Made by a program: the position numbers and the translations under genes. Of a DNA stretch of 64,000 nucleotides, positions 1 to 64,000 are shown piece after piece (position 1 is the stretch's first letter; every line of letters begins with the position of its first letter). Origin of the DNA: a virus; the IMG/VR virus record IMGVR_UViG_3300046467_002136, positions 1 through 64,000 of that record; one strand, 5' to 3'. The notes beneath the pieces are model-generated. The model was not told the origin of the DNA and did no database searches. It worked only from the letters and a program-made list of their open reading frames with translations.

Positions 1-3000
1 ACACCATCAGAGCAAGCCCCTCCGGTGTCGCAGTAGGTAATAGTGGGTGTCTCATCCACATCCACCGCACTGCTAGGCGGGTTGGTGCAAGTGCTTCCAC
101 AGTCGCTCCCACCGTCATCGTCCGTTTCAATCGTGCCGCCGGGTGCGATGCTGTCCGTATCCCCTGAGTGGTCCCCCTGATCAGAGTCCGTATCTTCTCT
201 GAGGTAGAGATACGGGTCGGCAGCCTCGTTACTTGTATTGAACTGGGCGCGAGTCAGATTTGTTTCAGCGTCGATGCGGACACTGGTCACCTCGGTCAAA
301 GAGAACTGGATATGGTCGCGGTCTTGGCGGCTAGAGGATTGCACGATGCACCAGTCGCCCATGCCTCTCCAGCCACCCTCAGAGCAGCCTTCCTCAGTCC
401 CTACAGTCGCTGACACCACCGCTGTTGTTGTGGAAGCTTGCGTATAGGCATCACCGGTAGTAACCGTTGTAGTTTCAGGACTCCATCCGCGCACTGTGTC
501 GCATCCGCTAAGAGCACCATCCACATACGCGCAGGTCGTCATATCGGACCCGGTGCGAGCCACCACGGTCGTTGTATCTACAAGAGTATTGGTGACCGTC
601 GTTGCCGTCGAAGTTTCCGTTGTTGTATCTAGATGCCAGTGCCCGTCGTTGCTGTTATGCGTCAGGATTCCCGACTCGACAGCGGTGACATTCGTCGTTG
701 TTGCTGTCCCCGTCTGGACAGTTGACGAGGATGTAGAGATCGTCTCAGATATTGCCGTATTGCTGTGAGAATAGGTAATGGTCGGATAATAAATCGCAGG
801 TTCAGGCTGAGGTTGGAGTTCGGGTATGTAAACCTCTTGCACCTCATCAGGAATGTATTCAAGAGCAACGTCCATGGGAACTATTCCTGCTTCAACTTCA
901 AGAGTGAAACCAGCCCATGTGGTGTACCCGCCCGGTGGGGTACCCCAGTCGTCGTAGTACGCAGGGTCGTGTTGCTGGTCGTAATCTTCCCAGTCGTCAT
1001 ACCCTCCGGGCGCTGAGTCGCACGCTGACGTACCTCGGCACCCCTCATAGGGGTCCCATGGTTCTTCTTCCGGCTCTGGCTCTGGCTCTGGCTCCGGCTC
1101 CGGCTCCGGCTCTGGAGGTGGAGGTACTCCATGCTCCTCGTCGTAAGCTTGCCAGTCCTCTGGCTCCCAATCCCATGACTCGCTAGGTGACGGACCCCAA
1201 TCTTCGGGCCATTCGTCTAGCCCCTCCTGGTCCAGAATCCAGCCCTCTTCGTCTTGGCCAGACCATCCTTCTATTTCGTGAGGGTCTACTTCGTCAGAAC
1301 GCATCTCCGTTTCGCCCATTTGCTCTTCATCCACTTGCGTTTCTGAAGGTATATCTGAGCCGGATTCTGCGTCTTGGTCACTGGGTTCGGGCCATTCTTC
1401 CTCCTCTGATGGGTTGTCTCCAGTATCCCACTCTTCTTCTTCGTTCAGAGGCGGTCCATGCTCCTCGTCATAAGCCTGCCATTCCTCTTCCCCCCAGTCC
1501 CACGACTCGCTAGGCGGTGGTCCCCAGTCTTCAGGCCACTCCTCTAGACCTTCCTGTTCTAAGATCCACTGCTCTTCGTCTTCGCCGGTCCAGTTCTCAT
1601 CCCCCCACTCCTCTTCAAGCCAAGGCTCTTCCCACTCGTCTTCTTCAGGGAACTCTTCTTCCCATTCCTCTTCTTCGGGGAACTCTTCCCAAAGGGGTTC
1701 GTTCTCCTCGTCATAGGCGATCCAATCTTCCTCTTCCCAATCCCACGATTCACTAGGGGACGGCCCCCAATCTTCAGGCCATTCCTCAAGTCCCATTTCT
1801 TCAAGGATGAGTGCTTCTTCGTCTTCAGCAGTCCAATCCTCCGCCTCCCAGGGCTCTTCGGCGTCTTCCTCAAGGAACTCTTCCCAGTCGTCCATCTCTT
1901 CATCAGTGAGACCTTCAAGCATTTCAAAGAATTGTTGATCCTCGAACTCCTGCCATTCATCATCTGTCCAGTCCCACGACTCGGTCGGAGACGGTCCCCA
2001 GTCCTCTGGCCACTCTTCCAGACCCTCTTGCTCCAAGATCCACTGTTCTTCGTCGTCACCGGTCCAGTCCTCTTGTTCCCACGGCTCATCCCACTCCGGG
2101 TCATCCCACGGACCTTCTTCACACTCGTCGCACCACTCCGCGTCGTCCGGCCAGAATTCTTCCTGCCATTCGTCCCATTCCTCTTCGGTGTCTAGTTCCC
2201 ACGACTCCTCTTCTTCTTCCCACATCGCCTGCTGCTCTGCGTCGTAAGCCTGCCAATCGGACTCATCCCACAATGCGGATTCAGTAGGTGATGGACCCCA
2301 ATCTTCCGGCCACTCGTCAAAGCCTTCCTCTTCAAGAATCCGTGCTTCATCGGTCGCTGATCGTTCTTGGTCGTAGGTGTCCCAGTCGTCTTCGGTCCAC
2401 TCAACGGATTCCGTGGGCGACGGTCCCCAATCTTCGGGCCACTCCTCTATGCCCAATTCCTCTAGTAGTTCCTCTTCCCACAATGCGGGATCTTCCATCT
2501 CCTCTTCCCAGATGGACTCCATTTCCTCGTCGTAGGCAATCCAATCTTCCTCTTCCCAATCGACGGTCTCGGTGGGAGACGGACCCATGAGGGTTTCGTT
2601 CCACTCTTCCAACCCCATCTCTTCCAGAATGTGTTGCTCTTCAAGTTCGGGATTGTATTCATGGAATGCGAAATCGTCTTCGTAGTTTTCTTCTTCTACT
2701 ACGCCCCAGAACTCCTCTTCCTCTATCTCATGCTCTATGAAGAACAGCTCACGCTCCTCTTGGGCTGCCTCTACAAATTCTTCAACTTCTTCAAAGAGTT
2801 CTTCCACGTCGAATGATTCGCCAAACAGTTCATCCATTAACTCCTGTTCTTCTTCAAACCATTCGTCGTCGTATTCAACTTCATCCCACTGTTCGTCTTC
2901 CCAGTAGTCATCCTCGACATCAAGAAGAATCGCGGTGAAGTCGATTTCTTCTTCTTCTGGTACTTCCAGAATTTCCCAGTCTTCTTCAATTTCTAAGATT

Positions 3001-4907
3001 TCTGCAACGTAGGACTCGCCAAGCACCTCTTCAATTCGATCCTCTGCAACAGCTTGGAAATATTCAGCATCCGTGGCAACCCACGCTTCAATCGCTGCTT
3101 CTTCTTGAACGATCTCCCCGACTTCTTCGTCATAAGAGATTTCAATACTCAGAGTTGCGACAGGCACAACATCCGGTTCTTCTTCAGGAGATTCACCCGG
3201 AGCGACAGTTGCCGGAGGACCACGTTCCTCGACATCTGCGACTCTGTAGTCGGAAAGATCAACTTCGACCTCAGCCAACACTTCACCCGTGTCATCCTGA
3301 ATGGCAATATTCAAGAAATCCTGGACAGGTTCAACTACCGGCGCTTCAGGTTGTCCTGGTGTCGTCGGTTCCGGTTCAACCGCAGGTGGTTCCGGCGCAA
3401 AGGCAACCTCTATCTGCTGTCCTGCCTCTAATTCGATTTCGACTTCCAATGCGTCTACGGCAATTGCGACAGTAGCTTCTTCAATATCTGCGATCTCAAT
3501 AGCCTCATCAGAGAAAGCCAAGAGTGATTGGGCTTCCTCCGGTTCCGCATCTTCCTCTGGTTGCTCCCACCGTTCGAGCTCTTCTTCCTCAACGATAACT
3601 GCTTCAATCTGAACAGATTTTTCTTCACTCATAACAAGTAAGGAAAACTTCTGTTCAGTTTCTTCTTCCACTTTTTCTTCTAAGAGTTCTTCAATTCGAT
3701 CCCTAGAAGAAGTTGCTTCCTCCGCTGCGGGAGTAGGAACTGAAATTTGTTCAACATCCGCACTGAAATCATCAACTCCAGGTGGAAGAAAAACCAAAAC
3801 CGGATCAGAAGTGCTCGGCCCTGAAATCAAATAACGATAAGTCGCTCCGGGGATTTCATTCACAAACTTGCCGTCGTAGTAACCAAGTCGGTCACCAGAT
3901 GCTGTTTCAATCTTGATGGCCATTTGCTTGTCACCAGAAGCAGCGACAGTGAGCATCGTGCCCGATTCCTCCCCCTCTTCTTTGGGGCAGAAACTGCAAG
4001 TAAAGGGACCAGAACGCGCTCGCATCGGCGTCAGCTCCATTGTTCCCGTACCGCCAGACCACGCCTCTGCCTGCTCTGTGGGGTTGGTGGCCGCTAGTGC
4101 ATAAATCCACTGGCCCTCTTTGGAAACATCTATCCAGCGTTCCTCGCCCGGCCAGTTGGAATCGTAGATGTAGATGCGGTAACCGTTGGGCATTTCTTCA
4201 ACCCGGTAAGGCGTGACGGCGTGTCCGCCCATCTCGCTGTAAATACCGATTGTGAAGCCGGTATGTGCATTTCCCTTTTCTGCTTCAGCAAAGTCATACA
4301 TCAACACTTGTGCCAATTCCGCAGGTGACTTCTCCAAGAAAGCGGATGCTGTTTCTTGAACTTCCATCGCGAACTGGGTTACATACCAGTACGCAATTTC
4401 AGAAAGGAGTGCCGGATCTTCTTTAATGAGTTGCGAAACGGTATGAGTATTTTGATAAGCCAACAGTGTTTCGATATCACTAGAAAGTCTCAAGCTCAAA
4501 ACTGCTAGACCCTCACAGAGCCCACCACGCATTGACTTGTTGGCTTGTGACATCAACTGAAGAATCACCGGATAAGGCGTACATTTCCCATCGGTGACAT
4601 CTGAACAGACTTGGCTATCGCCGTATAGGCGACGAGCCATGTTCACCGTCAAGTCAGCTGGGGCTTCACCACCGCCAAAGTTTGCAAAAGAAAACGAATC
4701 TTCTGATGCTAGATAATCAGGAATAGCGTGATCCGCCAATGGAGCTGCGTCAATCAAAACCGGAGTGATCGACGTAGTGGTGATTTCCCCAGGAATCGTT
4801 GTGGCCGTCACGTCAGGGAACAGGTCAACTGGTTCGGTGGGGGTGCTGGAAGAGCAGGCCGAAGCGAACAATGCTCCGGCAAAGAAAACAGCAGCTAGCC
4901 GTCGCAT
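1..4907 (-). CDS. Giant acidic lipoprotein (>1630 aa, runs off left edge): papain-like cysteine-protease domain, Glu/Trp/Asp-rich repeats, Thr-rich and PPC-like C-terminal region
   Basis: Manually translated; missing from the ORF track because it is truncated. ATG at 4907: MRRLAAVFFAGALFASAC (signal plus lipobox-like Cys). Motifs GGLCEGLA, GGHAVTPY, IYDSNWPG. Frame stays open to position 3 (...ITYCDTGGACSDG). Near the end DPYLYL...DDDGG. Confidence 0.85.
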   Translation of the reverse strand, partial: MRRLAAVFFAGALFASACSSSTPTEPVDLFPDVTATTIPGEITTTSITPVLIDAAPLADHAIPDYLASEDSFSFANFGGGEAPADLTVNMARRLYGDSQVCSDVTDGKCTPYPVILQLMSQANKSMRGGLCEGLAVLSLRLSSDIETLLAYQNTHTVSQLIKEDPALLSEIAYWYVTQFAMEVQETASAFLEKSPAELAQVLMYDFAEAEKGNAHTGFTIGIYSEMGGHAVTPYRVEEMPNGYRIYIYDSNWPGEERWIDVSKEGQWIYALAATNPTEQAEAWSGGTGTMELTPMRARSGPFTCSFCPKEEGEESGTMLTVAASGDKQMAIKIETASGDRLGYYDGKFVNEIPGATYRYLISGPSTSDPVLVFLPPGVDDFSADVEQISVPTPAAEEATSSRDRIEELLEEKVEEETEQKFSLLVMSEEKSVQIEAVIVEEEELERWEQPEEDAEPEEAQSLLAFSDEAIEIADIEEATVAIAVDALEVEIELEAGQQIEVAFAPEPPAVEPEPTTPGQPEAPVVEPVQDFLNIAIQDDTGEVLAEVEVDLSDYRVADVEERGPPATVAPGESPEEEPDVVPVATLSIEISYDEEVGEIVQEEAAIEAWVATDAEYFQAVAEDRIEEVLGESYVAEILEIEEDWEILEVPEEEEIDFTAILLDVEDDYWEDEQWDEVEYDDEWFEEEQELMDELFGESFDVEELFEEVEEFVEAAQEERELFFIEHEIEEEEFWGVVEEENYEDDFAFHEYNPELEEQHILEEMGLEEWNETLMGPSPTETVDWEEEDWIAYDEEMESIWEEEMEDPALWEEELLEELGIEEWPEDWGPSPTESVEWTEDDWDTYDQERSATDEARILEEEGFDEWPEDWGPSPTESALWDESDWQAYDAEQQAMWEEEEESWELDTEEEWDEWQEEFWPDDAEWCDECEEGPWDDPEWDEPWEQEDWTGDDEEQWILEQEGLEEWPEDWGPSPTESWDWTDDEWQEFEDQQFFEMLEGLTDEEMDDWEEFLEEDAEEPWEAEDWTAEDEEALILEEMGLEEWPEDWGPSPSESWDWEEEDWIAYDEENEPLWEEFPEEEEWEEEFPEEDEWEEPWLEEEWGDENWTGEDEEQWILEQEGLEEWPEDWGPPPSESWDWGEEEWQAYDEEHGPPLNEEEEWDTGDNPSEEEEWPEPSDQDAESGSDIPSETQVDEEQMGETEMRSDEVDPHEIEGWSGQDEEGWILDQEGLDEWPEDWGPSPSESWDWEPEDWQAYDEEHGVPPPPEPEPEPEPEPEPEPEEEPWDPYEGCRGTSACDSAPGGYDDWEDYDQQHDPAYYDDWGTPPGGYTTWAGFTLEVEAGIVPMDVALEYIPDEVQEVYIPELQPQPEPAIYYPTITYSHSNTAISETISTSSSTVQTGTATTTNVTAVESGILTHNSNDGHWHLDTTTETSTATTVTNTLVDTTTVVARTGSDMTTCAYVDGALSGCDTVRGWSPETTTVTTGDAYTQASTTTAVVSATVGTEEGCSEGGWRGMGDWCIVQSSSRQDRDHIQFSLTEVTSVRIDAETNLTRAQFNTSNEAADPYLYLREDTDSDQGDHSGDTDSIAPGGTIETDDDGGSDCGSTCTNPPSSAVDVDETPTITYCDTGGACSDG
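1071..1113 (-). repeat. 6-bp tandem repeat encoding a (Pro-Glu)n linker
   Basis: (ctctgg/ctccgg)n, translating to PEPEPEPEPEPEPE. Confidence 0.9.
1140..2640 (-). repeat. Seven dispersed copies of a coding repeat (I/L)LE(Q/E)xG(L/F/I)(E/D)EWPEDWGPSP(S/T)ESxxW
   Basis: Recurring plus-strand DNA (g)gaccccaatcttcgggccactc / ggtccccagtcttcaggccactc near 1190, 1520, 1760, 1995, 2295, 2420, plus a degenerate copy near 2580. Confidence 0.85.
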
Positions 4908-4911
4908 GGCG

Positions 4912-5352
4912 CTACTGCTTTTTACGTTTGTTCTGGTACCAGATCAGAAAGCCGATAAAGACGACGATGCAGGCAGCAGTAATAATGACAGTGGCTGACC
5001 CCCCGGGGGCTCCGCTCATGTCAATGGAAAAGTTTTTAGTTCCGCCACCAAGCAGGTCGTTTTCGGATTTAAGGTCCGCTACGGCCTCTTCTAACTGGGC
5101 GACTTGATAGGTGAGAGCAGCTTCGTCACTGGAGCTTTGCCAAAGGAAGCCAAAGGCGCCGGAAATGGCAGCTGGAAGCCCAAGAACCCAAGCAATATTG
5201 TCCTTGCACTTAGTGAGCAGCTTTGTGGCCTTTTTGGCCTGACTCAAAGAAGCCTTTTGAGTGGGCTTCTCGGGGGACGAGGCGGTTTCAGCCAGCGTTT
5301 CCTCGATAACAGCGGCACTGCGCTTCAAATATTTCTGGAGGTCCCCGTCCAT
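4912..5352 (-). CDS. Hypothetical membrane protein (two hydrophobic segments, short coiled coil)
   Basis: ORF with hydrophobic stretches IAWVLGLPAAISGAFGFLW and VIITAACIVVFIGFLIW; stop lies 4 nt upstream of the lipoprotein ATG. Confidence 0.75.
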   Translation of the reverse strand: MDGDLQKYLKRSAAVIEETLAETASSPEKPTQKASLSQAKKATKLLTKCKDNIAWVLGLPAAISGAFGFLWQSSSDEAALTYQVAQLEEAVADLKSENDLLGGGTKNFSIDMSGAPGGSATVIITAACIVVFIGFLIWYQNKRKKQ

Positions 5353-5402
5353 CCTTGCCCCCTACAACTAACAAGCCTAGGAGGCCATTTTACACTACAG
5401 AA

Positions 5403-5687
5403 CTAGACAACCCTGTTGGGTCCTTCAAGTTTTCCGACGATTTTCTTAAAATGTAACGATATTTCTTGCAAATCTAAGTACGGTTGCTGCGCTCCGATAT
5501 CCCAACTGTAAATTTCTGCTTCACCCAAATCATCTTTCCATAAATGATCAGGATTCTCATAATCCATAGTGTCAGCATCAAAACCTAAAGCTGTCGCAAT
5601 TGCGTACATGTTTAACTCAACATCTCTTCTGGCCTGCAACAAAGCTTTACGTCGTTCTGCTGTATTCATTGAATGTGGAATAGCCAT
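5403..5687 (-). CDS. Small hypothetical protein (paralogue of 14510 and 14753 proteins)
   Basis: ORF with GGTGG RBS-like element; motif VE..MY.IA..LG.DAD shared with small ORFs at 14.5-15.4 kb. Confidence 0.7.
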   Translation of the reverse strand: MAIPHSMNTAERRKALLQARRDVELNMYAIATALGFDADTMDYENPDHLWKDDLGEAEIYSWDIGAQQPYLDLQEISLHFKKIVGKLEGPNRVV

Positions 5688-5713
5688 AGTTCATCACCAC
5701 CTAGATTTTATCA

Positions 5714-7135
5714 TTATACGGAACCATCAATATGGGCATATGTGGCACTCGTAAGAGTTATGTTGCTTGTTATCGTAGATGAAGATGTGTCGGTAACAAT
5801 CACTATGCCACCAAGCTTGCCTGCAACCCCAGCTGTTCCAGTTCCACCTGCTCCACCAGTTCCCCCGACACCACCCGGATCTTGGTTTCCTGCAGCGTAA
5901 TGAGCTCCGTGACTGTAAGGATTTCCCGGCGAATCGGCCACCGGGTCACCTCCAGTGGGCGGGTCGCCCGCTACGGGTGGGTTACCTGTATGGGGTGGGT
6001 TACCTGTATGGGGAGGATTGCCCGTATGGGGAGGATTACCCGTATGGGGAGCGTTGCCTTGGGAAACAACAGGATTTGGGGGATTTGGGTAATCCGCATG
6101 CACGGGTGGGCCAGGCCCGTAAGCCGTGTACGGATTTCCGGCAGAGTAATACCCATTTGTTGGATGATGGAAGGGCGGATTGTGCGCTCCGTGTGAAACC
6201 GGCGGGCCAGGTTGTTCTTTCGAAGTAGGCGGAACCGGGTTCCCACCAGTAGGTGGATCTCCAGCTGTGGGCGGATCTCCAGCTGTGGGCGGATCTCCTG
6301 TTATGGGCGGATCTCCTGTTATGGGCGGATCACCTGCTACGGGCGGATCACCCGCTACCACGGGATTTGGGGGGTTAGGAACGGGAGAATTAGTCCCACT
6401 CCCAGCAGGACTGTGGGAGTCAGGATTAGCAGCACCCGGATTACCGGTAGAACCAGAACCCCCCGGAACGCCTGTCCCTCCGGAAGAACCCGTAATACCG
6501 ATACTTACGATTGTTCCAGTACCAGTAATGGTTTTAGCCACAACAACTACTAAACCACCGCCCGTTCCTCCCGCACCCCCAGAACCTGTACCTCCAACGG
6601 CTCCCGGGTTTCCCGGATTACCCAGTGGTGCATTACCCGGAGGGGCGCCACCCGGATTTCCCGGACTTCCCCCCCCATCGGCACCATCATCACCATCAGA
6701 ACCACCTTCGAAACGTTTAAAACCGTTCGTAGGGTCCCAGTTCCAACCCTGAATGGCGTATTCTAAATCTTTTAATATGGATGTTGGAACTTGAGCCGCA
6801 CCACTTTCATCGGATTCGCCCAAAACGTATGTTTTAGTGCCTCCGGCGGCTCCATCGGCAACACGACCAACGACAGTTCCCAAACCTACAGTGTGGGTTG
6901 TGCCAGAAGGCATGCCCATAGTTCCAGAAATTGTTAATGTGCCAGTGCAAAAAACGCGGAATCCGTTGGTGAAAAGAGTTGCACCACTACTGATAGTGCA
7001 GTCCGTGTAATACATGTCCCGAGCTAAAATAGTTGTGCCAGAAGAGACGCTTCCCGCTCCGTCGTAACCCGTGCCATAGATAATGTCGTTGCCCAGTCGC
7101 TGAACAACAGGTCTATTGTGTCGAATAATGGGCAT
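5714..7135 (-). CDS. Gly/Pro-rich putative virion or adhesin protein with hexapeptide repeats
   Basis: N-terminal YGTGxDG...DMYY...TNGFRVF domain shared with 7135..7860; G-x-x runs; xxGDPP and HTGNPP arrays. Confidence 0.8.
   Translation of the reverse strand: MPIIRHNRPVVQRLGNDIIYGTGYDGAGSVSSGTTILARDMYYTDCTISSGATLFTNGFRVFCTGTLTISGTMGMPSGTTHTVGLGTVVGRVADGAAGGTKTYVLGESDESGAAQVPTSILKDLEYAIQGWNWDPTNGFKRFEGGSDGDDGADGGGSPGNPGGAPPGNAPLGNPGNPGAVGGTGSGGAGGTGGGLVVVVAKTITGTGTIVSIGITGSSGGTGVPGGSGSTGNPGAANPDSHSPAGSGTNSPVPNPPNPVVAGDPPVAGDPPITGDPPITGDPPTAGDPPTAGDPPTGGNPVPPTSKEQPGPPVSHGAHNPPFHHPTNGYYSAGNPYTAYGPGPPVHADYPNPPNPVVSQGNAPHTGNPPHTGNPPHTGNPPHTGNPPVAGDPPTGGDPVADSPGNPYSHGAHYAAGNQDPGGVGGTGGAGGTGTAGVAGKLGGIVIVTDTSSSTITSNITLTSATYAHIDGSV
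5938..6365 (-). repeat. Two 18-bp tandem arrays encoding (V/I/T)(A/T)GDPP x6 and HTGNPP x4
   Basis: ggcggatctccagctgtg-type units at ~6250-6360 and gggttacctgtatggggt-type units at ~5975-6050. Confidence 0.85.
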
Positions 7136-7860
7136 CAGTCAACCTCGACGTAGATGGCTGTCCCATCGGTGTGGTTACCTGAGCCACTTCCTTTCGCCGC
7201 CGACAATGATAAGTGTGTTTGGGCGTTGAACGTAGCTTCATCATTTGACGAAAAGAATATAATGGCACCGCCACCCGCTTGGGCGCCGCCAGTTGCAGAG
7301 ATTGTGCAAGCTCCGGCTGTGGATATGTATCGTGCTGCGATAATTACCACTCCTCCACCAACCCCTTGGCCAGTTGGGCCACCTGCTCCACCTTCTAAAT
7401 AAGTAGGGGTGGTTGCTGAAGCGGTAACCGCATAACCACGAATGGCTTGGCTTGGATACCTCCAATAAGAAGTTCCACCCTGTACAGCAGTAGGTGCAGT
7501 AGCGGTACCTCCATCGGCTGAACTGTCTGTGTTCCCATTGCCGCCGAGACTGCATGTTGTATTGGCTGTGATTACCCCTCCAGCTTTTAGAGTGCCCACG
7601 GCAGTTGAACCACCGGGAAGGCCAATAACTGATGAAGCTCCCATGGTTAAAACGTTTTTTACGAATAGTCGATATCCGCCGGTATTGAGTGTAATGCTGC
7701 TATTAACGGTCAAGTTGTAGTAGTACATGTCGCTAGACATGGTGGAATTAGTAGATATCGTTGCATCTAGATCTGCACCCGAGCCGTAAACGTCATCTGG
7801 TGAATCCAGGAAGCTTGCCAATTTGCCAGGCGAGTTGACCTTAACCCTGCCCCACACCAT
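7135..7860 (-). CDS. Glycine-rich putative virion protein, paralogue of 5714..7135
   Basis: YGSGADLD...DMYYYNLT...TGGYRLFV; GGGVVIIAARYI. Confidence 0.75.
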   Translation of the reverse strand: MVWGRVKVNSPGKLASFLDSPDDVYGSGADLDATISTNSTMSSDMYYYNLTVNSSITLNTGGYRLFVKNVLTMGASSVIGLPGGSTAVGTLKAGGVITANTTCSLGGNGNTDSSADGGTATAPTAVQGGTSYWRYPSQAIRGYAVTASATTPTYLEGGAGGPTGQGVGGGVVIIAARYISTAGACTISATGGAQAGGGAIIFFSSNDEATFNAQTHLSLSAAKGSGSGNHTDGTAIYVEVD

Positions 7861-8201
7861 TAGGTAATCTCAATTCCGCTCACCGTCGCATTAACGCTAG
7901 AAGCGTTGCCACATAACATATGCAACTCGTCTCCGGTGTTCATAACCATTGACATGTTGAGAAGCGTTGTTTCTTTTTCTGTGAGGGATAAGTCTTTGAA
8001 TATCTGATGTGTGTCAGCAATGGTGACACTGTTTGGCTTCAGTGTGATGGTCACTGTCTGTGCTGAAGCTGTGATATTTGTCAGAACTATTTGTTTTACA
8101 ATTGTTGATGTACCGCCCCCTACCGTGTATTGGACGCCACCGTATGTACCCGTGTTGATTACAACTGCGGGTCCAGACAACCTTGTTTGTGTCAGTGCCA
8201 T
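7860..8201 (-). CDS. Small beta-rich putative virion protein
   Basis: Translationally coupled to 7135..7860; YTV...TIVKQIVLTN...SGIEIT pattern common next to phage tail-fibre genes. Confidence 0.65.
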   Translation of the reverse strand: MALTQTRLSGPAVVINTGTYGGVQYTVGGGTSTIVKQIVLTNITASAQTVTITLKPNSVTIADTHQIFKDLSLTEKETTLLNMSMVMNTGDELHMLCGNASSVNATVSGIEIT

Positions 8202-8254
8202 AGATTAGGTCCTTCCCGAAAAGTTGCACTCCTGTACATATTACCAGTCATACA

Positions 8255-9130
8255 CTACTGCGTATTACTCTTTGGCGGGATTAACTCGCCGAAGAGCCAA
8301 TCGAATAGGCGTTTTTTGAAAGACTTTTGGTTTCCAGCGACAGGACACATCTCTGGAATTGGCGCTCGTTTCTGTTCTCGTCGATAAGCCCCCGTCCTAT
8401 CAATGGGAATGCTTATCGGTGATTCTAAACCTAAGCTCATCATTAAAGGAAAAAGCTTTGGTTGACCGTAATCGATCTTCTGCACCCCCCTGGGGAATGT
8501 CATGAATTGAGCAATTGGGGTTCCCATAGGGATCATGAATTCATCGTCGGTGTAAATATTGATAACCCAATTCATGTGGTGGTAATAGTCAGTATTTACT
8601 ATGCCCGGTATCAGAGACCAATCTCTTGAGGGCTCCATCAAGTAAGGAAGTAATAAAGTCGACCATCCTGGTGCTGTTTTGACGATCCATGGATTAACAA
8701 TTTTTATTTGGTTGCTTTCGGGCAGGCCGCGATCACGATTGAAGGGACACTCTTCTCCGGAAGCTTCATATTCAAAAATGTCTATCTCAAATCGGGGAAT
8801 AAGAAATCCGTTTCTAGGACCTGTATCCCCATCCCACATAGCTTCCCAATTTTTTCCATCTGGTGATGGTCTGAATCTCACGTTGGCAGGCAATCTCCAT
8901 GTTCCTCCAAGCGAAATGTAGTCAGATGTTCCTTGACAGGCTTTAAATCCGCCTCCAGCTTTCCTTCTCCAAGGAGGCCAAACCTTAGAATTATTCAAGG
9001 GAGTGATTCTAGGGTCGTAAAGACGTTCATGATTCGGGATTAAAAGGATCTCTCCGGGAGACACTTCCACATCGGAAGCTATGTGATAATCATCACCAAG
9101 AAGATCTTCACCTTTGATCCGGAAGTCCAT
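8255..9130 (-). CDS. DUF6065-like hypothetical protein
   Basis: FKAC.G..DY...G, KIVNPWIVKTAPGWSTL, PGIVNTD, GTPIAQF; distantly similar to 23919..24932. Confidence 0.6.
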   Translation of the reverse strand: MDFRIKGEDLLGDDYHIASDVEVSPGEILLIPNHERLYDPRITPLNNSKVWPPWRRKAGGGFKACQGTSDYISLGGTWRLPANVRFRPSPDGKNWEAMWDGDTGPRNGFLIPRFEIDIFEYEASGEECPFNRDRGLPESNQIKIVNPWIVKTAPGWSTLLLPYLMEPSRDWSLIPGIVNTDYYHHMNWVINIYTDDEFMIPMGTPIAQFMTFPRGVQKIDYGQPKLFPLMMSLGLESPISIPIDRTGAYRREQKRAPIPEMCPVAGNQKSFKKRLFDWLFGELIPPKSNTQ

Positions 9131-9148
9131 GTTTGTACTTTAGTCGAA

Positions 9149-9844
9149 TCACGCAACTTTCATTGCGAGAGAGACCCCTAACCCTGAAGCCATATGGTAA
9201 ATTCGAGCATCCGCCATATCTGCGATGGCCGTATAGAGATCAGCATAATCGTGGGCACTGTCGTACTCAAACCATTTCCCATGGTCCGTTGTGCTGGTCA
9301 AAACGATTGACCCACCTACAGGTAGTTGGGAAAAAACATTTGTTACGATGTCAAAATTATGGTTAACCTGAGGCATGTGGATAGAGGCCATATCGTAAAT
9401 TGTTGGAAACAACGAATCTTCGACAGCTGTCATATCAAGGGTTTCATATTCTAAACCCGATATATCCATATGTCTTTCCATGTAATCTAAATGCAGGTTG
9501 TTGACAAGGGTGACATTTCCGATTCCTAATTTGAGTGGACAATAGGGAATCCCTATCACCAGCAATTCGGAAGGGTTCGCTAAACGAATCAGCATTTCTT
9601 GCATGCTTCGCATGTGGCTGTTAACCGCGTGAAAACTCGGAGAGTCTGATGCAATCCGCTCGTAGACACACAGTTCGTCGTTGTAGCCAATAACCCCTAT
9701 GCTTCGATCCATTCCATGACCGAGCTCTTCGTTGACTATGGCTGTTGCGGCAGTAATTTCTGATGCAGAGTCCATATTCGATTTATGATCAGCGGAAGTG
9801 GCTGCTTCCGCAACTTTCATCATGTCAATTGCGTCTAATGCCAT
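9149..9844 (-). CDS. Class I SAM methyltransferase-like protein (divergent)
   Basis: C-terminal YDMASI...QLPVGGSIVL...G.G...A.K pattern of O-methyltransferases; no clear GxGxG; paralogue of 15452..16213. Confidence 0.5.
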   Translation of the reverse strand: MALDAIDMMKVAEAATSADHKSNMDSASEITAATAIVNEELGHGMDRSIGVIGYNDELCVYERIASDSPSFHAVNSHMRSMQEMLIRLANPSELLVIGIPYCPLKLGIGNVTLVNNLHLDYMERHMDISGLEYETLDMTAVEDSLFPTIYDMASIHMPQVNHNFDIVTNVFSQLPVGGSIVLTSTTDHGKWFEYDSAHDYADLYTAIADMADARIYHMASGLGVSLAMKVA

Positions 9845-10116
9845 TATCCGTTCCTAGCTTGAATGAGATCGCGCTGATATATGAATTTACGAGCAATGTC
9901 ATAACGTCTTTGTCGTCCTCTGTAAACAGCTCGTTCTGACGCCGTCCAGTTTTCTGGATCGTAAACAGCGACGCTTTGGTACGTCGTAGTAATCAATGCT
10001 TTGAGCTCATCGAGAGTAATTGAGTTTGCAGATGTTTCGTCCCCGCCGACTCCGGCGATTTGAGTAGCTAGAGAATTACAGATATAAATGTAATGAGCAT
10101 CCATATCGTAAGCCAT
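9844..10116 (-). CDS. Small hypothetical protein (paralogue of 15150..15452)
   Basis: Coupled stop/start with neighbours; ITLDEL...I..T..RR...R pattern shared with 15150. Confidence 0.7.
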   Translation of the reverse strand: MAYDMDAHYIYICNSLATQIAGVGGDETSANSITLDELKALITTTYQSVAVYDPENWTASERAVYRGRQRRYDIARKFIYQRDLIQARNG

Positions 10117-10265
10117 TATGCTGTCTCCTCCGGTGGGTTCAAAATAGGATCGTCCAAGGTCATAACGGGGACATCAAACATGTTACATGGGACGGTGACG
10201 CCACTTTCGGGATCGATATCTCTATCCGTCCCCGAATTCCATCGTTCAGGTTTGACATCAGGCAT
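10116..10265 (-). CDS. 49-aa hypothetical protein (below the ORF-track cutoff), paralogue of 14959..15153
   Basis: MPDVKPERWNSGTDRDIDPESGVTVPCNMFDVPVMTLDDPILNPPEETA; GGAGA RBS; TAATG overlap with next gene. Confidence 0.65.
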   Translation of the reverse strand: MPDVKPERWNSGTDRDIDPESGVTVPCNMFDVPVMTLDDPILNPPEETA

Positions 10266-10300
10266 GATGGGTTCTCCAAGGAAGTCCTTATCTTATTGTA

Positions 10301-11047
10301 TCAGTCGTCTTTCTCGACGATCTCGTCTTCGTCTTCAGGTGTGTTTTTAAGACGAACATATGGAGATGACTCTGGATTCACGGTCCTGTTGTTATGCGCG
10401 TCCCATTCGGATTGCTGACAGGTAATAAAAGTAGACATAATGAATTTGTCTGAAGAAATCGGCACTAAGCCAGAGTGTGGGTGAGTCCAATGAGTAGGAA
10501 ATATAGCTATTCGACCTGCTTTAGCGGATATCACTTGACCCTGTTCTTCGAAACGAGTACCTCCTCCGACTTCAATATCGTTGAGGTAAATGAGAACTCC
10601 AAGGACTCGTTGCGTTATGCCTCCTGAAGAATGGTACTCCCATGGCACACCGTCACAGTGCTCGCGATACCATCCTGCTCCTTGACCAGAATGCTGGACT
10701 CGAAACCCTGTGTCCGTTAAACCCGGAGCGTGCCATAATTGCCTGTAAATCTCTTGATATTTGGCCAGAATAAGACGTACTGCTAAATACGCTTTGCTAT
10801 GTAGCGTGGCAAAAATAGGTACTGTATCGAGATTGCGTGTCTTTAAATAATCTTGAGCAATGCCCGTGTCCATATTGCTCTTGACTAAAGGACGAAGTCC
10901 CCCCAAGGTTGGACCTGGCTCAAACATGCTTTCGTAATAACGTCTAAAAGCTTCTACAGCTTCGTCGCACACCGATTTTTCGATAGCGTTATCAAGAGTC
11001 ATTATGTAATTGTCTTTACCACCCGGAAGATCAAATGAAAAAGTCAT
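10301..11047 (-). CDS. 2OG-Fe(II) oxygenase, prolyl-4-hydroxylase-like
   Basis: HCD...IYLND..GGGT.F...FPT.WTHPH. Confidence 0.85.
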   Translation of the reverse strand: MTFSFDLPGGKDNYIMTLDNAIEKSVCDEAVEAFRRYYESMFEPGPTLGGLRPLVKSNMDTGIAQDYLKTRNLDTVPIFATLHSKAYLAVRLILAKYQEIYRQLWHAPGLTDTGFRVQHSGQGAGWYREHCDGVPWEYHSSGGITQRVLGVLIYLNDIEVGGGTRFEEQGQVISAKAGRIAIFPTHWTHPHSGLVPISSDKFIMSTFITCQQSEWDAHNNRTVNPESSPYVRLKNTPEDEDEIVEKDD

Positions 11048-11048
11048 T

Positions 11049-12584
11049 TCATTGTTCCAATCTTGGAATCAGTATTCCGCCGAAATCATCAAAATGCCAT
11101 TCAGCACGATTCTCTGCGTATTCCTTATGGGCACGTTTCAACACGGTTCGATGAGGAAGTTCCCGACCCGACTGTAAACGGTCATCTCTTATATCCATTA
11201 TTCTCTTTTGGCAGGAACCAGGAGAATCATTTGCTATAACTCCAGCCATGCATCCTTTGGCATTAATCAAACCTTGACCTTGTCCAACATGCCAAAAATG
11301 ACTAGATCTAAATAGTTCAAATCCAGTTAAGTCCAGATCGTGATCTTCTGGTCCCCTGTATTTAAACATTTCAATTAAAAAATTAAGCAATTCTGTCCTG
11401 TTCGCATTTTGCTGCTCTACCCACATTGGCGAATCGTTGCGATCAGTGACGTAATGCATGCCCACCATAGTCAAAAGGTTATCGAACATTGAATCAAAAA
11501 CCTTCAAGTACCCATGTTGTTGAACACCAGAATTGGGTTCATAGGTAGGCAGATAAGAACAAAGTAAGCGACATTGTTCAATGGTCGCTGCTATGGAGGT
11601 TGCCTCTAAGGGTTCAACGAAATTGGAAGCTAATCCAATAGCGACGCAATTGAATTGCCACGAATTCTGTACTTTGTATGGTCTGTATTTGATAGTTCGG
11701 ACATCTTTGACGGGTTCATCGATGTATTCTTCGACTTCTTTGATCGCATGTTCTTCATCAGTGTGACGCGAAGAGAATACATATCCGTGCCCACGACGTT
11801 CATAAGTAGGAATATCCCAATGCCAGCCTGCAGACAAAGCTTTAGCTTCGGTAAAAGGTTTTATTGAGTCGTTTCCGGGTGTTTGGAATACCAACGCCGT
11901 ATCGCAAGGAAGATAATCATCAAAAAAGGTTTGATGAGTGTTGTCAAGTTCCTTGAGAATTACTTGGTTGAACCCACTCGCATCAATAACAAAATCTGTT
12001 TTCACATCTCCCGTAGACGTGACTATGGTCGTAATATCACCAGAATCGGAATCCCTTTTTATCCCAATTACTGAAGCATCTATAAAATTAACGCCCTGTG
12101 TCAAAGCGTGTCCTCTTAAAAAGCCATTCAGTTTTGCACTGTCAAAATGAAATTGGTTTACTTGATTCCATGGCTGTTTCGTGTCCTGCACTTCATTATC
12201 AATTAATCCAGGATGAGCAAGTGTGGGTGTGAGTTGTCTGTCAGAGGCATGAATGTAACTATAAAGACCGTTGAAACTGCCTAGCCTCGTATACAGCCCC
12301 TCGCCAACGATGCTATGAAAATAGTCTGGCGTGTGGGTGGTCCAATCCAAAAATCGAATCCCATATTTGAAAGTAGCCATCGAAGCTTTGATTAGATCAG
12401 GGCGGTTTATTCCTACTCTTCCTTCGTAAGCAGCCCAATGTTCGGTACTACCTTCCCCTACTCCAATGGGAGGGATGTCACCTGAAGCGATAACGGTTAC
12501 GTCAAATTTGTGAAATGCGGCTTTGATTGTTGTTGCTGCGATTAAGCCTGCTTGCCCTGCCCCAACGATAGAAATACGTTTCAT
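11049..12584 (-). CDS. Flavin-dependent halogenase (tryptophan halogenase / PrnA family)
   Basis: GAGQAG FAD motif, IGVGEGS, ATFKYGIRF (catalytic-Lys position), GWHWDIP (WxWxIP), FVEPLEATSI. Confidence 0.85.
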   Translation of the reverse strand: MKRISIVGAGQAGLIAATTIKAAFHKFDVTVIASGDIPPIGVGEGSTEHWAAYEGRVGINRPDLIKASMATFKYGIRFLDWTTHTPDYFHSIVGEGLYTRLGSFNGLYSYIHASDRQLTPTLAHPGLIDNEVQDTKQPWNQVNQFHFDSAKLNGFLRGHALTQGVNFIDASVIGIKRDSDSGDITTIVTSTGDVKTDFVIDASGFNQVILKELDNTHQTFFDDYLPCDTALVFQTPGNDSIKPFTEAKALSAGWHWDIPTYERRGHGYVFSSRHTDEEHAIKEVEEYIDEPVKDVRTIKYRPYKVQNSWQFNCVAIGLASNFVEPLEATSIAATIEQCRLLCSYLPTYEPNSGVQQHGYLKVFDSMFDNLLTMVGMHYVTDRNDSPMWVEQQNANRTELLNFLIEMFKYRGPEDHDLDLTGFELFRSSHFWHVGQGQGLINAKGCMAGVIANDSPGSCQKRIMDIRDDRLQSGRELPHRTVLKRAHKEYAENRAEWHFDDFGGILIPRLEQ

Positions 12585-12588
12585 AGAC

Positions 12589-13152
12589 TCAGCTCGGCCA
12601 CATGTATCTAAAAGTCAAAAACGCTTCTTTGTCAACTGGTTTTATTCGTAGATCCGTAGGAAATCCGCACGGCATAAGTACAACATCTCCCGCAGAAACA
12701 TCGAATTCGACATCATGTCGGTCCAATCTCATAACTACATCACTCAGAGCCATCGCTATAAGAGTTGTGACAAAATTGTTTTGTGGCCAAAGGGAGGCAG
12801 AAAAGTTATCTCCGTTACCTTTAAGCCACATCATATTAGTTCCGGTGTCTAGCTTGTAATTAATGCCGTACATTCGGGCATGACTATGTACACAGTCTTC
12901 GGTTATCTCGTTCATGTCCCAAAAAGCTTTTCGTATCTTGGCTAATTTAGGAATAGCAGATGAATGAACATTAGACATAGGAGAAAAACTGCTTGCACAG
13001 TGTTCTCCCTCGTATTTAACGCCGACATAAAAAGGCACATAAGACCAAGGTCGCTCGGCTTCCACCATGTAGCTTTCGATAAGATCACCAGCGTCATAAC
13101 CACAATGGAAAACTTCGACACCGGGAACTATTTCAGTAACTCCAGTAATCAT
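12589..13152 (-). CDS. Degenerate 2OG-Fe(II) oxygenase-like protein lacking metal ligands
   Basis: Aligns by eye to 25389..26105 (YGIN...TN; AGD....P..FP) but has no HxD or distal His. Confidence 0.5.
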   Translation of the reverse strand: MITGVTEIVPGVEVFHCGYDAGDLIESYMVEAERPWSYVPFYVGVKYEGEHCASSFSPMSNVHSSAIPKLAKIRKAFWDMNEITEDCVHSHARMYGINYKLDTGTNMMWLKGNGDNFSASLWPQNNFVTTLIAMALSDVVMRLDRHDVEFDVSAGDVVLMPCGFPTDLRIKPVDKEAFLTFRYMWPS

Positions 13153-13811
13153 ACGAAAAATCCCGCGAGGCTGTATTTAAGCTCTTGGCTGTTTAAACCG
13201 GTTGGTTCCGAGGCGTGAGAATAAACATACGAGGAAGGGAAAACAAGAATGTTCCCTTCTACCGATGGAACAGAAACATTTTGATAAGGAAAAACAGTAA
13301 CGCCACCGTCCTTGACCGTATTCAAATACACGATGCACGATATGATTCGGGGGTCATTGGTGCCGTGATCGGTATGAATTTTATATTGACCACCATGACC
13401 GTATTTGTTGATACTCCATGCCTGACAATCGTTAAGTTTTAAATCGTATATGCGTCGATAATCCCAAATAGCCCGTTCGGCTTCGTATAAAACTGGATAT
13501 GCAATTTTTTGGAGCTCCGTATAAGTGTCAGCAAAAGGGTCAGCTCCACCTAACATCGAGTCCAAGTCTTTGCCTCGACTGGTTCTGATGTTGCTTGCCT
13601 TTAGACCATCTCTTCGTGAACCAGTTTTTGATTGGTCCCAATCGGTTGACTCACCGTCTATTTCTATTCCTTCTATAAACTTTTGACCGTCGAACGAACC
13701 ACTGTAAACATGCATAAAAGGAGCAATCTCAACATGAGGAAAAGGATCGTTTTCTAAGGATTGGCGAGCGAGATGCGGGTTCGGTATCCCTTTAGGAAAC
13801 GTTGTTACCAT
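13149..13811 (-). CDS. 2OG-Fe(II) oxygenase, prolyl-4-hydroxylase-like
   Basis: HTD...IVYLN...GG.T.F...FPSSYVYSH...KYS. Confidence 0.85.
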   Translation of the reverse strand: MVTTFPKGIPNPHLARQSLENDPFPHVEIAPFMHVYSGSFDGQKFIEGIEIDGESTDWDQSKTGSRRDGLKASNIRTSRGKDLDSMLGGADPFADTYTELQKIAYPVLYEAERAIWDYRRIYDLKLNDCQAWSINKYGHGGQYKIHTDHGTNDPRIISCIVYLNTVKDGGVTVFPYQNVSVPSVEGNILVFPSSYVYSHASEPTGLNSQELKYSLAGFFV

Positions 13812-14227
13812 GCCACTACTGAAATTTCTTCTACTGCGATCTCGCCATCGTCGTCAAAAACGCGGACGTGGTATCGTCCTGAACATGGAAAACGGATTCT
13901 CCAACCCTTGTAATGAGGGTCACCACCCAGTTGTGCTTCCATATGAGTTGTTCCCTGAGGACCGTCATAAGCTAAACGCACATTTTCTACTGTTGTGAAT
14001 TCATCTAAATAATTACAGGCAAGCGTTTCGTAAGGTTTGAGGTAAGCGCTAGATACCTTGAAATGCTGTTCAGTTGGAATAACCAACATTTGAGCTTTTT
14101 CTCTATCAAATTCAAATGGTTTAGTTAAATCACTTTCCCCCATCTGAACATGCACACCCCAAGGAGCAGCTAATTGTTCAGCTTCTTCTAGGTGATCTTC
14201 CGAAGGACAATAGCAAATCCGTTCCAT
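13805..14227 (-). CDS. Hypothetical protein
   Basis: 140-aa ORF overlapping the next gene's start. Confidence 0.65.
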   Translation of the reverse strand: MERICYCPSEDHLEEAEQLAAPWGVHVQMGESDLTKPFEFDREKAQMLVIPTEQHFKVSSAYLKPYETLACNYLDEFTTVENVRLAYDGPQGTTHMEAQLGGDPHYKGWRIRFPCSGRYHVRVFDDDGEIAVEEISVVAW

Positions 14228-14230
14228 TGT

Positions 14231-14431
14231 TTATTCCTCTACGGAATCATCCGCGATGGGCTCTGCGTCTTTGACAACTTCTGCCGGTGGACCGTCAGGA
14301 GCCGCTGCCACCTGTTGCTGTTGTATTTGCTTAAGGGCTGTACGGAGTACTGCATTGTCTATAGATAATCGCTTCACTTGGTCTGCTAGATCGTCAATGA
14401 CACCTTGTGGAGAAACCGCATCGTTTTGCAT
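14231..14431 (-). CDS. Small coiled-coil hypothetical protein
   Basis: VIDDLADQVKRLSIDNAVLRTALKQ heptads. Confidence 0.6.
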   Translation of the reverse strand: MQNDAVSPQGVIDDLADQVKRLSIDNAVLRTALKQIQQQQVAAAPDGPPAEVVKDAEPIADDSVEE

Positions 14432-14509
14432 ACCTAGACCTTACCACGAGCGTGTAACTTACTGGTATCATGGAAACGTTACCTAGGACGACTCCCTGTG
14501 AGGCTATAA

Positions 14510-14749
14510 ATGGATTTCTCAGCTGAACTTACCACCGCCGAAAAAATGACTGCCTGCACCAAAGCCATTAACATCCTTGAGCCTTCGGTCTACGAGGCAA
14601 TTCTTAATATGGGATTAATCCCAGCTGATATAGCATCGGATTACACGGCACCCGGAACGCTGGAGACACATCCGCTCGAACATCGCATTGAAACTGAGTT
14701 GGCTAAGCTAAACGCTGTGAAGGCTCACCTAGCAAGCTTGTCAGGTTAA
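14510..14749 (+). CDS. Small hypothetical protein
   Basis: GAGG RBS; first gene of the plus-strand block. Confidence 0.7.
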   Translation: MDFSAELTTAEKMTACTKAINILEPSVYEAILNMGLIPADIASDYTAPGTLETHPLEHRIETELAKLNAVKAHLASLSG

Positions 14750-14752
14750 ATC

Positions 14753-14962
14753 ATGGCCCTTTCAGCAGCGGACACCGCTGCCGCGAAGGCGGATGCCGTA
14801 GAATTCTTGGAGTATTCACTCCAAGTTCTCTGTCTTTCATTAGGGATGGACCCTGCTGATGCGTCTAGTTCTTTTACGAATCCGGTCGCTTCGGATCATC
14901 CTTCTTATAATGCGTACTTATCAGTTATAGCGCAGGCCACTGCTTTGGAGGCGTTGGCATGA
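14753..14962 (+). CDS. Small hypothetical protein (paralogue of 14510)
   Basis: LE.S...L...LG.DPAD.SS..T.P shared with 14510. Confidence 0.7.
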   Translation: MALSAADTAAAKADAVEFLEYSLQVLCLSLGMDPADASSSFTNPVASDHPSYNAYLSVIAQATALEALA

Positions 14963-15153
14963 GTCTCCCTCCTCAAACAATTATTGAAACAGATGGGGTG
15001 GCCTATCACGACGAAGCTCCCGGTACCAGAGACGACGATATTCGTGTTTGGAATTCAGCAAAAGCCCGAATGGAATGGGTATCTGATGGTGGTACCACCT
15101 ATTGCCCGGGATTTCGTAGAGAAAGATACGGAACCACCGAAGAGGCGTCATGA
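14959..15153 (+). CDS. Small hypothetical protein
   Basis: ATGA overlaps on both sides; R.WNS...C..F...EE motif shared with 10116..10265. Confidence 0.65.
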   Translation: MSLPPQTIIETDGVAYHDEAPGTRDDDIRVWNSAKARMEWVSDGGTTYCPGFRRERYGTTEEAS

Positions 15154-15452
15154 GCGTTCGTAGCACTCCGGGGACACTTTATTCCAACGATGCGGAACTG
15201 TCGTTCGTAGAATCTGAGATTGCTCGGATTATGTACGCGGCTGGGCTCGATTGGGCTGACATCGATACGACAACCATTGATGACATCGTTGACAAGATCC
15301 GTGAGACTTTCACATACGGAACCGCCGTGGGTTCCGAAAGTGCAACGGTTTTAAACGCATCAGATGAGTGGCTTCTACTCCAACAAGAAGTGCTTATTAG
15401 CCCCCTGCGCCGTACTTGGCGTAGGCGTGCTCTCGCGACCGGGCGTGCGTAA
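15150..15452 (+). CDS. Small hypothetical protein
   Basis: Coupled to both neighbours; paralogue of 9844..10116. Confidence 0.7.
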   Translation: MSVRSTPGTLYSNDAELSFVESEIARIMYAAGLDWADIDTTTIDDIVDKIRETFTYGTAVGSESATVLNASDEWLLLQQEVLISPLRRTWRRRALATGRA

Positions 15453-16213
15453 TGGCTGAAAACCATTGGAGTAAAGCTCTTCGAGTCGCCCGCGACAGCT
15501 CTAATTTCGGATGGGAAGGAGCATTTTCCAACAGTGCGGCTATGAATGACTGGGCAACTGCTGTTGCTGCCGATTATGTCTCCCACAATCTAGACCAGCG
15601 AGATATCGCTGTCGGTGGCGAGTTTGAGATAGTCAAGATGGACATGTACAAGACCCCTGCGGAGAACTGGGAAAACGTCTTGTGGGGGGCCTACATGGTC
15701 ACGATCGTGCTTTCTCAGTTGATGGGCACAACCAATCCGAAAATGTTAATTGATAATCCTTTTCCAATTGTCCCATTGTTCGACATGTTGGAAGGCCCCA
15801 CACCACTCAGGGACTATACGGTCTTAAACACTTACAACCTGTATGACTGGGAGGAATTCGGACTTACTTTATCCGACGTAACAAATAATTATTCAGATAT
15901 ACAATATTCGGCACTGGATATGCAAGATCTTCTCGATGGGGAAGGAGCGGGCACATTCGACATGGTTCGTCTTGGACCGCAAACCCTGCACTCCATTAAC
16001 AACCGTGTGATTGACGCTGTCTTAGGTTTACTCAAGGTCGGGGGAGTACTCCACTTTACTAACACTAGTGGCTACCAAAGTTTGTATAACTTGGGAACAG
16101 CTCATCGCCATCCGTACACTCGTTTTAATCGACATATCGCGGCCCAGGCAAACTTTGACGTATATCATGTGCCTATGGAACAGGGAATGATTATTGCCAA
16201 ACGGCTGTCGTAG
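15452..16213 (+). CDS. Class I SAM methyltransferase-like protein (divergent)
   Basis: GTFDMVRL...LLKVGGVLHF...G.IIAKR, the C-terminal signature of O-methyltransferases. Confidence 0.55.
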   Translation: MAENHWSKALRVARDSSNFGWEGAFSNSAAMNDWATAVAADYVSHNLDQRDIAVGGEFEIVKMDMYKTPAENWENVLWGAYMVTIVLSQLMGTTNPKMLIDNPFPIVPLFDMLEGPTPLRDYTVLNTYNLYDWEEFGLTLSDVTNNYSDIQYSALDMQDLLDGEGAGTFDMVRLGPQTLHSINNRVIDAVLGLLKVGGVLHFTNTSGYQSLYNLGTAHRHPYTRFNRHIAAQANFDVYHVPMEQGMIIAKRLS

Positions 16214-16224
16214 ATAGAAACACA

Positions 16225-17256
16225 ATGATTGAATATCCGGAACCTAACCAGCCGCCGCACATTCAGCCAAAATTGAGTGACGCAGACATTCCAGACATTG
16301 CCTCACTCGACTTTGACGCATACCCAAGCGGTGTAGTTCATTTCAAAAAAATTATCGATGTAGACACCGACCTAATCCTTCCCTACGTCAAAAAAGAAGC
16401 TCAACCATCCAACTGTGGACTTAAATGGATGGAAGACGGTGACGAAAAATGGGCAGAAGATTTTCAAGGCAACAAACATGACATCAGCTTGTTACTTGAA
16501 CAGCCAGCCCGTTTAGGTGGACTGGGTGAAAACGAACCCGTTATGGAACACACCCCAGAAGAAATAATCAAGTTCTTCAACAAATGTGAACAAGCGTTTT
16601 ATAAATGCTTAATTCGCTACATAGATCTCTACCCCATGATGCTTAATACAATCTGGTGGAGAATGAGGGGCCACGTTTTGTATTACAAGCCTGGGGGCTT
16701 GATCGGACTACACAACGACAACGACACCAACTTCAGGGTTGTTGACGGACTTCGTTATCAAACCGCAAGAAATATTGCGATCTACCAAGTTCTAAACGGG
16801 ATGATTGACATTAGCGAAAGCTATGAGGGCGGTGAATTCGTTTTCCCACACTCAGATTGTGTAATCAAAACAGAAACCGGTGATGCTGTCTTTTTCCCAG
16901 CCAATTATCTAGGGGCACACGGAGTTAAAAAGGTCGAATCAGGAGAACGGTTTTCATATCTAACACAATTCGGACAAGGCAAAGAAGACGAATTTAGGAT
17001 ATTGGAAGCTACAGAAAGCCACAGCTGGTTGCCGCCCGCGTACATGCCGTGGATTTTCCAAGACTACGAACGCTACTTCAAATCTGAATATTCGGATTCC
17101 GGAACCCAATGGCGTGGTGCTCGACAAGGTGGCAGTCCAACCATGCTTCCATGTCCAGACGGGTCTCTAGAGGCTATTCGAACATCCAACCCCTGTTCCC
17201 AGAACCGACCGCTTGAAGGTGACCCTGAGGGCGTGTATCAGCCCTATGATGCATGA
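16225..17256 (+). CDS. 2OG-Fe(II) oxygenase (WW subfamily)
   Basis: IWWRMRGH..Y..GG.IGLHND...YEGGEF.F...FPANYLGAHGV..GERFSY. Confidence 0.85.
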   Translation: MIEYPEPNQPPHIQPKLSDADIPDIASLDFDAYPSGVVHFKKIIDVDTDLILPYVKKEAQPSNCGLKWMEDGDEKWAEDFQGNKHDISLLLEQPARLGGLGENEPVMEHTPEEIIKFFNKCEQAFYKCLIRYIDLYPMMLNTIWWRMRGHVLYYKPGGLIGLHNDNDTNFRVVDGLRYQTARNIAIYQVLNGMIDISESYEGGEFVFPHSDCVIKTETGDAVFFPANYLGAHGVKKVESGERFSYLTQFGQGKEDEFRILEATESHSWLPPAYMPWIFQDYERYFKSEYSDSGTQWRGARQGGSPTMLPCPDGSLEAIRTSNPCSQNRPLEGDPEGVYQPYDA

Positions 17257-18112
17257 AATGGAACACTACGCCAACGGCATTTCGATACAACGGGCCGCTA
17301 TTAAAACTCCTACACATGTTGTAGAGCAGCTTCTGGATCTACGCGACCAACAACTTCACGACCAGTATGAATTTGATGGCGATATTGCGATACATAGAGA
17401 TAGTGGTATCCATTATCTTTTAGAGAAGGATATTCTCCAACAACCCGTTCGCGTTCACCCACACGGACACGATGGAATGGAAGCCGTCGATACACAGTTT
17501 TGGAAGGACTGTGATCGTCTCTGTTATGGCGCGGTGCTCGAATATATTAAGAAATATCCAACCATTATTGCTTCCCTGTGGTGGAGAAACCGTGGTCATG
17601 TTCTGATTTATGAACCCGGAGCTTTTTTGGGTTTACATCAAGACCAAGATGTTGGTTACACTTGGAGCAATCGCGATAATGTTGTTGGAAAATACGAAAT
17701 CTCAACTCGTAATACAATTAGCACTACCATGCATATCGTCGATTCCGACGGCGGTGAAATGCATTTCCCTTACGCCGACCTGACTGTTGAAGCGTGCGAA
17801 GGCGATATTCTGATCTTTCCTGCTAACTATGTAGCTGCTCATGAGGTCACCCCCATCAAAGAGGGTAGTAGGCGGATCTCTTATCTGGCTTGGTTCGGAC
17901 AGGGTTCGACTGAACCGCTAGTTCAACCAAATGGGCCACTAGATATCGTTGAGCCCGTAGGGGACAGGGTCGACCCGTTTATGTGGTGTCCAACCATCGC
18001 CGACGATTTCATTAATGCTTCGGGTTGGACCGACGATGAGATGAAGTTCAAATATCCTGCATGGCGCAGGGAATCTGTACCGAATTACCACATCAATAAA
18101 AAGGGCGAATGA
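17246..18112 (+). CDS. 2OG-Fe(II) oxygenase (WW subfamily)
   Basis: LWWRNRGH...LGLHQD...FPANYVAAHEV...RRISY; start moved to the first ATG. Confidence 0.85.
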   Translation: MMHEMEHYANGISIQRAAIKTPTHVVEQLLDLRDQQLHDQYEFDGDIAIHRDSGIHYLLEKDILQQPVRVHPHGHDGMEAVDTQFWKDCDRLCYGAVLEYIKKYPTIIASLWWRNRGHVLIYEPGAFLGLHQDQDVGYTWSNRDNVVGKYEISTRNTISTTMHIVDSDGGEMHFPYADLTVEACEGDILIFPANYVAAHEVTPIKEGSRRISYLAWFGQGSTEPLVQPNGPLDIVEPVGDRVDPFMWCPTIADDFINASGWTDDEMKFKYPAWRRESVPNYHINKKGE

Positions 18113-18889
18113 ATGTGGGCAGAGCATTTAGGTGGAGGAGTGGTCAAATTTCATGACTCCATCGAAATTGAAGATGGGGTTCTGAATACTCTTGAACAAA
18201 TGGCAGATCAAGCTCTGCTAGAAATGTATGATTTAGATCCTAAGGGTAGATTTGGGATCAATCAAAGTGGGCATGTTATCCCCGCAGATCAAATATCGAA
18301 AATGCCTATTCGCATCAACCAACCATTAGACCCAGATTTCTTTGGTCGTTGTGATGCGGCCATTTACGAAAACCTACTTACTTATTGCTCCCACTTTCCG
18401 GACGCTATGCCTTCATGTTGGTGGTCCGCAGGGGGACATGTCGCCGTCTATCGAAACGGTGGGTTACTAGGGCCACATAGTGACAACGATATTAATTATC
18501 ATTACGGAGACCACCCCAAAGACCAGACGGCCCTATTCAATGTTGTTTCATCCACTTTGGTATTGGGTGCAGGGTTTACCGGTGGAAATCTTAAATTCGA
18601 ATACTTGAATATTGAAACTAGGGTTGGCCCGGGTGATCATATTCTGTTTCCAGCGAACTACATGGCGACTCACTCCATCACAGAAATTCATGAAGGAACG
18701 CGATATAGCTATATTTCTACTTTCGGACAGGGAACATCAGCACCAGACCGGGGAATTGTTATTCAACCCAAGAGAGAGTCTGGAATGCAGGGCCGATCTT
18801 GGCTCCCAAGTTTAGAAAAAGACTTTATTGCAAAAGTGGGTCCTGATCATAAATTCGCACCTAGGCCACGAGATCACCAAAGAAAATGA
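18113..18889 (+). CDS. 2OG-Fe(II) oxygenase (WW subfamily)
   Basis: CWWSAGGH...LGPHSD...FPANYMATHSI...RYSY. Confidence 0.85.
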   Translation: MWAEHLGGGVVKFHDSIEIEDGVLNTLEQMADQALLEMYDLDPKGRFGINQSGHVIPADQISKMPIRINQPLDPDFFGRCDAAIYENLLTYCSHFPDAMPSCWWSAGGHVAVYRNGGLLGPHSDNDINYHYGDHPKDQTALFNVVSSTLVLGAGFTGGNLKFEYLNIETRVGPGDHILFPANYMATHSITEIHEGTRYSYISTFGQGTSAPDRGIVIQPKRESGMQGRSWLPSLEKDFIAKVGPDHKFAPRPRDHQRK

Positions 18890-19470
18890 ATGCAGTGTTA
18901 CCTTACGAAGAAATAATTACAATAGATAATTTTTTAAGTCGAGAACAATGCGACTGGTTTATTCGTTTATTTCACGCAGAAAATACTGACTTTGCTGAAC
19001 CTGGCGAACGATTTGGGTCGGAACTGTTATCACAACATCTCGAAATACTTCATCTCGATCAGATTTATTTCTATAAAGAAGTTAAATATATTGCTGCAGA
19101 ATGGGCTCGCTTAGTTCCGATCCCAAATGCTTTTCCTGATTACATGCAAGTAGTGAGAAGGGCACCGGGAGCCTCTCTCGGTTCTCATATCGATTTTGAA
19201 GACAGGGTTTATAGTTCAATAATTTATTTGAATGATGATTTTTCTGGTGGAGAAACAACAGTAGGTGACAGAACTATTAAACCTGAAATTGGGAAATGTA
19301 TCGGTTTTTATGGAAGTCATGTGCAACATGAGTTGCATGAAGTAAGAGATAACTCTAGATACATTCTTATTACATGGTTCAGAGATCTTGAGAATCTACC
19401 TTTAGAACGAAAAGAAATTGCCGCTCAGAGACAAAAAAATACAGAGTTGGCTAGTTCCTTGTTTAACTAA
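18886..19470 (+). CDS. 2OG-Fe(II) oxygenase, prolyl-4-hydroxylase-like
   Basis: IDNFLS..QC; HID...IIYLNDDFSGGET...QHE....RY...WF. Confidence 0.85.
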   Translation: MNAVLPYEEIITIDNFLSREQCDWFIRLFHAENTDFAEPGERFGSELLSQHLEILHLDQIYFYKEVKYIAAEWARLVPIPNAFPDYMQVVRRAPGASLGSHIDFEDRVYSSIIYLNDDFSGGETTVGDRTIKPEIGKCIGFYGSHVQHELHEVRDNSRYILITWFRDLENLPLERKEIAAQRQKNTELASSLFN

Positions 19471-20155
19471 AAGGATTGATGAGCTCAGAGAACCACTCTT
19501 GACCGGTTCCCTGTCCGCCCGGCGGAGTGCCTTGGCCAAAGAACTCTAAATAAGTGATTCTCTCGCCTGCCGTCACCGGGTTCACAGCGTGAGCCCCAAT
19601 AAAGTTGCAGGGGTACATCACAATTGTTCCCGTCTCAGGATTCATTGACGTATTTGATGTAGCAAATTCAAGTCCGCCGCCTTCTTCAGCTTTCTTAAGA
19701 ATCAAAGCAGCGGTAATTTCGTTGTAAATTGGAGCTTCGGTTGCGGGAGTTTGACCTGGGGTGTACTCGATTTCTCGATCTGAGTGACTTCCCATACCTT
19801 GTCCGTTCTCGTAACAGGCAACCTGCCCATCAACCCTCCACCAAATTGATCTCCACACGGAGGGGTGAATATGAACGTATTCGACCAGACACTCGTGCAC
19901 TATATTTCTTATCTCGTTGTAAAACGAGAGGTCTTCCCCGTCGGGAGTTAGGTTTAAAAAGCGGGTTGGGGATGACTTTATTTGCTCTGGGGTGAAGGTG
20001 TATCCACCTCTATTCACATAGTTGCCATCATCGTCGATTGTGTAATCGCTTGGCTCACATTCCCTGCGCAACGACATCCAATTATCTAAAACATCTGGAT
20101 CTACGTTAAAAACGTCCGGAAACTCGACAATTCCTCCATGGTGAACTACCTTCAT
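19463..20155 (-). CDS. 2OG-Fe(II) oxygenase (WW subfamily)
   Basis: IWWRVDGQ...MGSHSD...YPCNFIGAHAV...GERITY; ATG 20155 follows a GGAG RBS. Confidence 0.85.
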   Translation of the reverse strand: MKVVHHGGIVEFPDVFNVDPDVLDNWMSLRRECEPSDYTIDDDGNYVNRGGYTFTPEQIKSSPTRFLNLTPDGEDLSFYNEIRNIVHECLVEYVHIHPSVWRSIWWRVDGQVACYENGQGMGSHSDREIEYTPGQTPATEAPIYNEITAALILKKAEEGGGLEFATSNTSMNPETGTIVMYPCNFIGAHAVNPVTAGERITYLEFFGQGTPPGGQGTGQEWFSELINPFS

Positions 20156-20796
20156 ATTCTTTCTCCCCATCCTTCGGGCACATCGTTATTTTTAGCTGAC
20201 TCTTCTTTAAATTCTCTAGCTTGCACTCCCGGAGGTAAGACAATCGGGACAAGAGAACTTAGCGGGTCATTGAAGAATAGGTCCGATACGGATCGCGCAT
20301 CGTCTCCACTGAGCCACATGAAGCGTCTCAGATCACCCATCTCGTGTGACATGGGGTACCCATAGATACCGCACTCAACGTAGCTGTTGAGCAAGGTGGC
20401 GTTTTCTCGAAAGTCCTCCCAGTTGGTCGGGTGAACCCAATTGCAGTCAACATAAATACCTGAAAAGTCAGCTGCTATGGCAGCATCCATCGTTGGATAT
20501 GACTCGGCTCTGGGATAAATGCCTTCTTCTGTGACCATCGTTTGCTTTTCTTCATCCCACACGGCGCTTTCTCCGATGATGACACCACCAAACTGAGAGA
20601 CAGAAAACACAACATCTGCTTCTTCGAATACTCGATTTAGAGTTTCGACTTCTTTCGTTCCTACCAAACGAGCTCGTTCTTGGGTTAATTCGGAACGACT
20701 CTTTGTGGCTGACAACACGTTGTGACCGGCTCGAAGTAACGCATCAGCGATGGTGGCTCCCATTGCCCCTGTGTGGAGTATTCCTATTGTTGCCAT
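20152..20796 (-). CDS. NAD(P)-binding oxidoreductase, 6-phosphogluconate/3-hydroxyisobutyrate dehydrogenase-like N-terminal domain
   Basis: IGILHTGAMGATIA...GH.V; ADVVFS; YVDCN. Confidence 0.7.
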   Translation of the reverse strand: MATIGILHTGAMGATIADALLRAGHNVLSATKSRSELTQERARLVGTKEVETLNRVFEEADVVFSVSQFGGVIIGESAVWDEEKQTMVTEEGIYPRAESYPTMDAAIAADFSGIYVDCNWVHPTNWEDFRENATLLNSYVECGIYGYPMSHEMGDLRRFMWLSGDDARSVSDLFFNDPLSSLVPIVLPPGVQAREFKEESAKNNDVPEGWGERI

Positions 20797-21389
20797 AGGT
20801 CGTCACTCATCACGCCTTGGCGTGTTTCTCGTTGTATCGCCGTGCCTGTGGGCTCATAGGGGTAGAGGTTACCAGCTATAGAGACACGGTCTCTGTCAGG
20901 GAATTGTCTTGTTGTCATGTGTTGGTAATAGGCCCCAAAGATGACCAGTAGACCCGGACGAAGCGAGATGCTTTCAAGCTTTTCGAGACGATTGCAGTAC
21001 ATGATGTGAATCACCATGTCAGCATCGTCCTCCTCGCCCAAGGGGTAGTAGCAGAAGGAAAAGTGTTCTTCTGGATTCAACCAAGTATTCGACCAGTGGG
21101 AATGGGCCATGACGGACTGCCCGGGTCCTGTATACACACCCCAAATGGCGTCTATGTAATACGGTCGGCCTAACAACTCGCAGGCAGCACTTGTGATCTG
21201 CTGCCGCAAATCCATCGTGATGCTCCCAGTTGGTAAGTCGAAGTCCTTATGCGGCTCATGTTTTTCAACAACAAAATCATGAATAGCTTTAGCATTACGG
21301 CTGTCCAACTCACATGTCCAATAGCCAATATCAACAATTGAATGCCGTTGGGCATTTCGTATCGGCGAGGGTCGCTCTCTATCTTGCAT
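20784..21389 (-). CDS. Putative 2OG-Fe(II) oxygenase (HxH type)
   Basis: W......G.....HSH...SFCYYP...PG.L.IF.....H......RVSIAGN. Confidence 0.75.
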   Translation of the reverse strand: MQDRERPSPIRNAQRHSIVDIGYWTCELDSRNAKAIHDFVVEKHEPHKDFDLPTGSITMDLRQQITSAACELLGRPYYIDAIWGVYTGPGQSVMAHSHWSNTWLNPEEHFSFCYYPLGEEDDADMVIHIMYCNRLEKLESISLRPGLLVIFGAYYQHMTTRQFPDRDRVSIAGNLYPYEPTGTAIQRETRQGVMSDDLWQQ

Positions 21390-22197
21390 CGGGGAGTTTG
21401 TAACCTTCTGGCATATAGATATTTGTTGTTGTGTCTGCCATTTCCGGGTGTTCAAGTGGATCTATAACAGACTCGTTAAATTTGCCGTTTGGCGTTCCGT
21501 GACAGTACCACCCTACATGCGAATACCTTGACCCTCCGGAAACCTCAGAAACAGAATGCGCCGCCATGTAATTTGCAGGGAATAAAATAATGTCGCCCTT
21601 GCTTGGCTTGTATTCAATATCTAAGTATTCCCACGACACCAGTCCCCCCGTGAAATTGGTTCCGTCTAGCTCTGTTTCGGTCTCGACATGATCGTTGAGG
21701 AATGCCAATGTAGACACTACGGTGCGTGTGGCTATCTGATCTGAGGGGTGTGGCGAACCGTACTCATAGTCTGTGCTTTGGTCGGAATGTAGACCCAAGT
21801 AACAGGTTTCGGGATAGACCAGGATGTGTCCTTTAATTTTCCACCAGATGCAGTTGCCTGCCAGCGGGAATTTGTGGAGGTAGTACCACAGGCATAAGTC
21901 TCTAGCGTCTTCAAGAGCCGTCAAAGCTTCTTTGGCTTTTGGGTTCATGTCTCTGTGGACATAGGCGCAGTGCCTAGGCATGCTCCATACGGATGCCGAG
22001 GGGAAGAAATATCCGTTCCGGTTTATGTACCCATCTTCACCACTAATGGGGTCTTTGCCCGGTGTATACATGTCGGCAATTTCTTTTTCCGCCGACTCTT
22101 GAGAAAATTCTCGAATAAAGTCCCAGTCGAGCTCCACCGCGTTCCGATAGAGAATAACGCCACTACCGAGTTCTTCACCGTCCAAGTTCATGTTCAT
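21379..22197 (-). CDS. 2OG-Fe(II) oxygenase (WW subfamily)
   Basis: IWWKIKGH...LGLHSD...FPANYMAAHSV..V..G.RYS. Confidence 0.85.
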   Translation of the reverse strand: MNMNLDGEELGSGVILYRNAVELDWDFIREFSQESAEKEIADMYTPGKDPISGEDGYINRNGYFFPSASVWSMPRHCAYVHRDMNPKAKEALTALEDARDLCLWYYLHKFPLAGNCIWWKIKGHILVYPETCYLGLHSDQSTDYEYGSPHPSDQIATRTVVSTLAFLNDHVETETELDGTNFTGGLVSWEYLDIEYKPSKGDIILFPANYMAAHSVSEVSGGSRYSHVGWYCHGTPNGKFNESVIDPLEHPEMADTTTNIYMPEGYKLPDAR

Positions 22198-23935
22198 CCA
22201 TCTCTAACATGATGGTCAGAAAGTCTCGGATGTCCCCAACGATCTCTTTGCGTTCTTCGTTTGTTTTTAGATGATTGAAACATCCGAATACGGTATCGAC
22301 AGCAAATTGGACTAAAAAATCTTTAGGAGGTTGTCCTCCATTTTCTTCGAAGTGGCCCGTATACGAAATGAAGGGTAAATTCTCCCACCTGTATGGTCGT
22401 TCTTTATGGCTTGGGTAATGCATAAAGTCCGGATAGTGCCAAGCATGACCAGCGTGTCGGAGATCTCGACGAGCTTCAGTCATGGCGACGATTTGATTTA
22501 CGCAGTTGCTAAATAATGGATCGTCTACTGATTTGTATGCTCGGGAAATGTCTCCGTTTTTCGTAAACATAAAGATTTGACCCATTGGATCTACTCCGGG
22601 ATTCCAATATGGAGCATATTTAGAACAGAGAATATGGTTCTGGTCAAAAGGAATTTTCACAACATGAAAATCTGGGTATGGGAGCTGATCACACTCAGCC
22701 CAGTTAGATCCTTGAATTTGTTCCCATAAAGTTGTTATCTGATCTGGAATGTTCGAATATTCATCTTTAACAATAAAAAATATTGTTACGGAGTTGACTA
22801 AATGTTTGAATTCAGGAAGGGCGTAAATCCCTTTAGTGAGCACCAAGGGAATATGATCCGGATTCGCTACGGCGCTTGCCCAATCATCTTTTACGGGTCC
22901 GTCGTTTTCGCTACTGAACTTTTTACTAACTGTTAAGCGTTCATCTTTTGGTGGATTACCAACCTTTGGAGGAGGCTCAACTATCTCTGTGAACTTACTG
23001 GGGTCGTAATATGGTTTATCTATCCCCACTTCATAACGAGTAAAGACCCTTTCCTCAAATTGGAATTCAGGACTAAAGGCATGGATGAGGTTTCTGTTAT
23101 CCCAAATAAACAGATCTCCCACATCCCAAGACCATCTGAATCGAAGATCTTCACGTTGGAGCCCGTTCAGCATCCATGCTTTTATCTCTTCCCATGGTTC
23201 AGTTGTTCCACCCACGGGGTTGCACTCTGTTGGATTAAACCAAAACGAGGTTTTCCCAGTAGCGGGGTGGGTTCTCAAAGCTGGAAATGTTACTGATTTC
23301 CCATAATGAGGGGAAGTCAACTCGTGTTCTCCGTGGTTTGCTTCTGGATCAGCTCCCAACGAATGAACTACTTGAAGATCCTTCAAATACTCTCTCATAT
23401 GTTCAGGCATAATTTCATAGAGATATTCCAAACTGGCGACCAGCGTGTCGTCATTACCGACAGCCTCTGTTCGTACATCCATCCGCATACTCTGAAGAGC
23501 AGGTGGGGACTCATGAAAAGGATTATCTACATGCCAATTGCCCCTAATGAAAGCTTCGGAAGATTCGAAGTCATTCAATGGGTGTTGTTCTACCATCCAC
23601 GAATGATCAACATTTAGGATATTTCCTTGCGACGGTGGGTCGTCGTCATCTCCCCTGTAAACAGAATTAACTATTGCTATTTGCTCTTCAACCGTGGGAT
23701 GCAAATACTTAAAACCAATAGCTTGATGTTTGGTGAATAGGTCAGCATAAAAATCAGAGTCATCAAGTATCTCTTGGGGGGTCACCCCTTGGATTCTCAA
23801 ACCCAATCGACCGAGATGTAGTCCTGACGCCACTCCGGTACCACTTGGGGAATCATTCCCATCTCCCCGTTCACGCGGTTTGTCAGCTTCGGCCATCGTC
23901 GTATCGTACCGCTGACCTTCAGGCAGGTTCGACAT
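22175..23935 (-). CDS. TauD/TfdA-family dioxygenase with a long unknown C-terminal extension
   Basis: WHVD, DTLVAS, RTHPATGK, W..GDL.IWDNR..IH...R; start placed at MSNLP. Confidence 0.8.
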   Translation of the reverse strand: MSNLPEGQRYDTTMAEADKPRERGDGNDSPSGTGVASGLHLGRLGLRIQGVTPQEILDDSDFYADLFTKHQAIGFKYLHPTVEEQIAIVNSVYRGDDDDPPSQGNILNVDHSWMVEQHPLNDFESSEAFIRGNWHVDNPFHESPPALQSMRMDVRTEAVGNDDTLVASLEYLYEIMPEHMREYLKDLQVVHSLGADPEANHGEHELTSPHYGKSVTFPALRTHPATGKTSFWFNPTECNPVGGTTEPWEEIKAWMLNGLQREDLRFRWSWDVGDLFIWDNRNLIHAFSPEFQFEERVFTRYEVGIDKPYYDPSKFTEIVEPPPKVGNPPKDERLTVSKKFSSENDGPVKDDWASAVANPDHIPLVLTKGIYALPEFKHLVNSVTIFFIVKDEYSNIPDQITTLWEQIQGSNWAECDQLPYPDFHVVKIPFDQNHILCSKYAPYWNPGVDPMGQIFMFTKNGDISRAYKSVDDPLFSNCVNQIVAMTEARRDLRHAGHAWHYPDFMHYPSHKERPYRWENLPFISYTGHFEENGGQPPKDFLVQFAVDTVFGCFNHLKTNEERKEIVGDIRDFLTIMLEMDEHELGR

Positions 23936-24932
23936 CAGTTCTCGTTTCCCATGTTGATTCAACCGATTGGTCTGGGACATCGAGTACTTGATGTCCTTCA
24001 TACTTCGGGCCGATGCGATCATCGTGTTCATTCAAACCTGTACGCAAGCTACCCATCCATGTCCATGGATTGTCGAGCATGTTTTGGTCTTTGGCGGCTC
24101 CATACGCTATTCGTGAATCCAACTGTGCTTGGTCCTCCCAAGCGTTGCCAACATTAAACTGGACTTCAGATAGCGCATCATCCTTCACGAAGGTGAACCA
24201 CATGTAGGGCATCCCTTTAGGGAAGGTGATAATTGAATTTAGTTTGGTGACTTTCCAGTTCATCGCAAATGGATCTGGCCACCAGCCGGGGATCATGGCA
24301 GACAGCGGAACAACGCCATCCATAAAGAAGTTTGGTGGACCGGAAATGAAAGTGCTGTATCCCTCAGGAGGATTGAATATCCAATCCACGGCAATAGACA
24401 GAATGCCAACGATTGATGGCATAGCTAAATCCCGCTCATAGCCACTTTCTACAGGTTCTGGTTCCGGCATATCGGAGATCTCAGGTATCTCCGGATGCTG
24501 TAGTTCTGGCATTTCATATTCGGGATCAACCCAATCCTCTGGAGGCTGTCCAGCCCAACGACGAGGAGGGATCGGAGGAGGAACCTCCATCACAACCTCT
24601 ATCCATGAAAACGTTTCCTCATCCCAAGTATAAAAATTGCCGTCATCCGGATATGGGGGCATTACGGGCACGGCTGCGACTTCTGAAGGTTTTTGAGTTG
24701 CTACACACTGTCTCGTTAGTCCACTAAGTACCGTAGGGACACTTCTGTCGTCATACTGTATAAAAGACACCTCTTCAGGGAGAATCACTTCCCAACCAAG
24801 AGTGTTAGCAACCGTTAACGGCAAACACTTGTAAGCATGTTTTTTATAGCTCTCGTCCATCCAATCCCGCCGAGGACGTGATTGACGAATTTCGGGAGGC
24901 TGATGGTGTACGCGAGTAAGTCCTACCTCCAT
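23919..24932 (-). CDS. DUF6065-family protein with an internal Pro/acidic insertion
   Basis: RRDWMD...HAYKCLPL.VAN..GW; GPPN; PF.MNWK; F.KG.P. Confidence 0.7.
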   Translation of the reverse strand: MEVGLTRVHHQPPEIRQSRPRRDWMDESYKKHAYKCLPLTVANTLGWEVILPEEVSFIQYDDRSVPTVLSGLTRQCVATQKPSEVAAVPVMPPYPDDGNFYTWDEETFSWIEVVMEVPPPIPPRRWAGQPPEDWVDPEYEMPELQHPEIPEISDMPEPEPVESGYERDLAMPSIVGILSIAVDWIFNPPEGYSTFISGPPNFFMDGVVPLSAMIPGWWPDPFAMNWKVTKLNSIITFPKGMPYMWFTFVKDDALSEVQFNVGNAWEDQAQLDSRIAYGAAKDQNMLDNPWTWMGSLRTGLNEHDDRIGPKYEGHQVLDVPDQSVESTWETRTDVEPA

Positions 24933-25420
24933 GTCTCTCCCTTGAGCTTCTTGCCATCAATTTGCTTTAAATTGACAGTTCCAGAACCGAGGGCAACCAA
25001 CCGACCTTTGTTTTCGATACGGGTTGTAACAACGGCAGCACTCTTGCTCAGAGATTCAATCGTTGAATAGGCGTCACAGATACCACCCTCGACGCTCTTT
25101 AAGTAGTTGATACTGAGATTGGAGGTCGCTACCCAAGTACCGGCAGGAACAAAAGGATAAACAACTAATGGCATAGCCGTATCAACAAGAGAAGCCAAGC
25201 AGGCACCGTGTAGCTGTCCGGTAAACATCAAGTGCTGATCTTTGACGAGGAAAGCGCAATGGCACACGCCACGCACATCATCGATTTCTACAATCGCAAC
25301 TTCAAGCCAAGCAGCGACTCCAGCGGAGAACCCGTTTTCCCCAAACTTGGTTCCAACCATGTTTTCAATGAATTCGGGATGTTTAACTTCAAGCTGCAGA
25401 TGCTGACTCAATTTGCCCAC
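24923..25420 (-). CDS. PaaI-like hotdog-fold thioesterase
   Basis: G.LHGACLASLVDTA...T.NL.INYL...LVA.G.GT. Confidence 0.8.
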   Translation of the reverse strand: MGKLSQHLQLEVKHPEFIENMVGTKFGENGFSAGVAAWLEVAIVEIDDVRGVCHCAFLVKDQHLMFTGQLHGACLASLVDTAMPLVVYPFVPAGTWVATSNLSINYLKSVEGGICDAYSTIESLSKSAAVVTTRIENKGRLVALGSGTVNLKQIDGKKLKGETWR

Positions 25421-26105
25421 CTAAAGTATGTGCCGAATCTGACTCGCTTGAAAGATTAGTACCACGAGCCATTCCGGGCTGTTGGTGATTTCTATCGTTG
25501 TAGTCGTACATCGTGACTGCTGAGTACTTTAGCTTGTCTCCGATTATTGGTAACGACTTGTGAACGTAAGGGTAGTTGGACGGAAACACCATGAGGTCTC
25601 CCGCTTCAGGAGTGAACTTGATATCCATGTTGGGCAAGACCAGCTCTCCTCCCTCGTAACCGTCGTTTAGCCAACCAATCGTTGATGTCACAGCGCAGTA
25701 CGAGAAGCCGTGGTCGGGGTGCAGTTCAAAATGCTGACCTTCCGCATACTTCACAAAGTTTGTGGCTTCTTCAAACTCAAGATTGATGCCGTAATGCGGG
25801 CTGTAGTGGCTATGGACCGCCTGCCTCACAGGCTCGATATATTCTGTGTACACCGCACCCAAGTCTTCAAAACCGGGAGCTGTGACAGGCAGGGCCATTT
25901 CTGCCATTTTGAAGTCACTACAATCCCGGTAGTCAAGCATTTGATCCATGTCTCCGACAGTGGCTCCCTTCCATGAAAAGAACTCGTGTTCGCTGCCGTC
26001 TAAGGCCGCTTCGAGTCGTTCAATGAGGTTTGCCGGATCAGGCCAGACATTCTTGTATAAGATGATGGCCATAGCGGGATGGCCGCAGAAGCCTGCGATT
26101 TCCAT
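25389..26105 (-). CDS. 2OG-Fe(II) oxygenase, prolyl-4-hydroxylase-like
   Basis: KY..GQHF..HPD...LNDGYEGGEL...FPSNYPYVH...KYS. Confidence 0.85.
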   Translation of the reverse strand: MEIAGFCGHPAMAIILYKNVWPDPANLIERLEAALDGSEHEFFSWKGATVGDMDQMLDYRDCSDFKMAEMALPVTAPGFEDLGAVYTEYIEPVRQAVHSHYSPHYGINLEFEEATNFVKYAEGQHFELHPDHGFSYCAVTSTIGWLNDGYEGGELVLPNMDIKFTPEAGDLMVFPSNYPYVHKSLPIIGDKLKYSAVTMYDYNDRNHQQPGMARGTNLSSESDSAHTLGGQIESASAA

Positions 26106-26755
26106 TAATTCGCTCCTAAGTCTGTAATTGTAGTGAAAGCTGGACTAGTCCACCTTACCCCGGAAGTTATTTCTTTGACTCCGTGTAGATAGTGGATATC
26201 GCCCGGATGGGCAACTGCCATACCGGCTTCAATTTCTAAACAAATGTCGTGATCTTGGTAGTAGAACTGTCCACCCTCGAAATTGTCATTCCAGTAGATA
26301 ATTGAATTGATGTCATAACTAGGAAATGGATTAGGGGTTCCGTCGTTGAGTTGTTTATCCGAATGTGGGCTTTGAAGGTTGCCGGGCAGCCATCTAACAA
26401 TTACAGGTGGTCTCATGTAAACCTTGTAATTGAACTTTTTTTCGATGAGATACTTGAGTTTCATGTTGTATTTGTCAACAAGGTCATGCAATTCGAGGTA
26501 ATTGTCTCTAAGAATCCCGGTATTGCAGACCCGATCCCACCAATAAGAGGCGTCGTAAATGCAAGTGCCCTCATCGTTGAAGATATCCGGACTTGGATTA
26601 TGCCACTCGGTGATGTTCTCTACCAGAAATTGAACTCGTGTGAGGTCAGATGTCTCGACAAGGTCTTTCACGACGATAATGTGATCAGTAGAGTTACCGA
26701 AATGTCCGGGCTCTATCAGAGACGAGTCTAAATCAACGTCCTGATCCGGGTCCAT
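26105..26755 (-). CDS. 2OG-Fe(II) oxygenase, prolyl-hydroxylase-like
   Basis: VRW.PG..Q.PHSD...IYWNDNFEGG...PG...YLHGV.EITSGVRWT. Confidence 0.85.
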   Translation of the reverse strand: MDPDQDVDLDSSLIEPGHFGNSTDHIIVVKDLVETSDLTRVQFLVENITEWHNPSPDIFNDEGTCIYDASYWWDRVCNTGILRDNYLELHDLVDKYNMKLKYLIEKKFNYKVYMRPPVIVRWLPGNLQSPHSDKQLNDGTPNPFPSYDINSIIYWNDNFEGGQFYYQDHDICLEIEAGMAVAHPGDIHYLHGVKEITSGVRWTSPAFTTITDLGAN

Positions 26756-26785
26756 GATTGCAGCCTACCAGAATCAGGTTGTTGT

Positions 26786-27772
26786 CTATACCCCTTTGCC
26801 AACCTGAAATTTGTCTCCGTACTCCAAATGGTCAGCTTGGACCGATTCAGTTGGTAGTGTCCACTGTTGTTCTGGAGAATCGCCATCTTCTGTGGGTTCT
26901 CCGAGCAAATCGTCGATATGAGCACAGAGGATTGCTAGAGATTCTGTAATACCTCGTCTTTGCAGGGCATTGGGGTACACGCTGTTCCCAAATCCATCTA
27001 GACCAAGGGCTTCACGGACCTCACGGCGTATTTGCCCATCTTCTTGCCAACTACCTGGGGGAACAACAACTTCTTCTGTGTGTCCTTCTATAAACCACGG
27101 AAATACTTCCCCTTTGGGATCTCGTTCCCCGAGTAGGAATCCGTTGGCATAGCGCGTGAAGCTCTGTCCGTCTCGACTAACGAGGAATTTCTCAAAATTC
27201 CCTTGCAGCCCGGAAAATCCCGGCTTGCTGTCATCCACTATTTGTGGAGGGTCTGCCCAAGGGCTTGCTTCTTTGTGGTGCGGTAAATTGTTTTCGTCTC
27301 GTTCCAAATGAGCGCAATCCACCATGTGTTGCCAAAATGGGTCCATTTCTTGCTGGTGTTGTGCTCCGGGTTGCCATTTGGGATCGTAAACGTGTTTGTC
27401 GAATCTCCCATTAGTTAGTTCGGAAAACTGGAAGTCAACTCCATAGTTGTTTTTAGCGTACTTCTCAGCTACTTGACTGGCATTCAGATCTTTGTATTCG
27501 CCAGTTTTTTCATTTTCAGCGAAGGCTTCTAAGCCGTCATTGAATTCACCGTAACCATGACAGGTGAAATCGTCTACGACGATAGCCCTGATCTGAAAGT
27601 CATCCTCGTCTTTATAGTGCTCATCTAATGCTTTGAGCGCGATCATCTGAGGGTAGTTGCCACAACCCGCAGCAATATTAAAAACAAGAGTGACTTTCCC
27701 TTTGCAGTCATCCAGAATGTCCGGATTTTCTCCATCTGCTGACGCAATTTTGAAGTCATATGCGCTACCCAT
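26786..27772 (-). CDS. Glutathione-peroxidase-like protein (Cys type)
   Basis: KGKVTLVFNIAAGCG..PQ...L..L...Y; NFEKFLVSRDG. Confidence 0.75.
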   Translation of the reverse strand: MGSAYDFKIASADGENPDILDDCKGKVTLVFNIAAGCGNYPQMIALKALDEHYKDEDDFQIRAIVVDDFTCHGYGEFNDGLEAFAENEKTGEYKDLNASQVAEKYAKNNYGVDFQFSELTNGRFDKHVYDPKWQPGAQHQQEMDPFWQHMVDCAHLERDENNLPHHKEASPWADPPQIVDDSKPGFSGLQGNFEKFLVSRDGQSFTRYANGFLLGERDPKGEVFPWFIEGHTEEVVVPPGSWQEDGQIRREVREALGLDGFGNSVYPNALQRRGITESLAILCAHIDDLLGEPTEDGDSPEQQWTLPTESVQADHLEYGDKFQVGKGV

Positions 27773-27774
27773 GA

Positions 27775-28335
27775 TTACCCCTTAAAGCCCGGCGGGAAAT
27801 GCGGCGGGAAATGCGGCGGGAAATGCGGGGGGAAGAATGGTGGGAAGAACGGCGGGAAGAACGGCGGGAAGAACGGCGGGAAGAAGGGCGGGAAGAATGG
27901 TGGGAAGAAGGGCGGGAAATGGGGTGGGAAGAACGGTGGGAAGAATGGTGGGAAGAATGGGGGGAAATGGGGTGGGAAGAACGGTGGGAAGAACGGTGGG
28001 AAGAATGGGGGAAAGAACGGGGGAAAGAACGGGGGAAAGAATGGGGGAAAGTGAGGTGGGAAAAACGGGGGAAAATACGGGGGGAAATGAGGGTTGTATT
28101 GGGTGTAGTCGATGTTTGTCGCGAGTATATAAACTTCTCCAGCCGTCTGTACCTGACTGGCGACTGTACCTACAACCCCCGGGTTGCCTGAGGGGGCGTC
28201 AGTATCGCTCATCGTTCCTATATCAAAATTAGCTGCAGTGATTTGAGAGTTGGCGTTAGCAACGGTTTCCCCAACAATGTTGGGGACTATGCCCTTTCTG
28301 GGCTGTTCTTGGCCCTGCCCGCCATGTGTCACCAT
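27775..28335 (-). CDS. PASTA-like domain fused to a (Pro-Pro-x-Phe)25 tail
   Basis: VPNIVGETVANANSQITAANF...GTVASQ..AG followed by 25 PPxF units; tightly packed between tail-fibre and GPx genes. Confidence 0.8.
   Translation of the reverse strand: MVTHGGQGQEQPRKGIVPNIVGETVANANSQITAANFDIGTMSDTDAPSGNPGVVGTVASQVQTAGEVYILATNIDYTQYNPHFPPYFPPFFPPHFPPFFPPFFPPFFPPFFPPFFPPFFPPHFPPFFPPFFPPFFPPHFPPFFPPFFPPFFPPFFPPFFPPFFPPFFPPHFPPHFPPHFPPGFKG
27784..28095 (-). repeat. 12-bp tandem coding repeat (PPFF/PPHF)
   Basis: Plus-strand units such as ggcgggaagaac, ggtgggaagaat and ggcgggaaatgc, with synonymous variation. Confidence 0.95.
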
Positions 28336-28338
28336 TGT

Positions 28339-31300
28339 TTAATCGTCCAAGTCCCCGTGTACCAACCATTCGTCAGTTGTGTACTTGACAATAGTACAAG
28401 TACTGTATTGATCCCGAAGCTTTAAGCCTGGAGTGGATCGAAGTGTTACACCACTGCCAGCGGTCATGGTGGTTTGTCCAGCCCCATAATTGATGATAGT
28501 CATCATGGTGCCGTTATCGAATGCGACACTTGAATTCGGTGGGACAGTGAAAGTGTTAGCGCTAGCGACGTTCATCCAAATATAAGAAGATTCGTCTACT
28601 AGTGCTGCCGTGTAGGAAGCTGTTTTAGTAGTTCCTGTAGCGTGGGTAGTGAACCGACCATAGGTTTTGGAACCTGAATAGCCGAGCGTGCCACCGCCGT
28701 AATCGAAGTACGCAGTAAGATTGTTCGCATAGGTGTTAATACCGACAGCGCCACTATTGCCAGAACCAATATAGGTATAAGAGCCATTAGTCGTGGACTT
28801 AATCATGTACTCATTTACGGCGTCTTTATGGGACTTGTTTTTGATACCCGAATAGTCATACCACGACGAAGTAATATAGTAATAGGAGGTCGCGTCAGGC
28901 TGGGTTGTCCATGCGGCTACAGTCGCCACCCCGGTCGAGCCGACGTAGTCGGTGATGGTTCGCTCTTGACCGTCTCCGGTGCCATAGTAAATGGAGATCC
29001 TGTGACCGTTGTAATAGTCGTCCGCAGTCTCAAACCCAGCAGCAAGAGTCACTGTTGTGGAAGTTGCGGCTTGCGCTAGTCCGCTATCGCTGTTCGCGGC
29101 GGAGGTGGAGATAGTGCCTATCTCTAGACCACCGCCCGTCCAGTCAGCGTGGTCAGCCTTTGTCGTGGAAGTGATCCTCAAATTCTGGTTGAACTCCCAG
29201 AAATTCCATGTAGCGTCAAGTTCGTCGTTGTCGTTCCACTTAATCGTGTAATCGGCAGCACCCTTCACGGTGAAACCAGTTCCGGTAGCAGTAAGATCTG
29301 TCGGAGAAGCGACGTTGGCCAACGTGATGTTCGTGCCTGTCGTGGCGATTATGCCGGTAGCACCAATGGTCATCCGTTCTGTGCCAGCCGTATCGAAACG
29401 GATAATGTCCTCGTCGGCTGACTCTTCGACCTGAATCTTGGTATCCGCATCGGCGTCCGTGAGCGAATCGCTGCTTAAAGCGCCCAATCCCGTATCAACG
29501 TAGGCCGTAGTGGCAACCTTCGTGGAGTTGTTACTCTGGGCCTGCGTCGTTCCCGCAACACCATCAGCTAGAACAACAGTGGCCGCAAGAGCGTTCTTGG
29601 ACAACTGGAGAACACCATCGACGTAGACACTCTTGCCGGTAGCGAGAGCGATGTGTTCAGACGAGGTCCAAGCGTCAGTCGAGTTAACCCAGTTCCATGT
29701 CTTATCGGTAGCGCCCTTCAGAGTTAAACCACCGCCGTCAGCAGTGGTGTCGGTAGGTGTGGCGACTGAACCGATTTCGATATTCTTATCATCAACGGTG
29801 ATCGTTGTAGAACTAATCGTTGTTTCTGTTCCATTGACTGTCAGATCACCAGTGATTGTCACTGTGCCATCTGCGGCAATGGTCATTCTCTCCGTGCCAG
29901 CGGTATCGAAGCGAATGATGTCTTCGTCGGCTGATTCTTCAACCTGAATAAGAGTGTCACCGTCGGCGTCCGTGAGTGAATCGCTACTGAGGGCACCAAG
30001 ACCAGTGTCAACGTAAGCAGTAGTAGCAAGTTTCGTAGAGGCATCACTCTGTGATTGGGTTGTACCGGTAACACCATCTGCTAGAGCTTGAACACTTGCC
30101 GTCGTAAAGACGGTACCGGTTTCATCCAAGAAGGTGATTGTGCGATCCGCCGTGGGATCAGTAACCGTAAGCGTGGTCTCAAAGTCATCCGCCGTTGCGC
30201 CCTCCATAACAATGGACGCACCAGAAACATTGACCAAAGGAGTCGTCAGAGAAGTTGTGACAGTAACGGCAGCAGGCAAACCAATTGTTACTGCTGCAGT
30301 TTCTGAACCTGAGCCGCTTACATCTACCTCATTTGCGGTTCCTGCCACCGTAGCAACGTAATTGCCTGTCGAATCCGTGCCCAAGGCGACAGAATCGGCA
30401 GCAACCGTTGCGGTAAGGGTTGCATTAGCCAAATCAGTAATCGTGACGTTACCTGTGAGGTCACCGCCCAAGGTGATTGTGAAATCATCAACGTTGAGGT
30501 CGATGGCTCCATCACCAGCGTCATCGTAAGTTGCAGCGATACCAGTATGAGTACCGTTAGTGACTAACTGTCCTCCAACAATATCCTGAACGTTTTCAGT
30601 TATTAAGGCAAGGTCAACCGCCCCATCGCCAGCATCGTCATAAGTTGCGGTGATGCCCGTATGGGAACCGTTGGTAGCCAACTGGGCACCAGTGATGTCT
30701 TGAACATTCTCTGTAATCAGGGCTAGATCGACCGCACCGTCACCGGCATCGTCGTAGGTGGCAGTAATGCCGGTATGCGATCCATTGGTGGCCAATTGGG
30801 CACCGGATACATCCTGTGTTGCTTCAGTGAAGTCCGTGACCGCAGTCGAGGGAATAGCGATCGTCGTATTCGCTGCAGCGGTCAAACGTCCGTAGGCGTC
30901 AACCGTGTAGCCGGGAACTTGGGTGGCGCTGCCATAGGCCGCTGCGGTAACAGCCGTGACGTTTAGCGCAATGTCGATTGCGCCGTCGCCAGCATCGTCA
31001 TAGGCGGCGGTTAGATGAGTGTGCGAACCGTTGGTAACAAGTTGGGCACCGGATACGTCTTGTACTGCTTCTGTGAAATCAGTGACAGCCGTAGAGGGGA
31101 TTGCAATTGTCGTATTCGACGCTGCCGTCAATCGACCGTATGTATCGACCGTGTAGCCGGGCACCTGAGTCGCACTCCCGTAGGAAGCCGCAGAGGCGCC
31201 AGAAGCTGTAAGGGTCAGATCTATGGCTCCGTCACCAGCATCGTCGTAGGTGGCCGCTATGCCGGTGTGAGAGCCATTGGTGGCTACCTGAGCTCCAGCT

Positions 31301-33666
31301 ACGTCTTGAGTTGCCTCAGTGAAGTCGGTTACTGCGGTTGAGGGGATGGCAATCGTTGTATTTGCAGCAGCGGTTAAATGACCCTGTGTATCAACGGTGT
31401 ATCCGGGAACCTGAGTGGCACTTCCGTAAGCAGCTGCGGCAACCCCAGAGCTGTCATGGTCGATGGTGTTGCCGGTGATCGTCAGATATGTACCAGCACT
31501 GAACGCCTGGGTGCCAGTGAACTGGGTCCAGGTGATCGTGTCTGATCCGACAGTGTGCGGATCGCTTATGGATGTGACCACAAAACCCTGGCCGCTGTTA
31601 GTGGACCCGGCAAGAACGTAGATAGCTTCGCCCGCTTTGATCTCACCAGTGGGTGCGCCATCAAAGTCGGTGGCCCTCGTGAGCACCCATGCAGCAGAGC
31701 CTGACGCACCTTGAGCGGTTACGTCATAAATGCCGTTGTGGGCTCCGGTTGCCTGATCCTGAACAAGAACTCGATTTCCGGTAGTTGTGTTCGCACCATC
31801 GACGACGAGACGAATCTGGGAACCGGAGGTCAGGGTTGCCCCTACCCCGGAAGTCCCATTGTCGTAGGTCGGGGTGTTCGGCAATGCCGTAGCAGAGGCG
31901 AGGTTAACGGCCTCGTGCCAATCGAGACCCGCGATGGCGTTGTCGACATAAGCCTTGGTTGCAGCGTGTGTAGCGTTGGCAACGGAACTAGAGATTGTGA
32001 CCGACCCGAAAGTGGGAGTATCTGACGCGCCTACGGCTTGTCCAATGGCAACGGTCGGGGTTGCAGTTTCCCCGCTGTTGTTGGTGAGGGTGACACCCGT
32101 GCCAGCTACGAGGCTGGCGGTGTAGTCACCAGTTGTGTCTGTACCCAGGGCAACCGAGTTCGCTTGAATCGTTGCGGTAAGAGTTGCATCGGCGAGATCA
32201 GTAATGGTTGCACTACCACCGAGGTCCCCGGCGAGAGTGATCGTGAAGTCATCGACGTTAAGGTCAATTGCACCGTCGCCAGCGTCATCATAGGTAGCAG
32301 CGATTCCGGAATGGGAGCCGTTGGTAACCAACTGCCCTGCAACAATGTCCTGAACATTTTCGGTAATCAGGGCTAGATCGACAGCCCCATCGCCAGCATC
32401 ATCATAAGTGGCTGTGATACCAGTATGTGACCCGTTAGTGGCGATCTGTGCGCCCGTAATGTCTTGGACATTCTCTGTAACAAGAGCCAAGTCGATAGCG
32501 CCATCACCGGCATCATCGTAAGCAGCAGTGATGCCGGTGTGGGTGCCATTGGTAGCGAGTTGTGCGCCAGAGACATCCTGTGTCGCTTCAGTAAAATCTG
32601 TAACTGCGGTCGAAGGAATAGCGATTGTCGTGTTCGCCGCAGCAGTCAGACGCCCATAAGTGTCAACCGTGTAACCGGGAACCTGTGTGGCGCTCCCATA
32701 AGAAGCGGTAGAAACTCCAGATGCCGTAAGGGTCAGGTCGATAGCGCCATCGCCAGCGTCGTCGTAAGTGGCACCAATCCCGGTATGCGAACCGTTAGTG
32801 GCTACTTGAGCGCCAACGGTATCCTCAATGTGTTCCGTGGCAGCACTCAGGTTTCCAGTCGTAACTACGGTTCCATCAACATTCGGGAATGTGATGGTGC
32901 GGTCTGCTGTCGGATCTGTAACGGTCAGAGTGGTTTCAAAATCGTCAGCAGTGGCGCCTTCAAGGACGATGGATGCACCGGAGACATTGATCAGAGGAGT
33001 TGTAAGAGAGGTTGTGACAGTTACGTCGCTAGGCAATCCGACAGTTACGGCAGCCGTTTCTGAACCGGACCCGGAAACCTCAACCTCGTTGGCAGTCCCA
33101 GCGACTGTGGCAACGTAGTTGCCCGTGGTGTCGGTCCCCAACTCTGTCGCATCCGCAACGATGGTTGCAGTCAGCGTTACGTCGGCAAGGTTGGTAACGG
33201 TCGTGCTACCGCTCAGATCACCAGCCAAGGTGATCGAAAAATCATCAACATTTAGGTCAATAGCCCCATCACCAGCGTCGTCATAGGTGGCACTAATACC
33301 ACTGTGCGATCCGTTGGTAACGAACTGAGCGCCAACAACGTCTTCAACACTCTCAGTATTGGTTTCCCACGAAACGCCACCAGCGGCGGTGCTGTCAGCA
33401 ACGAGGTGCTGCCCATTGCTTCCTACGGCAAGTCGACCTGCCGTGTTGTCCGCTGTACCGACAAGAAGATCACCCTTGGCGTCGATCAGGTATTGAGGGA
33501 TGTCTCCCAAACCGCCGTAGCCAAGAGAAGTCCATGCAGTCGATCCGTCACCAATCTTGTAACGCTCGTTATCGGTTTCGTATCCGATTTCCCCGATGGC
33601 CAGCGTGGGGTTATTGGAAGTCCAGTTCGCTGCGGTGTCTCTACGGAATTGAATAATTGCGGCCAT
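28339..33666 (-). CDS. Large modular tail fibre protein
   Basis: Mtd/hyaluronidase-type N-terminus (IQFRRDTAANW..NP.L..GEIG.ETD); 10 YDDAGDGAxD repeats, 4 YGSATQVPGYTVD repeats, 2 DADxDTxIQVEESADEDIIRFDTAG repeats; C-terminal W...GDL domain. Confidence 0.85.
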   Translation of the reverse strand: MAAIIQFRRDTAANWTSNNPTLAIGEIGYETDNERYKIGDGSTAWTSLGYGGLGDIPQYLIDAKGDLLVGTADNTAGRLAVGSNGQHLVADSTAAGGVSWETNTESVEDVVGAQFVTNGSHSGISATYDDAGDGAIDLNVDDFSITLAGDLSGSTTVTNLADVTLTATIVADATELGTDTTGNYVATVAGTANEVEVSGSGSETAAVTVGLPSDVTVTTSLTTPLINVSGASIVLEGATADDFETTLTVTDPTADRTITFPNVDGTVVTTGNLSAATEHIEDTVGAQVATNGSHTGIGATYDDAGDGAIDLTLTASGVSTASYGSATQVPGYTVDTYGRLTAAANTTIAIPSTAVTDFTEATQDVSGAQLATNGTHTGITAAYDDAGDGAIDLALVTENVQDITGAQIATNGSHTGITATYDDAGDGAVDLALITENVQDIVAGQLVTNGSHSGIAATYDDAGDGAIDLNVDDFTITLAGDLGGSATITDLADATLTATIQANSVALGTDTTGDYTASLVAGTGVTLTNNSGETATPTVAIGQAVGASDTPTFGSVTISSSVANATHAATKAYVDNAIAGLDWHEAVNLASATALPNTPTYDNGTSGVGATLTSGSQIRLVVDGANTTTGNRVLVQDQATGAHNGIYDVTAQGASGSAAWVLTRATDFDGAPTGEIKAGEAIYVLAGSTNSGQGFVVTSISDPHTVGSDTITWTQFTGTQAFSAGTYLTITGNTIDHDSSGVAAAAYGSATQVPGYTVDTQGHLTAAANTTIAIPSTAVTDFTEATQDVAGAQVATNGSHTGIAATYDDAGDGAIDLTLTASGASAASYGSATQVPGYTVDTYGRLTAASNTTIAIPSTAVTDFTEAVQDVSGAQLVTNGSHTHLTAAYDDAGDGAIDIALNVTAVTAAAYGSATQVPGYTVDAYGRLTAAANTTIAIPSTAVTDFTEATQDVSGAQLATNGSHTGITATYDDAGDGAVDLALITENVQDITGAQLATNGSHTGITATYDDAGDGAVDLALITENVQDIVGGQLVTNGTHTGIAATYDDAGDGAIDLNVDDFTITLGGDLTGNVTITDLANATLTATVAADSVALGTDSTGNYVATVAGTANEVDVSGSGSETAAVTIGLPAAVTVTTSLTTPLVNVSGASIVMEGATADDFETTLTVTDPTADRTITFLDETGTVFTTASVQALADGVTGTTQSQSDASTKLATTAYVDTGLGALSSDSLTDADGDTLIQVEESADEDIIRFDTAGTERMTIAADGTVTITGDLTVNGTETTISSTTITVDDKNIEIGSVATPTDTTADGGGLTLKGATDKTWNWVNSTDAWTSSEHIALATGKSVYVDGVLQLSKNALAATVVLADGVAGTTQAQSNNSTKVATTAYVDTGLGALSSDSLTDADADTKIQVEESADEDIIRFDTAGTERMTIGATGIIATTGTNITLANVASPTDLTATGTGFTVKGAADYTIKWNDNDELDATWNFWEFNQNLRITSTTKADHADWTGGGLEIGTISTSAANSDSGLAQAATSTTVTLAAGFETADDYYNGHRISIYYGTGDGQERTITDYVGSTGVATVAAWTTQPDATSYYYITSSWYDYSGIKNKSHKDAVNEYMIKSTTNGSYTYIGSGNSGAVGINTYANNLTAYFDYGGGTLGYSGSKTYGRFTTHATGTTKTASYTAALVDESSYIWMNVASANTFTVPPNSSVAFDNGTMMTIINYGAGQTTMTAGSGVTLRSTPGLKLRDQYSTCTIVKYTTDEWLVHGDLDD

Positions 33667-33675
33667 GGTTGCCCC

Positions 33676-34122
33676 CTAGACGTTCACGGTGGAGTCTTGA
33701 CCATCCGCATTGATATGGAATCGAACCCACGAGGCTGAGGAGCCGCCATCTGCGGCTGTTGCGGAGAGAGTGTCTAGAGCAATTTCCTGCCACTCTGAGT
33801 TCGACCTGAAATAGAACTTGTTGTTTGTAGTATCAATCGCAATGGTTCCGTCAGCTGCGGATGCCGTGGGCTCTTCGGTAGTAACGAGATTGACAACACC
33901 AGCGGTACTGGCGTCAAGAGCATCGTCCGTCTTCAGGGTGTTGGCGGCAGAGCGATACAGGTTGACATCGCCAGCCGTGGAACCGGAACCCCAAGTGATC
34001 TTTCCGCCCGCATCAATCTTGACTCGCGGCTCAGAATCCCCGTCAACTTTTACACCAACGGCCTGTGAAGATGCTGCTGATAATTCATCAACAGATATAC
34101 CAGTTTTAAATTTCTGAGCCAC
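33676..34122 (-). CDS. Tail-fibre-associated protein
   Basis: D.NLYRSAANTLKTDD and DGTIAIDTTNNKFYFR motifs typical of fibre shafts. Confidence 0.65.
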   Translation of the reverse strand: MAQKFKTGISVDELSAASSQAVGVKVDGDSEPRVKIDAGGKITWGSGSTAGDVNLYRSAANTLKTDDALDASTAGVVNLVTTEEPTASAADGTIAIDTTNNKFYFRSNSEWQEIALDTLSATAADGGSSASWVRFHINADGQDSTVNV

Positions 34123-34180
34123 GGCCTCAACCGTACCTTCCTATAGGGCACCCCTCGGGGCGCTATGGGCGAATACCGTC

Positions 34181-35542
34181 TTAGCCGGTAATCACAACTA
34201 CATAGGCACCACTTGCTGGAGCCGTAGAGAAGTCAACAGTTACTGTCGTTGTGGTTGTGCGTACAACGTCTGCGATAACTGTGTCATAAGTAGAAGCGTC
34301 ATATACCTGAACAATCACTGCCCGAGTACCGATGTTGTGGACTAGGGCAAAGCTTGTAGCGCTTCCATCACCGATTGTCTGATTCGCGACACGAGCAGTT
34401 GTCGGGGTTGAAACTGTGAGACCCGTAGCCGAGGTGGCAGCGAGATTGTCGCGGGCAGCGGCTTCGGTGGTTGCGTTGGTACCACCTTGGGCGATGGGAA
34501 GGGTTCCCGTAACTCCGCCGTCAACGGCACCACCAGCCAAGTCGGCGGCGTCTGAAGTGAGGACACCAGCGGTATAGGTAATACCAGTACCGGCAATGTC
34601 ACTCTTGATGGCAAGACCGCTAGCCGTTGTAGCCAAACCGGCTACGGCAGGATCGAGTTCAACTTCCAGCTCATCACTGGTAATAATGACGGCACCATCG
34701 GACTTGACGTTGACGTTGAGTACGTCGCCGGTCTTGCTGAGGCCGTCGCCAGCGAAGATTGTGCCAGCAACCGAGAAGAGGGCAAAGACGAGGGCGGTTG
34801 TGCCGACGGTGATTGCACCGTCATTGGTCATCACCCAGCCAGAATCAGCGTTCGTTGTACCTTCTTCAACGAAGGTGAACATTCCCGGAGTCATCTCCGA
34901 GTTGGAGTCGGCGTCAGTTGCCCTGCTTGGAGCGCCAGAAGCGGCAACGATGTAAACGCCGTTCTCAGCACCAGAACCCTGATTCTTGACCAGGACCCTG
35001 TCGCCGGTAGCGAGCGTTACACCGTCAATGGCGTCGCCGTTTTCAAGGTCGCTGGAGAGGGTAAGGGCGGCAGTCGTCGCGGCCCTTACAGATGCCTTGA
35101 CATCCAACCCGGTACGAGCGGCGTCAACGTAAGCCTTATTGGCGGCGTCTAGATCAGCAGAAGGGGTAGAAACCTGTATACGACCGCTGCCGTCACGAAG
35201 GGCGAGAGTGGAGTTGGTATTGGTGCTTGTGGCGTTGTCAAGCTTTGTCTTGTCTGCACCCGACAGGAGACCGGAATCTCCGCCATTGACAACGTCGGCA
35301 ATAGAAAAGGAAACAGTACCGTTGGATTCGCTGACAACTAAAGCATTAGTAGTAGAAGTAATAGCGTGTAACGCCTTACGCCACGCAGAACCGTCATAGA
35401 CCTTGAGCACCTTTTCGGTGCTGTTGTATATCAGACGCCCCTCAAAGTTGCCAGAAGCTGGGTCAGAAGCTAATGATTCAAACCGACCATTCAGAAGTTG
35501 ATTCTGATTTAAGTCAAGATTTGTAACGAATTTAGTCGCCAT
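34181..35542 (-). CDS. Tail fibre protein
   Basis: DAANKAYVD..GLDVKASVRAATT...GDRVLVKNQ....NGVY...RATDAD; GTLPIAQGGT. Confidence 0.8.
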   Translation of the reverse strand: MATKFVTNLDLNQNQLLNGRFESLASDPASGNFEGRLIYNSTEKVLKVYDGSAWRKALHAITSTTNALVVSESNGTVSFSIADVVNGGDSGLLSGADKTKLDNATSTNTNSTLALRDGSGRIQVSTPSADLDAANKAYVDAARTGLDVKASVRAATTAALTLSSDLENGDAIDGVTLATGDRVLVKNQGSGAENGVYIVAASGAPSRATDADSNSEMTPGMFTFVEEGTTNADSGWVMTNDGAITVGTTALVFALFSVAGTIFAGDGLSKTGDVLNVNVKSDGAVIITSDELEVELDPAVAGLATTASGLAIKSDIAGTGITYTAGVLTSDAADLAGGAVDGGVTGTLPIAQGGTNATTEAAARDNLAATSATGLTVSTPTTARVANQTIGDGSATSFALVHNIGTRAVIVQVYDASTYDTVIADVVRTTTTTVTVDFSTAPASGAYVVVITG

Positions 35543-35556
35543 CCCCTACCTACCTA

Positions 35557-35919
35557 TCAAGTGAGATATGCATTCCCAGCGAAAGCTGCCGAGAATGACA
35601 CCGTTATTTGAGTGTCGCTGTTATATAATACATCACCTACAACAGTAGTGTCCGCAGTGTCTACTACGGTTACTTGCGGTTTTCCCCTTAATGCATGGGT
35701 AATAACCCACGATGTTGATGGTGATGCCTGTGTATGAACATGACGTTTTACGAAGATTGTTTCCGTACCCAAAAGCTGAACTGCGATTACGGTTGGAGCC
35801 TCTGGATCAATACAAATCGTGTTGCGTGAATCCTCATAGATGTTGACAGCATTTGGGTATTCTTGTATTTGGATCTGGTTGCCGTCAGCATCACAAATGA
35901 CTTGATTAGGAACCGTCAT
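35557..35919 (-). CDS. Putative virion protein
   Basis: H.Q..PS..W.I.H.L...P.VTVVD...F..AF.G.AYL. Confidence 0.6.
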   Translation of the reverse strand: MTVPNQVICDADGNQIQIQEYPNAVNIYEDSRNTICIDPEAPTVIAVQLLGTETIFVKRHVHTQASPSTSWVITHALRGKPQVTVVDTADTTVVGDVLYNSDTQITVSFSAAFAGNAYLT

Positions 35920-36290
35920 TAGTGAGTCACCTCCAAATCAAGAGTGAAGGTGCCTTGGATGACACGAGAAACCGTGCCACCAGCTGAAACGATTTCTAAG
36001 TCGTAAACACCGTCAGAATCAAGCGCGGCTGTCTGCGTGCTTGTCATGACAATTTCGAATGTCCCAGCTGATCCACCAAGAACGATGCCACTGTTAGCGG
36101 TGGTCAACTCAATCTCAGGAGAAGCAGATTCCAGGGTTCGACGCACCTGCATTCTGGCGGTATAACCCGTCAAGTCATACAGTAGATACGTCGAACCCGT
36201 GGAATCACTTGGGTCTGGGTACTTCAGGATGCACGACCTTGAGAAGTCGGTTCCCTGTTCGCACGTTATGTTGTAAATGCCTGCGATCAT
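35919..36290 (-). CDS. Putative baseplate/fibre attachment beta-sandwich protein
   Basis: YNI..EQG.DF...DLTGYTARMQVR...GVYDLE...R..QG.F. Confidence 0.65.
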   Translation of the reverse strand: MIAGIYNITCEQGTDFSRSCILKYPDPSDSTGSTYLLYDLTGYTARMQVRRTLESASPEIELTTANSGIVLGGSAGTFEIVMTSTQTAALDSDGVYDLEIVSAGGTVSRVIQGTFTLDLEVTH

Positions 36291-36358
36291 GGGGCACTCC
36301 TCCTACGCTTATTCATTGTAGATTATGAGTGCTGATGTACAGGGCAATTACACCACCT

Positions 36359-36574
36359 TTAGCTGACCGAAGCTGATTCTTTGTTAGAACCAACGTTCTT
36401 CAAGCCCATCGCCATAGCAACTGAAAGGGCAACCGCTACAGCGCCCGCCTTCAGATTTGCAGTGTCGGTGAACCCGTCAAAGTCAGCACCAGTCGCCATC
36501 CAAACACCCAGGTAAGCCTGGACGAATGTACGGACGGCACGCTCAATTGCATCTTTAATAAAGGACATACTCAT
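36359..36574 (-). CDS. Holin, r1t-like
   Basis: ERAVRTFVQA signature plus two hydrophobic segments. Confidence 0.7.
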   Translation of the reverse strand: MSMSFIKDAIERAVRTFVQAYLGVWMATGADFDGFTDTANLKAGAVAVALSVAMAMGLKNVGSNKESASVS

Positions 36575-36614
36575 AAGAAACCCTCCTAGGTTTGCAGTTA
36601 GTGGTCCTTGTCTA

Positions 36615-37235
36615 TTATACCAGCGGGGGTTTCTCTGTTTCGGGCCTGGGCATTTCTGGGTGTAAAGGAATATAATGAAAGAGGATCGTTTCCGCTGTAC
36701 CAGTAGGAATTTGCTCTCGATAATGCCATCTATGAGTACCGGAAAAAAAAGCTGCAGAATTTGGAGACTGGTCTATTTTTATAAACTCTGTGGATTTTCT
36801 AAGGTCATTCACGAAGCTTTTTTCTTGTCCGAACCCTACCCCGGTATCAAGAATGTGTTTTCGCTCATCATCCGAAAGCTCTTTTTTAGATACATATATG
36901 GGCCAAGATGGGATATCGCACCGAATCATGTAACTGACTGTATAGACACAAGCTTCCCGATCTATATGGACTGGGAGATCCCCCGTGTTTTTCCAATAAG
37001 AAGATAAACAGGTATAAGTGGGTTTAACGGGTTCTTCAAAAATTTTAGAAACCAATTCTTCTAAGTGAAGGTGGGCTTCGCGAAAAAAAGGCAAATCGAT
37101 CCAAACAAACCTGTTTGTAGAATCATTTGACGCGCTGGTTTGGTGATCGTAAACGTCATTATCTAAAAATTGGACGATGTCACGCCGAGTTTTTTTAGAA
37201 TATAAATTTGGAATAGCAGAAACGATCGAAGGCAT
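36615..37235 (-). CDS. 2OG-Fe(II) oxygenase-like protein
   Basis: L..HIDR.AC..TVS...WPIY...F.G....H.RE...FHY. Confidence 0.7.
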   Translation of the reverse strand: MPSIVSAIPNLYSKKTRRDIVQFLDNDVYDHQTSASNDSTNRFVWIDLPFFREAHLHLEELVSKIFEEPVKPTYTCLSSYWKNTGDLPVHIDREACVYTVSYMIRCDIPSWPIYVSKKELSDDERKHILDTGVGFGQEKSFVNDLRKSTEFIKIDQSPNSAAFFSGTHRWHYREQIPTGTAETILFHYIPLHPEMPRPETEKPPLV

Positions 37236-37252
37236 AGGCTCAACCTATACGA

Positions 37253-37552
37253 CTAAAGGACTTCCATATAAAGATTGAGCAACGCGACTTCTGCTGAGGC
37301 GGCATCCACTTCAGCTTTTGTCCCCATGCGCTGCCAAGTTCCATTGATCCGAACCTGAAACTCATCGACATCTTCTATGTAAGCACACAATCCGTCGTGT
37401 TGTGCACTGGCCATTTGACCAAAACCGGCAGAGTTGTTATCTCTTGCTGAGGCATTAGCAAATACACAAATCGATTGCTCCATCAACAGGTCATTTACGT
37501 CGACAGCGGTTAAAACTTCGTTTTGGGCGAATACCTTAAAACCATTAGCCAT
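37253..37552 (-). CDS. Small putative tail protein
   Basis: FK.F...EVLTA.DVN..LM.Q...VFA..SARD, a common actinophage minor-tail N-terminus. Confidence 0.6.
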   Translation of the reverse strand: MANGFKVFAQNEVLTAVDVNDLLMEQSICVFANASARDNNSAGFGQMASAQHDGLCAYIEDVDEFQVRINGTWQRMGTKAEVDAASAEVALLNLYMEVL

Positions 37553-37566
37553 GTTCTGTACCTCCG

Positions 37567-39144
37567 CTATCCGAGTTTATTGACACTGAGTCGTCCAATA
37601 CCCATGTTATCTAATGTTAAATATAGGGCAGTTACAACTGCATGCGTGTAAAAATACCCCATGGGTCTTGCCAATTCTACTGCATCCATTACAGGCGCAG
37701 AAGAATCTCCAACTGTTGTTGAGTCCGGAGTCTCACTGAGCACCGTTTGCAGCAACATGTGCCAGTGGCTCGTGATCTTGTATGTTGACGTAGCGTCTGG
37801 AGTTCCTGCCGCCCAAGAGGCAACTGTTGCGACCTTCGTGCTACCCACATAGTCCGTAATATCTACAGTTGCAGCATTCTGTCCGGTTCCTCCGGTTAGT
37901 TCGATTTGCGAACCGTTGTAATAGTCATCCAAAGCGGACGCAGCAGCAGCTAACGTGATTGTTGTAGCACTTCCCGCTTGAGCCGTTCCAGAATCAAGCG
38001 TTGAGTTCGGATATAGCGCAACCTCTTTGTCGCCACTCAGTACTTGCTGTACAGACTTCAACACGGCGTCTCTCGTACCTCCGTGTACTCCGTAATATCC
38101 GTTTTCAAACTGCCAAGCGATGTAAGCGCCTTCGTCAGTTATCCATGATTCAAAATTACCGTTAGGCGATCCACCGGCAGCATTTTCATTCCCACCTGTC
38201 GCCCACACATTACGTTTTAACGTGGTGCCGATAAATTGCGCCAACCAGGCTTCAGACTCAGTTTTTTGGATTGCAGGAAGACCGTAACCCACATATTCAG
38301 GATCAACTAAAGTACTTCGAGTCCATCGTTCTGTACCGGTTTGGCGTGGATGAAGCTCGGTCAATTCGTAATCAAACCATTGCTTATATCTAGTCAAAGC
38401 CTCGTTGCCTTTAGAGGTCATGATATCAAGCAATTTATAGTAGGGGTATGTTGGATTAGTTTCGGTTGCATCCATATCCCAATAAAATGTTGGTATAAAA
38501 GATTTACCTGTTCGAACATAGTTATTTAGATGAAACGCCGTGTCATCAATAAGCGCACAGGTAGTAATTTGAAATGGCTGCCCTTCATGTCCGCTGACGG
38601 TAATCTGAATTTTCATATTAAAAGTACTGTTGCTGGCAGCTGACTGGTTTTCAACAATTGGGTAGTAGTTGCTACGAAACGAAGTCCACTGGCCTGGAAG
38701 GTTGACCGTCGATTTGAAAGAACTCAAATTTGGATAACCATCCACGAGGATTGTGTAAATGTTTCCAGTTGTGGTGTCTGGATTTGGGATGACAACATTT
38801 CCGAATGATTCGGTCTGCTGACAAATCTCGACTTTTGTGATTATGTCAGAATCCGAAAGAACGTTTCCAGAAAATGTTAGATTGCAATTAAATGCCTTAG
38901 CCGATGTAACTGATTGATTCTCTAACTCGACGACTATAGGGTCAGAATTTGTCGGACCAACATTCATTGCATAGTATGTGGGGGTTAAAGTGTATGTTTC
39001 AAGATCTGTAACTGTGTACGTCCCATTGCCGGACGTTACCGACCATGCAGAAATATACTCATTTGGATTCTGAAAATCCCCGAGTGCGTCCCTCGACGAG
39101 AAGGCTTCGTTGAGCCCTAGCAGATTTACTGTCGTTGCAGCCAT
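37567..39144 (-). CDS. Baseplate wedge/tail protein
   Basis: Follows the baseplate J-like gene; WLAQF.G, ARP.G motifs. Confidence 0.6.
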   Translation of the reverse strand: MAATTVNLLGLNEAFSSRDALGDFQNPNEYISAWSVTSGNGTYTVTDLETYTLTPTYYAMNVGPTNSDPIVVELENQSVTSAKAFNCNLTFSGNVLSDSDIITKVEICQQTESFGNVVIPNPDTTTGNIYTILVDGYPNLSSFKSTVNLPGQWTSFRSNYYPIVENQSAASNSTFNMKIQITVSGHEGQPFQITTCALIDDTAFHLNNYVRTGKSFIPTFYWDMDATETNPTYPYYKLLDIMTSKGNEALTRYKQWFDYELTELHPRQTGTERWTRSTLVDPEYVGYGLPAIQKTESEAWLAQFIGTTLKRNVWATGGNENAAGGSPNGNFESWITDEGAYIAWQFENGYYGVHGGTRDAVLKSVQQVLSGDKEVALYPNSTLDSGTAQAGSATTITLAAAASALDDYYNGSQIELTGGTGQNAATVDITDYVGSTKVATVASWAAGTPDATSTYKITSHWHMLLQTVLSETPDSTTVGDSSAPVMDAVELARPMGYFYTHAVVTALYLTLDNMGIGRLSVNKLG

Positions 39145-40619
39145 TACGCTACCGTGACAGCCGTCATTGTGATCGTTAGGTTACCTTCCGAAAGCTGGGG
39201 CAGCATTCCTTTAGCCAGATATTCTATGTTGCCGCCAGTCACTTGATAGAGAGCGCTGTGTGCTGTTCCACTCGAACTATTGCCCGAAGCAACACTTAAC
39301 GTCACACTCTCGACATAGAGCACACCAGCGACTTCCTGGATGTTAGCAAGAATAGCTCCAGATGTGATTCCCTCGCCATCGACAACTCCAGACCGAACAC
39401 CGTCATATCCCAGTGGCGACAGATATGTCAATACTTTATTTTTAATAGATGTTTCAAGTGCAGCACTATTGTAAACCGAATTGTATTTCAGTACTGCCGC
39501 AACCTCAAGGTCAAAAATGTCCACATCCAAAGTGCCAATTGTCAATCCGGCCACTGAACGATCAGCGACATAGGTAGAAATTTCTTGTTTCTCGGCTGTG
39601 GTCAATTGGCGATTATTGCCATAAGTGAAAAGAGTGATATATCCCAAATCGTTAGCTGCTGCAGCTAAACGCGGATATGCCCCACCCGAATTTGTCAAAT
39701 CATATGCTTTTACGAAGTTAACAAAAGTTTTGTTGCTGATAATAGATTGTTGAGCATGTGCAGCTTTTGTCATAGCCGAAGCCAAGCTTTGGAGATGAGA
39801 TCGGACACGAGTCAAATACGCGAATGGGCGTTCTGGGGCAGATCCATTGACGAAAGATGCGTTCACTTTATAGACGGATGTAGCGTCCGGAGTGCCGGAA
39901 GGCCACGATGCAACTGTCGCAACTTTTGTAGAACCTACATAATCAGTGATTGTCACTTGAGTAGCGCTGTTTCCAGTACCGCTGATAATTGTTAATTTCT
40001 TATTGTTGTAGTAGTCGTCAGTAGCTGATGCTGTGGCCGCTAACGTGATTGACGTGCTCGTTCCAGCCTGTGCGGTTCCAGATTGTTGAGCATAAATTGT
40101 GTCGATTTGAAAGATTACGTTTTGAGAAAAGAATTCCGTACCGGTTGTCACAACTGGATGAAGCGAAACTTCGGTACTAGTTAAAATAACTGTTACTTCC
40201 GCTGGCGTGCCGGACCAGTCCGCTACCGCAATCCCTGTAGTAGTTTCATAGGAGTACTGAGAAGTTTCTCCACCAGCAATTCGCTGATAAAAGAATTGAC
40301 TTCCGGTCGGAATGTCAATACCAACATCTTGATTTAAGGTGAAAGTAACCTCTATCGTGGCTCGGGTGCCTTCACCTTTTTCTATGCCCAACAATCTTCC
40401 CACGCCCTCCATGATGCGTGGAGGGAGCCTGTTGATGTGAGAAATTGTTAAATGACTCATGTGGGCGGCAGCTTGCAAAAGTGCGTCTTCCGGGGTGCCC
40501 TGACGAACCTTGAATTCTGGCAACGTCAGTCGAGCCAACTCAACAGATCCGATATAGATGTCACCCGGAGTCACATCTTCGGGAATCATATCTACATATT
40601 CACTCCAATTTGCTGGCAT
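39144..40619 (-). CDS. Baseplate J-like protein
   Basis: IP.G..F.......Y.T; G...E....Y..R; V.GV..V; position after the gp25-like gene. Confidence 0.7.
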   Translation of the reverse strand: MPANWSEYVDMIPEDVTPGDIYIGSVELARLTLPEFKVRQGTPEDALLQAAAHMSHLTISHINRLPPRIMEGVGRLLGIEKGEGTRATIEVTFTLNQDVGIDIPTGSQFFYQRIAGGETSQYSYETTTGIAVADWSGTPAEVTVILTSTEVSLHPVVTTGTEFFSQNVIFQIDTIYAQQSGTAQAGTSTSITLAATASATDDYYNNKKLTIISGTGNSATQVTITDYVGSTKVATVASWPSGTPDATSVYKVNASFVNGSAPERPFAYLTRVRSHLQSLASAMTKAAHAQQSIISNKTFVNFVKAYDLTNSGGAYPRLAAAANDLGYITLFTYGNNRQLTTAEKQEISTYVADRSVAGLTIGTLDVDIFDLEVAAVLKYNSVYNSAALETSIKNKVLTYLSPLGYDGVRSGVVDGEGITSGAILANIQEVAGVLYVESVTLSVASGNSSSGTAHSALYQVTGGNIEYLAKGMLPQLSEGNLTITMTAVTVA

Positions 40620-40620
40620 A

Positions 40621-40923
40621 TCAGGTACCTCGACGTGAGAAATGGACGGTCACTGTGTTTTCTCCGTTACCTTCATCTATCGAAGTTTCTATAGATTGAA
40701 TCTCTATTTCAGGAACATAGCGTCCTGCGTGAAACAAGAACTGTCCACGATCAATTGTTTTGAACGTAGGGTCTTGAACCCCAAAATCGGGCGTTAAAGG
40801 ATGTGTTCCAGGTTCTGTCCGAGCGGTCACGGCCAATATTTGCTTAAAATACTCATCCTGACTGGGGTACAGCACCTGAAAGCCACCGTTGGTCTCCGTA
40901 AAAGAGATGGGGAATTTCATCAT
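40621..40923 (-). CDS. Baseplate wedge protein (GpW/gp25-like)
   Basis: T.PG..P..PDFG; Y.P.I.I..I. Confidence 0.7.
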   Translation of the reverse strand: MMKFPISFTETNGGFQVLYPSQDEYFKQILAVTARTEPGTHPLTPDFGVQDPTFKTIDRGQFLFHAGRYVPEIEIQSIETSIDEGNGENTVTVHFSRRGT

Positions 40924-40951
40924 GTCAGTAAACCTCCACAGTATTCATAGT

Positions 40952-41806
40952 TTACCCCACCTCAGAACTGGGATTCTGGCCGTTCTCTAGTTCCTCTACC
41001 TTTTGGGCAAGTTCTTTAACTGCCTCTATCAGCACAGGAACTATTGTTCCATAGTCAACCCCGTAAGCATCGGACCACCCGTTAGCGTTCTCAACGTCTT
41101 TGTCCGGGTCATACAACACGGCGGAAGGGATAATAGCAGCAGAGTCCTGGGCGATGATCCCGTATTGGTAACCGTCCATCGTTTGGAATTCTTCAGTAGT
41201 CCCAGCAGGAGTTCGTTTCTTGTATTTCACACCCACTAGACGCTTAATGCGTTCTAACCCATTCGTGAGTGGCTTGATACGGGTTTTCATTCGCTTATCA
41301 GATGAATGACTATGTGAGTTGGCGTTGATGGAATTGAACTGTCCGGTACTCGCGGTAATGCCGTTAGTGACATTCAGGGCAGCTGTACCCGAGCCCGTAA
41401 GAGCAATCTTCTCACCAGTTAGGGTGCCTTCAAATACTGGTCGCGTGCCCCCTTTCCCATCCGTATCAGCAAGAGACACAAAGGCATCTGTCTGACCGTC
41501 TAAACGTCCAAAGCAGACACATCTCTTTAATTTCATATCTAAGAATGCGACCAAAACTCGATCCCCAACGATTAAAGGGTCGATTGGGGACTGGTTGGTG
41601 ACGCTGACTGCACTGAGCGTAGCTCCTATACCCAAAATCTTGATTGATATTTGGCCTATCTTCCTTTTGCCAAGTTTGACTGTTGATGGCACAACGTATA
41701 ATACTTTTGCCTCATAAATGGCGCCCGGTTTGACCGCTCCGGTTGAACCACCTGCCCCAGAACGAAATTTGCTTGGATCAGAAAAAGGTAGACTTGTATT
41801 AGTCAT
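40952..41806 (-). CDS. Baseplate spike-like protein with C-terminal intramolecular chaperone (peptidase S74)
   Basis: OB-like N-terminus (GDRVLVAF); SSDKRMK..I...G.IAQD...VDY...VP.LIEAVKEL. Confidence 0.7.
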   Translation of the reverse strand: MTNTSLPFSDPSKFRSGAGGSTGAVKPGAIYEAKVLYVVPSTVKLGKRKIGQISIKILGIGATLSAVSVTNQSPIDPLIVGDRVLVAFLDMKLKRCVCFGRLDGQTDAFVSLADTDGKGGTRPVFEGTLTGEKIALTGSGTAALNVTNGITASTGQFNSINANSHSHSSDKRMKTRIKPLTNGLERIKRLVGVKYKKRTPAGTTEEFQTMDGYQYGIIAQDSAAIIPSAVLYDPDKDVENANGWSDAYGVDYGTIVPVLIEAVKELAQKVEELENGQNPSSEVG

Positions 41807-42942
41807 TGTGGTTCCAAAACCAATTGTCGCCTGCTTGTATTTCTTCGCGGATCACCCTGATCACCGATGCTGATTTGAGGTATGTCCTTAGCGATACGTT
41901 CAGGAGATCTAAACTGAACAGTAACAGGACCGGTGCCATAGTGTTCGAACGAAACGCTACTAATTAAGTAATATCCGTTAAAATAGGTGGTCCCAAATTC
42001 ATTTCTGTCCATATCCAAGGCTATCGTCATACCCGGTCTTAAAGCCCTTGCATTAAACCGATCGAACATGAGACTTCCGGTTACTTCGAGAGGGTTGTTA
42101 TCGGAACGAGTGGCTGTGGGCATGTCTAAAAGACGGAACGTGTCGAAACTCTCAGCGGAGTCGGAGATTGCTGAAGGCCAACCCACACGGATGTAATTCA
42201 TCCCGACGCGTGTATCTCTTGGCGTGATTGTGTTGAGAGCAATATTTTGATCGTATTTGATACCCCACCGACCTAAAAGCCATTTCTGTGTACCAAACCA
42301 TAAAACATTGTCGGCCTCGAAAAGCATGAACTTAGATGGGTCACCCTCAGGTGTAGAACCGCCCTGGACCTTAACCAGCACATCCCAAAGCGATTCTTTT
42401 GCACCATCGTCTCCTTCAGCCTGCCATTCCGCTTCGGCCTCGTTTGTGTATTGAACTACGGAATCCAAACCGGCCCAACGAGCTGCGTTCTTCACAAAAG
42501 CTGATCCAACACCACCAATAACGCCCTCCGTTTTACATCTCTTTAATTCCTGAACTCCTTTAGGGCGAAGCTGCAAAGTCCAAACTGCTCCAATCCCTGG
42601 TCCTGGACCCATAGTTGCACTAGCAATTTCCATTCTCTGCCAAAGCCGGGTACCGGCTATGGTCGCAGTTTGATGTAAAGCCAACTCGTGTAGTGTCCAA
42701 CTCCTGTACCAAACAGTTCTAGCTATAGCAAAATAGTTGTTTCTAGCCAATACGAATTGATGATCGTGGACCGTAACTGTGACCTGACTCACCATGTCCA
42801 TGCTGTATTCAGTTTGGATAGCCAAAATGGCTTCGTTGATGCCCGACAAGGCATCAGCCATATAAATATCATCCCAAGCTAAGTCGCAGCCCTGTCGGGG
42901 TCCTGCGTGAGCCGGTGCACCGGAATCAGACGTTATAGGCAT
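41803..42942 (-). CDS. Baseplate hub / late-control-D-like protein
   Basis: ES.WD.L; LRPG.TI; F.G.YLISSV.F; position in the tail module. Confidence 0.6.
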   Translation of the reverse strand: MPITSDSGAPAHAGPRQGCDLAWDDIYMADALSGINEAILAIQTEYSMDMVSQVTVTVHDHQFVLARNNYFAIARTVWYRSWTLHELALHQTATIAGTRLWQRMEIASATMGPGPGIGAVWTLQLRPKGVQELKRCKTEGVIGGVGSAFVKNAARWAGLDSVVQYTNEAEAEWQAEGDDGAKESLWDVLVKVQGGSTPEGDPSKFMLFEADNVLWFGTQKWLLGRWGIKYDQNIALNTITPRDTRVGMNYIRVGWPSAISDSAESFDTFRLLDMPTATRSDNNPLEVTGSLMFDRFNARALRPGMTIALDMDRNEFGTTYFNGYYLISSVSFEHYGTGPVTVQFRSPERIAKDIPQISIGDQGDPRRNTSRRQLVLEPQ

Positions 42943-42944
42943 CG

Positions 42945-44732
42945 TTAGTAGCTGTCGACGCCGATATCAGTATCCGGATATGGTCCGGAGTGTAGATTGT
43001 CACCAGGCCCGTGGGGCATCTCCACGAGCGCGCTTGGCAGCCCAGGACTAGATGCTGTGTTTCCAGGTTCTCCCGGCACCGCTGGGCCTGTCATCGGCGG
43101 CATAGACATTTCTACGACTCTCATTTGTTCGATAGGAATTTCTTGCAAAGTCATAGAACATTGTGCGGCAGCGATTTGTTTGTCGCCTTCACCAACCACC
43201 CTACGAGCAGACTTCACAGTGAAATTGGCTATAACAAACTGCATGGCTCGACCTGTTGTTTGAGCCCGCTTCATTTGAATCGCAAACAATTGATCCATTC
43301 CGAAAATGGAAACAGGTAACGGTCGTTGCGCCATCTGACGAAGCTGATCTATATCCCACGACACGTCTTTGTAAAGACCATCGCCCTGACCCGGCTGACC
43401 ATCCAAGTTGTTATGGGCAATCAGAAAATCGAATGAAACTTTCATCAATGCCCAATCTGACCACTCAACTATTGGAAAATCTCCTTTACGGGGTATTTCA
43501 ACCCAGCGAGAACCCAAGCCTTGATAGCTAACAGTGTTTGGAACATTTTTAAAATAGTATTTATGTGGTTCCTCTAGGTATGTGCCAACTTGTTGAATGT
43601 AGGGTTTTTCGCCTGCTTTCTCGGCTGGTTTGGTGTAACCGATTGGGGCGCGAACAATCAGTTTTGATACAGCAGGTGTAGGCGCTGTTATTGTTGCAGG
43701 AGGAGATTTGCTTCCTGATCCTTCGCCTTTCGCAGTGTGTGAAACGTCTGGTCGGATAACTTGAGTTGCTGGTCCTGTCGGAAAATGAGGGTTAGTTACG
43801 CCTCCGTTGCGATACCATGTGATTTGAGACTCCGTGTAACCTGCTTCTATTAACGCATCACGAACGAGTACGTCAACGTTACTTCCAATGCCCGGCGAGC
43901 CATGCGTCCCAACGTTGGCGTGCGTATTTATAACCCCTCCTTCAATCCCTTTCATTAGATCACGGTGTCTCGAATATTTTCCTTGCCACCGGATTCCATC
44001 ACCAGAGGTCGCTAAAAATGGGCGTATTGCCTGAGCTGCCTCAGGAGTAGATATCACAGCTGTAGCCTGTCTGGCACCGGCAGCTGCCCTCGATGCTTCC
44101 CAATTCTCCGGCGATTCTTGAAATGTCGATGGTCCTAGGTGGTTCGCATTGCTGCCTAGGAAGCTGGGTGAAATAGCGTGGGGACCGATCGGACCATACG
44201 GAAGCTGAGCACTGATTCCGGTAGTGGGGAGGCCGCCGCCCCCGGTGTACACCCTGTACTCCTGCTGGGTCATAGCTTTATATTTAGTGTATTGATGAAA
44301 TCCGATAAAGTCCTTCCGGAGCGTGCGGTTACGCTTTTCAGCATAATAAAAAATAGCGCTTGAGGCCGTGGAGTCCATTCCCAAAGCAGGAGCGTTCTCG
44401 CTCGTTCTTTCGAGAATCCACAGCAGTCGACCCAGCCCCTGCTTCTCGTGTTTGTCCGAAAATGTTACGCCAATAGCATCAATACGCCTAAAGACCGCTC
44501 CATTGAATTCCGCTCCGGTGATGGCAGCCGTCATGCCTGGTCCGTAGGAGTATTGGAAACTCTCTAAATCACCCACATTATGATTGAAGTCGTCGAAGCC
44601 CGAATTAATAAGGTTTGAGTCGAATTCATCAAAGTAGATTATGGAGGACCTTGCTGGCCAGTTCGTACCATTAACAAAATTTGCGTATCCCACGTCAGGC
44701 CCTTTCGTAAGTGTCGACTGAGCGGCGGGCAA
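42945..44732 (-). CDS. Tail protein (tube initiator-like C-terminal domain)
   Basis: Follows the tape measure gene; W.EI.R.G..P...F.FL...C.MTL.E. Confidence 0.5.
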   Translation of the reverse strand: MPAAQSTLTKGPDVGYANFVNGTNWPARSSIIYFDEFDSNLINSGFDDFNHNVGDLESFQYSYGPGMTAAITGAEFNGAVFRRIDAIGVTFSDKHEKQGLGRLLWILERTSENAPALGMDSTASSAIFYYAEKRNRTLRKDFIGFHQYTKYKAMTQQEYRVYTGGGGLPTTGISAQLPYGPIGPHAISPSFLGSNANHLGPSTFQESPENWEASRAAAGARQATAVISTPEAAQAIRPFLATSGDGIRWQGKYSRHRDLMKGIEGGVINTHANVGTHGSPGIGSNVDVLVRDALIEAGYTESQITWYRNGGVTNPHFPTGPATQVIRPDVSHTAKGEGSGSKSPPATITAPTPAVSKLIVRAPIGYTKPAEKAGEKPYIQQVGTYLEEPHKYYFKNVPNTVSYQGLGSRWVEIPRKGDFPIVEWSDWALMKVSFDFLIAHNNLDGQPGQGDGLYKDVSWDIDQLRQMAQRPLPVSIFGMDQLFAIQMKRAQTTGRAMQFVIANFTVKSARRVVGEGDKQIAAAQCSMTLQEIPIEQMRVVEMSMPPMTGPAVPGEPGNTASSPGLPSALVEMPHGPGDNLHSGPYPDTDIGVDSY

Positions 44733-47700
44733 TACGATCCATTACTTCATCCGCGATTTCTGCTGGAGATGCGTTATCCCCACCTACAACATTGATTGTG
44801 TAGTTATTGCTTTCCCCGCCTCCGGATTGAGCAGTGGAAGGCACGCCGTGTAGGTGTCGTGTTCTTCCTGAGCCGTGCATGTCGGCGTAGCCGCCAGCAT
44901 TACGAATACCGGTCATTACTGACCCTAAGTTGCTGCCGGACTGGTCAAACGCTCCACCGTAAAGATGGTCGGAATTGCTTGAACCTAAGCCTCCTTGTAG
45001 GCGACCACGCATGGCGACCACTCCGCGACGCGGTGTAGAAGTATCGCTGGTTTGTCTCCAAACATCAATTGCAGTAACGAGATCAGTTACCCCACCAATG
45101 AAGCTTGCGACAGCACCTTCGAACTTGTCTTGAGGGGCCATCAGGTCCTCTTTAGTCATTTGGGCTAGATCGAAATTGATGCCATGCTCTGCCAGTCTTT
45201 CCTTCAGAACGCCAGCTGTAAGGAATGCCCCAGTGTCTGTGTCGCGATAAAAATCTCTCTCCAGCAGCCCGGAACCCTCAATACCCCTCATGTCTCCAAG
45301 CTGTGAATAAACGCCCGACAGGCTTGAACCACTGACTCCAGCTCCGAGGATTGAACTGAATATGATTTCAGCAGCATCAAATTTTTGTAATGCGGCACTT
45401 CGATCATTACCGGCAAGAGCACCCTGGACACCGTCGATACTGCGAAACTTCGACTCCAGCCCCCCGAGCATCTGGCCTTCTCCGAAGACTAGACCACCGG
45501 GACCAAACAAGCTTTGCATCTGCCGTGAACCAGCGGTTCCAGATCCGGTGAGCGTTGTCATAGCTTGAAAAACGTTTCCAAATTCAGTTAGTACAGTTTT
45601 CTGATCATCGTCAGAAATGGGACCGTCCTTTTTGAGAATGTTTCTAATGTTTTGAGATGCTTCATCAAGCGTGTGCGGAGCGTCGATTCTTTCGATGGCA
45701 TCTCGCATGCCTTGCTGTATCGCAACTCTGCGATCTGCTGAAGCTGCCTGTAGTTCTCTTGTGTCATTTATTAGTGCCCCAGATAGGGAAATCGCCAAAG
45801 CACCCCACCCGGCGGTAGCGCTATAAAGTTCAGTGTTGGTGGCACCAGCCATAGCCAGAATTGATTCTTCGCCCATATTGAATGCGTCACCTAAGACACC
45901 TAGATTTATTGCCGTCCGGTCAATCACTGTATCGATCTTGCCCAAGTCATTGCTCAGTTGAACGGCCAAGGCGGCGACGAGAGACCCATAGTCTTCCTCT
46001 TTAAGACCAGGCTCAATCATGTGGGCAAACGCGGGATCATTCTGCAGACGATTTATAATTGCAGCCTGTTGGCCCGTATCGCCTGACAAAGCTGCATCGA
46101 AAAGATCATCGCGATACCCTCCTGCCGCACTATCCGCCATAGTCTGTTTGACTGATCTAGTTGTTAGAGCAGATCCACCTCTACCCTCGACATTGACTTT
46201 GAGTTGAGACGCTATGGCGTCTATCATCGCGTCGGAAATAGCGCGACCGGCTTCTTGGGCCAGCCCTCTCGCAGCAGCCGATTTTCTAGCTCCGGCAGTT
46301 AACCATCCATAAGCACCGCCGATTATGGCACCACCCAAGGCACCCCACGGGCCTGCGTACAGGCCAATAGCGGCACCACCTGCGGCGCCACCCAATGCCG
46401 AGTGCGTTTGATTTTGGCTAGTGGCAGCCAAACCAAGTCCGGCGATACCTGCACCGATTTGCGGACTCATGAACGCAGCCGCTCCACCTAAGGCCATTAC
46501 GCCTTGAGACTCTTCACCTACTCGACTTGAAAGCATCCCCAGCCCCATGCCAAGGCCAACCCTTGCACCCATGCTGCCAGCGAGTTTTCCACGGAAAGCT
46601 TCGCTTGGCTGTCGAGCAGCACGCAGACGGGAACCGACCTGTCGTTGCCACATCGTGCCCGTCTTTCCAGCGGCCAACTGCTCCGAACCCACCCGTTGGC
46701 GGAAACTCATAGATTTCATACCTTGCGCGTTCAACGCCGCCCGGTTACCCGCATTGAGTTGTCCTTGTCCGGTAACTCCAGTGGCACCAGCCCCCCCTCC
46801 GGCTACATTCACTTGACCGGCAGTTACATTCATTGTTTGTGTTTGTTTCATGAACAAGAAACCGCCAGCCCAATTTTTAAGCTTGCTCAAAATCACCATT
46901 GCGGCTGCCAACAACCCGTAAGCGCCAGCACCGTCTCCGACGGCACCGAGCATTCCGCGACCCCCACGAATAACGTTGGTCAACATATCTACGATGCTTT
47001 TAACACCACCCAAAATTCTGTTTATGAACGGCAAGGCTTCAAAGAAGAGCGCTTTTAATTCGTTTTGGAAATTACCAAACGCAGCAAATAGTTCGCCTAG
47101 GCGTGTACCGAATGCTCGAACTCCGGATTCATTTTCCTGCAACATCTCATTGAAGGTGCCGAAGGACTCTCTTATGTAGTCGCCGATTGCTCCGAATATG
47201 TTTCCGAACATGCCTTCGAGAACTCTGGCTCCGTCAATGAGGGGACGCAACCGATCCAAGACGTTGTTCCAGCCGTCAACAAAACCTTTCCAACGATCAG
47301 CGATTCTTCCGAACATGCCTTCGACTTCTGGTCCGCGACGAACCAGAGAGACGAACATGTCCGTAGCTTTTTCTGCGAAACCAGTTATGGAAGCCAGGAA
47401 AGGACCATTACCGAATTCCATAAGGGGTAACCACACTCTAGACATGGAGTCACGGAATATTCTCGTAACTTCTTCTAAGCGCACCTTAAGCGGCCCCAAA
47501 AACGCTTGACCTAAGTCGGCAAAATCCGCCCTAATTCCTGTAAAAGCTGACTTAAATTGACCAATGAGAGTGCCGCTAACGGCTTTCCATTGGCCCGTTA
47601 CGCCGCCCGCAGCGGCCAACGATCCGTCCGACAAGGCTGCCTGTAGCTGTTCGCGGGAAGTAATACCCAAATCTTTCATAGCTTGCTTCATGGGTTCCCC

Positions 47701-48465
47701 CATGGATTTGGCCTGTTCCCGCCAATTGCCTTTGCCCGATTGTATGGATGCGATCAACTCACCTGCTGATGACATTCCTTTTTTCATATCCCCACCAGCG
47801 GAAGCAAAGTCCATCAACTGGCGAAGCATGCTTTGGGACCCTGTGCTGAAAGTCGATCTTTGGGACACTGCAGCATAAGCTGCTTCCAAATTTGCGGCTC
47901 CGGCAGAAGCCAAGGTCTGATCACGATGAAGGCCACGCATCACTACACGAACCTTGTTCAATCCAGTAACAAAACCGTCATATCCCGCCGTTGCGTTGCC
48001 CCTAAAGGCAAACATGGCGGCATTTTGTTCACGAAGAGCTGCTGCGGTACCAGCTAATGCCAGAGTTGCACCAGCGGCAGCGCCGCCCAGAACATTCAAT
48101 AAGCCTGTATACGTTTTAACAAGCCCTTGACCTATTTTAAATAGGCCATGAAGTGACACCATCGAAATAGCCATCAAAGCCATTTCTGCTCCAGCGGCTT
48201 TCATGGCGAGTTTCAGTCCACCAAGAGTGGCAGTACCAAACTTCTTGATTACAGTATCAAGATCGTCGAAATGCTTTTTCCATTTACCCGCCGACTTGCC
48301 CAAAGTATTTTCCATTTGGGAGCCATAGTTTTTGAAAACACGGGTAGATTTAGCACCCAATTTGTCAACAGTACGTTCCAGTGAACGTATTTTGCGCTCT
48401 AGTTTGTCGAGTTTACGGGTGCCGTCAACATCAACCTGAATTTTAAGTTCGGTTTCTGCGGCCAT
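44695..48465 (-). CDS. Tape measure protein with C-terminal M15-like peptidase motif
   Basis: 1256 aa, Ala/Gly-rich helical, downstream of the tail chaperones; SDHLYGGAFD...HLH. Confidence 0.85.
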   Translation of the reverse strand: MAAETELKIQVDVDGTRKLDKLERKIRSLERTVDKLGAKSTRVFKNYGSQMENTLGKSAGKWKKHFDDLDTVIKKFGTATLGGLKLAMKAAGAEMALMAISMVSLHGLFKIGQGLVKTYTGLLNVLGGAAAGATLALAGTAAALREQNAAMFAFRGNATAGYDGFVTGLNKVRVVMRGLHRDQTLASAGAANLEAAYAAVSQRSTFSTGSQSMLRQLMDFASAGGDMKKGMSSAGELIASIQSGKGNWREQAKSMGEPMKQAMKDLGITSREQLQAALSDGSLAAAGGVTGQWKAVSGTLIGQFKSAFTGIRADFADLGQAFLGPLKVRLEEVTRIFRDSMSRVWLPLMEFGNGPFLASITGFAEKATDMFVSLVRRGPEVEGMFGRIADRWKGFVDGWNNVLDRLRPLIDGARVLEGMFGNIFGAIGDYIRESFGTFNEMLQENESGVRAFGTRLGELFAAFGNFQNELKALFFEALPFINRILGGVKSIVDMLTNVIRGGRGMLGAVGDGAGAYGLLAAAMVILSKLKNWAGGFLFMKQTQTMNVTAGQVNVAGGGAGATGVTGQGQLNAGNRAALNAQGMKSMSFRQRVGSEQLAAGKTGTMWQRQVGSRLRAARQPSEAFRGKLAGSMGARVGLGMGLGMLSSRVGEESQGVMALGGAAAFMSPQIGAGIAGLGLAATSQNQTHSALGGAAGGAAIGLYAGPWGALGGAIIGGAYGWLTAGARKSAAARGLAQEAGRAISDAMIDAIASQLKVNVEGRGGSALTTRSVKQTMADSAAGGYRDDLFDAALSGDTGQQAAIINRLQNDPAFAHMIEPGLKEEDYGSLVAALAVQLSNDLGKIDTVIDRTAINLGVLGDAFNMGEESILAMAGATNTELYSATAGWGALAISLSGALINDTRELQAASADRRVAIQQGMRDAIERIDAPHTLDEASQNIRNILKKDGPISDDDQKTVLTEFGNVFQAMTTLTGSGTAGSRQMQSLFGPGGLVFGEGQMLGGLESKFRSIDGVQGALAGNDRSAALQKFDAAEIIFSSILGAGVSGSSLSGVYSQLGDMRGIEGSGLLERDFYRDTDTGAFLTAGVLKERLAEHGINFDLAQMTKEDLMAPQDKFEGAVASFIGGVTDLVTAIDVWRQTSDTSTPRRGVVAMRGRLQGGLGSSNSDHLYGGAFDQSGSNLGSVMTGIRNAGGYADMHGSGRTRHLHGVPSTAQSGGGESNNYTINVVGGDNASPAEIADEVMDRIARRSVDTYERA

Positions 48466-48505
48466 ATGTTTGCCACCCTTAACTCAACTGGGCCAAAAGG
48501 TAGCG

Positions 48506-48664
48506 CTAAGAGCCCTTTTGTAGCTCTCGGTCACGCTCCATTTTCTCACGATCGTTCTCTACAACTTTAGCACAGGCCATCAAAATCAGCCATTCCTCAT
48601 CACTACAATCTAGTAGTTCTAAAGGACTAGTGTGAAAGACTTCGGAGAGACGCGCAGCATTCAT
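48506..48664 (-). CDS. Tail assembly chaperone, downstream (gpT-like) frame
   Basis: MNAARLSEVFHTSPLELLDCSDEEWLILMACAKVVENDREK...; the frame is open upstream through the chaperone stop in the -1 frame. Confidence 0.65.
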   Translation of the reverse strand: MNAARLSEVFHTSPLELLDCSDEEWLILMACAKVVENDREKMERDRELQKGS

Positions 48665-48696
48665 TATCGCACTCTGCGCTACAAGCGCATCGAAGG

Positions 48697-49239
48697 CTAG
48701 TTCGTAGGGTCCACGGTTTCAATAGTGTCACCATAACCAGCGGCTTCAAGTACTGCCAACGCTGCTCCTTCCACATGTGGGTCCGTACCAAAGAAGTTTC
48801 TAACTGCATCTGGTACTGGCCTCGCAGCATTAGTCATTTCTAAAATCTCAGGAGCAGCAAAGTTGAGCGAGTTTCCAGCTTCATCGAACGCTTCAACTCC
48901 GTCTATGCCTATGCCGACGCATGTTTGGCCAATCACTTGGCAGGCAAACTTGATCGGATCAAGGCCATTCTTTGTTTCTTCGCCCGCATTCTTGCGCCAA
49001 GCCTTCATTTGGGCTTGCGTAATGTTTGGGCTGATTCTCAAATGAACGTCAGGACGGTCAGGAACCTCTAATAGAACAACATTACGTTCTACTTTGGCGG
49101 AGACAACAGCCTTCAAGCGGTCAAGAACTGTCTCTTCAACGGGCAAAACACCCGGAGAGTCATTCTTGGTTTTCTTGGCGGCGGGTTTCGAGTCTGAGGT
49201 CGTAGCCTCAGCTGCTTCGTCATACAATGAGTCACTCAT
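48697..49239 (-). CDS. Tail assembly chaperone (gpG-like)
   Basis: Between tube and tape measure genes; ends VDPTN. Confidence 0.7.
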   Translation of the reverse strand: MSDSLYDEAAEATTSDSKPAAKKTKNDSPGVLPVEETVLDRLKAVVSAKVERNVVLLEVPDRPDVHLRISPNITQAQMKAWRKNAGEETKNGLDPIKFACQVIGQTCVGIGIDGVEAFDEAGNSLNFAAPEILEMTNAARPVPDAVRNFFGTDPHVEGAALAVLEAAGYGDTIETVDPTN

Positions 49240-49287
49240 AAGGCGTACACTATCACGCTATTCTCTCCACATAGGGGAGGAGCTCAT

Positions 49288-49764
49288 TTAGTTGGCTGCT
49301 GTACCGCCACCGGTTATGCCTTGTACTGCGAAGGTCAGTGCGAATGTTGCTGGGGCACCTGAAGATGCGTCACCTTCAGCTTCCGTAAGTCCTACAAGCA
49401 ATGTGTTGCTGTATAACCTGTCAAGATTCTTGACGTTAATATCGCAATCGTAGGTTTGAACCGTAATGTCATAGTAGGCACTGCCTACGAGTGTCCTGAG
49501 TTGATTCAGTTTGAGAGCAATACCTGTTCCAGAATCCGATTCTGTTATGTCGTCATCGTAGTGGGCAGTCAGGGTGATGTCGCCAATCTCGTAAGGCGCA
49601 CAAAGAACCGAAGGGAACTTGTCACCACCTTCATAGATCCTCTCGACAGCAGCCGTGATTTCACCACCAGAGATCTGAGCGAACTTAAACCCTACCCACT
49701 TGGGGTGAGTTATGTTCTTCGGTTCAATCAGTCCGAGTACTTGTCGCTGTGAAATTTTGGCCAT
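49288..49764 (-). CDS. Tail tube protein
   Basis: 158 aa directly after the sheath; F...SGGE...YEGG...GDITLT. Confidence 0.75.
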   Translation of the reverse strand: MAKISQRQVLGLIEPKNITHPKWVGFKFAQISGGEITAAVERIYEGGDKFPSVLCAPYEIGDITLTAHYDDDITESDSGTGIALKLNQLRTLVGSAYYDITVQTYDCDINVKNLDRLYSNTLLVGLTEAEGDASSGAPATFALTFAVQGITGGGTAAN

Positions 49765-49777
49765 TAGTTAGCCCTCC

Positions 49778-51268
49778 CTATACCACTGAGTTTGTGAGGT
49801 TCGATTTGACAATATCAACTTCGATTTTGTCGCCCACGCTCGACACCCGAAGACCGACCTTGGCTTTAACAAGCCCATCGGCAAGCTGTGTAACCGGATT
49901 GACGGCTGCGTCACACTGAACCGTGTAACCCTTGTCAATTCGCTTACCTTTCGTGTCGAAAGCTTCATACAACGCTCCGCTTTGACGCAGAGGCTCCAAG
50001 ATTCCGATGAGCCTGCTCTCGACCGCTGTGAAGATGTCGTTCCGACCGTCGATTACCGCGAAGATCAAATCTTCTAGAGCCACATTTGCTTCTGTCACCA
50101 CACCGTTGACCGTGTCCTGGCCGGTGATGTAGCGGAAGTTCGTGGTGTCTCCCGACAGAGAGCGGGCTCCGTAAACTCGAAGCGAACCGTTGATCACTCT
50201 CAGTGCATTCACGAGAGCTACGTCTAGGGAGTCACCAGAGATCTGATCGACTTCCAGCTCTGGGGAAACGACCCAGCGGGCGTTCGAAATGATTCCTGCA
50301 CCTGCTTGCTGTGGGCCAACCTGATTGTGTGCCCGCGAGCGTGTCGCCGCCACATAGCCATCCGGTGGGATCAAGCGAGTCACACCTGCTGTTGAGGTGG
50401 GGACGTTGATCCAAGGGAAGTAGCCAGCGGCATGTTCCGTGTTGGTTTCACTCGCCGTAATCAGCTCAGACCATGTTTCAGCCTGAGCGACCGTCTGCGA
50501 AGCTGCCGGATGCAAGATGGCGATCCGGTTGTAGGTGTTGGCGTGAACGATGAGAGCCTGATAAGTCGCTGTTGCCGAAGACTCTGGGTTTGATACGCAA
50601 CCTGTGCCGTAAGCATGGTTGAACAGGGTCAACGCTGCAGCGTGGCTTGAAGTCGTGATGGCCGCACGGTCATCCGTAGAAGCTGTAGTGCCGCCAGAGG
50701 GCTGATCCGAATAGGTCAGTGCCGTAGATCCGTGATTGCCCGGAAGGTTGGTTCCCAAACTTGAAGCCGTCACATACTTCGATGCGACTGAGCTGCCGTT
50801 AATCTTGCCGATAACCTGATCCACTGTGGTGCAGTTGCCCGAATTAAACACCTGAACGTTGTAGTAGAGAAGCTTAACAATGACGCTATTAGCGACAGTT
50901 CCTGCTTCAACGGTGAAGGTCATGTTTGCGGACCAGTCGCCCGGCCCTACAGCGGTTAGCTGCATTGAGTCACCCGCAGAGCTATCGAGGAGCTTATATT
51001 TGCCCTCAGTGGCTGATGCACCGACAACGCGAACGACATAACACTGAGTGCCGCCCTCTTCAAAGAAGGTTTCTACAGTCGGATGCAAATACGCGTAAGA
51101 CTGGTATCCACCATACTGTGATTCGAAGTCAGCAATGCTGGTGACCAGTGTGGCCTTTTCTTCAGGCCCTCTCAGAGCCAGACCGACAAAAAATGCTTGC
51201 GACGAATCGCGAATCGTGTCAGCTGATGGACCCGTTCTAACTGCTGTGGTAATAACTACGCCAGGCAT
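49778..51268 (-). CDS. Tail sheath protein
   Basis: MPGV..., FVG...GP, FF.EGG...YVVRV, YFPW, PP.G.VA, VYGARSL, RYI. Confidence 0.9.
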   Translation of the reverse strand: MPGVVITTAVRTGPSADTIRDSSQAFFVGLALRGPEEKATLVTSIADFESQYGGYQSYAYLHPTVETFFEEGGTQCYVVRVVGASATEGKYKLLDSSAGDSMQLTAVGPGDWSANMTFTVEAGTVANSVIVKLLYYNVQVFNSGNCTTVDQVIGKINGSSVASKYVTASSLGTNLPGNHGSTALTYSDQPSGGTTASTDDRAAITTSSHAAALTLFNHAYGTGCVSNPESSATATYQALIVHANTYNRIAILHPAASQTVAQAETWSELITASETNTEHAAGYFPWINVPTSTAGVTRLIPPDGYVAATRSRAHNQVGPQQAGAGIISNARWVVSPELEVDQISGDSLDVALVNALRVINGSLRVYGARSLSGDTTNFRYITGQDTVNGVVTEANVALEDLIFAVIDGRNDIFTAVESRLIGILEPLRQSGALYEAFDTKGKRIDKGYTVQCDAAVNPVTQLADGLVKAKVGLRVSSVGDKIEVDIVKSNLTNSVV

Positions 51269-51411
51269 AAGACCTTCCCGTTCCTAATTGGAGCTTCCGG
51301 GTACCGGAGCCACCTTGTTAATTCTACAAAACGCTTCCGCGTATTTGTGTAACTGTTGACTATAGATTATCAGACCAGAAGCTTTCTCTAGTGAGACTTT
51401 ACAGTATGTAC

Positions 51412-51774
51412 TCACTTTGCTTCTCGTTCCCATTCAGTGCCGTCCTGTACAAGACCGTCACCATCACCATCTCTGGCATCAGGGTTGTATCCAGTAGCTT
51501 TAGTTGACGCGGCAGGTGGTGCCTTTTTCTTGGGGGAAGATTTTTTCGGAGAGCCGCCACTAATGAGGTTTAAAAGCCCGGCCTCTACTAATTTCTCTAA
51601 AATAGGGTTGCTTTCTGACACGCACCCGAAATGACCGATGGGAACCGTGTGTCCTAGCTCGTCTATTTCGCGAATAGCGAGACCCATGTTGTAGACGACA
51701 ACGTCGCCAGCCTTAACGTGGGCATCCGCTTTGTCGCGGTGCATGCTGTCAAACACATTAAATGAAATAGCCAT
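51412..51774 (-). CDS. Hypothetical protein with C-terminal DxDGDG motif
   Basis: DARDGDGDGLVQDGTEWER after a Lys/Pro linker. Confidence 0.6.
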   Translation of the reverse strand: MAISFNVFDSMHRDKADAHVKAGDVVVYNMGLAIREIDELGHTVPIGHFGCVSESNPILEKLVEAGLLNLISGGSPKKSSPKKKAPPAASTKATGYNPDARDGDGDGLVQDGTEWEREAK

Positions 51775-51788
51775 ACCTTGATTGTACC

Positions 51789-52049
51789 TTATCCTTTGTG
51801 AAGCATATGTCCAATAGCGTCAAACTGGGCAATAACCTCTAAATGATCTGCAGCGAGTGCTCCAGAAATTAATTCTGTGTTGAGACACATCATATTACCT
51901 AATGGTTCTATTCTGTGACCACAACAACTACAAGTCTCAATTGTGTGTTGTGCTTTACTATGAACAACAATGCAGTTGGATCTTTCATAATCCATAGATA
52001 TGGCATCAGCTGCACCACGCGGAACGGTTTGGCATAAACAGCAACTCAT
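51789..52049 (-). CDS. Small Cys-rich hypothetical protein
   Basis: ATGA-coupled to the upstream gene; CCLC and CSCC. Confidence 0.5.
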   Translation of the reverse strand: MSCCLCQTVPRGAADAISMDYERSNCIVVHSKAQHTIETCSCCGHRIEPLGNMMCLNTELISGALAADHLEVIAQFDAIGHMLHKG

Positions 52050-52705
52050 TCAGACGAACCTCCGGTAGTTGTGTATCCAAGGTTTGTTGGCAAATCAAGA
52101 GAGGTATCGCCGACACCTACATTCTTGACACCGATCTGGATGCCCTCTTCTTTGACCGTGCCGAGCTTGGTTCTGGAAACAACTTCATTGATGCCCATGG
52201 TGTAGCCGATATACGAACCAGCCATGACTCGATCACCTTTTACTAGTGTCAGGTCAGAAAACTCTTCACGCATCGTCGATTCGTCGATTTCTACTTTCCA
52301 TGTGTCTCGCGCGTCTGTTGCTTTAAGACAGGGTCGATCAAGAAGGGCAGCTCTAGTCACGGTTGTTAACCGATCGCGCATATAGGTCACAGCCTCAGAA
52401 CCATTTGCTTTGGCCCAAATATAAGTACGCATTGTGTAATTAACTCGATACTCGGGTTCTGATGGTGTATCTGATGACCAGCCAAGTCTTTCCATATTTG
52501 CAGTCGATATGGCGACGGTAATAATCATTGGCCAAGCATCGATAGCAACTGGTTCAAAAGTCAGAAATTTCAAAGGGTCAGGCAAAGTGGCACTGTCGAC
52601 ACCCCAACCGTTTCTGTATTCGACAAGACGAACAGGAAGATCCGTTTTTAAGAAATCGTTTACATAGCTCTTGGCGAACTGTGCACCATGCATAAGGTCT
52701 GCCAT
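52046..52705 (-). CDS. Putative tail terminator / neck protein
   Basis: Position between the morphogenesis gene and the sheath; size and P.I.....Y....YIW pattern. Confidence 0.55.
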   Translation of the reverse strand: MADLMHGAQFAKSYVNDFLKTDLPVRLVEYRNGWGVDSATLPDPLKFLTFEPVAIDAWPMIITVAISTANMERLGWSSDTPSEPEYRVNYTMRTYIWAKANGSEAVTYMRDRLTTVTRAALLDRPCLKATDARDTWKVEIDESTMREEFSDLTLVKGDRVMAGSYIGYTMGINEVVSRTKLGTVKEEGIQIGVKNVGVGDTSLDLPTNLGYTTTGGSSE

Positions 52706-53220
52706 TAGAGACTACCTTCTAATGCTTCGCGGCCTTCCGACATGTAGTCAACGGCCCATTTGCCCCAGCGGATATGAGCCTCATACGGTTCAAAAATAAT
52801 TTGCCGCTTCGGCATCTTGCTCGTTCCCATTTGATGAAATTTTGCCCATTCGATATCTGTTCCAAAAACTGCTCGTTTGGCATGAATCTCGTTTGGATTT
52901 CCCCTCAAGCTCGACAAACTATTAAATAACCGACCCGTCTGTATGAGTGTCGTAGCTCCAGGAAAGCGAGCTGCTTTCCACGAGCCATACTGGGCGTCCA
53001 AAGGTGCCCAACCCCCTACGGGTAGTCCATTTGACGTGAAGTTTTTTGCCCAGTGCTGTTCTAGATCATCACGAATGCGTTCGAAAACTGGACCAAAGTC
53101 TCTGGCACGTCGTTGTACACCATTGATTTCTCGTTTGAGAGGTTGGGTATTGAACTTGGTGTCAAACTCAATTTGAACACCTTTTGCCCGCCGCGCTCTT
53201 TGGAGTGTTCGAAATGCCAT
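52705..53220 (-). CDS. Phage virion morphogenesis protein (Mu gpG / P2 S-like)
   Basis: W.PL, L..TGRL..SL, GT...A..HQ.GT.KMP.R; start placed at MAFRT. Confidence 0.75.
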   Translation of the reverse strand: MAFRTLQRARRAKGVQIEFDTKFNTQPLKREINGVQRRARDFGPVFERIRDDLEQHWAKNFTSNGLPVGGWAPLDAQYGSWKAARFPGATTLIQTGRLFNSLSSLRGNPNEIHAKRAVFGTDIEWAKFHQMGTSKMPKRQIIFEPYEAHIRWGKWAVDYMSEGREALEGSL

Positions 53221-53221
53221 G

Positions 53222-53857
53222 TTAAGCCACCCGAATTCGGCGATGTCGTTTGACCGCCAATAACTCCCTATCTGTAAACCCTGTTTCCATAGGGCCGATA
53301 TTTCGAGGTTCGAGATCTTTGATGCCGACAACATCGTCGTGCATGTTCTGCATCTCTCTCGAAGCTGCCCTAAGAATCATCAACCTGAAAGTAGGAATAC
53401 TGGCACCGGCAAGACCGGCATTATAGGTAACTGTCAACTTGTCGTTTGCGCCGCCACGATAAACATCTACGCCGTACCGACGTGCAACATATTCAGTTCC
53501 GGCAGTCAAAGTCTCGGCGGCACTTCCGGGAGTTACAGGAGTAAGAACGATACTCGCAATCGAGTTAACAGGGCTCTCTCGTAAATATAGTGTTGCTGGA
53601 GGATCTGTATACGAAAGAATGCCGCTTGTGTTCGAGTCGAGTTTGTTATCGTAGAAGAATGAAGTTTCAGGCATGCCCAAATGATTCGAATCGAGAATGT
53701 AATCCTCGGTAAAATTGGCTGCTTCAATCTTGCGCCCTAAAAAAGTTTCTAGTTCTGATTGAAGACCGCTGAGAATAATGTCAGCAGCGTCTTGTTGACG
53801 TAAACTGAACTCAATATCCATGTAGGTTTTAAGATTGGCACGAGTTACTAGAGCCAT
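53222..53857 (-). CDS. Head-tail connector (gp6-like)
   Basis: LVT...LK.Y; E.FLGR; P..SI.S; V.Y.AG; L....RR. Confidence 0.7.
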   Translation of the reverse strand: MALVTRANLKTYMDIEFSLRQQDAADIILSGLQSELETFLGRKIEAANFTEDYILDSNHLGMPETSFFYDNKLDSNTSGILSYTDPPATLYLRESPVNSIASIVLTPVTPGSAAETLTAGTEYVARRYGVDVYRGGANDKLTVTYNAGLAGASIPTFRLMILRAASREMQNMHDDVVGIKDLEPRNIGPMETGFTDRELLAVKRHRRIRVA

Positions 53858-53869
53858 GGTGGCAGGCTC

Positions 53870-54049
53870 CTATCTAATTACACGCGGACGGCGCCTACGG
53901 CCTCTGCGGATAATGTCACGCACGCGCTCATTGGCTATACGTCCACGACCACGGCGAGCTTCACGGCCACGCAAAAGAGAGCGAATGCTGCGGCGAATTC
54001 GCCCAGCTCGCCGAAAGTCAAATTCGCGTTCTTTACCGGGTGAGGGCAT
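53870..54049 (-). CDS. Small arginine-rich basic protein
   Basis: 59 aa with 23 Arg; AGGTG RBS upstream of ATG 54049. Confidence 0.55.
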   Translation of the reverse strand: MPSPGKEREFDFRRAGRIRRSIRSLLRGREARRGRGRIANERVRDIIRRGRRRRPRVIR

Positions 54050-54124
54050 ATAACGGCACCTTCCTAGATGGAATCTAGTTCTAGTGTAGCGCACTAGGCC
54101 CTTACACTATATACCCGTTAATTG

Positions 54125-54691
54125 TTACCTATCGGCGTTAGGAGGTTTTTCTGTTGCGACTTCTTTTTTGTCGACAGTTCCGGGCGGAGCTTCCACTGGA
54201 ACCCATGCCATCGAATAACGATGATTCGGAACTTTTCGGTGCTTAATGATCGAGCCATCCAGCATCAATTCTAATTCATCGCCCTTCATACAAAAACGAG
54301 CCACGAAATCTTCTACCGAAAACGCCTTAGATCTTTTCAGTTGTTTTACAATTCGAGATAGTTTATGAGCAACCATGTTCCCACGACCACGATTCAATTG
54401 AATGTGTAAGGCCATAGCCTCAGTTTCGCCACAATCAATCACATGAACAGGTACGCCATCAGCAAACCGTTCTGACAGGTGTTTATTACCCCTGATTGCT
54501 CGCAGCCGCTGAGAGCCGTCAATTACGTTCATGCCGTCCTTCTGAACAACAAGTGGGGAAAGCACCCCATAATCCATTAGGGCCGCTGTCAGGACCAACA
54601 AATCCGGTCTAAGGATATATGTGGCATTCCACTCTGGAATATTGAGCTCCTCGTAATCCCGAACCCACATCGTGTATTGCTCTGCACTCAT
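54125..54691 (-). CDS. ParB/Srx-like protein (IbrB-like)
   Basis: WN, YG...P.VV, IDG..R, N..RG. Confidence 0.75.
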   Translation of the reverse strand: MSAEQYTMWVRDYEELNIPEWNATYILRPDLLVLTAALMDYGVLSPLVVQKDGMNVIDGSQRLRAIRGNKHLSERFADGVPVHVIDCGETEAMALHIQLNRGRGNMVAHKLSRIVKQLKRSKAFSVEDFVARFCMKGDELELMLDGSIIKHRKVPNHRYSMAWVPVEAPPGTVDKKEVATEKPPNADR

Positions 54692-55815
54692 GAGGCTTCC
54701 TCCGCTGCTTTCTGCCTCACTGTGTAGGCTCTGGTTTTTGGCCCCACGGGGGAGGCCGAAGTCGTGGTGAGTTCATTAAGTAGGAGATTCCTGATCAACC
54801 AATTTATTGGATACGAATGCGGATCTAAAGCATGCTTCTTCCTAAATTCAGCTGCATATGCCTTAGCCCTTCGAGCTTTTGAATCACCGATCATATAATC
54901 ATCAATTACGTCGGTTACCCCGTCCCAACCTTCCTCAGCATAATTGTTGATCAGTTGTTCGATGTCGAAGTCCTTCCACCAGCGGCGCTGGGCGTCGATC
55001 TGGGGGAAACATTCATACAACCGATCATAAAATTCTGGTTCGGTGGCGACCACGTCACCAATGCGTCGAATCGCAACAGAGTGAAGTGGTATCCCGACCC
55101 GAGTATTTGAACCGGTTAATGCTGCCCTGTCGTAATACTCGCAATAGGGGGCATTGTGTTCTTCAGTAATGAATTTGAATACATCGTTGACATTCCAGTC
55201 GTAGATGACTTTCGCAAACTTCAGAGGTGTTCCACGTTTTATACCGAAGGGTGTGACGATGTAGTTCTCGTGCAACTTTTGGACCAAGGATCGATAACGA
55301 ATCATCGACTCAGCAGCCCGGACACCAGTAATGAAAGCAACGCTTCCTTGCTTCCCTTGCATCGTGTAAAAATCAACAGCTTCAGGTAGGGGTTGACCCC
55401 CTTCTAGCCCAAACGATTTTGCGCTAATCGCATCTTCCGGCATTTCGCGCACCCATCGTCCTGCCTGTTCCCGATATTCCCCCCATAACACCACAGGTTG
55501 TCGTCTGCCTAGAACCCAGACTTCTCCGCCGTAGGGAAGGCAATACCATTCCATGTCGATCCAATCGAAATTTCTGACCATTTCGACATATTCAAGAACG
55601 AGGGGACTTACCATCTCTTCATCCCTGAATATAACTTTGACTGGACCTAGGCCACGTTCTTCGTGTACCTCTTTAGCCAGATAGAGAACAGCGGTGCTGT
55701 CCTTGCCTCCAGAAAATTGAATACAGACGGTATCGAAAGTATCGTAGACATGACGTATCCGCTGACGAGCGGCTTCAAGACATGTGATGTCTAAAAACAT
55801 CCGCTGACGAGTCAT
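54688..55815 (-). CDS. PAPS-reductase-family PP-loop protein (IbrA-like)
   Basis: AARQRI, FSGGKDS, F.DEE, W.CLP, GVRAAES..R, IYDW...DV. Confidence 0.8.
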   Translation of the reverse strand: MTRQRMFLDITCLEAARQRIRHVYDTFDTVCIQFSGGKDSTAVLYLAKEVHEERGLGPVKVIFRDEEMVSPLVLEYVEMVRNFDWIDMEWYCLPYGGEVWVLGRRQPVVLWGEYREQAGRWVREMPEDAISAKSFGLEGGQPLPEAVDFYTMQGKQGSVAFITGVRAAESMIRYRSLVQKLHENYIVTPFGIKRGTPLKFAKVIYDWNVNDVFKFITEEHNAPYCEYYDRAALTGSNTRVGIPLHSVAIRRIGDVVATEPEFYDRLYECFPQIDAQRRWWKDFDIEQLINNYAEEGWDGVTDVIDDYMIGDSKARRAKAYAAEFRKKHALDPHSYPINWLIRNLLLNELTTTSASPVGPKTRAYTVRQKAAEEAS

Positions 55816-56600
55816 AGTTCTGAATGCGCCTCGACAAATGACATCAACTTCTCCGCAGTTGTGTCGCCCTCATAAGCCGGTTGCCCACGAAGCCATCGCA
55901 CGAAGGTGTACCAATCTTTCTGCTGGGCGGGATCATCGAAAACCAAGGTGTACTGAACAACTGCTTTGCTTAACCCGCCCTGAGGCGTAACCGTGCTGCC
56001 CTGAATGGCAATATCGTTATGGTCAACGCTGTCGTCGGCGACAATCCTTCGTTCCCCATCCTCGCCATCCTGCACTAAAGCATCTAACGCATTGTCCATC
56101 CTGTCGATCAGAGATGGACGAGTAAATGTTGTGGTGCCGCCCTCTCTGTCAGCGGCAATTTCTGCCTGCTCTTCATAGAGGGAAATCTCGAAGTCGTCCC
56201 ATGCCAAGTCACTCATGAGGTCGCCATACTCGTCAACAACGCTCAGAATCATGTCAACGGCCTTGGTATTGTCCGTATGACCCAACTCCATTGTCCGGTT
56301 GTCGGCGAGTGCAAAAGCAACAGCCCGTTTGTCATCTCCGTCAAAAGGCACAGCAGCAATATGAGTCCAACCAAGTTTCTTAGCTGCTTCGACCTGATGG
56401 TTGCCAGCGATCACCGTGGCCTTATCGTTTTCGTTCAAACGAATCACGATGGGCTTCACTTGACCAAACTCATCGTATGACGCAGCAATCGCTTCAACAT
56501 TTCCAACTCTTGGATTGTTGACAAGGGGCTGCAGGTCACTCAACGGAATAAGTAGCTCGGTGAGGGACTCGTGGACTTTATGGTTGTTCTCCATGGTCAT
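55812..56600 (-). CDS. ParB N-terminal domain protein
   Basis: NPR.GNV..I..S...FGQ.KPIV, IAGNH...AA..LGW, ADNR. Confidence 0.8.
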   Translation of the reverse strand: MTMENNHKVHESLTELLIPLSDLQPLVNNPRVGNVEAIAASYDEFGQVKPIVIRLNENDKATVIAGNHQVEAAKKLGWTHIAAVPFDGDDKRAVAFALADNRTMELGHTDNTKAVDMILSVVDEYGDLMSDLAWDDFEISLYEEQAEIAADREGGTTTFTRPSLIDRMDNALDALVQDGEDGERRIVADDSVDHNDIAIQGSTVTPQGGLSKAVVQYTLVFDDPAQQKDWYTFVRWLRGQPAYEGDTTAEKLMSFVEAHSEL

Positions 56601-56935
56601 ACCTGTACCCGCACGTTGGCATTGAGGGTTCGCATCGCATCGATGGATGATCTTAAGGAGAGTAGCTTTTCCCGCTTCGATTTTAGTAGGGCTTCCGATA
56701 TTTTGTACTCAAAGTGTTCGTCAGCCATTTTGTAGTCGGCCCAGGATTCCCGCTCCTTGATCGACCCCTTGGCAGACAGATACTCCTTAGCCCACGCCGA
56801 CTTGTATCTTGCTTCTTTCTTAGCGTTGTCTTCAGCGAGGCTTTCGAAAGCTTCTGTTTCGTTTTCTAACTCGTCAAGGAAATGAAGCAGTCGTTGTTCG
56901 ATCTCAACTTGGCTGATAGGGCCTCTAAAGTTCAT
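56597..56935 (-). CDS. Hypothetical coiled-coil protein
   Basis: 112-aa helical ORF coupled to both neighbours. Confidence 0.65.
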   Translation of the reverse strand: MNFRGPISQVEIEQRLLHFLDELENETEAFESLAEDNAKKEARYKSAWAKEYLSAKGSIKERESWADYKMADEHFEYKISEALLKSKREKLLSLRSSIDAMRTLNANVRVQV

Positions 56936-57804
56936 AATATTCTTTCTTCAAAATAGGCTTCTACTTCAGCCAAGGTCGGAGTGTCCCAAAGCTCGCTCCT
57001 ACCGTGAGCTACATCATATTTATATGTTCCGTAATACTTGAAATCGTCGTGCAGCTTTGGCAGCCAGTGAGGCTGAGTCCATGTGGCCACGTCATCCGGT
57101 TCAGCGATGCGCACCGGAGTGTTGAGTCCGAAGAACCCTAAATAAGAAAGTCTTTCACCGGAAGTAACTGGCTTAACGGAGTGTGCAGCTATGTAATTGG
57201 CAGGAAAGTACATGCAATCACCAGTTGACAATCTGACTGTGGTGTCTAGATATGGGAAGAAGAATTCACCGCCCTCGTAATCATCGTTGAGACCCGTCGC
57301 ACAGGCAACAACCTGAGCGCCTTCTATCTGGTGAGAAGGCAACTCCCTTTTTCCATTATGTGAACTAAAGCTTGACGCCTGATCGTTGTGGGTGTCCATC
57401 CATTGCAAGTCGGTGTAGCTCAGGGCATATCCTCTGGTGCGCCACCAAAGTGTTTCCGCTAGCAACGGGTACTCCGTCATGTAATCAACCAAATACATGT
57501 ATCGGAAGTCTTCTAAAACCCCCCACTCTAAATCGATGTCCTCATCCGTATCCTGAGTCACCACTTCATGTATTCGTACCGGCTGCTGTGGGAGCATCGG
57601 CGTTTCAAGCTTGGCCCTGTCGCTGACGTAACGCTGCAGCATGGGCTCGATCGTCGTTACATCTCTATATATAACGACTCCCGGCGCAGGCGTTTCCTTC
57701 CGACCCAACCCCCATAGAGCTTCCTCCCAACAAGTTCTCGGGTGCATGATGGCGTCAATGAACTCTTCCACCTCGGGAGTGTAGGCATCCATTTTATTAG
57801 TCAT
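56932..57804 (-). CDS. 2OG-Fe(II) oxygenase (WW subfamily), outlying copy
   Basis: LWWRTRG...HND...LNDDYEGGEF.F...FPANYIAAHSV.PV.SGERLSY. Confidence 0.85.
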   Translation of the reverse strand: MTNKMDAYTPEVEEFIDAIMHPRTCWEEALWGLGRKETPAPGVVIYRDVTTIEPMLQRYVSDRAKLETPMLPQQPVRIHEVVTQDTDEDIDLEWGVLEDFRYMYLVDYMTEYPLLAETLWWRTRGYALSYTDLQWMDTHNDQASSFSSHNGKRELPSHQIEGAQVVACATGLNDDYEGGEFFFPYLDTTVRLSTGDCMYFPANYIAAHSVKPVTSGERLSYLGFFGLNTPVRIAEPDDVATWTQPHWLPKLHDDFKYYGTYKYDVAHGRSELWDTPTLAEVEAYFEERIL

Positions 57805-58336
57805 CGAATTTCCCTACCGCTCTTGACCAGTCGATGTTCTCCAAGGCTTCCAAGTGGTTCTTAGGCCATTCGTATTCCGAAGCATCAAAACGAGATCGAC
57901 CCATTTGTTCGAGAATCCACGCATCACACATATCGTCGGCACCCTTGCCCTCCCAAACTAATCCAGTTCGGGCAGAGATTGCAGAGATGACTTCAACCTT
58001 TGACGCGTTTCCTCTTCCGGTTGCGAACTTGGCACGGCAGGTCGGAGGGATGTCTACGACGGTGTAGTTGTCCTCGTGCAGAGCAAGACGAATGACGCCA
58101 CCCAGTTCTCCGATGGAATGAGCCTGACTCGCCCGCGAAGCAAACGAGTAGCCCTCAATCAAGACCACATCCGGGCGATGTTCCCGGCAGACGAGCATGA
58201 CCTCATCCCTGATGGCCGCAAGCCGTTCCACACCCTTCTCCTTAACGGCGATTGCGCCCATGTCTTTGTCACAGGAATATCCCGTAGATGTAAGCGACAG
58301 GTCAAGACCCATAAACTTCATGGTTTTTTTCGCCAT
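57797..58336 (-). CDS. RuvC-like Holliday junction resolvase
   Basis: GLDLSLTSTG, VLIEGY, ELGGV, KFATG.GNA.K, DD.CDA. Confidence 0.85.
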   Translation of the reverse strand: MAKKTMKFMGLDLSLTSTGYSCDKDMGAIAVKEKGVERLAAIRDEVMLVCREHRPDVVLIEGYSFASRASQAHSIGELGGVIRLALHEDNYTVVDIPPTCRAKFATGRGNASKVEVISAISARTGLVWEGKGADDMCDAWILEQMGRSRFDASEYEWPKNHLEALENIDWSRAVGKFDD

Positions 58337-58698
58337 CCGGGGATAGCCAAGCCAAGCTCGATTGCAGTTGCCGGTTCACGTCCGATACGGTCATGACAAT
58401 CACGACACACAGCCATAAGATTTTCTTCTTCAAGAATGGAGCCACCCTGTGAGCGGCGTTTCAATTCGTGAATATCGACGCTTGCATTCCGTTTGTAAAG
58501 TGTTACCTCATCGTGCTGTGCCCAAATTGGGCATGCCTCACAGTAGGGTCGCTCTTGCAGGAGACGAGACACCACCTTCCTGCGTTCGACGTACTTCTGC
58601 TGCATCTTCTTGCTGCGTGGGTTAAGAGAGCCTGTTCGCTTTAATGAGCCACTTCGTTTAAGCGGCCCACCACGGTTCATAGGCTTCTTGCGTTTCAT
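58318..58698 (-). CDS. HNH endonuclease
   Basis: CEAC...DIHE...RSQGG....NL.AVCRDCH. Confidence 0.8.
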   Translation of the reverse strand: MKRKKPMNRGGPLKRSGSLKRTGSLNPRSKKMQQKYVERRKVVSRLLQERPYCEACPIWAQHDEVTLYKRNASVDIHELKRRSQGGSILEEENLMAVCRDCHDRIGREPATAIELGLAIPGWRKKP

Positions 58699-59204
58699 AC
58701 GGCGTCACTGGTTACCTGATCAAAGTCCCACTTATTCTCCAACGCTGCCCACAAGGCACGATCAATAGCCGTATCTTCCAAGTCGTGCGCATCCATTAAT
58801 TCGCGGTGCTTCAAAATTGCGCGACGGTAAAAATTAGCTGATTCAAACGGATTCATGTCAATAGGTTTACCGGTCTGAATCATTCCCTTAACTTGGCTCA
58901 AACGGTTATCAACATGGAACTTAAAACGTTCGACCTTTGTTTTTTTAGACGCATATGCATTTTCTGCCTCTTTGGCCAACTTGCGTCCGTCTTTACCCAG
59001 AGCCATATAGCGATTCGCGTCTGATTCGGCATCTGCATCGATACTCTCAATCTGAGTCAAGAGGTTTTCAGACAATGCGTTCAGGGCGCGCTTCCAACGA
59101 TCCCAATTTACCGACTCCAACAAAACTTTCCGGTGACCCGGCGACAACTTGTTTTTGACTTCTTCCGCAACTAATTGCGCAAAAGAATCATCTGTTATTT
59201 GCAT
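58695..59204 (-). CDS. Hypothetical protein
   Basis: Helical ORF; AI..HR...D.ALW. Confidence 0.65.
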   Translation of the reverse strand: MQITDDSFAQLVAEEVKNKLSPGHRKVLLESVNWDRWKRALNALSENLLTQIESIDADAESDANRYMALGKDGRKLAKEAENAYASKKTKVERFKFHVDNRLSQVKGMIQTGKPIDMNPFESANFYRRAILKHRELMDAHDLEDTAIDRALWAALENKWDFDQVTSDAV

Positions 59205-59206
59205 TT

Positions 59207-60433
59207 TCAACTCCAAGCAGGACACTGGGGCTTATACGCACACCAATTGCACAACGCCGTTTTCCTGGTCTCAAATTCATGTGTCTCACATGAAACATCT
59301 ATGGCCTTTTTAGTACTTACAACGTATTCGACAGTCTCATCAAAATCACTTTGGGTGAAATTGTGTTCTAGCCTCACGCCATCTTTTAGATACAGTAATT
59401 CTAATTTTTCGGTTTCACCCACTCCCAATACTCTGGCTAATGCGCCATAAATTTTGAGTTGGAGAAACTTGTCGTCACTATAGTTCGGATTCGGAGTCTT
59501 GCCGGTTTTGTAATCGCTGATAACCAGTTTGTCACCAGTCAAGGAATAGCGATCGATAAACCCTTTGAGAGTTACCCCTCCGAGCTCTCCATTGAGTTCA
59601 TACTCCAAGCCCTCTGGTTCGATCGCCGTGGGCTCTTCGACCACCCACAAGTTTTCAACACACCAAACAGCACGCCATTTAAATTGACGGATGCGTTTGT
59701 CGCCCCTGACATATGGGTGAATCCGATTAATCCAGTCACCCGACTCCCACACTTCCGCGAAGAGAGGAGTAATCAGTTCCTTGGTCCTCTCGCTGGAGTC
59801 GTACATGTAGAACTGTTCACAAACATCGTGAACCAAGTTCCCCAGCAGGGTCGCCTCACTGGGCTCATCGGGAAGCTTGTCTATTTTGCTGAAACGAAAC
59901 TTCATTGGGCATTGGTTGTATGTGCCCATCGAAGACGGGGACAGATGTGGTGGTGCTTCTAACTTCTCAATCACCGAGGAACCTCCTGTGGTCGGCTCAG
60001 ATATTTCAGGAAAAGAGATCCATTCCAAAACAGGAGTCAGCGAGCCGATGTATCGGTTACATGCTCGGCCACCCTTCGTTTTGCCATCACGGTCCACCAC
60101 TGTCACATATCCAAGGCGCTGAAGCTCGTTGACTCTGGTTCTGGCGCTGGAATAGGCGGCTGGGCCGTAATGCTGGACGTAAAGTTCGTGAGCACGCTCT
60201 TGTGAGATCGGCCCGTTTTCACAGACGATGTTAAGCACCCGAACTTTTAGTTCAGTCAGCTTTTCTTTGGTTATTGACCGAGCAGCCTCGTGCGACGTGT
60301 CTGGATCGTTGCGCTTAGCAACTGCCCCTTTGGCAACTCCCAACAGTTGGTCAAATAGCGAACCATCTTCGAAATCGTCAAATAGCTGGCCATCACCCAC
60401 TGGAGTCGCTGTCGTTTTCATCCTTTTCGACAT
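59207..60433 (-). CDS. PD-(D/E)XK RecB/Cas4-like exonuclease with N-terminal winged-helix domain
   Basis: LSPS....Y.QCP, G..VH, G.IDR, DYKTG, QL..Y, C.WC....C; N-terminal R.DP.TS..AA...R..EL...G. Confidence 0.85.
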   Translation of the reverse strand: MSKRMKTTATPVGDGQLFDDFEDGSLFDQLLGVAKGAVAKRNDPDTSHEAARSITKEKLTELKVRVLNIVCENGPISQERAHELYVQHYGPAAYSSARTRVNELQRLGYVTVVDRDGKTKGGRACNRYIGSLTPVLEWISFPEISEPTTGGSSVIEKLEAPPHLSPSSMGTYNQCPMKFRFSKIDKLPDEPSEATLLGNLVHDVCEQFYMYDSSERTKELITPLFAEVWESGDWINRIHPYVRGDKRIRQFKWRAVWCVENLWVVEEPTAIEPEGLEYELNGELGGVTLKGFIDRYSLTGDKLVISDYKTGKTPNPNYSDDKFLQLKIYGALARVLGVGETEKLELLYLKDGVRLEHNFTQSDFDETVEYVVSTKKAIDVSCETHEFETRKTALCNWCAYKPQCPAWS

Positions 60434-61064
60434 ACTCTGCGTTGAACGACAGGCGAATTGCTTCTTCTGAGAGAGCCGTCAGGTCGGCTACGGTCGCTGT
60501 ATCTAGCTGCGGCTTGGGCCTATCGTCAGAGAACTCAACCCAAAACTCGTTGAGCTTGGCCTTCTGATCGCCGTCTAGAGTTGCCGCTACAGACGTAAAG
60601 GCTTCCCATGCCGCTTTGATTGCCGGATCGAGCGCCTCTTCTTCGGCAACCTCTTGCTCTAGTTGGAGTGATTCGTCCGACCTTGCGAGGTACAAGCCAA
60701 CGCCAAGAGCCTGCGCAGCTTTCTTGAGAGCGTCAGAAACGGCACCTTTCATCTCATCGCCGAGATCGACGGGGTCACCGTTTTTCATTCGTTTGATCTT
60801 TTGGCCACCAAAGCCGTCTTTGTAAACAACATTGCTGTCGATCACAGCGGTGAGGCGAACATGTGCAATAGCCCAGTCGGAATCCACCGCATCACGGTGG
60901 CAATCCCTGACCTCATAAGACCAGTTCTCGATTCCCAGTACGGTATTGAGACGAGTGATGACTTCGCTGACAGGGATATAGGTGAGGGAGGTCCCTCCCT
61001 TTGTCAGACTGCGTTCGACTTCCCGTGGGAACGGTTCTGAAAGCTTTTGTAGTATGTCGCTCAT
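60393..61064 (-). CDS. Rad52/Rad22-family single-strand annealing protein (Sak-like)
   Basis: YI....V..RLN.V.G...W, K.A.SDALK.AA..LGVG..L. Confidence 0.85.
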   Translation of the reverse strand: MSDILQKLSEPFPREVERSLTKGGTSLTYIPVSEVITRLNTVLGIENWSYEVRDCHRDAVDSDWAIAHVRLTAVIDSNVVYKDGFGGQKIKRMKNGDPVDLGDEMKGAVSDALKKAAQALGVGLYLARSDESLQLEQEVAEEEALDPAIKAAWEAFTSVAATLDGDQKAKLNEFWVEFSDDRPKPQLDTATVADLTALSEEAIRLSFNAEYVEKDENDSDSSG

Positions 61065-61549
61065 AGGGCTTCGCCCCTCCTAACAATGACGCTGGTTTTT
61101 GGCTCAGATGGTTCGCAATATAGATCGGCGTTAAGGCCAATCTCGTTCAACTTCCCCACCCTCCAATAAGAAGGAGCAAGGTAGTCAAGCATTTGAAGGG
61201 CCATCTCTTTTGCAGTGACGACCACTTCACCGGTATCCATATCAACTGAGGACTGCTGAATTCGGTCCATCACCACGTTGGCGAGGACTTTGTGGTTCCA
61301 GCCCTTTCGGGTAGAACCCATCTTGCGTTCCACCTGAGCGCCATCGCGCAGGTCGATAAGTGGATCGTCGACCATGAGGTTGCCTAGCAACATTGAGACT
61401 CGGTCGTAAACAATCCCAAGTTCGACCTTGGCCAGATTCAACTCTAAGACCAAATTGGCTACATCTTGGGTTTCGCCGTCTATCTCACCGACTCGATCAT
61501 CAAGCTGTGCGAGAAGCAAACGGAGGGTTCTAACATGCTCCAAATTCAT
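61061..61549 (-). CDS. Hypothetical protein
   Basis: RK.W.H, DTGEV, WRV..L..IG...D.YC; coupled to the annealing-protein gene. Confidence 0.65.
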   Translation of the reverse strand: MNLEHVRTLRLLLAQLDDRVGEIDGETQDVANLVLELNLAKVELGIVYDRVSMLLGNLMVDDPLIDLRDGAQVERKMGSTRKGWNHKVLANVVMDRIQQSSVDMDTGEVVVTAKEMALQMLDYLAPSYWRVGKLNEIGLNADLYCEPSEPKTSVIVRRGEAL

Positions 61550-61584
61550 AACAACTCCGGTTAGTAGGGGGTATCGCTATTACT

Positions 61585-62892
61585 TCAGACAACGATAGCG
61601 ATTCGTTTGCGCTGAGGCAACCCCAATCCGGTTAAGTGTGTGAAGGCCCCTGTGGCCGAGTCGACTTGATCGTCGTGATCGCAGGCTTCAGGGAAAGTGG
61701 ATAATTCGTCAAGCCAGTCGGTCAGCCATGGTCCACGCACTGCTCTGACGTTGCCGTTAGCGAGTGCGGCAGCAAATGGGCGGGCACGGGTAACCTTGTC
61801 TCCGGTGGCGCGCATACCAATGAAATCGTAGCCGGGCACGATATAGCGAGCGTACTGATCTACAAGGGCTTTTCCAGAGGAGCCCGGCTCTTGTTCCATC
61901 CTGATTGGAACTCCATGCCCATCTTCGTAAGCGGTTTGGGCGATCATTTGTTCCACTTTTTCCCCTTTGACCCTTGCACGCTTCACGTCAATAACGTAGG
62001 CAATTCCTTGATCAAACATCATCAGGGTTCCTACGGTCCAGTCAGGATTAGGGTTGGATGAGGACGGTTCGGTAGCAGCCAAGTCCCAGAAACGCACAGC
62101 CTTTGCCATCGAAGTCAACTCTGGGATTTCGTTCTGATCCAACAGGACAACCGATTCCCTATCGAACAGAGAGCCTAAAGTGGTAGACCACCAATCGCCT
62201 TCTTCGAGTCGTCTACGTTCCACGGGGTCCAAAGCCTGCAACGATTGTCGGTATGACTCAGCATCAATGCCCGGGTTGTCTTGTAAATAAGATGGAACGA
62301 AAACTCGTCCCTCATTCTGACCCTCGATAATGAAACGCTGTCTAACCCAGTTAGGCGCGGGGTTAGAGGCACATCTCATCCGCAGAGGAACTTTTGACAG
62401 TGGACCTGACGCCGGACGGCGCAAGCGAGAGAACAAGTAGCGATAATCGGCTTCCCGGATTTCCGTGACCTCGTCCATCCCGATGAATTGAAATTCCGCA
62501 CCTTTATACCGTAAGTAGTCCTGGCTGTTGTTTAGGTAGCCAAAGGTGATGCGTGCGCCAGAGGGGAAAGTCGCCGTGTAAGTGTTGGCGTTCCAGCGGA
62601 TTTCGTCGTTTGGCCCTGTCCAAGCTTGGAAACGATCCATGATCGCTCCCGGCAGGGCAAGGTCGGCGTAAGTGCGACGGAATAGAATGGCCGAGTAATT
62701 GGGCACATCAACATATTGGAGTGCTGCCATTAAAAGGGCTGAACTTTTCCCACCACCCGCAGCACCACCGAAAAGAGCTTCCAACGAATAAGTGCGTAAG
62801 AAAACTTTTTGAGTAAGAGACGCTTCCTCTGGGCAGTAAGGTGATGCGCGCGGCTCTAGGTAATCGAGTATCTTATTCCAATCCGTAGTCAC
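61585..62892 (-). CDS. terL: Terminase large subunit
   Basis: GGAAGGGKS Walker A, GMDE Walker B, ASNP, WDLA, E.EPGSSG, K..RA, HDDQVD. Confidence 0.92.
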   Translation of the reverse strand: MTTDWNKILDYLEPRASPYCPEEASLTQKVFLRTYSLEALFGGAAGGGKSSALLMAALQYVDVPNYSAILFRRTYADLALPGAIMDRFQAWTGPNDEIRWNANTYTATFPSGARITFGYLNNSQDYLRYKGAEFQFIGMDEVTEIREADYRYLFSRLRRPASGPLSKVPLRMRCASNPAPNWVRQRFIIEGQNEGRVFVPSYLQDNPGIDAESYRQSLQALDPVERRRLEEGDWWSTTLGSLFDRESVVLLDQNEIPELTSMAKAVRFWDLAATEPSSSNPNPDWTVGTLMMFDQGIAYVIDVKRARVKGEKVEQMIAQTAYEDGHGVPIRMEQEPGSSGKALVDQYARYIVPGYDFIGMRATGDKVTRARPFAAALANGNVRAVRGPWLTDWLDELSTFPEACDHDDQVDSATGAFTHLTGLGLPQRKRIAIVV

Positions 62893-62912
62893 TCAATCAC
62901 CTCGCAGTCTTA

Positions 62913-62930
62913 GCCTATTCTAGAATAGGC
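62913..62930. promoter_or_regulatory. Perfect 18-bp palindrome containing TAGAAT on both strands, in the divergent terL/portal intergenic region
   Basis: gcctattctagaataggc; the half-site agcctattct recurs at 62941. Confidence 0.5.
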
Positions 62931-62970
62931 GACAAAGCGCAGCCTATTCTTGACTATTGTAAGAGGGCAC

Positions 62971-63147
62971 ATGAACATTTGGATGAAACTCAGAAACCTG
63001 CAGGAGCAAGGAGTAATAGCAAACGCTCTAATGGTATCATTTATCATACTTACAAGCGTCGGTGCAGCGATGGTATATCCGCCGTTGGGCCTTATAGTAG
63101 GGGGTCTAGCTTGTGGCATATTCGGATTTCTACTGGGTCTTGAGTAA
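62971..63147 (+). CDS. Small membrane protein preceding the portal
   Basis: Two hydrophobic segments; GAGGG RBS. Confidence 0.7.
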   Translation: MNIWMKLRNLQEQGVIANALMVSFIILTSVGAAMVYPPLGLIVGGLACGIFGFLLGLE

Positions 63148-63149
63148 CA

Positions 63150-64000
63150 ATGGCGTGGAACTCTACTAACAATCAGTCTTTAGAAGATACAGCTCAGCGG
63201 AAGACCGCTATTGGACCCGGCGCGCCCATAGCCACAAATCCGACACTTGCTGGACAACCTTATTATGACGCATGGGACATTGAACGGGCGTACCGAGAAG
63301 GCATGCAGAAGGTCACATGGGTGGCCCGTTGCGTAGATGTGATCTCAGGCAACCAAGCACGCCTCCCAGTTGTTCTTCGTGAGGGTAATGCCCCAGATGG
63401 AAAACTAGTTACAAGTTCTTCCGTTATGAAGGAAAGCACAATACTAGATATCTTGAATACTAAATCTAATATTGGTGAAAATTCATTTATATTCAGATAC
63501 CGGCTTTCAGCCCAACTGCTGATGAGTAGCCGTGGTGCCTTTATAGAGAAAGTGCGTTCTAGAGACGGAAGAATTATCGGGCTAAATCTGCTTCCCCCTC
63601 AACACACCGCACCAGTACCTCATCCAAAAACATTTGTGTCTGGTTATGAAGTCGCCATGCCCGACGGAAAGAAAGTACGTCTTAAGCCAGAAGATGTTGT
63701 TTGGGTTCGGAGACCACACCCCATAGACCCTTACCTGTCGATGACCCCAATGGAGTCTGCGGGCGTTGCTATAGAAATCGAAAACCTCGCGAAGCTGTAT
63801 AACCGTAACTTTCTTCTTAATGATGGTCGGCCCGGTGGCCTTTTGGTTCTCCGTGGAGAAATCGACGAAGACGATAAGAACGAATTGAGATCACGATTCA
63901 GGGGCAACCTTGGTCGGGTTGGTTCAACCACAGTGGTAGCTGCTGACGATGGAGTTGACTTTGTCGATACGTCATCGAACCCGCGTGATGCCGCCTACAT
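63150..64000 (+). CDS. Portal protein, HK97-like (truncated by window end)
   Basis: Manually translated from ATG 63150: V..CV..I....A.LP; G.AFI; P; F..N.GRPGG.L; open to the window end. Confidence 0.88.
   Translation, partial: MAWNSTNNQSLEDTAQRKTAIGPGAPIATNPTLAGQPYYDAWDIERAYREGMQKVTWVARCVDVISGNQARLPVVLREGNAPDGKLVTSSSVMKESTILDILNTKSNIGENSFIFRYRLSAQLLMSSRGAFIEKVRSRDGRIIGLNLLPPQHTAPVPHPKTFVSGYEVAMPDGKKVRLKPEDVVWVRRPHPIDPYLSMTPMESAGVAIEIENLAKLYNRNFLLNDGRPGGLLVLRGEIDEDDKNELRSRFRGNLGRVGSTTVVAADDGVDFVDTSSNPRDAAY

Follow-up and report, generated by a model that had tools for sequence, protein, structure and literature searches.

Two separable enzyme cassettes behind a phage tail-fibre gene, one of them co-inherited with a candidate proline-repeat substrate

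Aromatic Pro-rich tandem repeats are found in plant extensins/HRGPs and mussel foot proteins, in which Pro hydroxylation (and Tyr oxidation) gives rigid or adhesive extracellular rods. These proteins are eukaryotic and ER-secreted and have other repeat units than the one described here. To our knowledge, the natural substrate of VirX1, the Trp-halogenase-superfamily enzyme of cyanophage Syn10 (PDB 6qgm), is not known. The prolyl 4-hydroxylase (P4H) of chlorovirus PBCV-1 hydroxylates Pro in virus-encoded (Pro-Ala-Pro-Lys)n repeats (Eriksson et al. 1999, summarised in PMC3634087). For the gp41-gp54 cluster of cyanophage Syn9, Iyer, Abhiman, de Souza and Aravind (2010, PMC2938197) proposed secondary-metabolite synthesis, and no protein substrate was named.

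The window analysed here is a stretch of 64,000 nt (IMG/VR record IMGVR_UViG_3300046467_002136, positions 1 to 64,000) from an uncultured tailed phage, in which two separable enzyme cassettes, module A (~14.3-28.3 kb) and module B (5.7-14.2 kb), lie directly behind the tail-fibre gene (Table 1). The original prediction described one island, directly preceded by tail-fibre genes and bracketed by two Pro-repeat substrates. The fibre is in place, its stop lying 3 nt before the first gene of the island, the xFPP-array gene, and the fibre, array and GPx-like genes are spaced by only 2-3 nt. However, the island is made up of two independently mobile cassettes rather than a single bracketed unit. The modules are built in parallel, each with a P4H-like Lys-type oxygenase and a dUTPase-fold protein, and the nearest paralogue of ox25389 in module A is ox13149 in module B.

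Table 1 Features of the window discussed in the text.
Feature	Position	Strand	Evidence or remark
Tail fibre, receptor-binding, 1775 aa, Mtd_N N-terminus	28339..33666	-	Pfam PF18454 1.4e-14
xFPP-array protein	27775..28335	-	PASTA-like N-domain, 25 (F/H/Y)-F-P-P units, C-terminal GFKG
GPx-like thioredoxin-fold protein, large insertion	26786..27772	-	Variable accessory gene; PF00255 29.2 bits; NCBIfam GPx 9e-9
Core oxygenase 1 (g26105), prolyl-3-hydroxylase (P3H)-like	26105..26755	-	P3H1 8k0e 2.7e-10; B. anthracis P4H 4e-6
Core oxygenase 2 (ox25389), P4H-like	25389..26105	-	PF13640
Hotdog thioesterase (4HBT/PaaI-type)	24923..25420	-	Accessory; PF03061 4e-9; TIGR00369 1e-15
DUF6065, third core gene, dUTPase-fold	23919..24932	-	PF19541 120 bits
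TauD/TfdA-type dioxygenase fused to ~280-aa C-terminal region	22175..24031	-	PF02668 6e-26; PDB 6d3h 1.5e-17
Module A accessory block	15150..22197	both
Five paralogous PKHD-like oxygenases	16225..17256, 17213..18112, 18113..18889; 19463..20170, 21379..22197	+; -	Accessory block
ox18886 (oxygenase)	18886..19470	+	Accessory block
ox20784, weak oxygenase call	20784..21455	-	Sub-threshold PF13759 match only
Rossmann protein, Rossmann N-domain	20152..20796	-	Accessory block
Two proteins without assigned family	15150..15452, 15452..16213	+	Accessory block
Module B enzymes (Syn9-type cluster), in order:	8255..14227	-
g13805		-
ox13149, P4H-like	13149..13811	-
g12589		-
Halogenase	11049..12584	-
ox10301	10301..11047	-
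g9844		-
g9149		-
g8255, dUTPase-fold	8255..9130	-
Fibre-type genes travelling with module B:	5714..8201	-
g7860, 113 aa		-
par, Gly-rich	7135..7860	-
GDPP-type protein	5714..7135	-	N-domain same as par; Gly-rich arms around hypervariable Pro/His insert

Most of the predicted gene inventory holds up. Thirteen 2OG-Fe(II)/TauD genes had been predicted, of which 11-12 are supportable: eight with PF13640 matches above the cut-off, ox18113 at the cut-off, the TauD protein and, by profile, g26105. All of these carry the expected HxD...H...R/K layout of prolyl-4-hydroxylase-like enzymes, whereas g12589 has neither an oxygenase motif nor a family match, and ox20784 is a weak call. The flavin-dependent halogenase, hotdog thioesterase, Rossmann-type dehydrogenase and GPx-like peroxidase (29 bits against a PF00255 cut-off of 27) were all recovered. 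Of the two genes described as DUF6065-like, one is a true DUF6065 and the other, g8255, is a remote relative by fold (Z 9.7 to dUTPases).

The array protein carries the 25 PPxF-type units that had been predicted, behind an N-domain of ~85 aa whose PASTA match (21 bits) is just below the cut-off; PF03793 was found in homologues. At the DNA level the units take 15 different 12-nt forms in which Pro codons are mixed, and therefore constraint acts at the protein level. Homologues of the N-domain number at least 20 (35-71% identity) and all keep the strict array, which is also found at the C-terminus of FN3/Ig-type proteins of 270-730 aa.

Related loci were taken from uncultured phage contigs related to one another, and only those with enough flanking DNA were evaluable. 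In nearly every related locus the array gene comes after a tail-fibre homologue, and in each evaluable contig the array is followed by the P3H-like oxygenase, the P4H-like oxygenase and DUF6065. This trio was found in every array locus with downstream DNA. Conversely, the array was present in 40 of 40 enzyme-seeded loci with upstream DNA, six further loci ending at a contig edge. With a neutral seed (g33676), both were present in 11 clusters and neither in four, with no mixed cluster. The original prediction had asked whether related phages keep the island without a repeat gene; in the loci compared, the trio is absent whenever the array is absent. The complete 98 kb relative G001, for example, keeps a homologous fibre and module B and lacks the array and every module A gene. 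The association persists where g26105 is inverted, where fibre genes have been inserted between the array and its enzymes, and where N-domains have been exchanged; fibre sequences and N-domains vary freely, and array and trio are the constant pair. These patterns support the view that the xFPP array and the core trio are inherited together and absent together, with no exception in the sample, although the co-occurrence partly reflects shared ancestry because all loci come from related phages. On the tree of loci, two state changes suffice for the pattern. Since one cassette always travels with it, the array protein is a candidate, unproven substrate of module A, and may give the numerous aquatic-phage oxygenases that lack an explanation a concrete target to consider.

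In the alignments, the motifs H131xD133...H191...R201 of g26105 and H129xD131...H182...K193 of ox25389 are invariant. The best solved relatives of both core oxygenases are collagen P3H/P4H, LH3 and Bacillus anthracis P4H (8k0e, 5hv0/3itq, 6fxk), and the ox25389 family profile matches B. anthracis P4H at 3e-7, LH3 at 8e-5 and PBCV-1 P4H at 0.019. These relatives share the HxD...H plus Lys/Arg motifs and hydroxylate protein-bound Pro or Lys in polyproline-II-type repeats; in collagen, neighbouring prolines are the targets of P3H and P4H. In contrast, the window enzymes are small and single-domain, with low identity confined to the catalytic core, and the arrays are not collagen because they have no Gly at every third residue. 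Such P3H/P4H matches, mostly limited to the catalytic core, do not fix the substrate. DUF6065 has an invariant Cys36 and, in this phage, a Pro/Glu-rich insertion at residues ~76-165; its fold is assigned via a predicted model (pLDDT 65) with Z 10 to dUTPases. For the C-terminal region of the TauD fusion, no family was found.

The PBCV-1 enzyme is a precedent for hydroxylation of the array protein. Virus-encoded P4H-family 2OG oxygenases and Pro-rich tandem-repeat proteins occur in both, and both core families of the window weakly match its structure (5c5t, 0.02-0.03). However, PBCV-1 infects eukaryotic algae and has one enzyme, whereas this phage has P3H-like and P4H-like enzymes, a dUTPase-fold partner and up to ~10 further oxygenases; its repeat is aromatic-Phe-Pro-Pro, and its genes are strictly adjacent.

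Module B is the published Syn9-type halogenase/dioxygenase/dUTPase-fold cluster. Both combine 2OG dioxygenases from several families, arranged in tandem, with one or more Trp-halogenase-type genes and a dUTPase-fold protein in which a Cys is conserved, and both are sited just behind tail-fibre or fibre-assembly genes; the g8255 family profile matches Syn9 gp43 at 3e-18. However, the window comes from a non-T4 myovirus, its island yielded no JmjC/MINA member, and the module A core (true DUF6065, the P3H-like g26105 family, xFPP array) had no match in the examined regions of Syn9, P-SSM2 and HTVC008M. The halogenase (Trp_halogenase 306 bits) carries GxGxxG and WxWxIP motifs and matches VirX1 at 2.8e-33, but is nearer to BrvH, SttH, RebH and PrnA (1e-42 to 1e-48). 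The enzyme block also occurs in loci L055-L058, L121-L129 and G001, and stays beside g7860/par/GDPP-type genes across three different gene orders. The predicted G(D/N)PP arrays are present (xxGDPP six times, HTGNPP four times). However, homologues carry different His/Asn/Pro-rich low-complexity sequence in the hypervariable central part, and the arrays are young, lineage-specific duplications. If module B has a protein target, it would be Gly/His-rich fibre-type proteins in general and not the G(D/N)PP motif. A His/Pro/Gly-rich fibre-type protein is a candidate substrate for the halogenase. The candidate substrate region of module B is without sequence conservation, which counts against this assignment.

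We consider it about an even chance (roughly 0.5) that the region comprises two fibre-linked protein-tailoring cassettes, module A hydroxylating the array and module B acting on adjacent fibre-type proteins. The chemical steps and virion location below are what we infer from the anatomy, conservation, co-inheritance, catalytic motifs and folds observed. Module A would be co-transcribed with the tail-fibre gene. It encodes a small protein of surface type, whose PASTA-like head is followed by an ultra-hydrophobic (aromatic-Phe-Pro-Pro)25 tail, as well as the enzymes that would modify this protein. The P4H-like (Lys-type) and P3H-like (Arg-type) 2OG/Fe(II) oxygenases may hydroxylate the two adjacent prolines in every unit, giving a product like 3-Hyp/4-Hyp in collagen and Hyp in extensins and the PBCV-1 (PAPK)n proteins. 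Hydroxylation could make a rod of polyproline-II type, insoluble in its unmodified form, both rigid and hydrated, for display on the fibre or close to it; unlike for extensins and mussel foot proteins, no glycosyltransferase or tyrosinase was found in the island. DUF6065, with its conserved Cys, would be an obligatory partner, possibly in substrate holding, while the variable set of extra oxygenases, the TauD fusion, the dehydrogenase, the thioesterase and the GPx-like protein may add or support further oxidations, e.g., of His, Tyr or Phe side chains. By the same logic, module B would act on the adjacent Gly- and His/Pro-rich proteins. Against this proposal, DUF6065 genes on bacterial chromosomes have no consistent oxygenase or Pro-rich neighbour.

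There is perhaps one chance in four that the cassettes instead make halogenated or hydroxylated amino-acid-derived secondary metabolites or serve other auxiliary metabolism, the repeat proteins being neighbours in a hyperplastic spot behind fibre genes. The island includes several families typical of small-molecule enzymes (TauD/TfdA, hotdog thioesterase, Rossmann dehydrogenase, GPx-like), which weighs against protein tailoring; accessory gene content differs widely between relatives, cultured cyanophages and pelagiphages have halogenase and oxygenase genes without known substrate, and secondary-metabolite synthesis is the only published reading of such clusters (Iyer et al. 2010, PMC2938197). 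However, family searches of the island genes found no peptide synthetase, ATP-grasp ligase, carrier protein or exporter, the core oxygenases are closest to protein Pro/Lys hydroxylases, and strict array-trio co-occurrence with joint loss is not expected of a mere insertion hot spot.

It is less probable still that the enzymes act on a different protein (the large tail fibre, another virion protein or one on the host surface) and that the xFPP protein, rather than being the substrate, serves the fibre as a tip adhesin, an assembly factor or a docking strip for the hydroxylases. Poly-Pro binding is known for P4H-family enzymes, arrays are joined to adhesion-type domains (PASTA, FN3, Ig), and the array gene occupies the usual site of fibre-assembly or adhesin genes, where the closest relative (L113) carries another kind of fibre with other small genes behind it. 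However, array and trio are constant where fibres and N-domains vary, and G001 has a homologous fibre but no trio. A RiPP-like multi-core precursor cut into short modified peptides, suggested by a leader-like N-domain and many identical units beside tailoring enzymes, is very improbable because no protease, cyclase or transporter/exporter is conserved with the array, no cleavage motifs separate the units, and arrays of this type are joined to surface domains (FN3, Ig, PASTA) as long as 700 aa, in a locus embedded in the fibre module.

The methylation of repeat residues that had been proposed for the tailoring cassettes is without support: neither gene labelled as methyltransferase-like (9149..9844 and 15452..16213) matched any model for methyltransferases in Pfam, NCBIfam or PHROGs, and the label is unsupported. 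The two genes are paralogues of each other (E 8e-9).

The window covers the first 64 kb of an IMG/VR viral contig of 114 kb, which CheckV puts at 76% complete, and contains no tRNA genes. The phage is a myovirus that is non-T4-like, with a sheath protein and a terminase sharing ~40% identity with their counterparts in Gordonia and Arthrobacter phages. No match was found when the island was searched against cultured phages by megablast, or when the array protein, DUF6065, and g8255 were searched against them by tblastn, and the phage therefore has no cultured representative. A link between g8255 and gp43 of cyanophage Syn9 was seen by profile search only. Since the minus strand carries most of the genes, we read the island from 28.3 kb down to 5.7 kb. 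Searches of Pfam, NCBIfam, and PHROGs bore out most of the gene inventory in the original prediction, namely a GPx-like protein, oxygenases, a hotdog thioesterase, DUF6065, a TauD fusion, a Rossmann protein, and a Trp-halogenase-family enzyme. The two genes described as methyltransferase-like were paralogues of each other and matched no methyltransferase model in these three databases, leaving the proposed methylation unsupported. The enzymes form two cassettes (modules A and B) rather than a single island bracketed by two Pro-repeat proteins.

Coordinates of features in the 64-kb window
Feature	Coordinates	Strand	Description
Receptor-binding fibre	28339..33666		1775 aa, N-terminal Mtd_N domain
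Module A	~14.3-28.3 kb		Array gene, trio, and variable accessory enzymes
xFPP-array protein	27775..28335	-	Starts 3 nt past the fibre stop; ~85-aa PASTA-like domain, then 25 x-F-P-P units
g26105 (trio)	26105..26755	-	P3H-like oxygenase
ox25389 (trio)	25389..26105	-	P4H-like oxygenase
DUF6065 (trio)	23919..24932	-	PF19541, 120 bits
TauD fusion	22175-24031		TauD-type enzyme with C-terminal extension
Paralogous pair	9149..9844, 15452..16213		Earlier called methyltransferase-like
Module B	5.7-14.2 kb		Enzymes: g13805, ox13149 (13149..13811), halogenase, ox10301 (10301..11047), g8255 (8255..9130), small genes
Halogenase	11049..12584		PF04820, 306 bits
par gene	7135..7860		Gly-rich
GDPP protein	5714..7135		xxGDPP x6 and HTGNPP x4
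Truncated protein	3-4907		>1635 aa, cut by contig end
PAPS-reductase-like gene	54688..55815		Outside the island
Extra oxygenase	56932..57804		PF13640, outside the island

The Mtd_N domain, detected by Pfam at the N-terminus, identifies the product of the gene preceding the array as the receptor-binding fibre. The PASTA model (PF03793) scored 21.1 bits on the window's array protein, against a cut-off of 23.2, and precomputed PF03793 matches were present on many homologues. The 25 units are encoded by 15 different 12-nt variants with mixed Pro codons, and selection therefore acts on the peptide. Arrays of the xFPP type were encoded on more than 50 viral contigs. On ~20 of them, the N-domain was homologous to that of the window (35-71% identity) and the C-terminus was invariably a strict (F/H/Y)-F-P-P array; on others, the same array, mostly with a ...PPxFK end, closed FN3/Ig-type proteins of 130 to 730 aa. 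Judging from these sequences, the xFPP array has been conserved as an element of the protein. A search of a large protein database with the array protein returned 192 relatives; many of them had Pfam matches to PASTA or fn3, and none had a functional name. The repeat motif was absent from the literature searched, in which no paper united hydroxyproline, bacteriophage, 2-oxoglutarate, and virion. Maturation of repeat-derived peptides in a RiPP-like manner, suggested as an alternative in the original prediction, is unlikely, because no protease or transporter family was found in the island and the arrays also end large FN3/Ig proteins. A collagen-like identity was dropped, since the xFPP units have no Gly and the G(D/N)PP units have Gly at every sixth, not third, residue.

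Several variants of the array gene were observed. Locus L036 (5274-6932) encodes a 553-aa protein in which a PASTA-like head leads into units of the PFFPPTFQS type and runs of pure FFPP, and three or four globular, Cys-rich inserts are interspersed among these repeats; oxygenase genes were absent from its 14.5 kb contig. At three loci (L004:705-941, L005:5424-5603, and L006:2-208), the array DNA is open in an alternative (L/I)PT(V/I) frame and not in the xFPP frame, which could be an assembly frameshift or a programmed shift. In certain phages (L039 and L053, with two arrays each at ~0.9-2.1 kb and 10 kb), there are two fibre genes with an xFPP-array gene behind each of them, and a single enzyme set after the second.

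The array is connected with enzymes by co-inheritance. In the forward direction, gene maps of all array loci showed a core trio behind the array, made up of DUF6065 and the genes resembling g26105 and ox25389, with GPx, TauD, thioesterase, dehydrogenase, and a five-member oxygenase family as variable extras. In the reverse direction, with DUF6065 and g26105 as seeds, the array was found in all loci having upstream DNA (40/40), and the six array-less loci end at a contig edge. When g33676, a structural gene upstream of the fibre, was used as a neutral seed and near-identical loci were collapsed, array and trio were both present in 11 clusters, both absent in four, and mixed in none. G001 provides a natural control: in this complete 98,060-bp genome with terminal repeats, the fibre is directly followed by g7860, par/GDPP-like genes, and the halogenase block, and neither the array nor any module A gene occurs anywhere. 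The association outlasts several rearrangements, with g26105 inverted, extra fibre genes inserted, the array gene duplicated, or the N-domain exchanged. It should be noted that these co-occurrence statistics overstate independence, because all the phages are related and two state changes are enough for the small g33676 tree, whose 12 evaluable rows are too few. The closest relative, L113, carries a different fibre of greater length, and the small genes that come after it, up to the contig end, are unrelated; the array gene is thus an optional partner of the fibre. Co-inheritance supports the xFPP protein as a candidate substrate; the case for the G(D/N)PP protein, proposed alongside it, is weaker.

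As to repeat type and enzyme set, the 10 kb around His-containing arrays more often held the TauD fusion, the dehydrogenase, and GPx (Fisher p 3e-5 to 1e-2). We did not take this enrichment as evidence, since the p values ignore phylogeny and some Tyr-type loci have TauD at a greater distance downstream. Five contigs labelled as MAGs were further phage loci built like the other array loci. These contigs (L192-L196), with the full fibre-array-trio locus, had been binned to Gammaproteobacteria, Verrucomicrobiales, Acidibacter, and Cyclobacteriaceae MAGs, which reflects either binning errors with phage contigs or a clue to the hosts. On the upstream side of the g26105-like gene in L071, a fragment of a carbamoyltransferase-like gene (1-690), another accessory enzyme type of the island family, is followed by two additional oxygenase paralogues.

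The oxygenases fall into at least four sequence groups. Eight genes belong to the PF13640/PKHD-type family with more than 27 Pfam bits, and ox18113 is at the cut-off. The 2OG/TauD-fold genes had been counted as 13; the HxD...H...R/K layout was clean in eleven, but ox20784 had only a sub-threshold match and g12589 had neither the motif nor a family match. g26105 had no Pfam match, and its family profile was nearest to human prolyl 3-hydroxylase 1 (P3H1, 2.7e-10), then to Bacillus anthracis P4H. The ox25389 family was nearest to B. anthracis P4H (3.3e-7), collagen lysyl hydroxylase LH3, and P3H1, with a weak match to PBCV-1 P4H, and the five-paralogue family was nearest to PKHD-type hydroxylases such as PiuC. 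The iron triad (HxD/E...H) and the added basic residue that binds the C5 carboxylate of 2OG were invariant in the family alignments of g26105 (H131/D133/H191/R201), ox25389 (H129/D131/H182/K193), and the paralogues (H137/D139/H214/R224). The TauD fusion resembles small-molecule TfdA/TauD enzymes; its C-terminal ~280 aa (residues ~345-618) had no family match, and the fusion is kept in relatives 509-613 aa long. Among ~30 island proteins, Pfam gave no JmjC or cupin match at E <= 0.01, a search that remote members could escape. Nucleic-acid modification was dropped, as AlkB or TET-type matches were at chance level at most.

Of the two genes called DUF6065-like, the one in module A scored above the Pfam cut-off, but the module B gene g8255 had only sub-threshold or profile-level similarity to it, too weak to call by hhalign, and Pfam matched no member of the g8255 family. 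DUF6065 has no HxD...H motif, and Cys36 and a WWPD motif are among the residues that are invariant in it. Its model (pLDDT 65) matched dUTPases in VIA-align (Z ~10, rmsd 2.6-2.8 A over 110-123 residues), by which the fold was assigned; Foldseek returned nothing at E <= 0.001. The g8255 model (pLDDT 55) gave the same hit list, with Z of 9.7 (top) and 9.0 to dUTPases, and Cys65 is invariant in its family. On these models, g8255 and DUF6065 have a common fold, established at the fold level only. The window's DUF6065 carries a ~90-aa Pro/Glu-rich insertion (residues ~76-165) of low model confidence that is missing from most homologues. At bacterial DUF6065 loci, rlmN is a frequent neighbour and a 2OG oxygenase lies nearby in 2/21. 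In Woodsholea maritima (L205:3915-8903), DUF6065 adjoins a P4H-superfamily 2OG oxygenase, rlmN, an ATP-grasp ligase, and a C26 peptidase. This context was unusable as a functional clue, with the oxygenase neighbour recurring in one other of the 21 loci.

The halogenase of module B, the one counted in the island, belongs to PF04820 and scored above the cut-off. Its translation shows GAGQAG (the GxGxxG FAD motif) and WHWDIP (the WxWxIP motif), and its PDB matches included BrvH (2.6e-48) and VirX1 (2.8e-33); by sequence, it is a regular member of the Trp-halogenase superfamily. Module B always adjoins g7860 and the Gly-rich genes of the par/GDPP type, and three gene orders occur: the enzymes precede these genes (window and G003), the enzymes follow them (G001 and L057), or the entire block lies upstream of g34181 (L121-L129). 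Homologues of the GDPP protein, which had no match in PDB, PHROGs, or NCBIfam, keep the N-domain and Gly-rich arms, and the central His/Asn/Pro-rich low-complexity stretch differs in each phage. The window's 18-nt repeats in this gene are ~90% identical in DNA and therefore recent. The presumed second bracket is thus hypervariable and does not represent a conserved substrate motif.

In the Syn9 cluster, for which secondary-metabolite synthesis was proposed, a dUTPase-fold protein that has a conserved cysteine accompanies ten dioxygenases and two halogenases (Iyer et al. 2010, PMC2938197). Like this cluster, the island combines tandem dioxygenases of several families with a Trp-halogenase-type gene; the g8255 family profile matched Syn9 gp43 at 3e-18, and the Syn9 cluster too lies directly behind fibre and fibre-assembly genes. 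In P-SSM2 and HTVC008M, the halogenase lies beside oxygenases inside structural modules. The gp43 match and these locations place module B in the published cluster type, of which the JmjC/MINA-type member of Syn9 (gp49) is an accessory rather than a defining feature. The module A core had no counterpart in the Syn9, P-SSM2, and HTVC008M regions examined.

We give a probability of roughly 40% to the reading that tailed phages of aquatic bacteria run a dedicated post-translational chemistry with several enzymes on the appendages of their own virions, in which one cassette would poly-hydroxylate an aromatic-Pro-Pro rod and the second would halogenate and hydroxylate a hypervariable His/Pro-rich fibre tip. 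Poly-hydroxylation of the array may produce an extensin- or mussel-glue-like material. PBCV-1 P4H, which hydroxylates (PAPK)n repeats from the virus's own genes (PMC3634087), is by analogy a functional precedent for the candidate array hydroxylation. The main rival is a small-molecule (secondary-metabolite) pathway, the function proposed for the Syn9 cluster. Oxygenases (2OG/Fe(II)) and flavin halogenases are numerous in marine and freshwater phages, where their targets have been elusive for ~20 years and they are mostly classed as auxiliary metabolic genes. In this phage, the enzymes are split into two cassettes, each linked to a specific fibre-associated protein, which brings the question within reach of simple experiments. 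If appendage modification is true, dozens of "orphan" enzymes of marine phages, both 2OG oxygenases and halogenases of the VirX1 type, would gain their first natural substrates, overturning the metabolic or secondary-metabolite reading of these enzymes. Phage receptor-binding structures would then be chemically tailored, with a bearing on host range, virion stability, and adhesion, and the cassettes would be a source of new peptide hydroxylases and halogenases with defined substrates.

Two further features lie outside the island. The truncated protein at the contig end, which had no PHROG or Pfam match, contains PEPEPE runs and an acidic Trp-rich region, and its homologues directly follow the fibre region in L134, a locus with neither cassette. 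Farther along the window, an extra PF13640 oxygenase lies close to the PAPS-reductase-like gene (54688-57804).

Follow-up and report, generated by a model that had tools for sequence, protein, structure and literature searches.

Introduction

Plant extensins and other hydroxyproline-rich glycoproteins are built from short tandem Pro-rich units with Tyr or His, are expected to form polyproline-II rods and depend on prolyl hydroxylases (P4Hs). Among viruses, the P4H of PBCV-1 reportedly acts on virus-encoded proline-rich repeats. Many genes for 2OG-Fe(II) oxygenases are found in phages, marine cyanophages among them, and to our knowledge no substrate of these enzymes has been described.

Here we analyze a stretch of 64,000 nucleotides of viral DNA (positions 1 to 64,000 of IMG/VR record IMGVR_UViG_3300046467_002136), hereafter the window. 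Like the PBCV-1 system, with whose P4H and that of B. anthracis (3itq/5hv0) its enzymes are compared, this virus encodes P4H-type 2OG oxygenases together with a proline-rich repeat protein. It differs from PBCV-1 in being a phage and not a eukaryotic virus, in its repeat unit, which is Pro-Pro-aromatic-Phe (PPxF) and not PAPK or X-Pro-Gly, in having at least 10 paralogous enzymes instead of one, and in the linkage of these genes to a tail fibre. With extensins the PPxF tract shares the short tandem Pro-rich units with interspersed Tyr/His and the expectation of an extended polyproline-II rod, but it is dominated by Phe and has neither the Ser-Pro4 motif nor a secretion signal; no glycosyltransferase was found among the annotated neighbours in the window. 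Our literature search found no paper describing a PPxF tract and nothing relevant on phage prolyl hydroxylase or proline-rich tail-fibre proteins. We show that hundreds of phage fragments encode this type of stalk, with collagen-type prolyl-hydroxylase-like genes directly downstream. We propose, with a probability of roughly 0.45, that the PPxF protein acts as an adhesin partnering the fibre, borne on an extended stalk of prolines and aromatics, and that it is a possible substrate of the adjacent P4H-like enzymes.

Results

The PPxF gene and its tract

The gene and its parts lie on the minus strand of the window:

27775..28335, minus strand: PPxF gene encoding 186 aa, with a PASTA head, a (PPxF)25 stalk and KG (open reading frame and translation)
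28084..28335, minus strand: residues 1-84, a disordered N-terminus (aa 1-10) and a PASTA-fold head (aa ~11-80)
27784..28083, minus strand: residues 85-184, 25 PPxF units, 300 nt with a 12-nt period
27775..27783, minus strand: codons AAG GGG TAA (Lys-Gly-stop) ending the gene, read off the sequence

A preliminary description of this DNA had counted exactly 25 units after residue 84, and a script reproduced both the count and the composition: aa 85-184 are 25 uninterrupted PPxF units (17 PPFF, 6 PPHF, 1 PPYF and 1 PPGF), followed by KG and the stop. The NPHF just before the tract is a degenerate 26th unit. Three adjacent His units close the tract, and adjacent His units occur in 35 of 189 proteins of the family. 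The fibre stop and the PPxF start codon are separated by 3 nt (28336-28338) and the PPxF stop and the ATG of the downstream glutathione-peroxidase-like (GPx-like) gene by 2 nt (27773-27774), in agreement with the tight packing first noticed. The AAGGGG at the end of the gene also lies 5-10 nt upstream of the next ATG and resembles a ribosome-binding site. Two plus-strand ORFs over the tract (27799..28191 and 27837..28232) were rejected as mirror artefacts of the repeat.

At the DNA level, Tandem Repeats Finder detected the 12-nt period in 21.8-24.8 copies with 82-83% matches. The 25 units comprise 14 distinct DNA sequences that encode 4 peptide units; positions 1, 2, 4, 5, 10 and 11 of the unit, i.e., bases 1 and 2 of both Pro codons and of the last Phe codon, are invariant in 25/25 units, and all three synonymous third positions vary. 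The suggestion of the preliminary description that selection acts on the tract at the protein level thus stands. The head shows dN/dS values of 0.18-0.24 against three relatives (73-86% identity). The PPxF gene is a real gene under selection. Across 2581 units from 189 proteins, Phe occupies position x in 57%, His in 28% and Tyr in 12%, and 97% have one of F, H, Y or W there. As Phe, Tyr and His are joined by single-base steps (TTY, TAY, CAY) and the other one-step neighbours of Phe are almost absent, the aromatic character appears to be selected.

The number of units ranges from 4 to 38 across the family. Within the closest subfamily the tract has 4, 6, 10, 15, 22, 23 or 25 units, all in frame and all ending in FKG. 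Frameshifting in homologues and repeat variation of non-codon length had both been named beforehand as observations that would speak against a functional tract. The unit number changes only by whole units, so the second was not observed. As to the first, the window gene reads through without any frameshift and the closest subfamily stays in frame, whereas in a few homologues (P0013, P0015 and L207) the PPxF frame is lost within the tract; these homologues come from short or low-coverage assemblies, and the frame loss may be due to assembly errors. These few homologues, and the wide variation in unit number, are what would be expected if the tract were a slippage-prone microsatellite, functionless in itself, that a small PASTA protein can bear at its end. 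Such a microsatellite would not explain why the six nonsynonymous positions are fixed when all three synonymous ones vary, why 14 DNA units encode only 4 peptide units, why position x is 97% aromatic or His, why FKG is kept across variants of 4-25 units, or why the tract is conserved over different heads and phage lineages, and we give this explanation hardly any credence.

The tract is uniformly hydrophobic and contains neither Lys nor Arg, and AF2 modelled it without regular secondary structure (pLDDT about 58-64). An all-polyproline-II rod of 100 residues would be ~31 nm long by textbook geometry. A collagen-like triple helix was rejected, as it needs Gly at every third residue and the tract has a period of 4 residues with one Gly in 100. 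Compositional parallels exist in the x-Pro-Pro-y tetrads of Bac5 and the (VHLPPP)n of gamma-zein, so the uniformly hydrophobic tract could also be thought of as a host-directed effector, e.g., a membrane-active or ribosome-targeting proline-rich peptide. The likeness is one of composition only, and the tract lacks the cationic residues such peptides need, the protein has no signal peptide or release mechanism, and the gene lies within a late structural operon; an effector role is therefore very unlikely.

Source phage and PASTA head

The window contains tail sheath and terminase genes, and two WhiB genes are present in the whole record, which comprises 114 kb and is about 76% complete; WhiB was also found in 5/5 other long PPxF records. 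The nearest relatives of the TerL belong to Gordonia phages (43% identity). Given the two WhiB genes and this terminase, the host is likely a member of Actinomycetota, which fits the PASTA head, and we take the source to be an uncultured actinobacterial myovirus. Terminases with at least 79% identity to that of the window are encoded on more than 595 IMG/VR contigs, and these terminase relatives are an abundant, uncultured clade.

The head had been called PASTA-like in the preliminary description, and profile searches and modelling concur. The Pfam PASTA profile (PF03793) matches aa 16-67 with an E-value of 3.1e-4 and 21.1 bits, ~2 bits below the gathering cut-off of 23.2 bits, and the relatives P0069 (26.4 bits) and P0009 (25.8 bits) exceed this cut-off. 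A family profile built from 50 sequences matches the PASTA domains of M. tuberculosis PknB with an E-value of 3.6e-8. In PASTA domains, which have ~65-70 residues, a short first strand is followed by one alpha-helix packed against a beta-sheet of three strands. The AF2 model of the head (aa 11-80, run with the family alignment) has a pLDDT of 93-98 and beta-alpha-beta topology (elements E14-16, H25-34, E38-46, E57-61, E68-70 and E74-81). Among the matches of Foldseek against the PDB, the best 20 are all PASTA domains, with 3ouv at the top (TMt 0.85, rmsd 1.8 A), and a search of the ESM Atlas agrees. By profile and predicted structure, the head is a PASTA fold.

The same fold of ~70 residues occurs in the PknB/PrkC/StkP kinases and in PBP2x-type PBPs (3ouv, 5nod, 5e12 and 7o4c were matched), and the likely host here belongs to the Gram-positive bacteria, where PASTA domains occur. 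Unlike these proteins, the phage protein of the window has a single domain, without a kinase, transpeptidase or membrane anchor, and this domain is fused to the PPxF stalk. Sequence identity is 12-20%, and binding of muropeptide, lipid II or beta-lactam by the phage head is putative.

Family and distribution

A search of 5.8 billion proteins yielded 202 homologues of the PPxF protein. The back-translated DNA pattern of PPFF-PPHF-PPFF matched at least 119 viral stretches and, among 185,579 species genomes, one contig. This sole cellular match is a low-coverage contig binned in a Verrucomicrobiales MAG and carries the same phage module, so it gives no information on the host. In 50,697 records of cultured phages, neither tblastn with the PPxF protein nor megablast with 8 kb found anything. 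PASTA is the only Pfam match of the protein, which has no PHROG match and thus no profile match to a known fibre-assembly or adhesin family (Tfa, gp38 etc.).

The tract occurs in four architectures, namely behind a PASTA head, behind two FN3-type domains, behind an unclassified head of 85 aa, and as a link between FN3 domains in proteins of 800-1470 aa. It was considered whether the large proteins are fusions to a fibre of the window type, and this was rejected as they show no similarity to the window fibre in blastp. At the C-terminus, family members carry F-K(-G), PPRFGFRY, Cys-rich modules or a Hint-like domain. The latter, found in the relatives P0042, P0053 and P0069 and in many fibre partners, has a Cys directly after the tract and an HN end, and matches PF14890 over nearly its full length with 20.8-27.2 bits, under the cut-off of 35.8 bits. 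These C-termini resemble Hint (Hedgehog/intein) and bacterial intein-like domains, with cleavage being putative, and Hint domains after the tract would fit a need for a free or activated C-terminus; the window protein itself, in contrast, has no Hint-like domain and ends in FKG.

The variety of architectures also bears on the second possibility raised in the preliminary description, a multi-core precursor in which the head serves as leader and the PPxF units are excised and tailored by the neighbouring oxygenases and halogenase. A repeated short unit does adjoin tailoring-type enzymes. The heads, however, are folded domains of different families (PASTA, FN3 and others), in large proteins the tract is flanked by FN3 domains, the units are not separated by cleavage motifs, no protease, cyclase or recognition element occurs among the Pfam-matched neighbours, many neighbours having no Pfam match, and the gene is linked to one for a structural fibre. 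This precursor reading has lost its appeal and is now extremely improbable.

Linkage to the tail fibre

The gene directly upstream encodes a tail fibre:

28339..33666, minus strand: tail-fibre gene, 1775 aa, directly upstream of the PPxF gene (3-nt gap), with a match to phrog_30390
28342..28629, minus strand: fibre residues ~1680-1775, conserved C-terminal beta-domain, candidate docking site

The preliminary description had proposed scoring the gene neighbours of PPxF in viral metagenomes, and this bore out the association with the fibre. Over 81 loci, the PPxF gene is separated from the gene before it by -31 to 33 nt, and in 62 of these loci that preceding gene is homologous to the window fibre. 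Where a genome has two such fibres, each is followed by a PPxF gene. The PPxF gene is translationally coupled to the tail-fibre gene. Fibre similarity is confined to the last 75-110 aa, which align end to end in 61/62 upstream fibres; otherwise these fibres differ widely, from about 590 to 2010 aa, and have a C-terminal domain of roughly 95 aa in common. This domain gave no sequence match in Pfam or the PDB. AF2 predicts an all-beta structure (pLDDT >92), for which Foldseek retrieved the capsid spike of phage Pa223 (E 8e-8), the KP1 baseplate, the N-terminal domains of CBA120 TSP4, and T4 gp9/gp10. The modelled fibre C-domain thus resembles the adaptor and branching domains of phage baseplate and tailspike proteins.

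The PPxF gene shares with the helpers Tfa and gp38 its place right after a fibre gene, and the fold of the fibre C-domain is like that of the adaptors CBA120 TSP4 and T4 gp9/gp10. The structural similarity to the CBA120 and T4 adaptors is modest (TM 0.4-0.6), docking being putative, and, in contrast to the Tfa and gp38 helpers, the PPxF protein has no sequence relationship to any helper family. The position right after the fibre gene and the translational coupling, with the conserved fibre C-terminal domain as a potential client, could also belong to a non-structural assembly factor of the Tfa or gp38/gp57 type that acts in folding and is absent from the virion. We consider such a helper improbable, because no known assembly-protein family is matched in Pfam or PHROG, the unit number ranges from 4 to 38, the tract can lie between FN3 domains in proteins of 800-1470 aa, and surface-type heads (PASTA, FN3) that are swapped between phages better fit contact with the host.

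The oxygenase bank

Downstream of the PPxF gene, the window carries a series of enzyme genes:

26786..27772, minus strand: GPx-like gene, 328 aa, directly downstream (Pfam GSHPx, E 7.5e-7)
26105..26755, minus strand: divergent P4H-type 2OG oxygenase, 216 aa, with HxD...H motifs and no Pfam match of its own
25389..26105, minus strand: collagen-type prolyl-hydroxylase-like oxygenase, 238 aa (PF13640, E 2.3e-7)
24923..25420, minus strand: 4HBT thioesterase (Pfam)
23919..24932, minus strand: DUF6065 (Pfam)
22175..24031, minus strand: TauD-type dioxygenase (Pfam)
10301..22197, strand not specified: enzyme bank with eight PF13640 genes, a tryptophan-halogenase-like gene, a P5C-reductase-like NADP oxidoreductase and a weak 2OG-FeII_Oxy_5 match (Pfam)

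Six-frame translation gave nine PF13640 matches in the window, eight of them 2-17 kb downstream of the PPxF gene, and the Pfam search on ORFs added a further PF13640 gene at 18886..19470. The family profile of the 238-aa enzyme matches the B. anthracis P4H (3itq/5hv0) with an E-value of 1e-5, LH3, and the PBCV-1 P4H (5c5t) with 6e-3, and H129, D131, H182 and K193 are invariant in the family, leaving HxD...H...K intact. Homologues of the 216-aa oxygenase, which are kept downstream of PPxF genes, cross-match the oxy238 family at about E 1e-7. GPx-like homologues come after PASTA-type PPxF genes in many loci. DUF6065 yielded nothing credible against the PDB. Judged from the genes, what would be expected around a P4H substrate is present, i.e., a proline-rich repeat encoded with a P4H-type oxygenase whose HxD...H...K is intact. 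The sites used by known collagen-type P4Hs are X-Pro-Gly or resemble polyproline, whereas here Pro-Pro is flanked by aromatics.

This arrangement recurs. PF13640 genes over the cut-off were found in 47/48 PPxF-bearing records, the single exception being a fragment that is 38% complete. An oxygenase homologue lies at most 7 genes downstream of 77/91 PPxF genes, at most 3 genes downstream of 72/91 and upstream of none; DUF6065 is downstream of 65/91, and 95% of the downstream genes are on the same strand as the PPxF gene. In the 14 records of at least 50 kb, the nearest P4H-type gene lies at a median distance of 1.1 kb. The module is present in at least two terminase lineages, with gene order and strand constant across both. 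The PPxF gene opens a co-directional bank of collagen-type prolyl-hydroxylase-like oxygenases.

To control for bias, loci were gathered by the fibre C-domain motif alone. Among the 104 with at least 700 nt downstream, 62 have at least 4 PPxF units in the next ORF. For the oxygenase and DUF6065 contrast we used the 55 loci with at least 5 kb downstream, which form 37 clusters at 75% DNA identity. An oxygenase is present in 35/35 PPxF-positive and 8/20 PPxF-negative loci, and DUF6065 in 33/35 and 2/20, respectively; the loci are mutually related, so these counts overstate independence. By cluster, the oxygenase is present in 22/22 PPxF-positive and 7/15 PPxF-negative cases (p = 1.7e-4). The preliminary description had counted on a linkage to oxygenases, and this linkage holds both in these clusters and across the PPxF genes surveyed.

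The same data bear on the possibility that the PPxF protein is associated with the fibre and is not an oxygenase substrate. The two would then merely meet where the structural operon gives way to a variable accessory island, and the oxygenases would have host proteins, small molecules or further proteins of the phage as substrates. In three cultured cyanomyoviruses, 7-11 PF13640 genes are spread across the genome without a single (PPxF)3, so the enzyme family has other substrates and is not specific to PPxF, and two Gordonia phages have neither PF13640 genes nor PPxF. The presence of oxygenases in 7 of the 15 PPxF-negative clusters points the same way, as do the TauD, halogenase-like, thioesterase and reductase genes in the bank, which are typical of small-molecule chemistry. 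Large FN3-type PPxF proteins sit away from the oxygenase bank. Against a mere neighbourhood stand the complete co-occurrence of oxygenases with PPxF at the cluster level, the contrast in DUF6065 between PPxF-positive and PPxF-negative loci, and the constancy of gene order and strand over two terminase lineages. Moreover, several PPxF-negative, oxygenase-positive partners carry other Pro- or aromatic-rich tracts, i.e., FGVFGFSPF-like repeats, YYNPPV repeats or polyproline, which extends the candidate substrates to the whole class of aromatic low-complexity tails. We therefore regard a fibre partner that is no substrate as a doubtful alternative, to be taken more seriously than the others considered here.

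Discussion

Our preferred reading remains that of a fibre-partner adhesin whose stalk is a candidate substrate of the enzymes encoded next to it. The PPxF protein would be made late, together with the fibre, and would dock on the conserved C-terminal beta-domain of the fibre via its tract or C-terminus. Since the fibre C-domain and the tract are conserved and the heads are swapped, the tract or the C-terminus would be fibre-proximal and the head host-facing. An exchangeable head, PASTA here and FN3 in other phages, would thus be displayed on an extended proline-aromatic stalk, which could be up to about 30 nm long if it were all polyproline-II and would reach the peptidoglycan of the Gram-positive host. 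For the adjacent P4H-like enzymes, the most likely substrate would be this stalk, whose prolines, and perhaps its aromatics, they would hydroxylate. As in extensins and the PBCV-1 system, hydroxylation would keep the tract, which is very hydrophobic, in a soluble and stiff state.

A bolder version of this proposal, which we hold only tentatively and consider rather unlikely as a whole, is that aquatic actinophages run an extensin-like tailoring of their own virions. At least 10 P4H-type dioxygenases together with DUF6065, TauD and possibly the halogenase would hydroxylate an aromatic-proline stalk bearing an exchangeable head at the fibre tip, and in relatives the Hint domain would activate the C-terminus for attachment.

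In this locus, phage 2OG oxygenases are found beside a single, obvious candidate substrate of simple chemistry; the gene order is fixed, and the uncultured phages concerned are very abundant. If the stalk is indeed hydroxylated, it would be the first case of a bacteriophage particle with a hydroxyproline-type modification, and it would give a function to the long-unexplained banks of 2OG oxygenases in phages. If the PPxF protein is an adhesin at the fibre tip, it would represent a new type of stalk, an aromatic polyproline with a length tunable from 4 to 38 units and with exchangeable PASTA or FN3 heads. The adhesin reading would then bear on host recognition in Gram-positive freshwater bacteria that are not yet culturable with their phages.

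Enzyme island

The PPxF gene, which encodes a PASTA head, 25 Pro-Pro-x-Phe units and a terminal KG, is followed by an enzyme island with ten oxygenase genes of PF13640, the family of collagen-type prolyl-hydroxylase-like 2OG oxygenases, as assigned by Pfam.

10301-27772, co-directional enzyme island (Pfam)
11049..12584, tryptophan-halogenase-like gene (E 6e-91)
20152..20796, P5C-reductase-like NADP oxidoreductase gene
22175..24031, TauD-type dioxygenase gene as listed (618 aa)
23919..24932, DUF6065 gene
26105..26755, divergent oxygenase paralogue
within the island, 4HBT thioesterase gene

The chemistry of the island exceeds the needs of prolyl hydroxylation alone. Because the listed TauD ORF shares 113 nt with the end of the DUF6065 gene (window 23919-24031), translation of TauD probably begins at an ATG further into the ORF. 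An acidic, proline-rich insertion is present in the DUF6065 protein.

The final two codons of the PPxF gene, AAG GGG (window 27775-27783), form the ribosome-binding-like sequence AAGGGG 5-10 nt ahead of the ATG of the GPx-like gene, thus the conserved KG ending of the PPxF protein may be partly dictated by translational coupling. The GPx-like protein (window 26786-27772) retains Cys at the catalytic-residue position (AAGCG) and carries a C-terminal extension of approximately 200 aa with no family match.

Phage host and occurrence of the module

Two WhiB-family genes, a hallmark of Actinomycetota phages, are found outside the window in the whole viral record:

G000:C1:96049-96258, WhiB-family gene
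G000:C1:113508-113696, WhiB-family gene

The same module as in the window, i.e., fibre, PPxF, GPx-like, oxygenase, DUF6065 and TauD genes, is present in L207 (DUCD01000215.1), a 25-kb contig binned as a Verrucomicrobiales MAG. This contig thus probably comes from a phage and was mis-binned. The PPxF tract of this low-coverage contig is split by a frameshift.

Fibre gene and its partners in related phages

The 1775-aa fibre (window 28339-33666) is rich in a repeat of about 45-100 aa, which has the motif TNGSHTGI.ATYDDAGDGA.DL and occurs many times, and in relatives the fibre gene is preceded by conserved genes for 453-aa and 148-aa proteins. In other phages, the partner of a fibre with the same C-terminal domain (loci L243, L256, L251, L241, L225 and L255) has the same FN3 or PASTA head followed by another aromatic or proline low-complexity tract in place of PPxF, e.g., FG-like FGVFGFSPF, YYNPPV, NPGF or PPPPIIAVT repeats, or polyproline with Cys-rich ends.

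A Hint-like domain forms the C-terminal end of many non-PPxF partners. In four homologues of the PPxF protein (P0042, P0048, P0053 and P0069) and the fibre partners of L212, L219 and L275, a Hint- or intein-like domain, whose match to PF14890 (E 3.9e-6) is under the cut-off, starts with Cys directly after the tract and ends with HN, an arrangement of residues which suggests that it could cleave itself and so free or activate the C-terminus of the tract.
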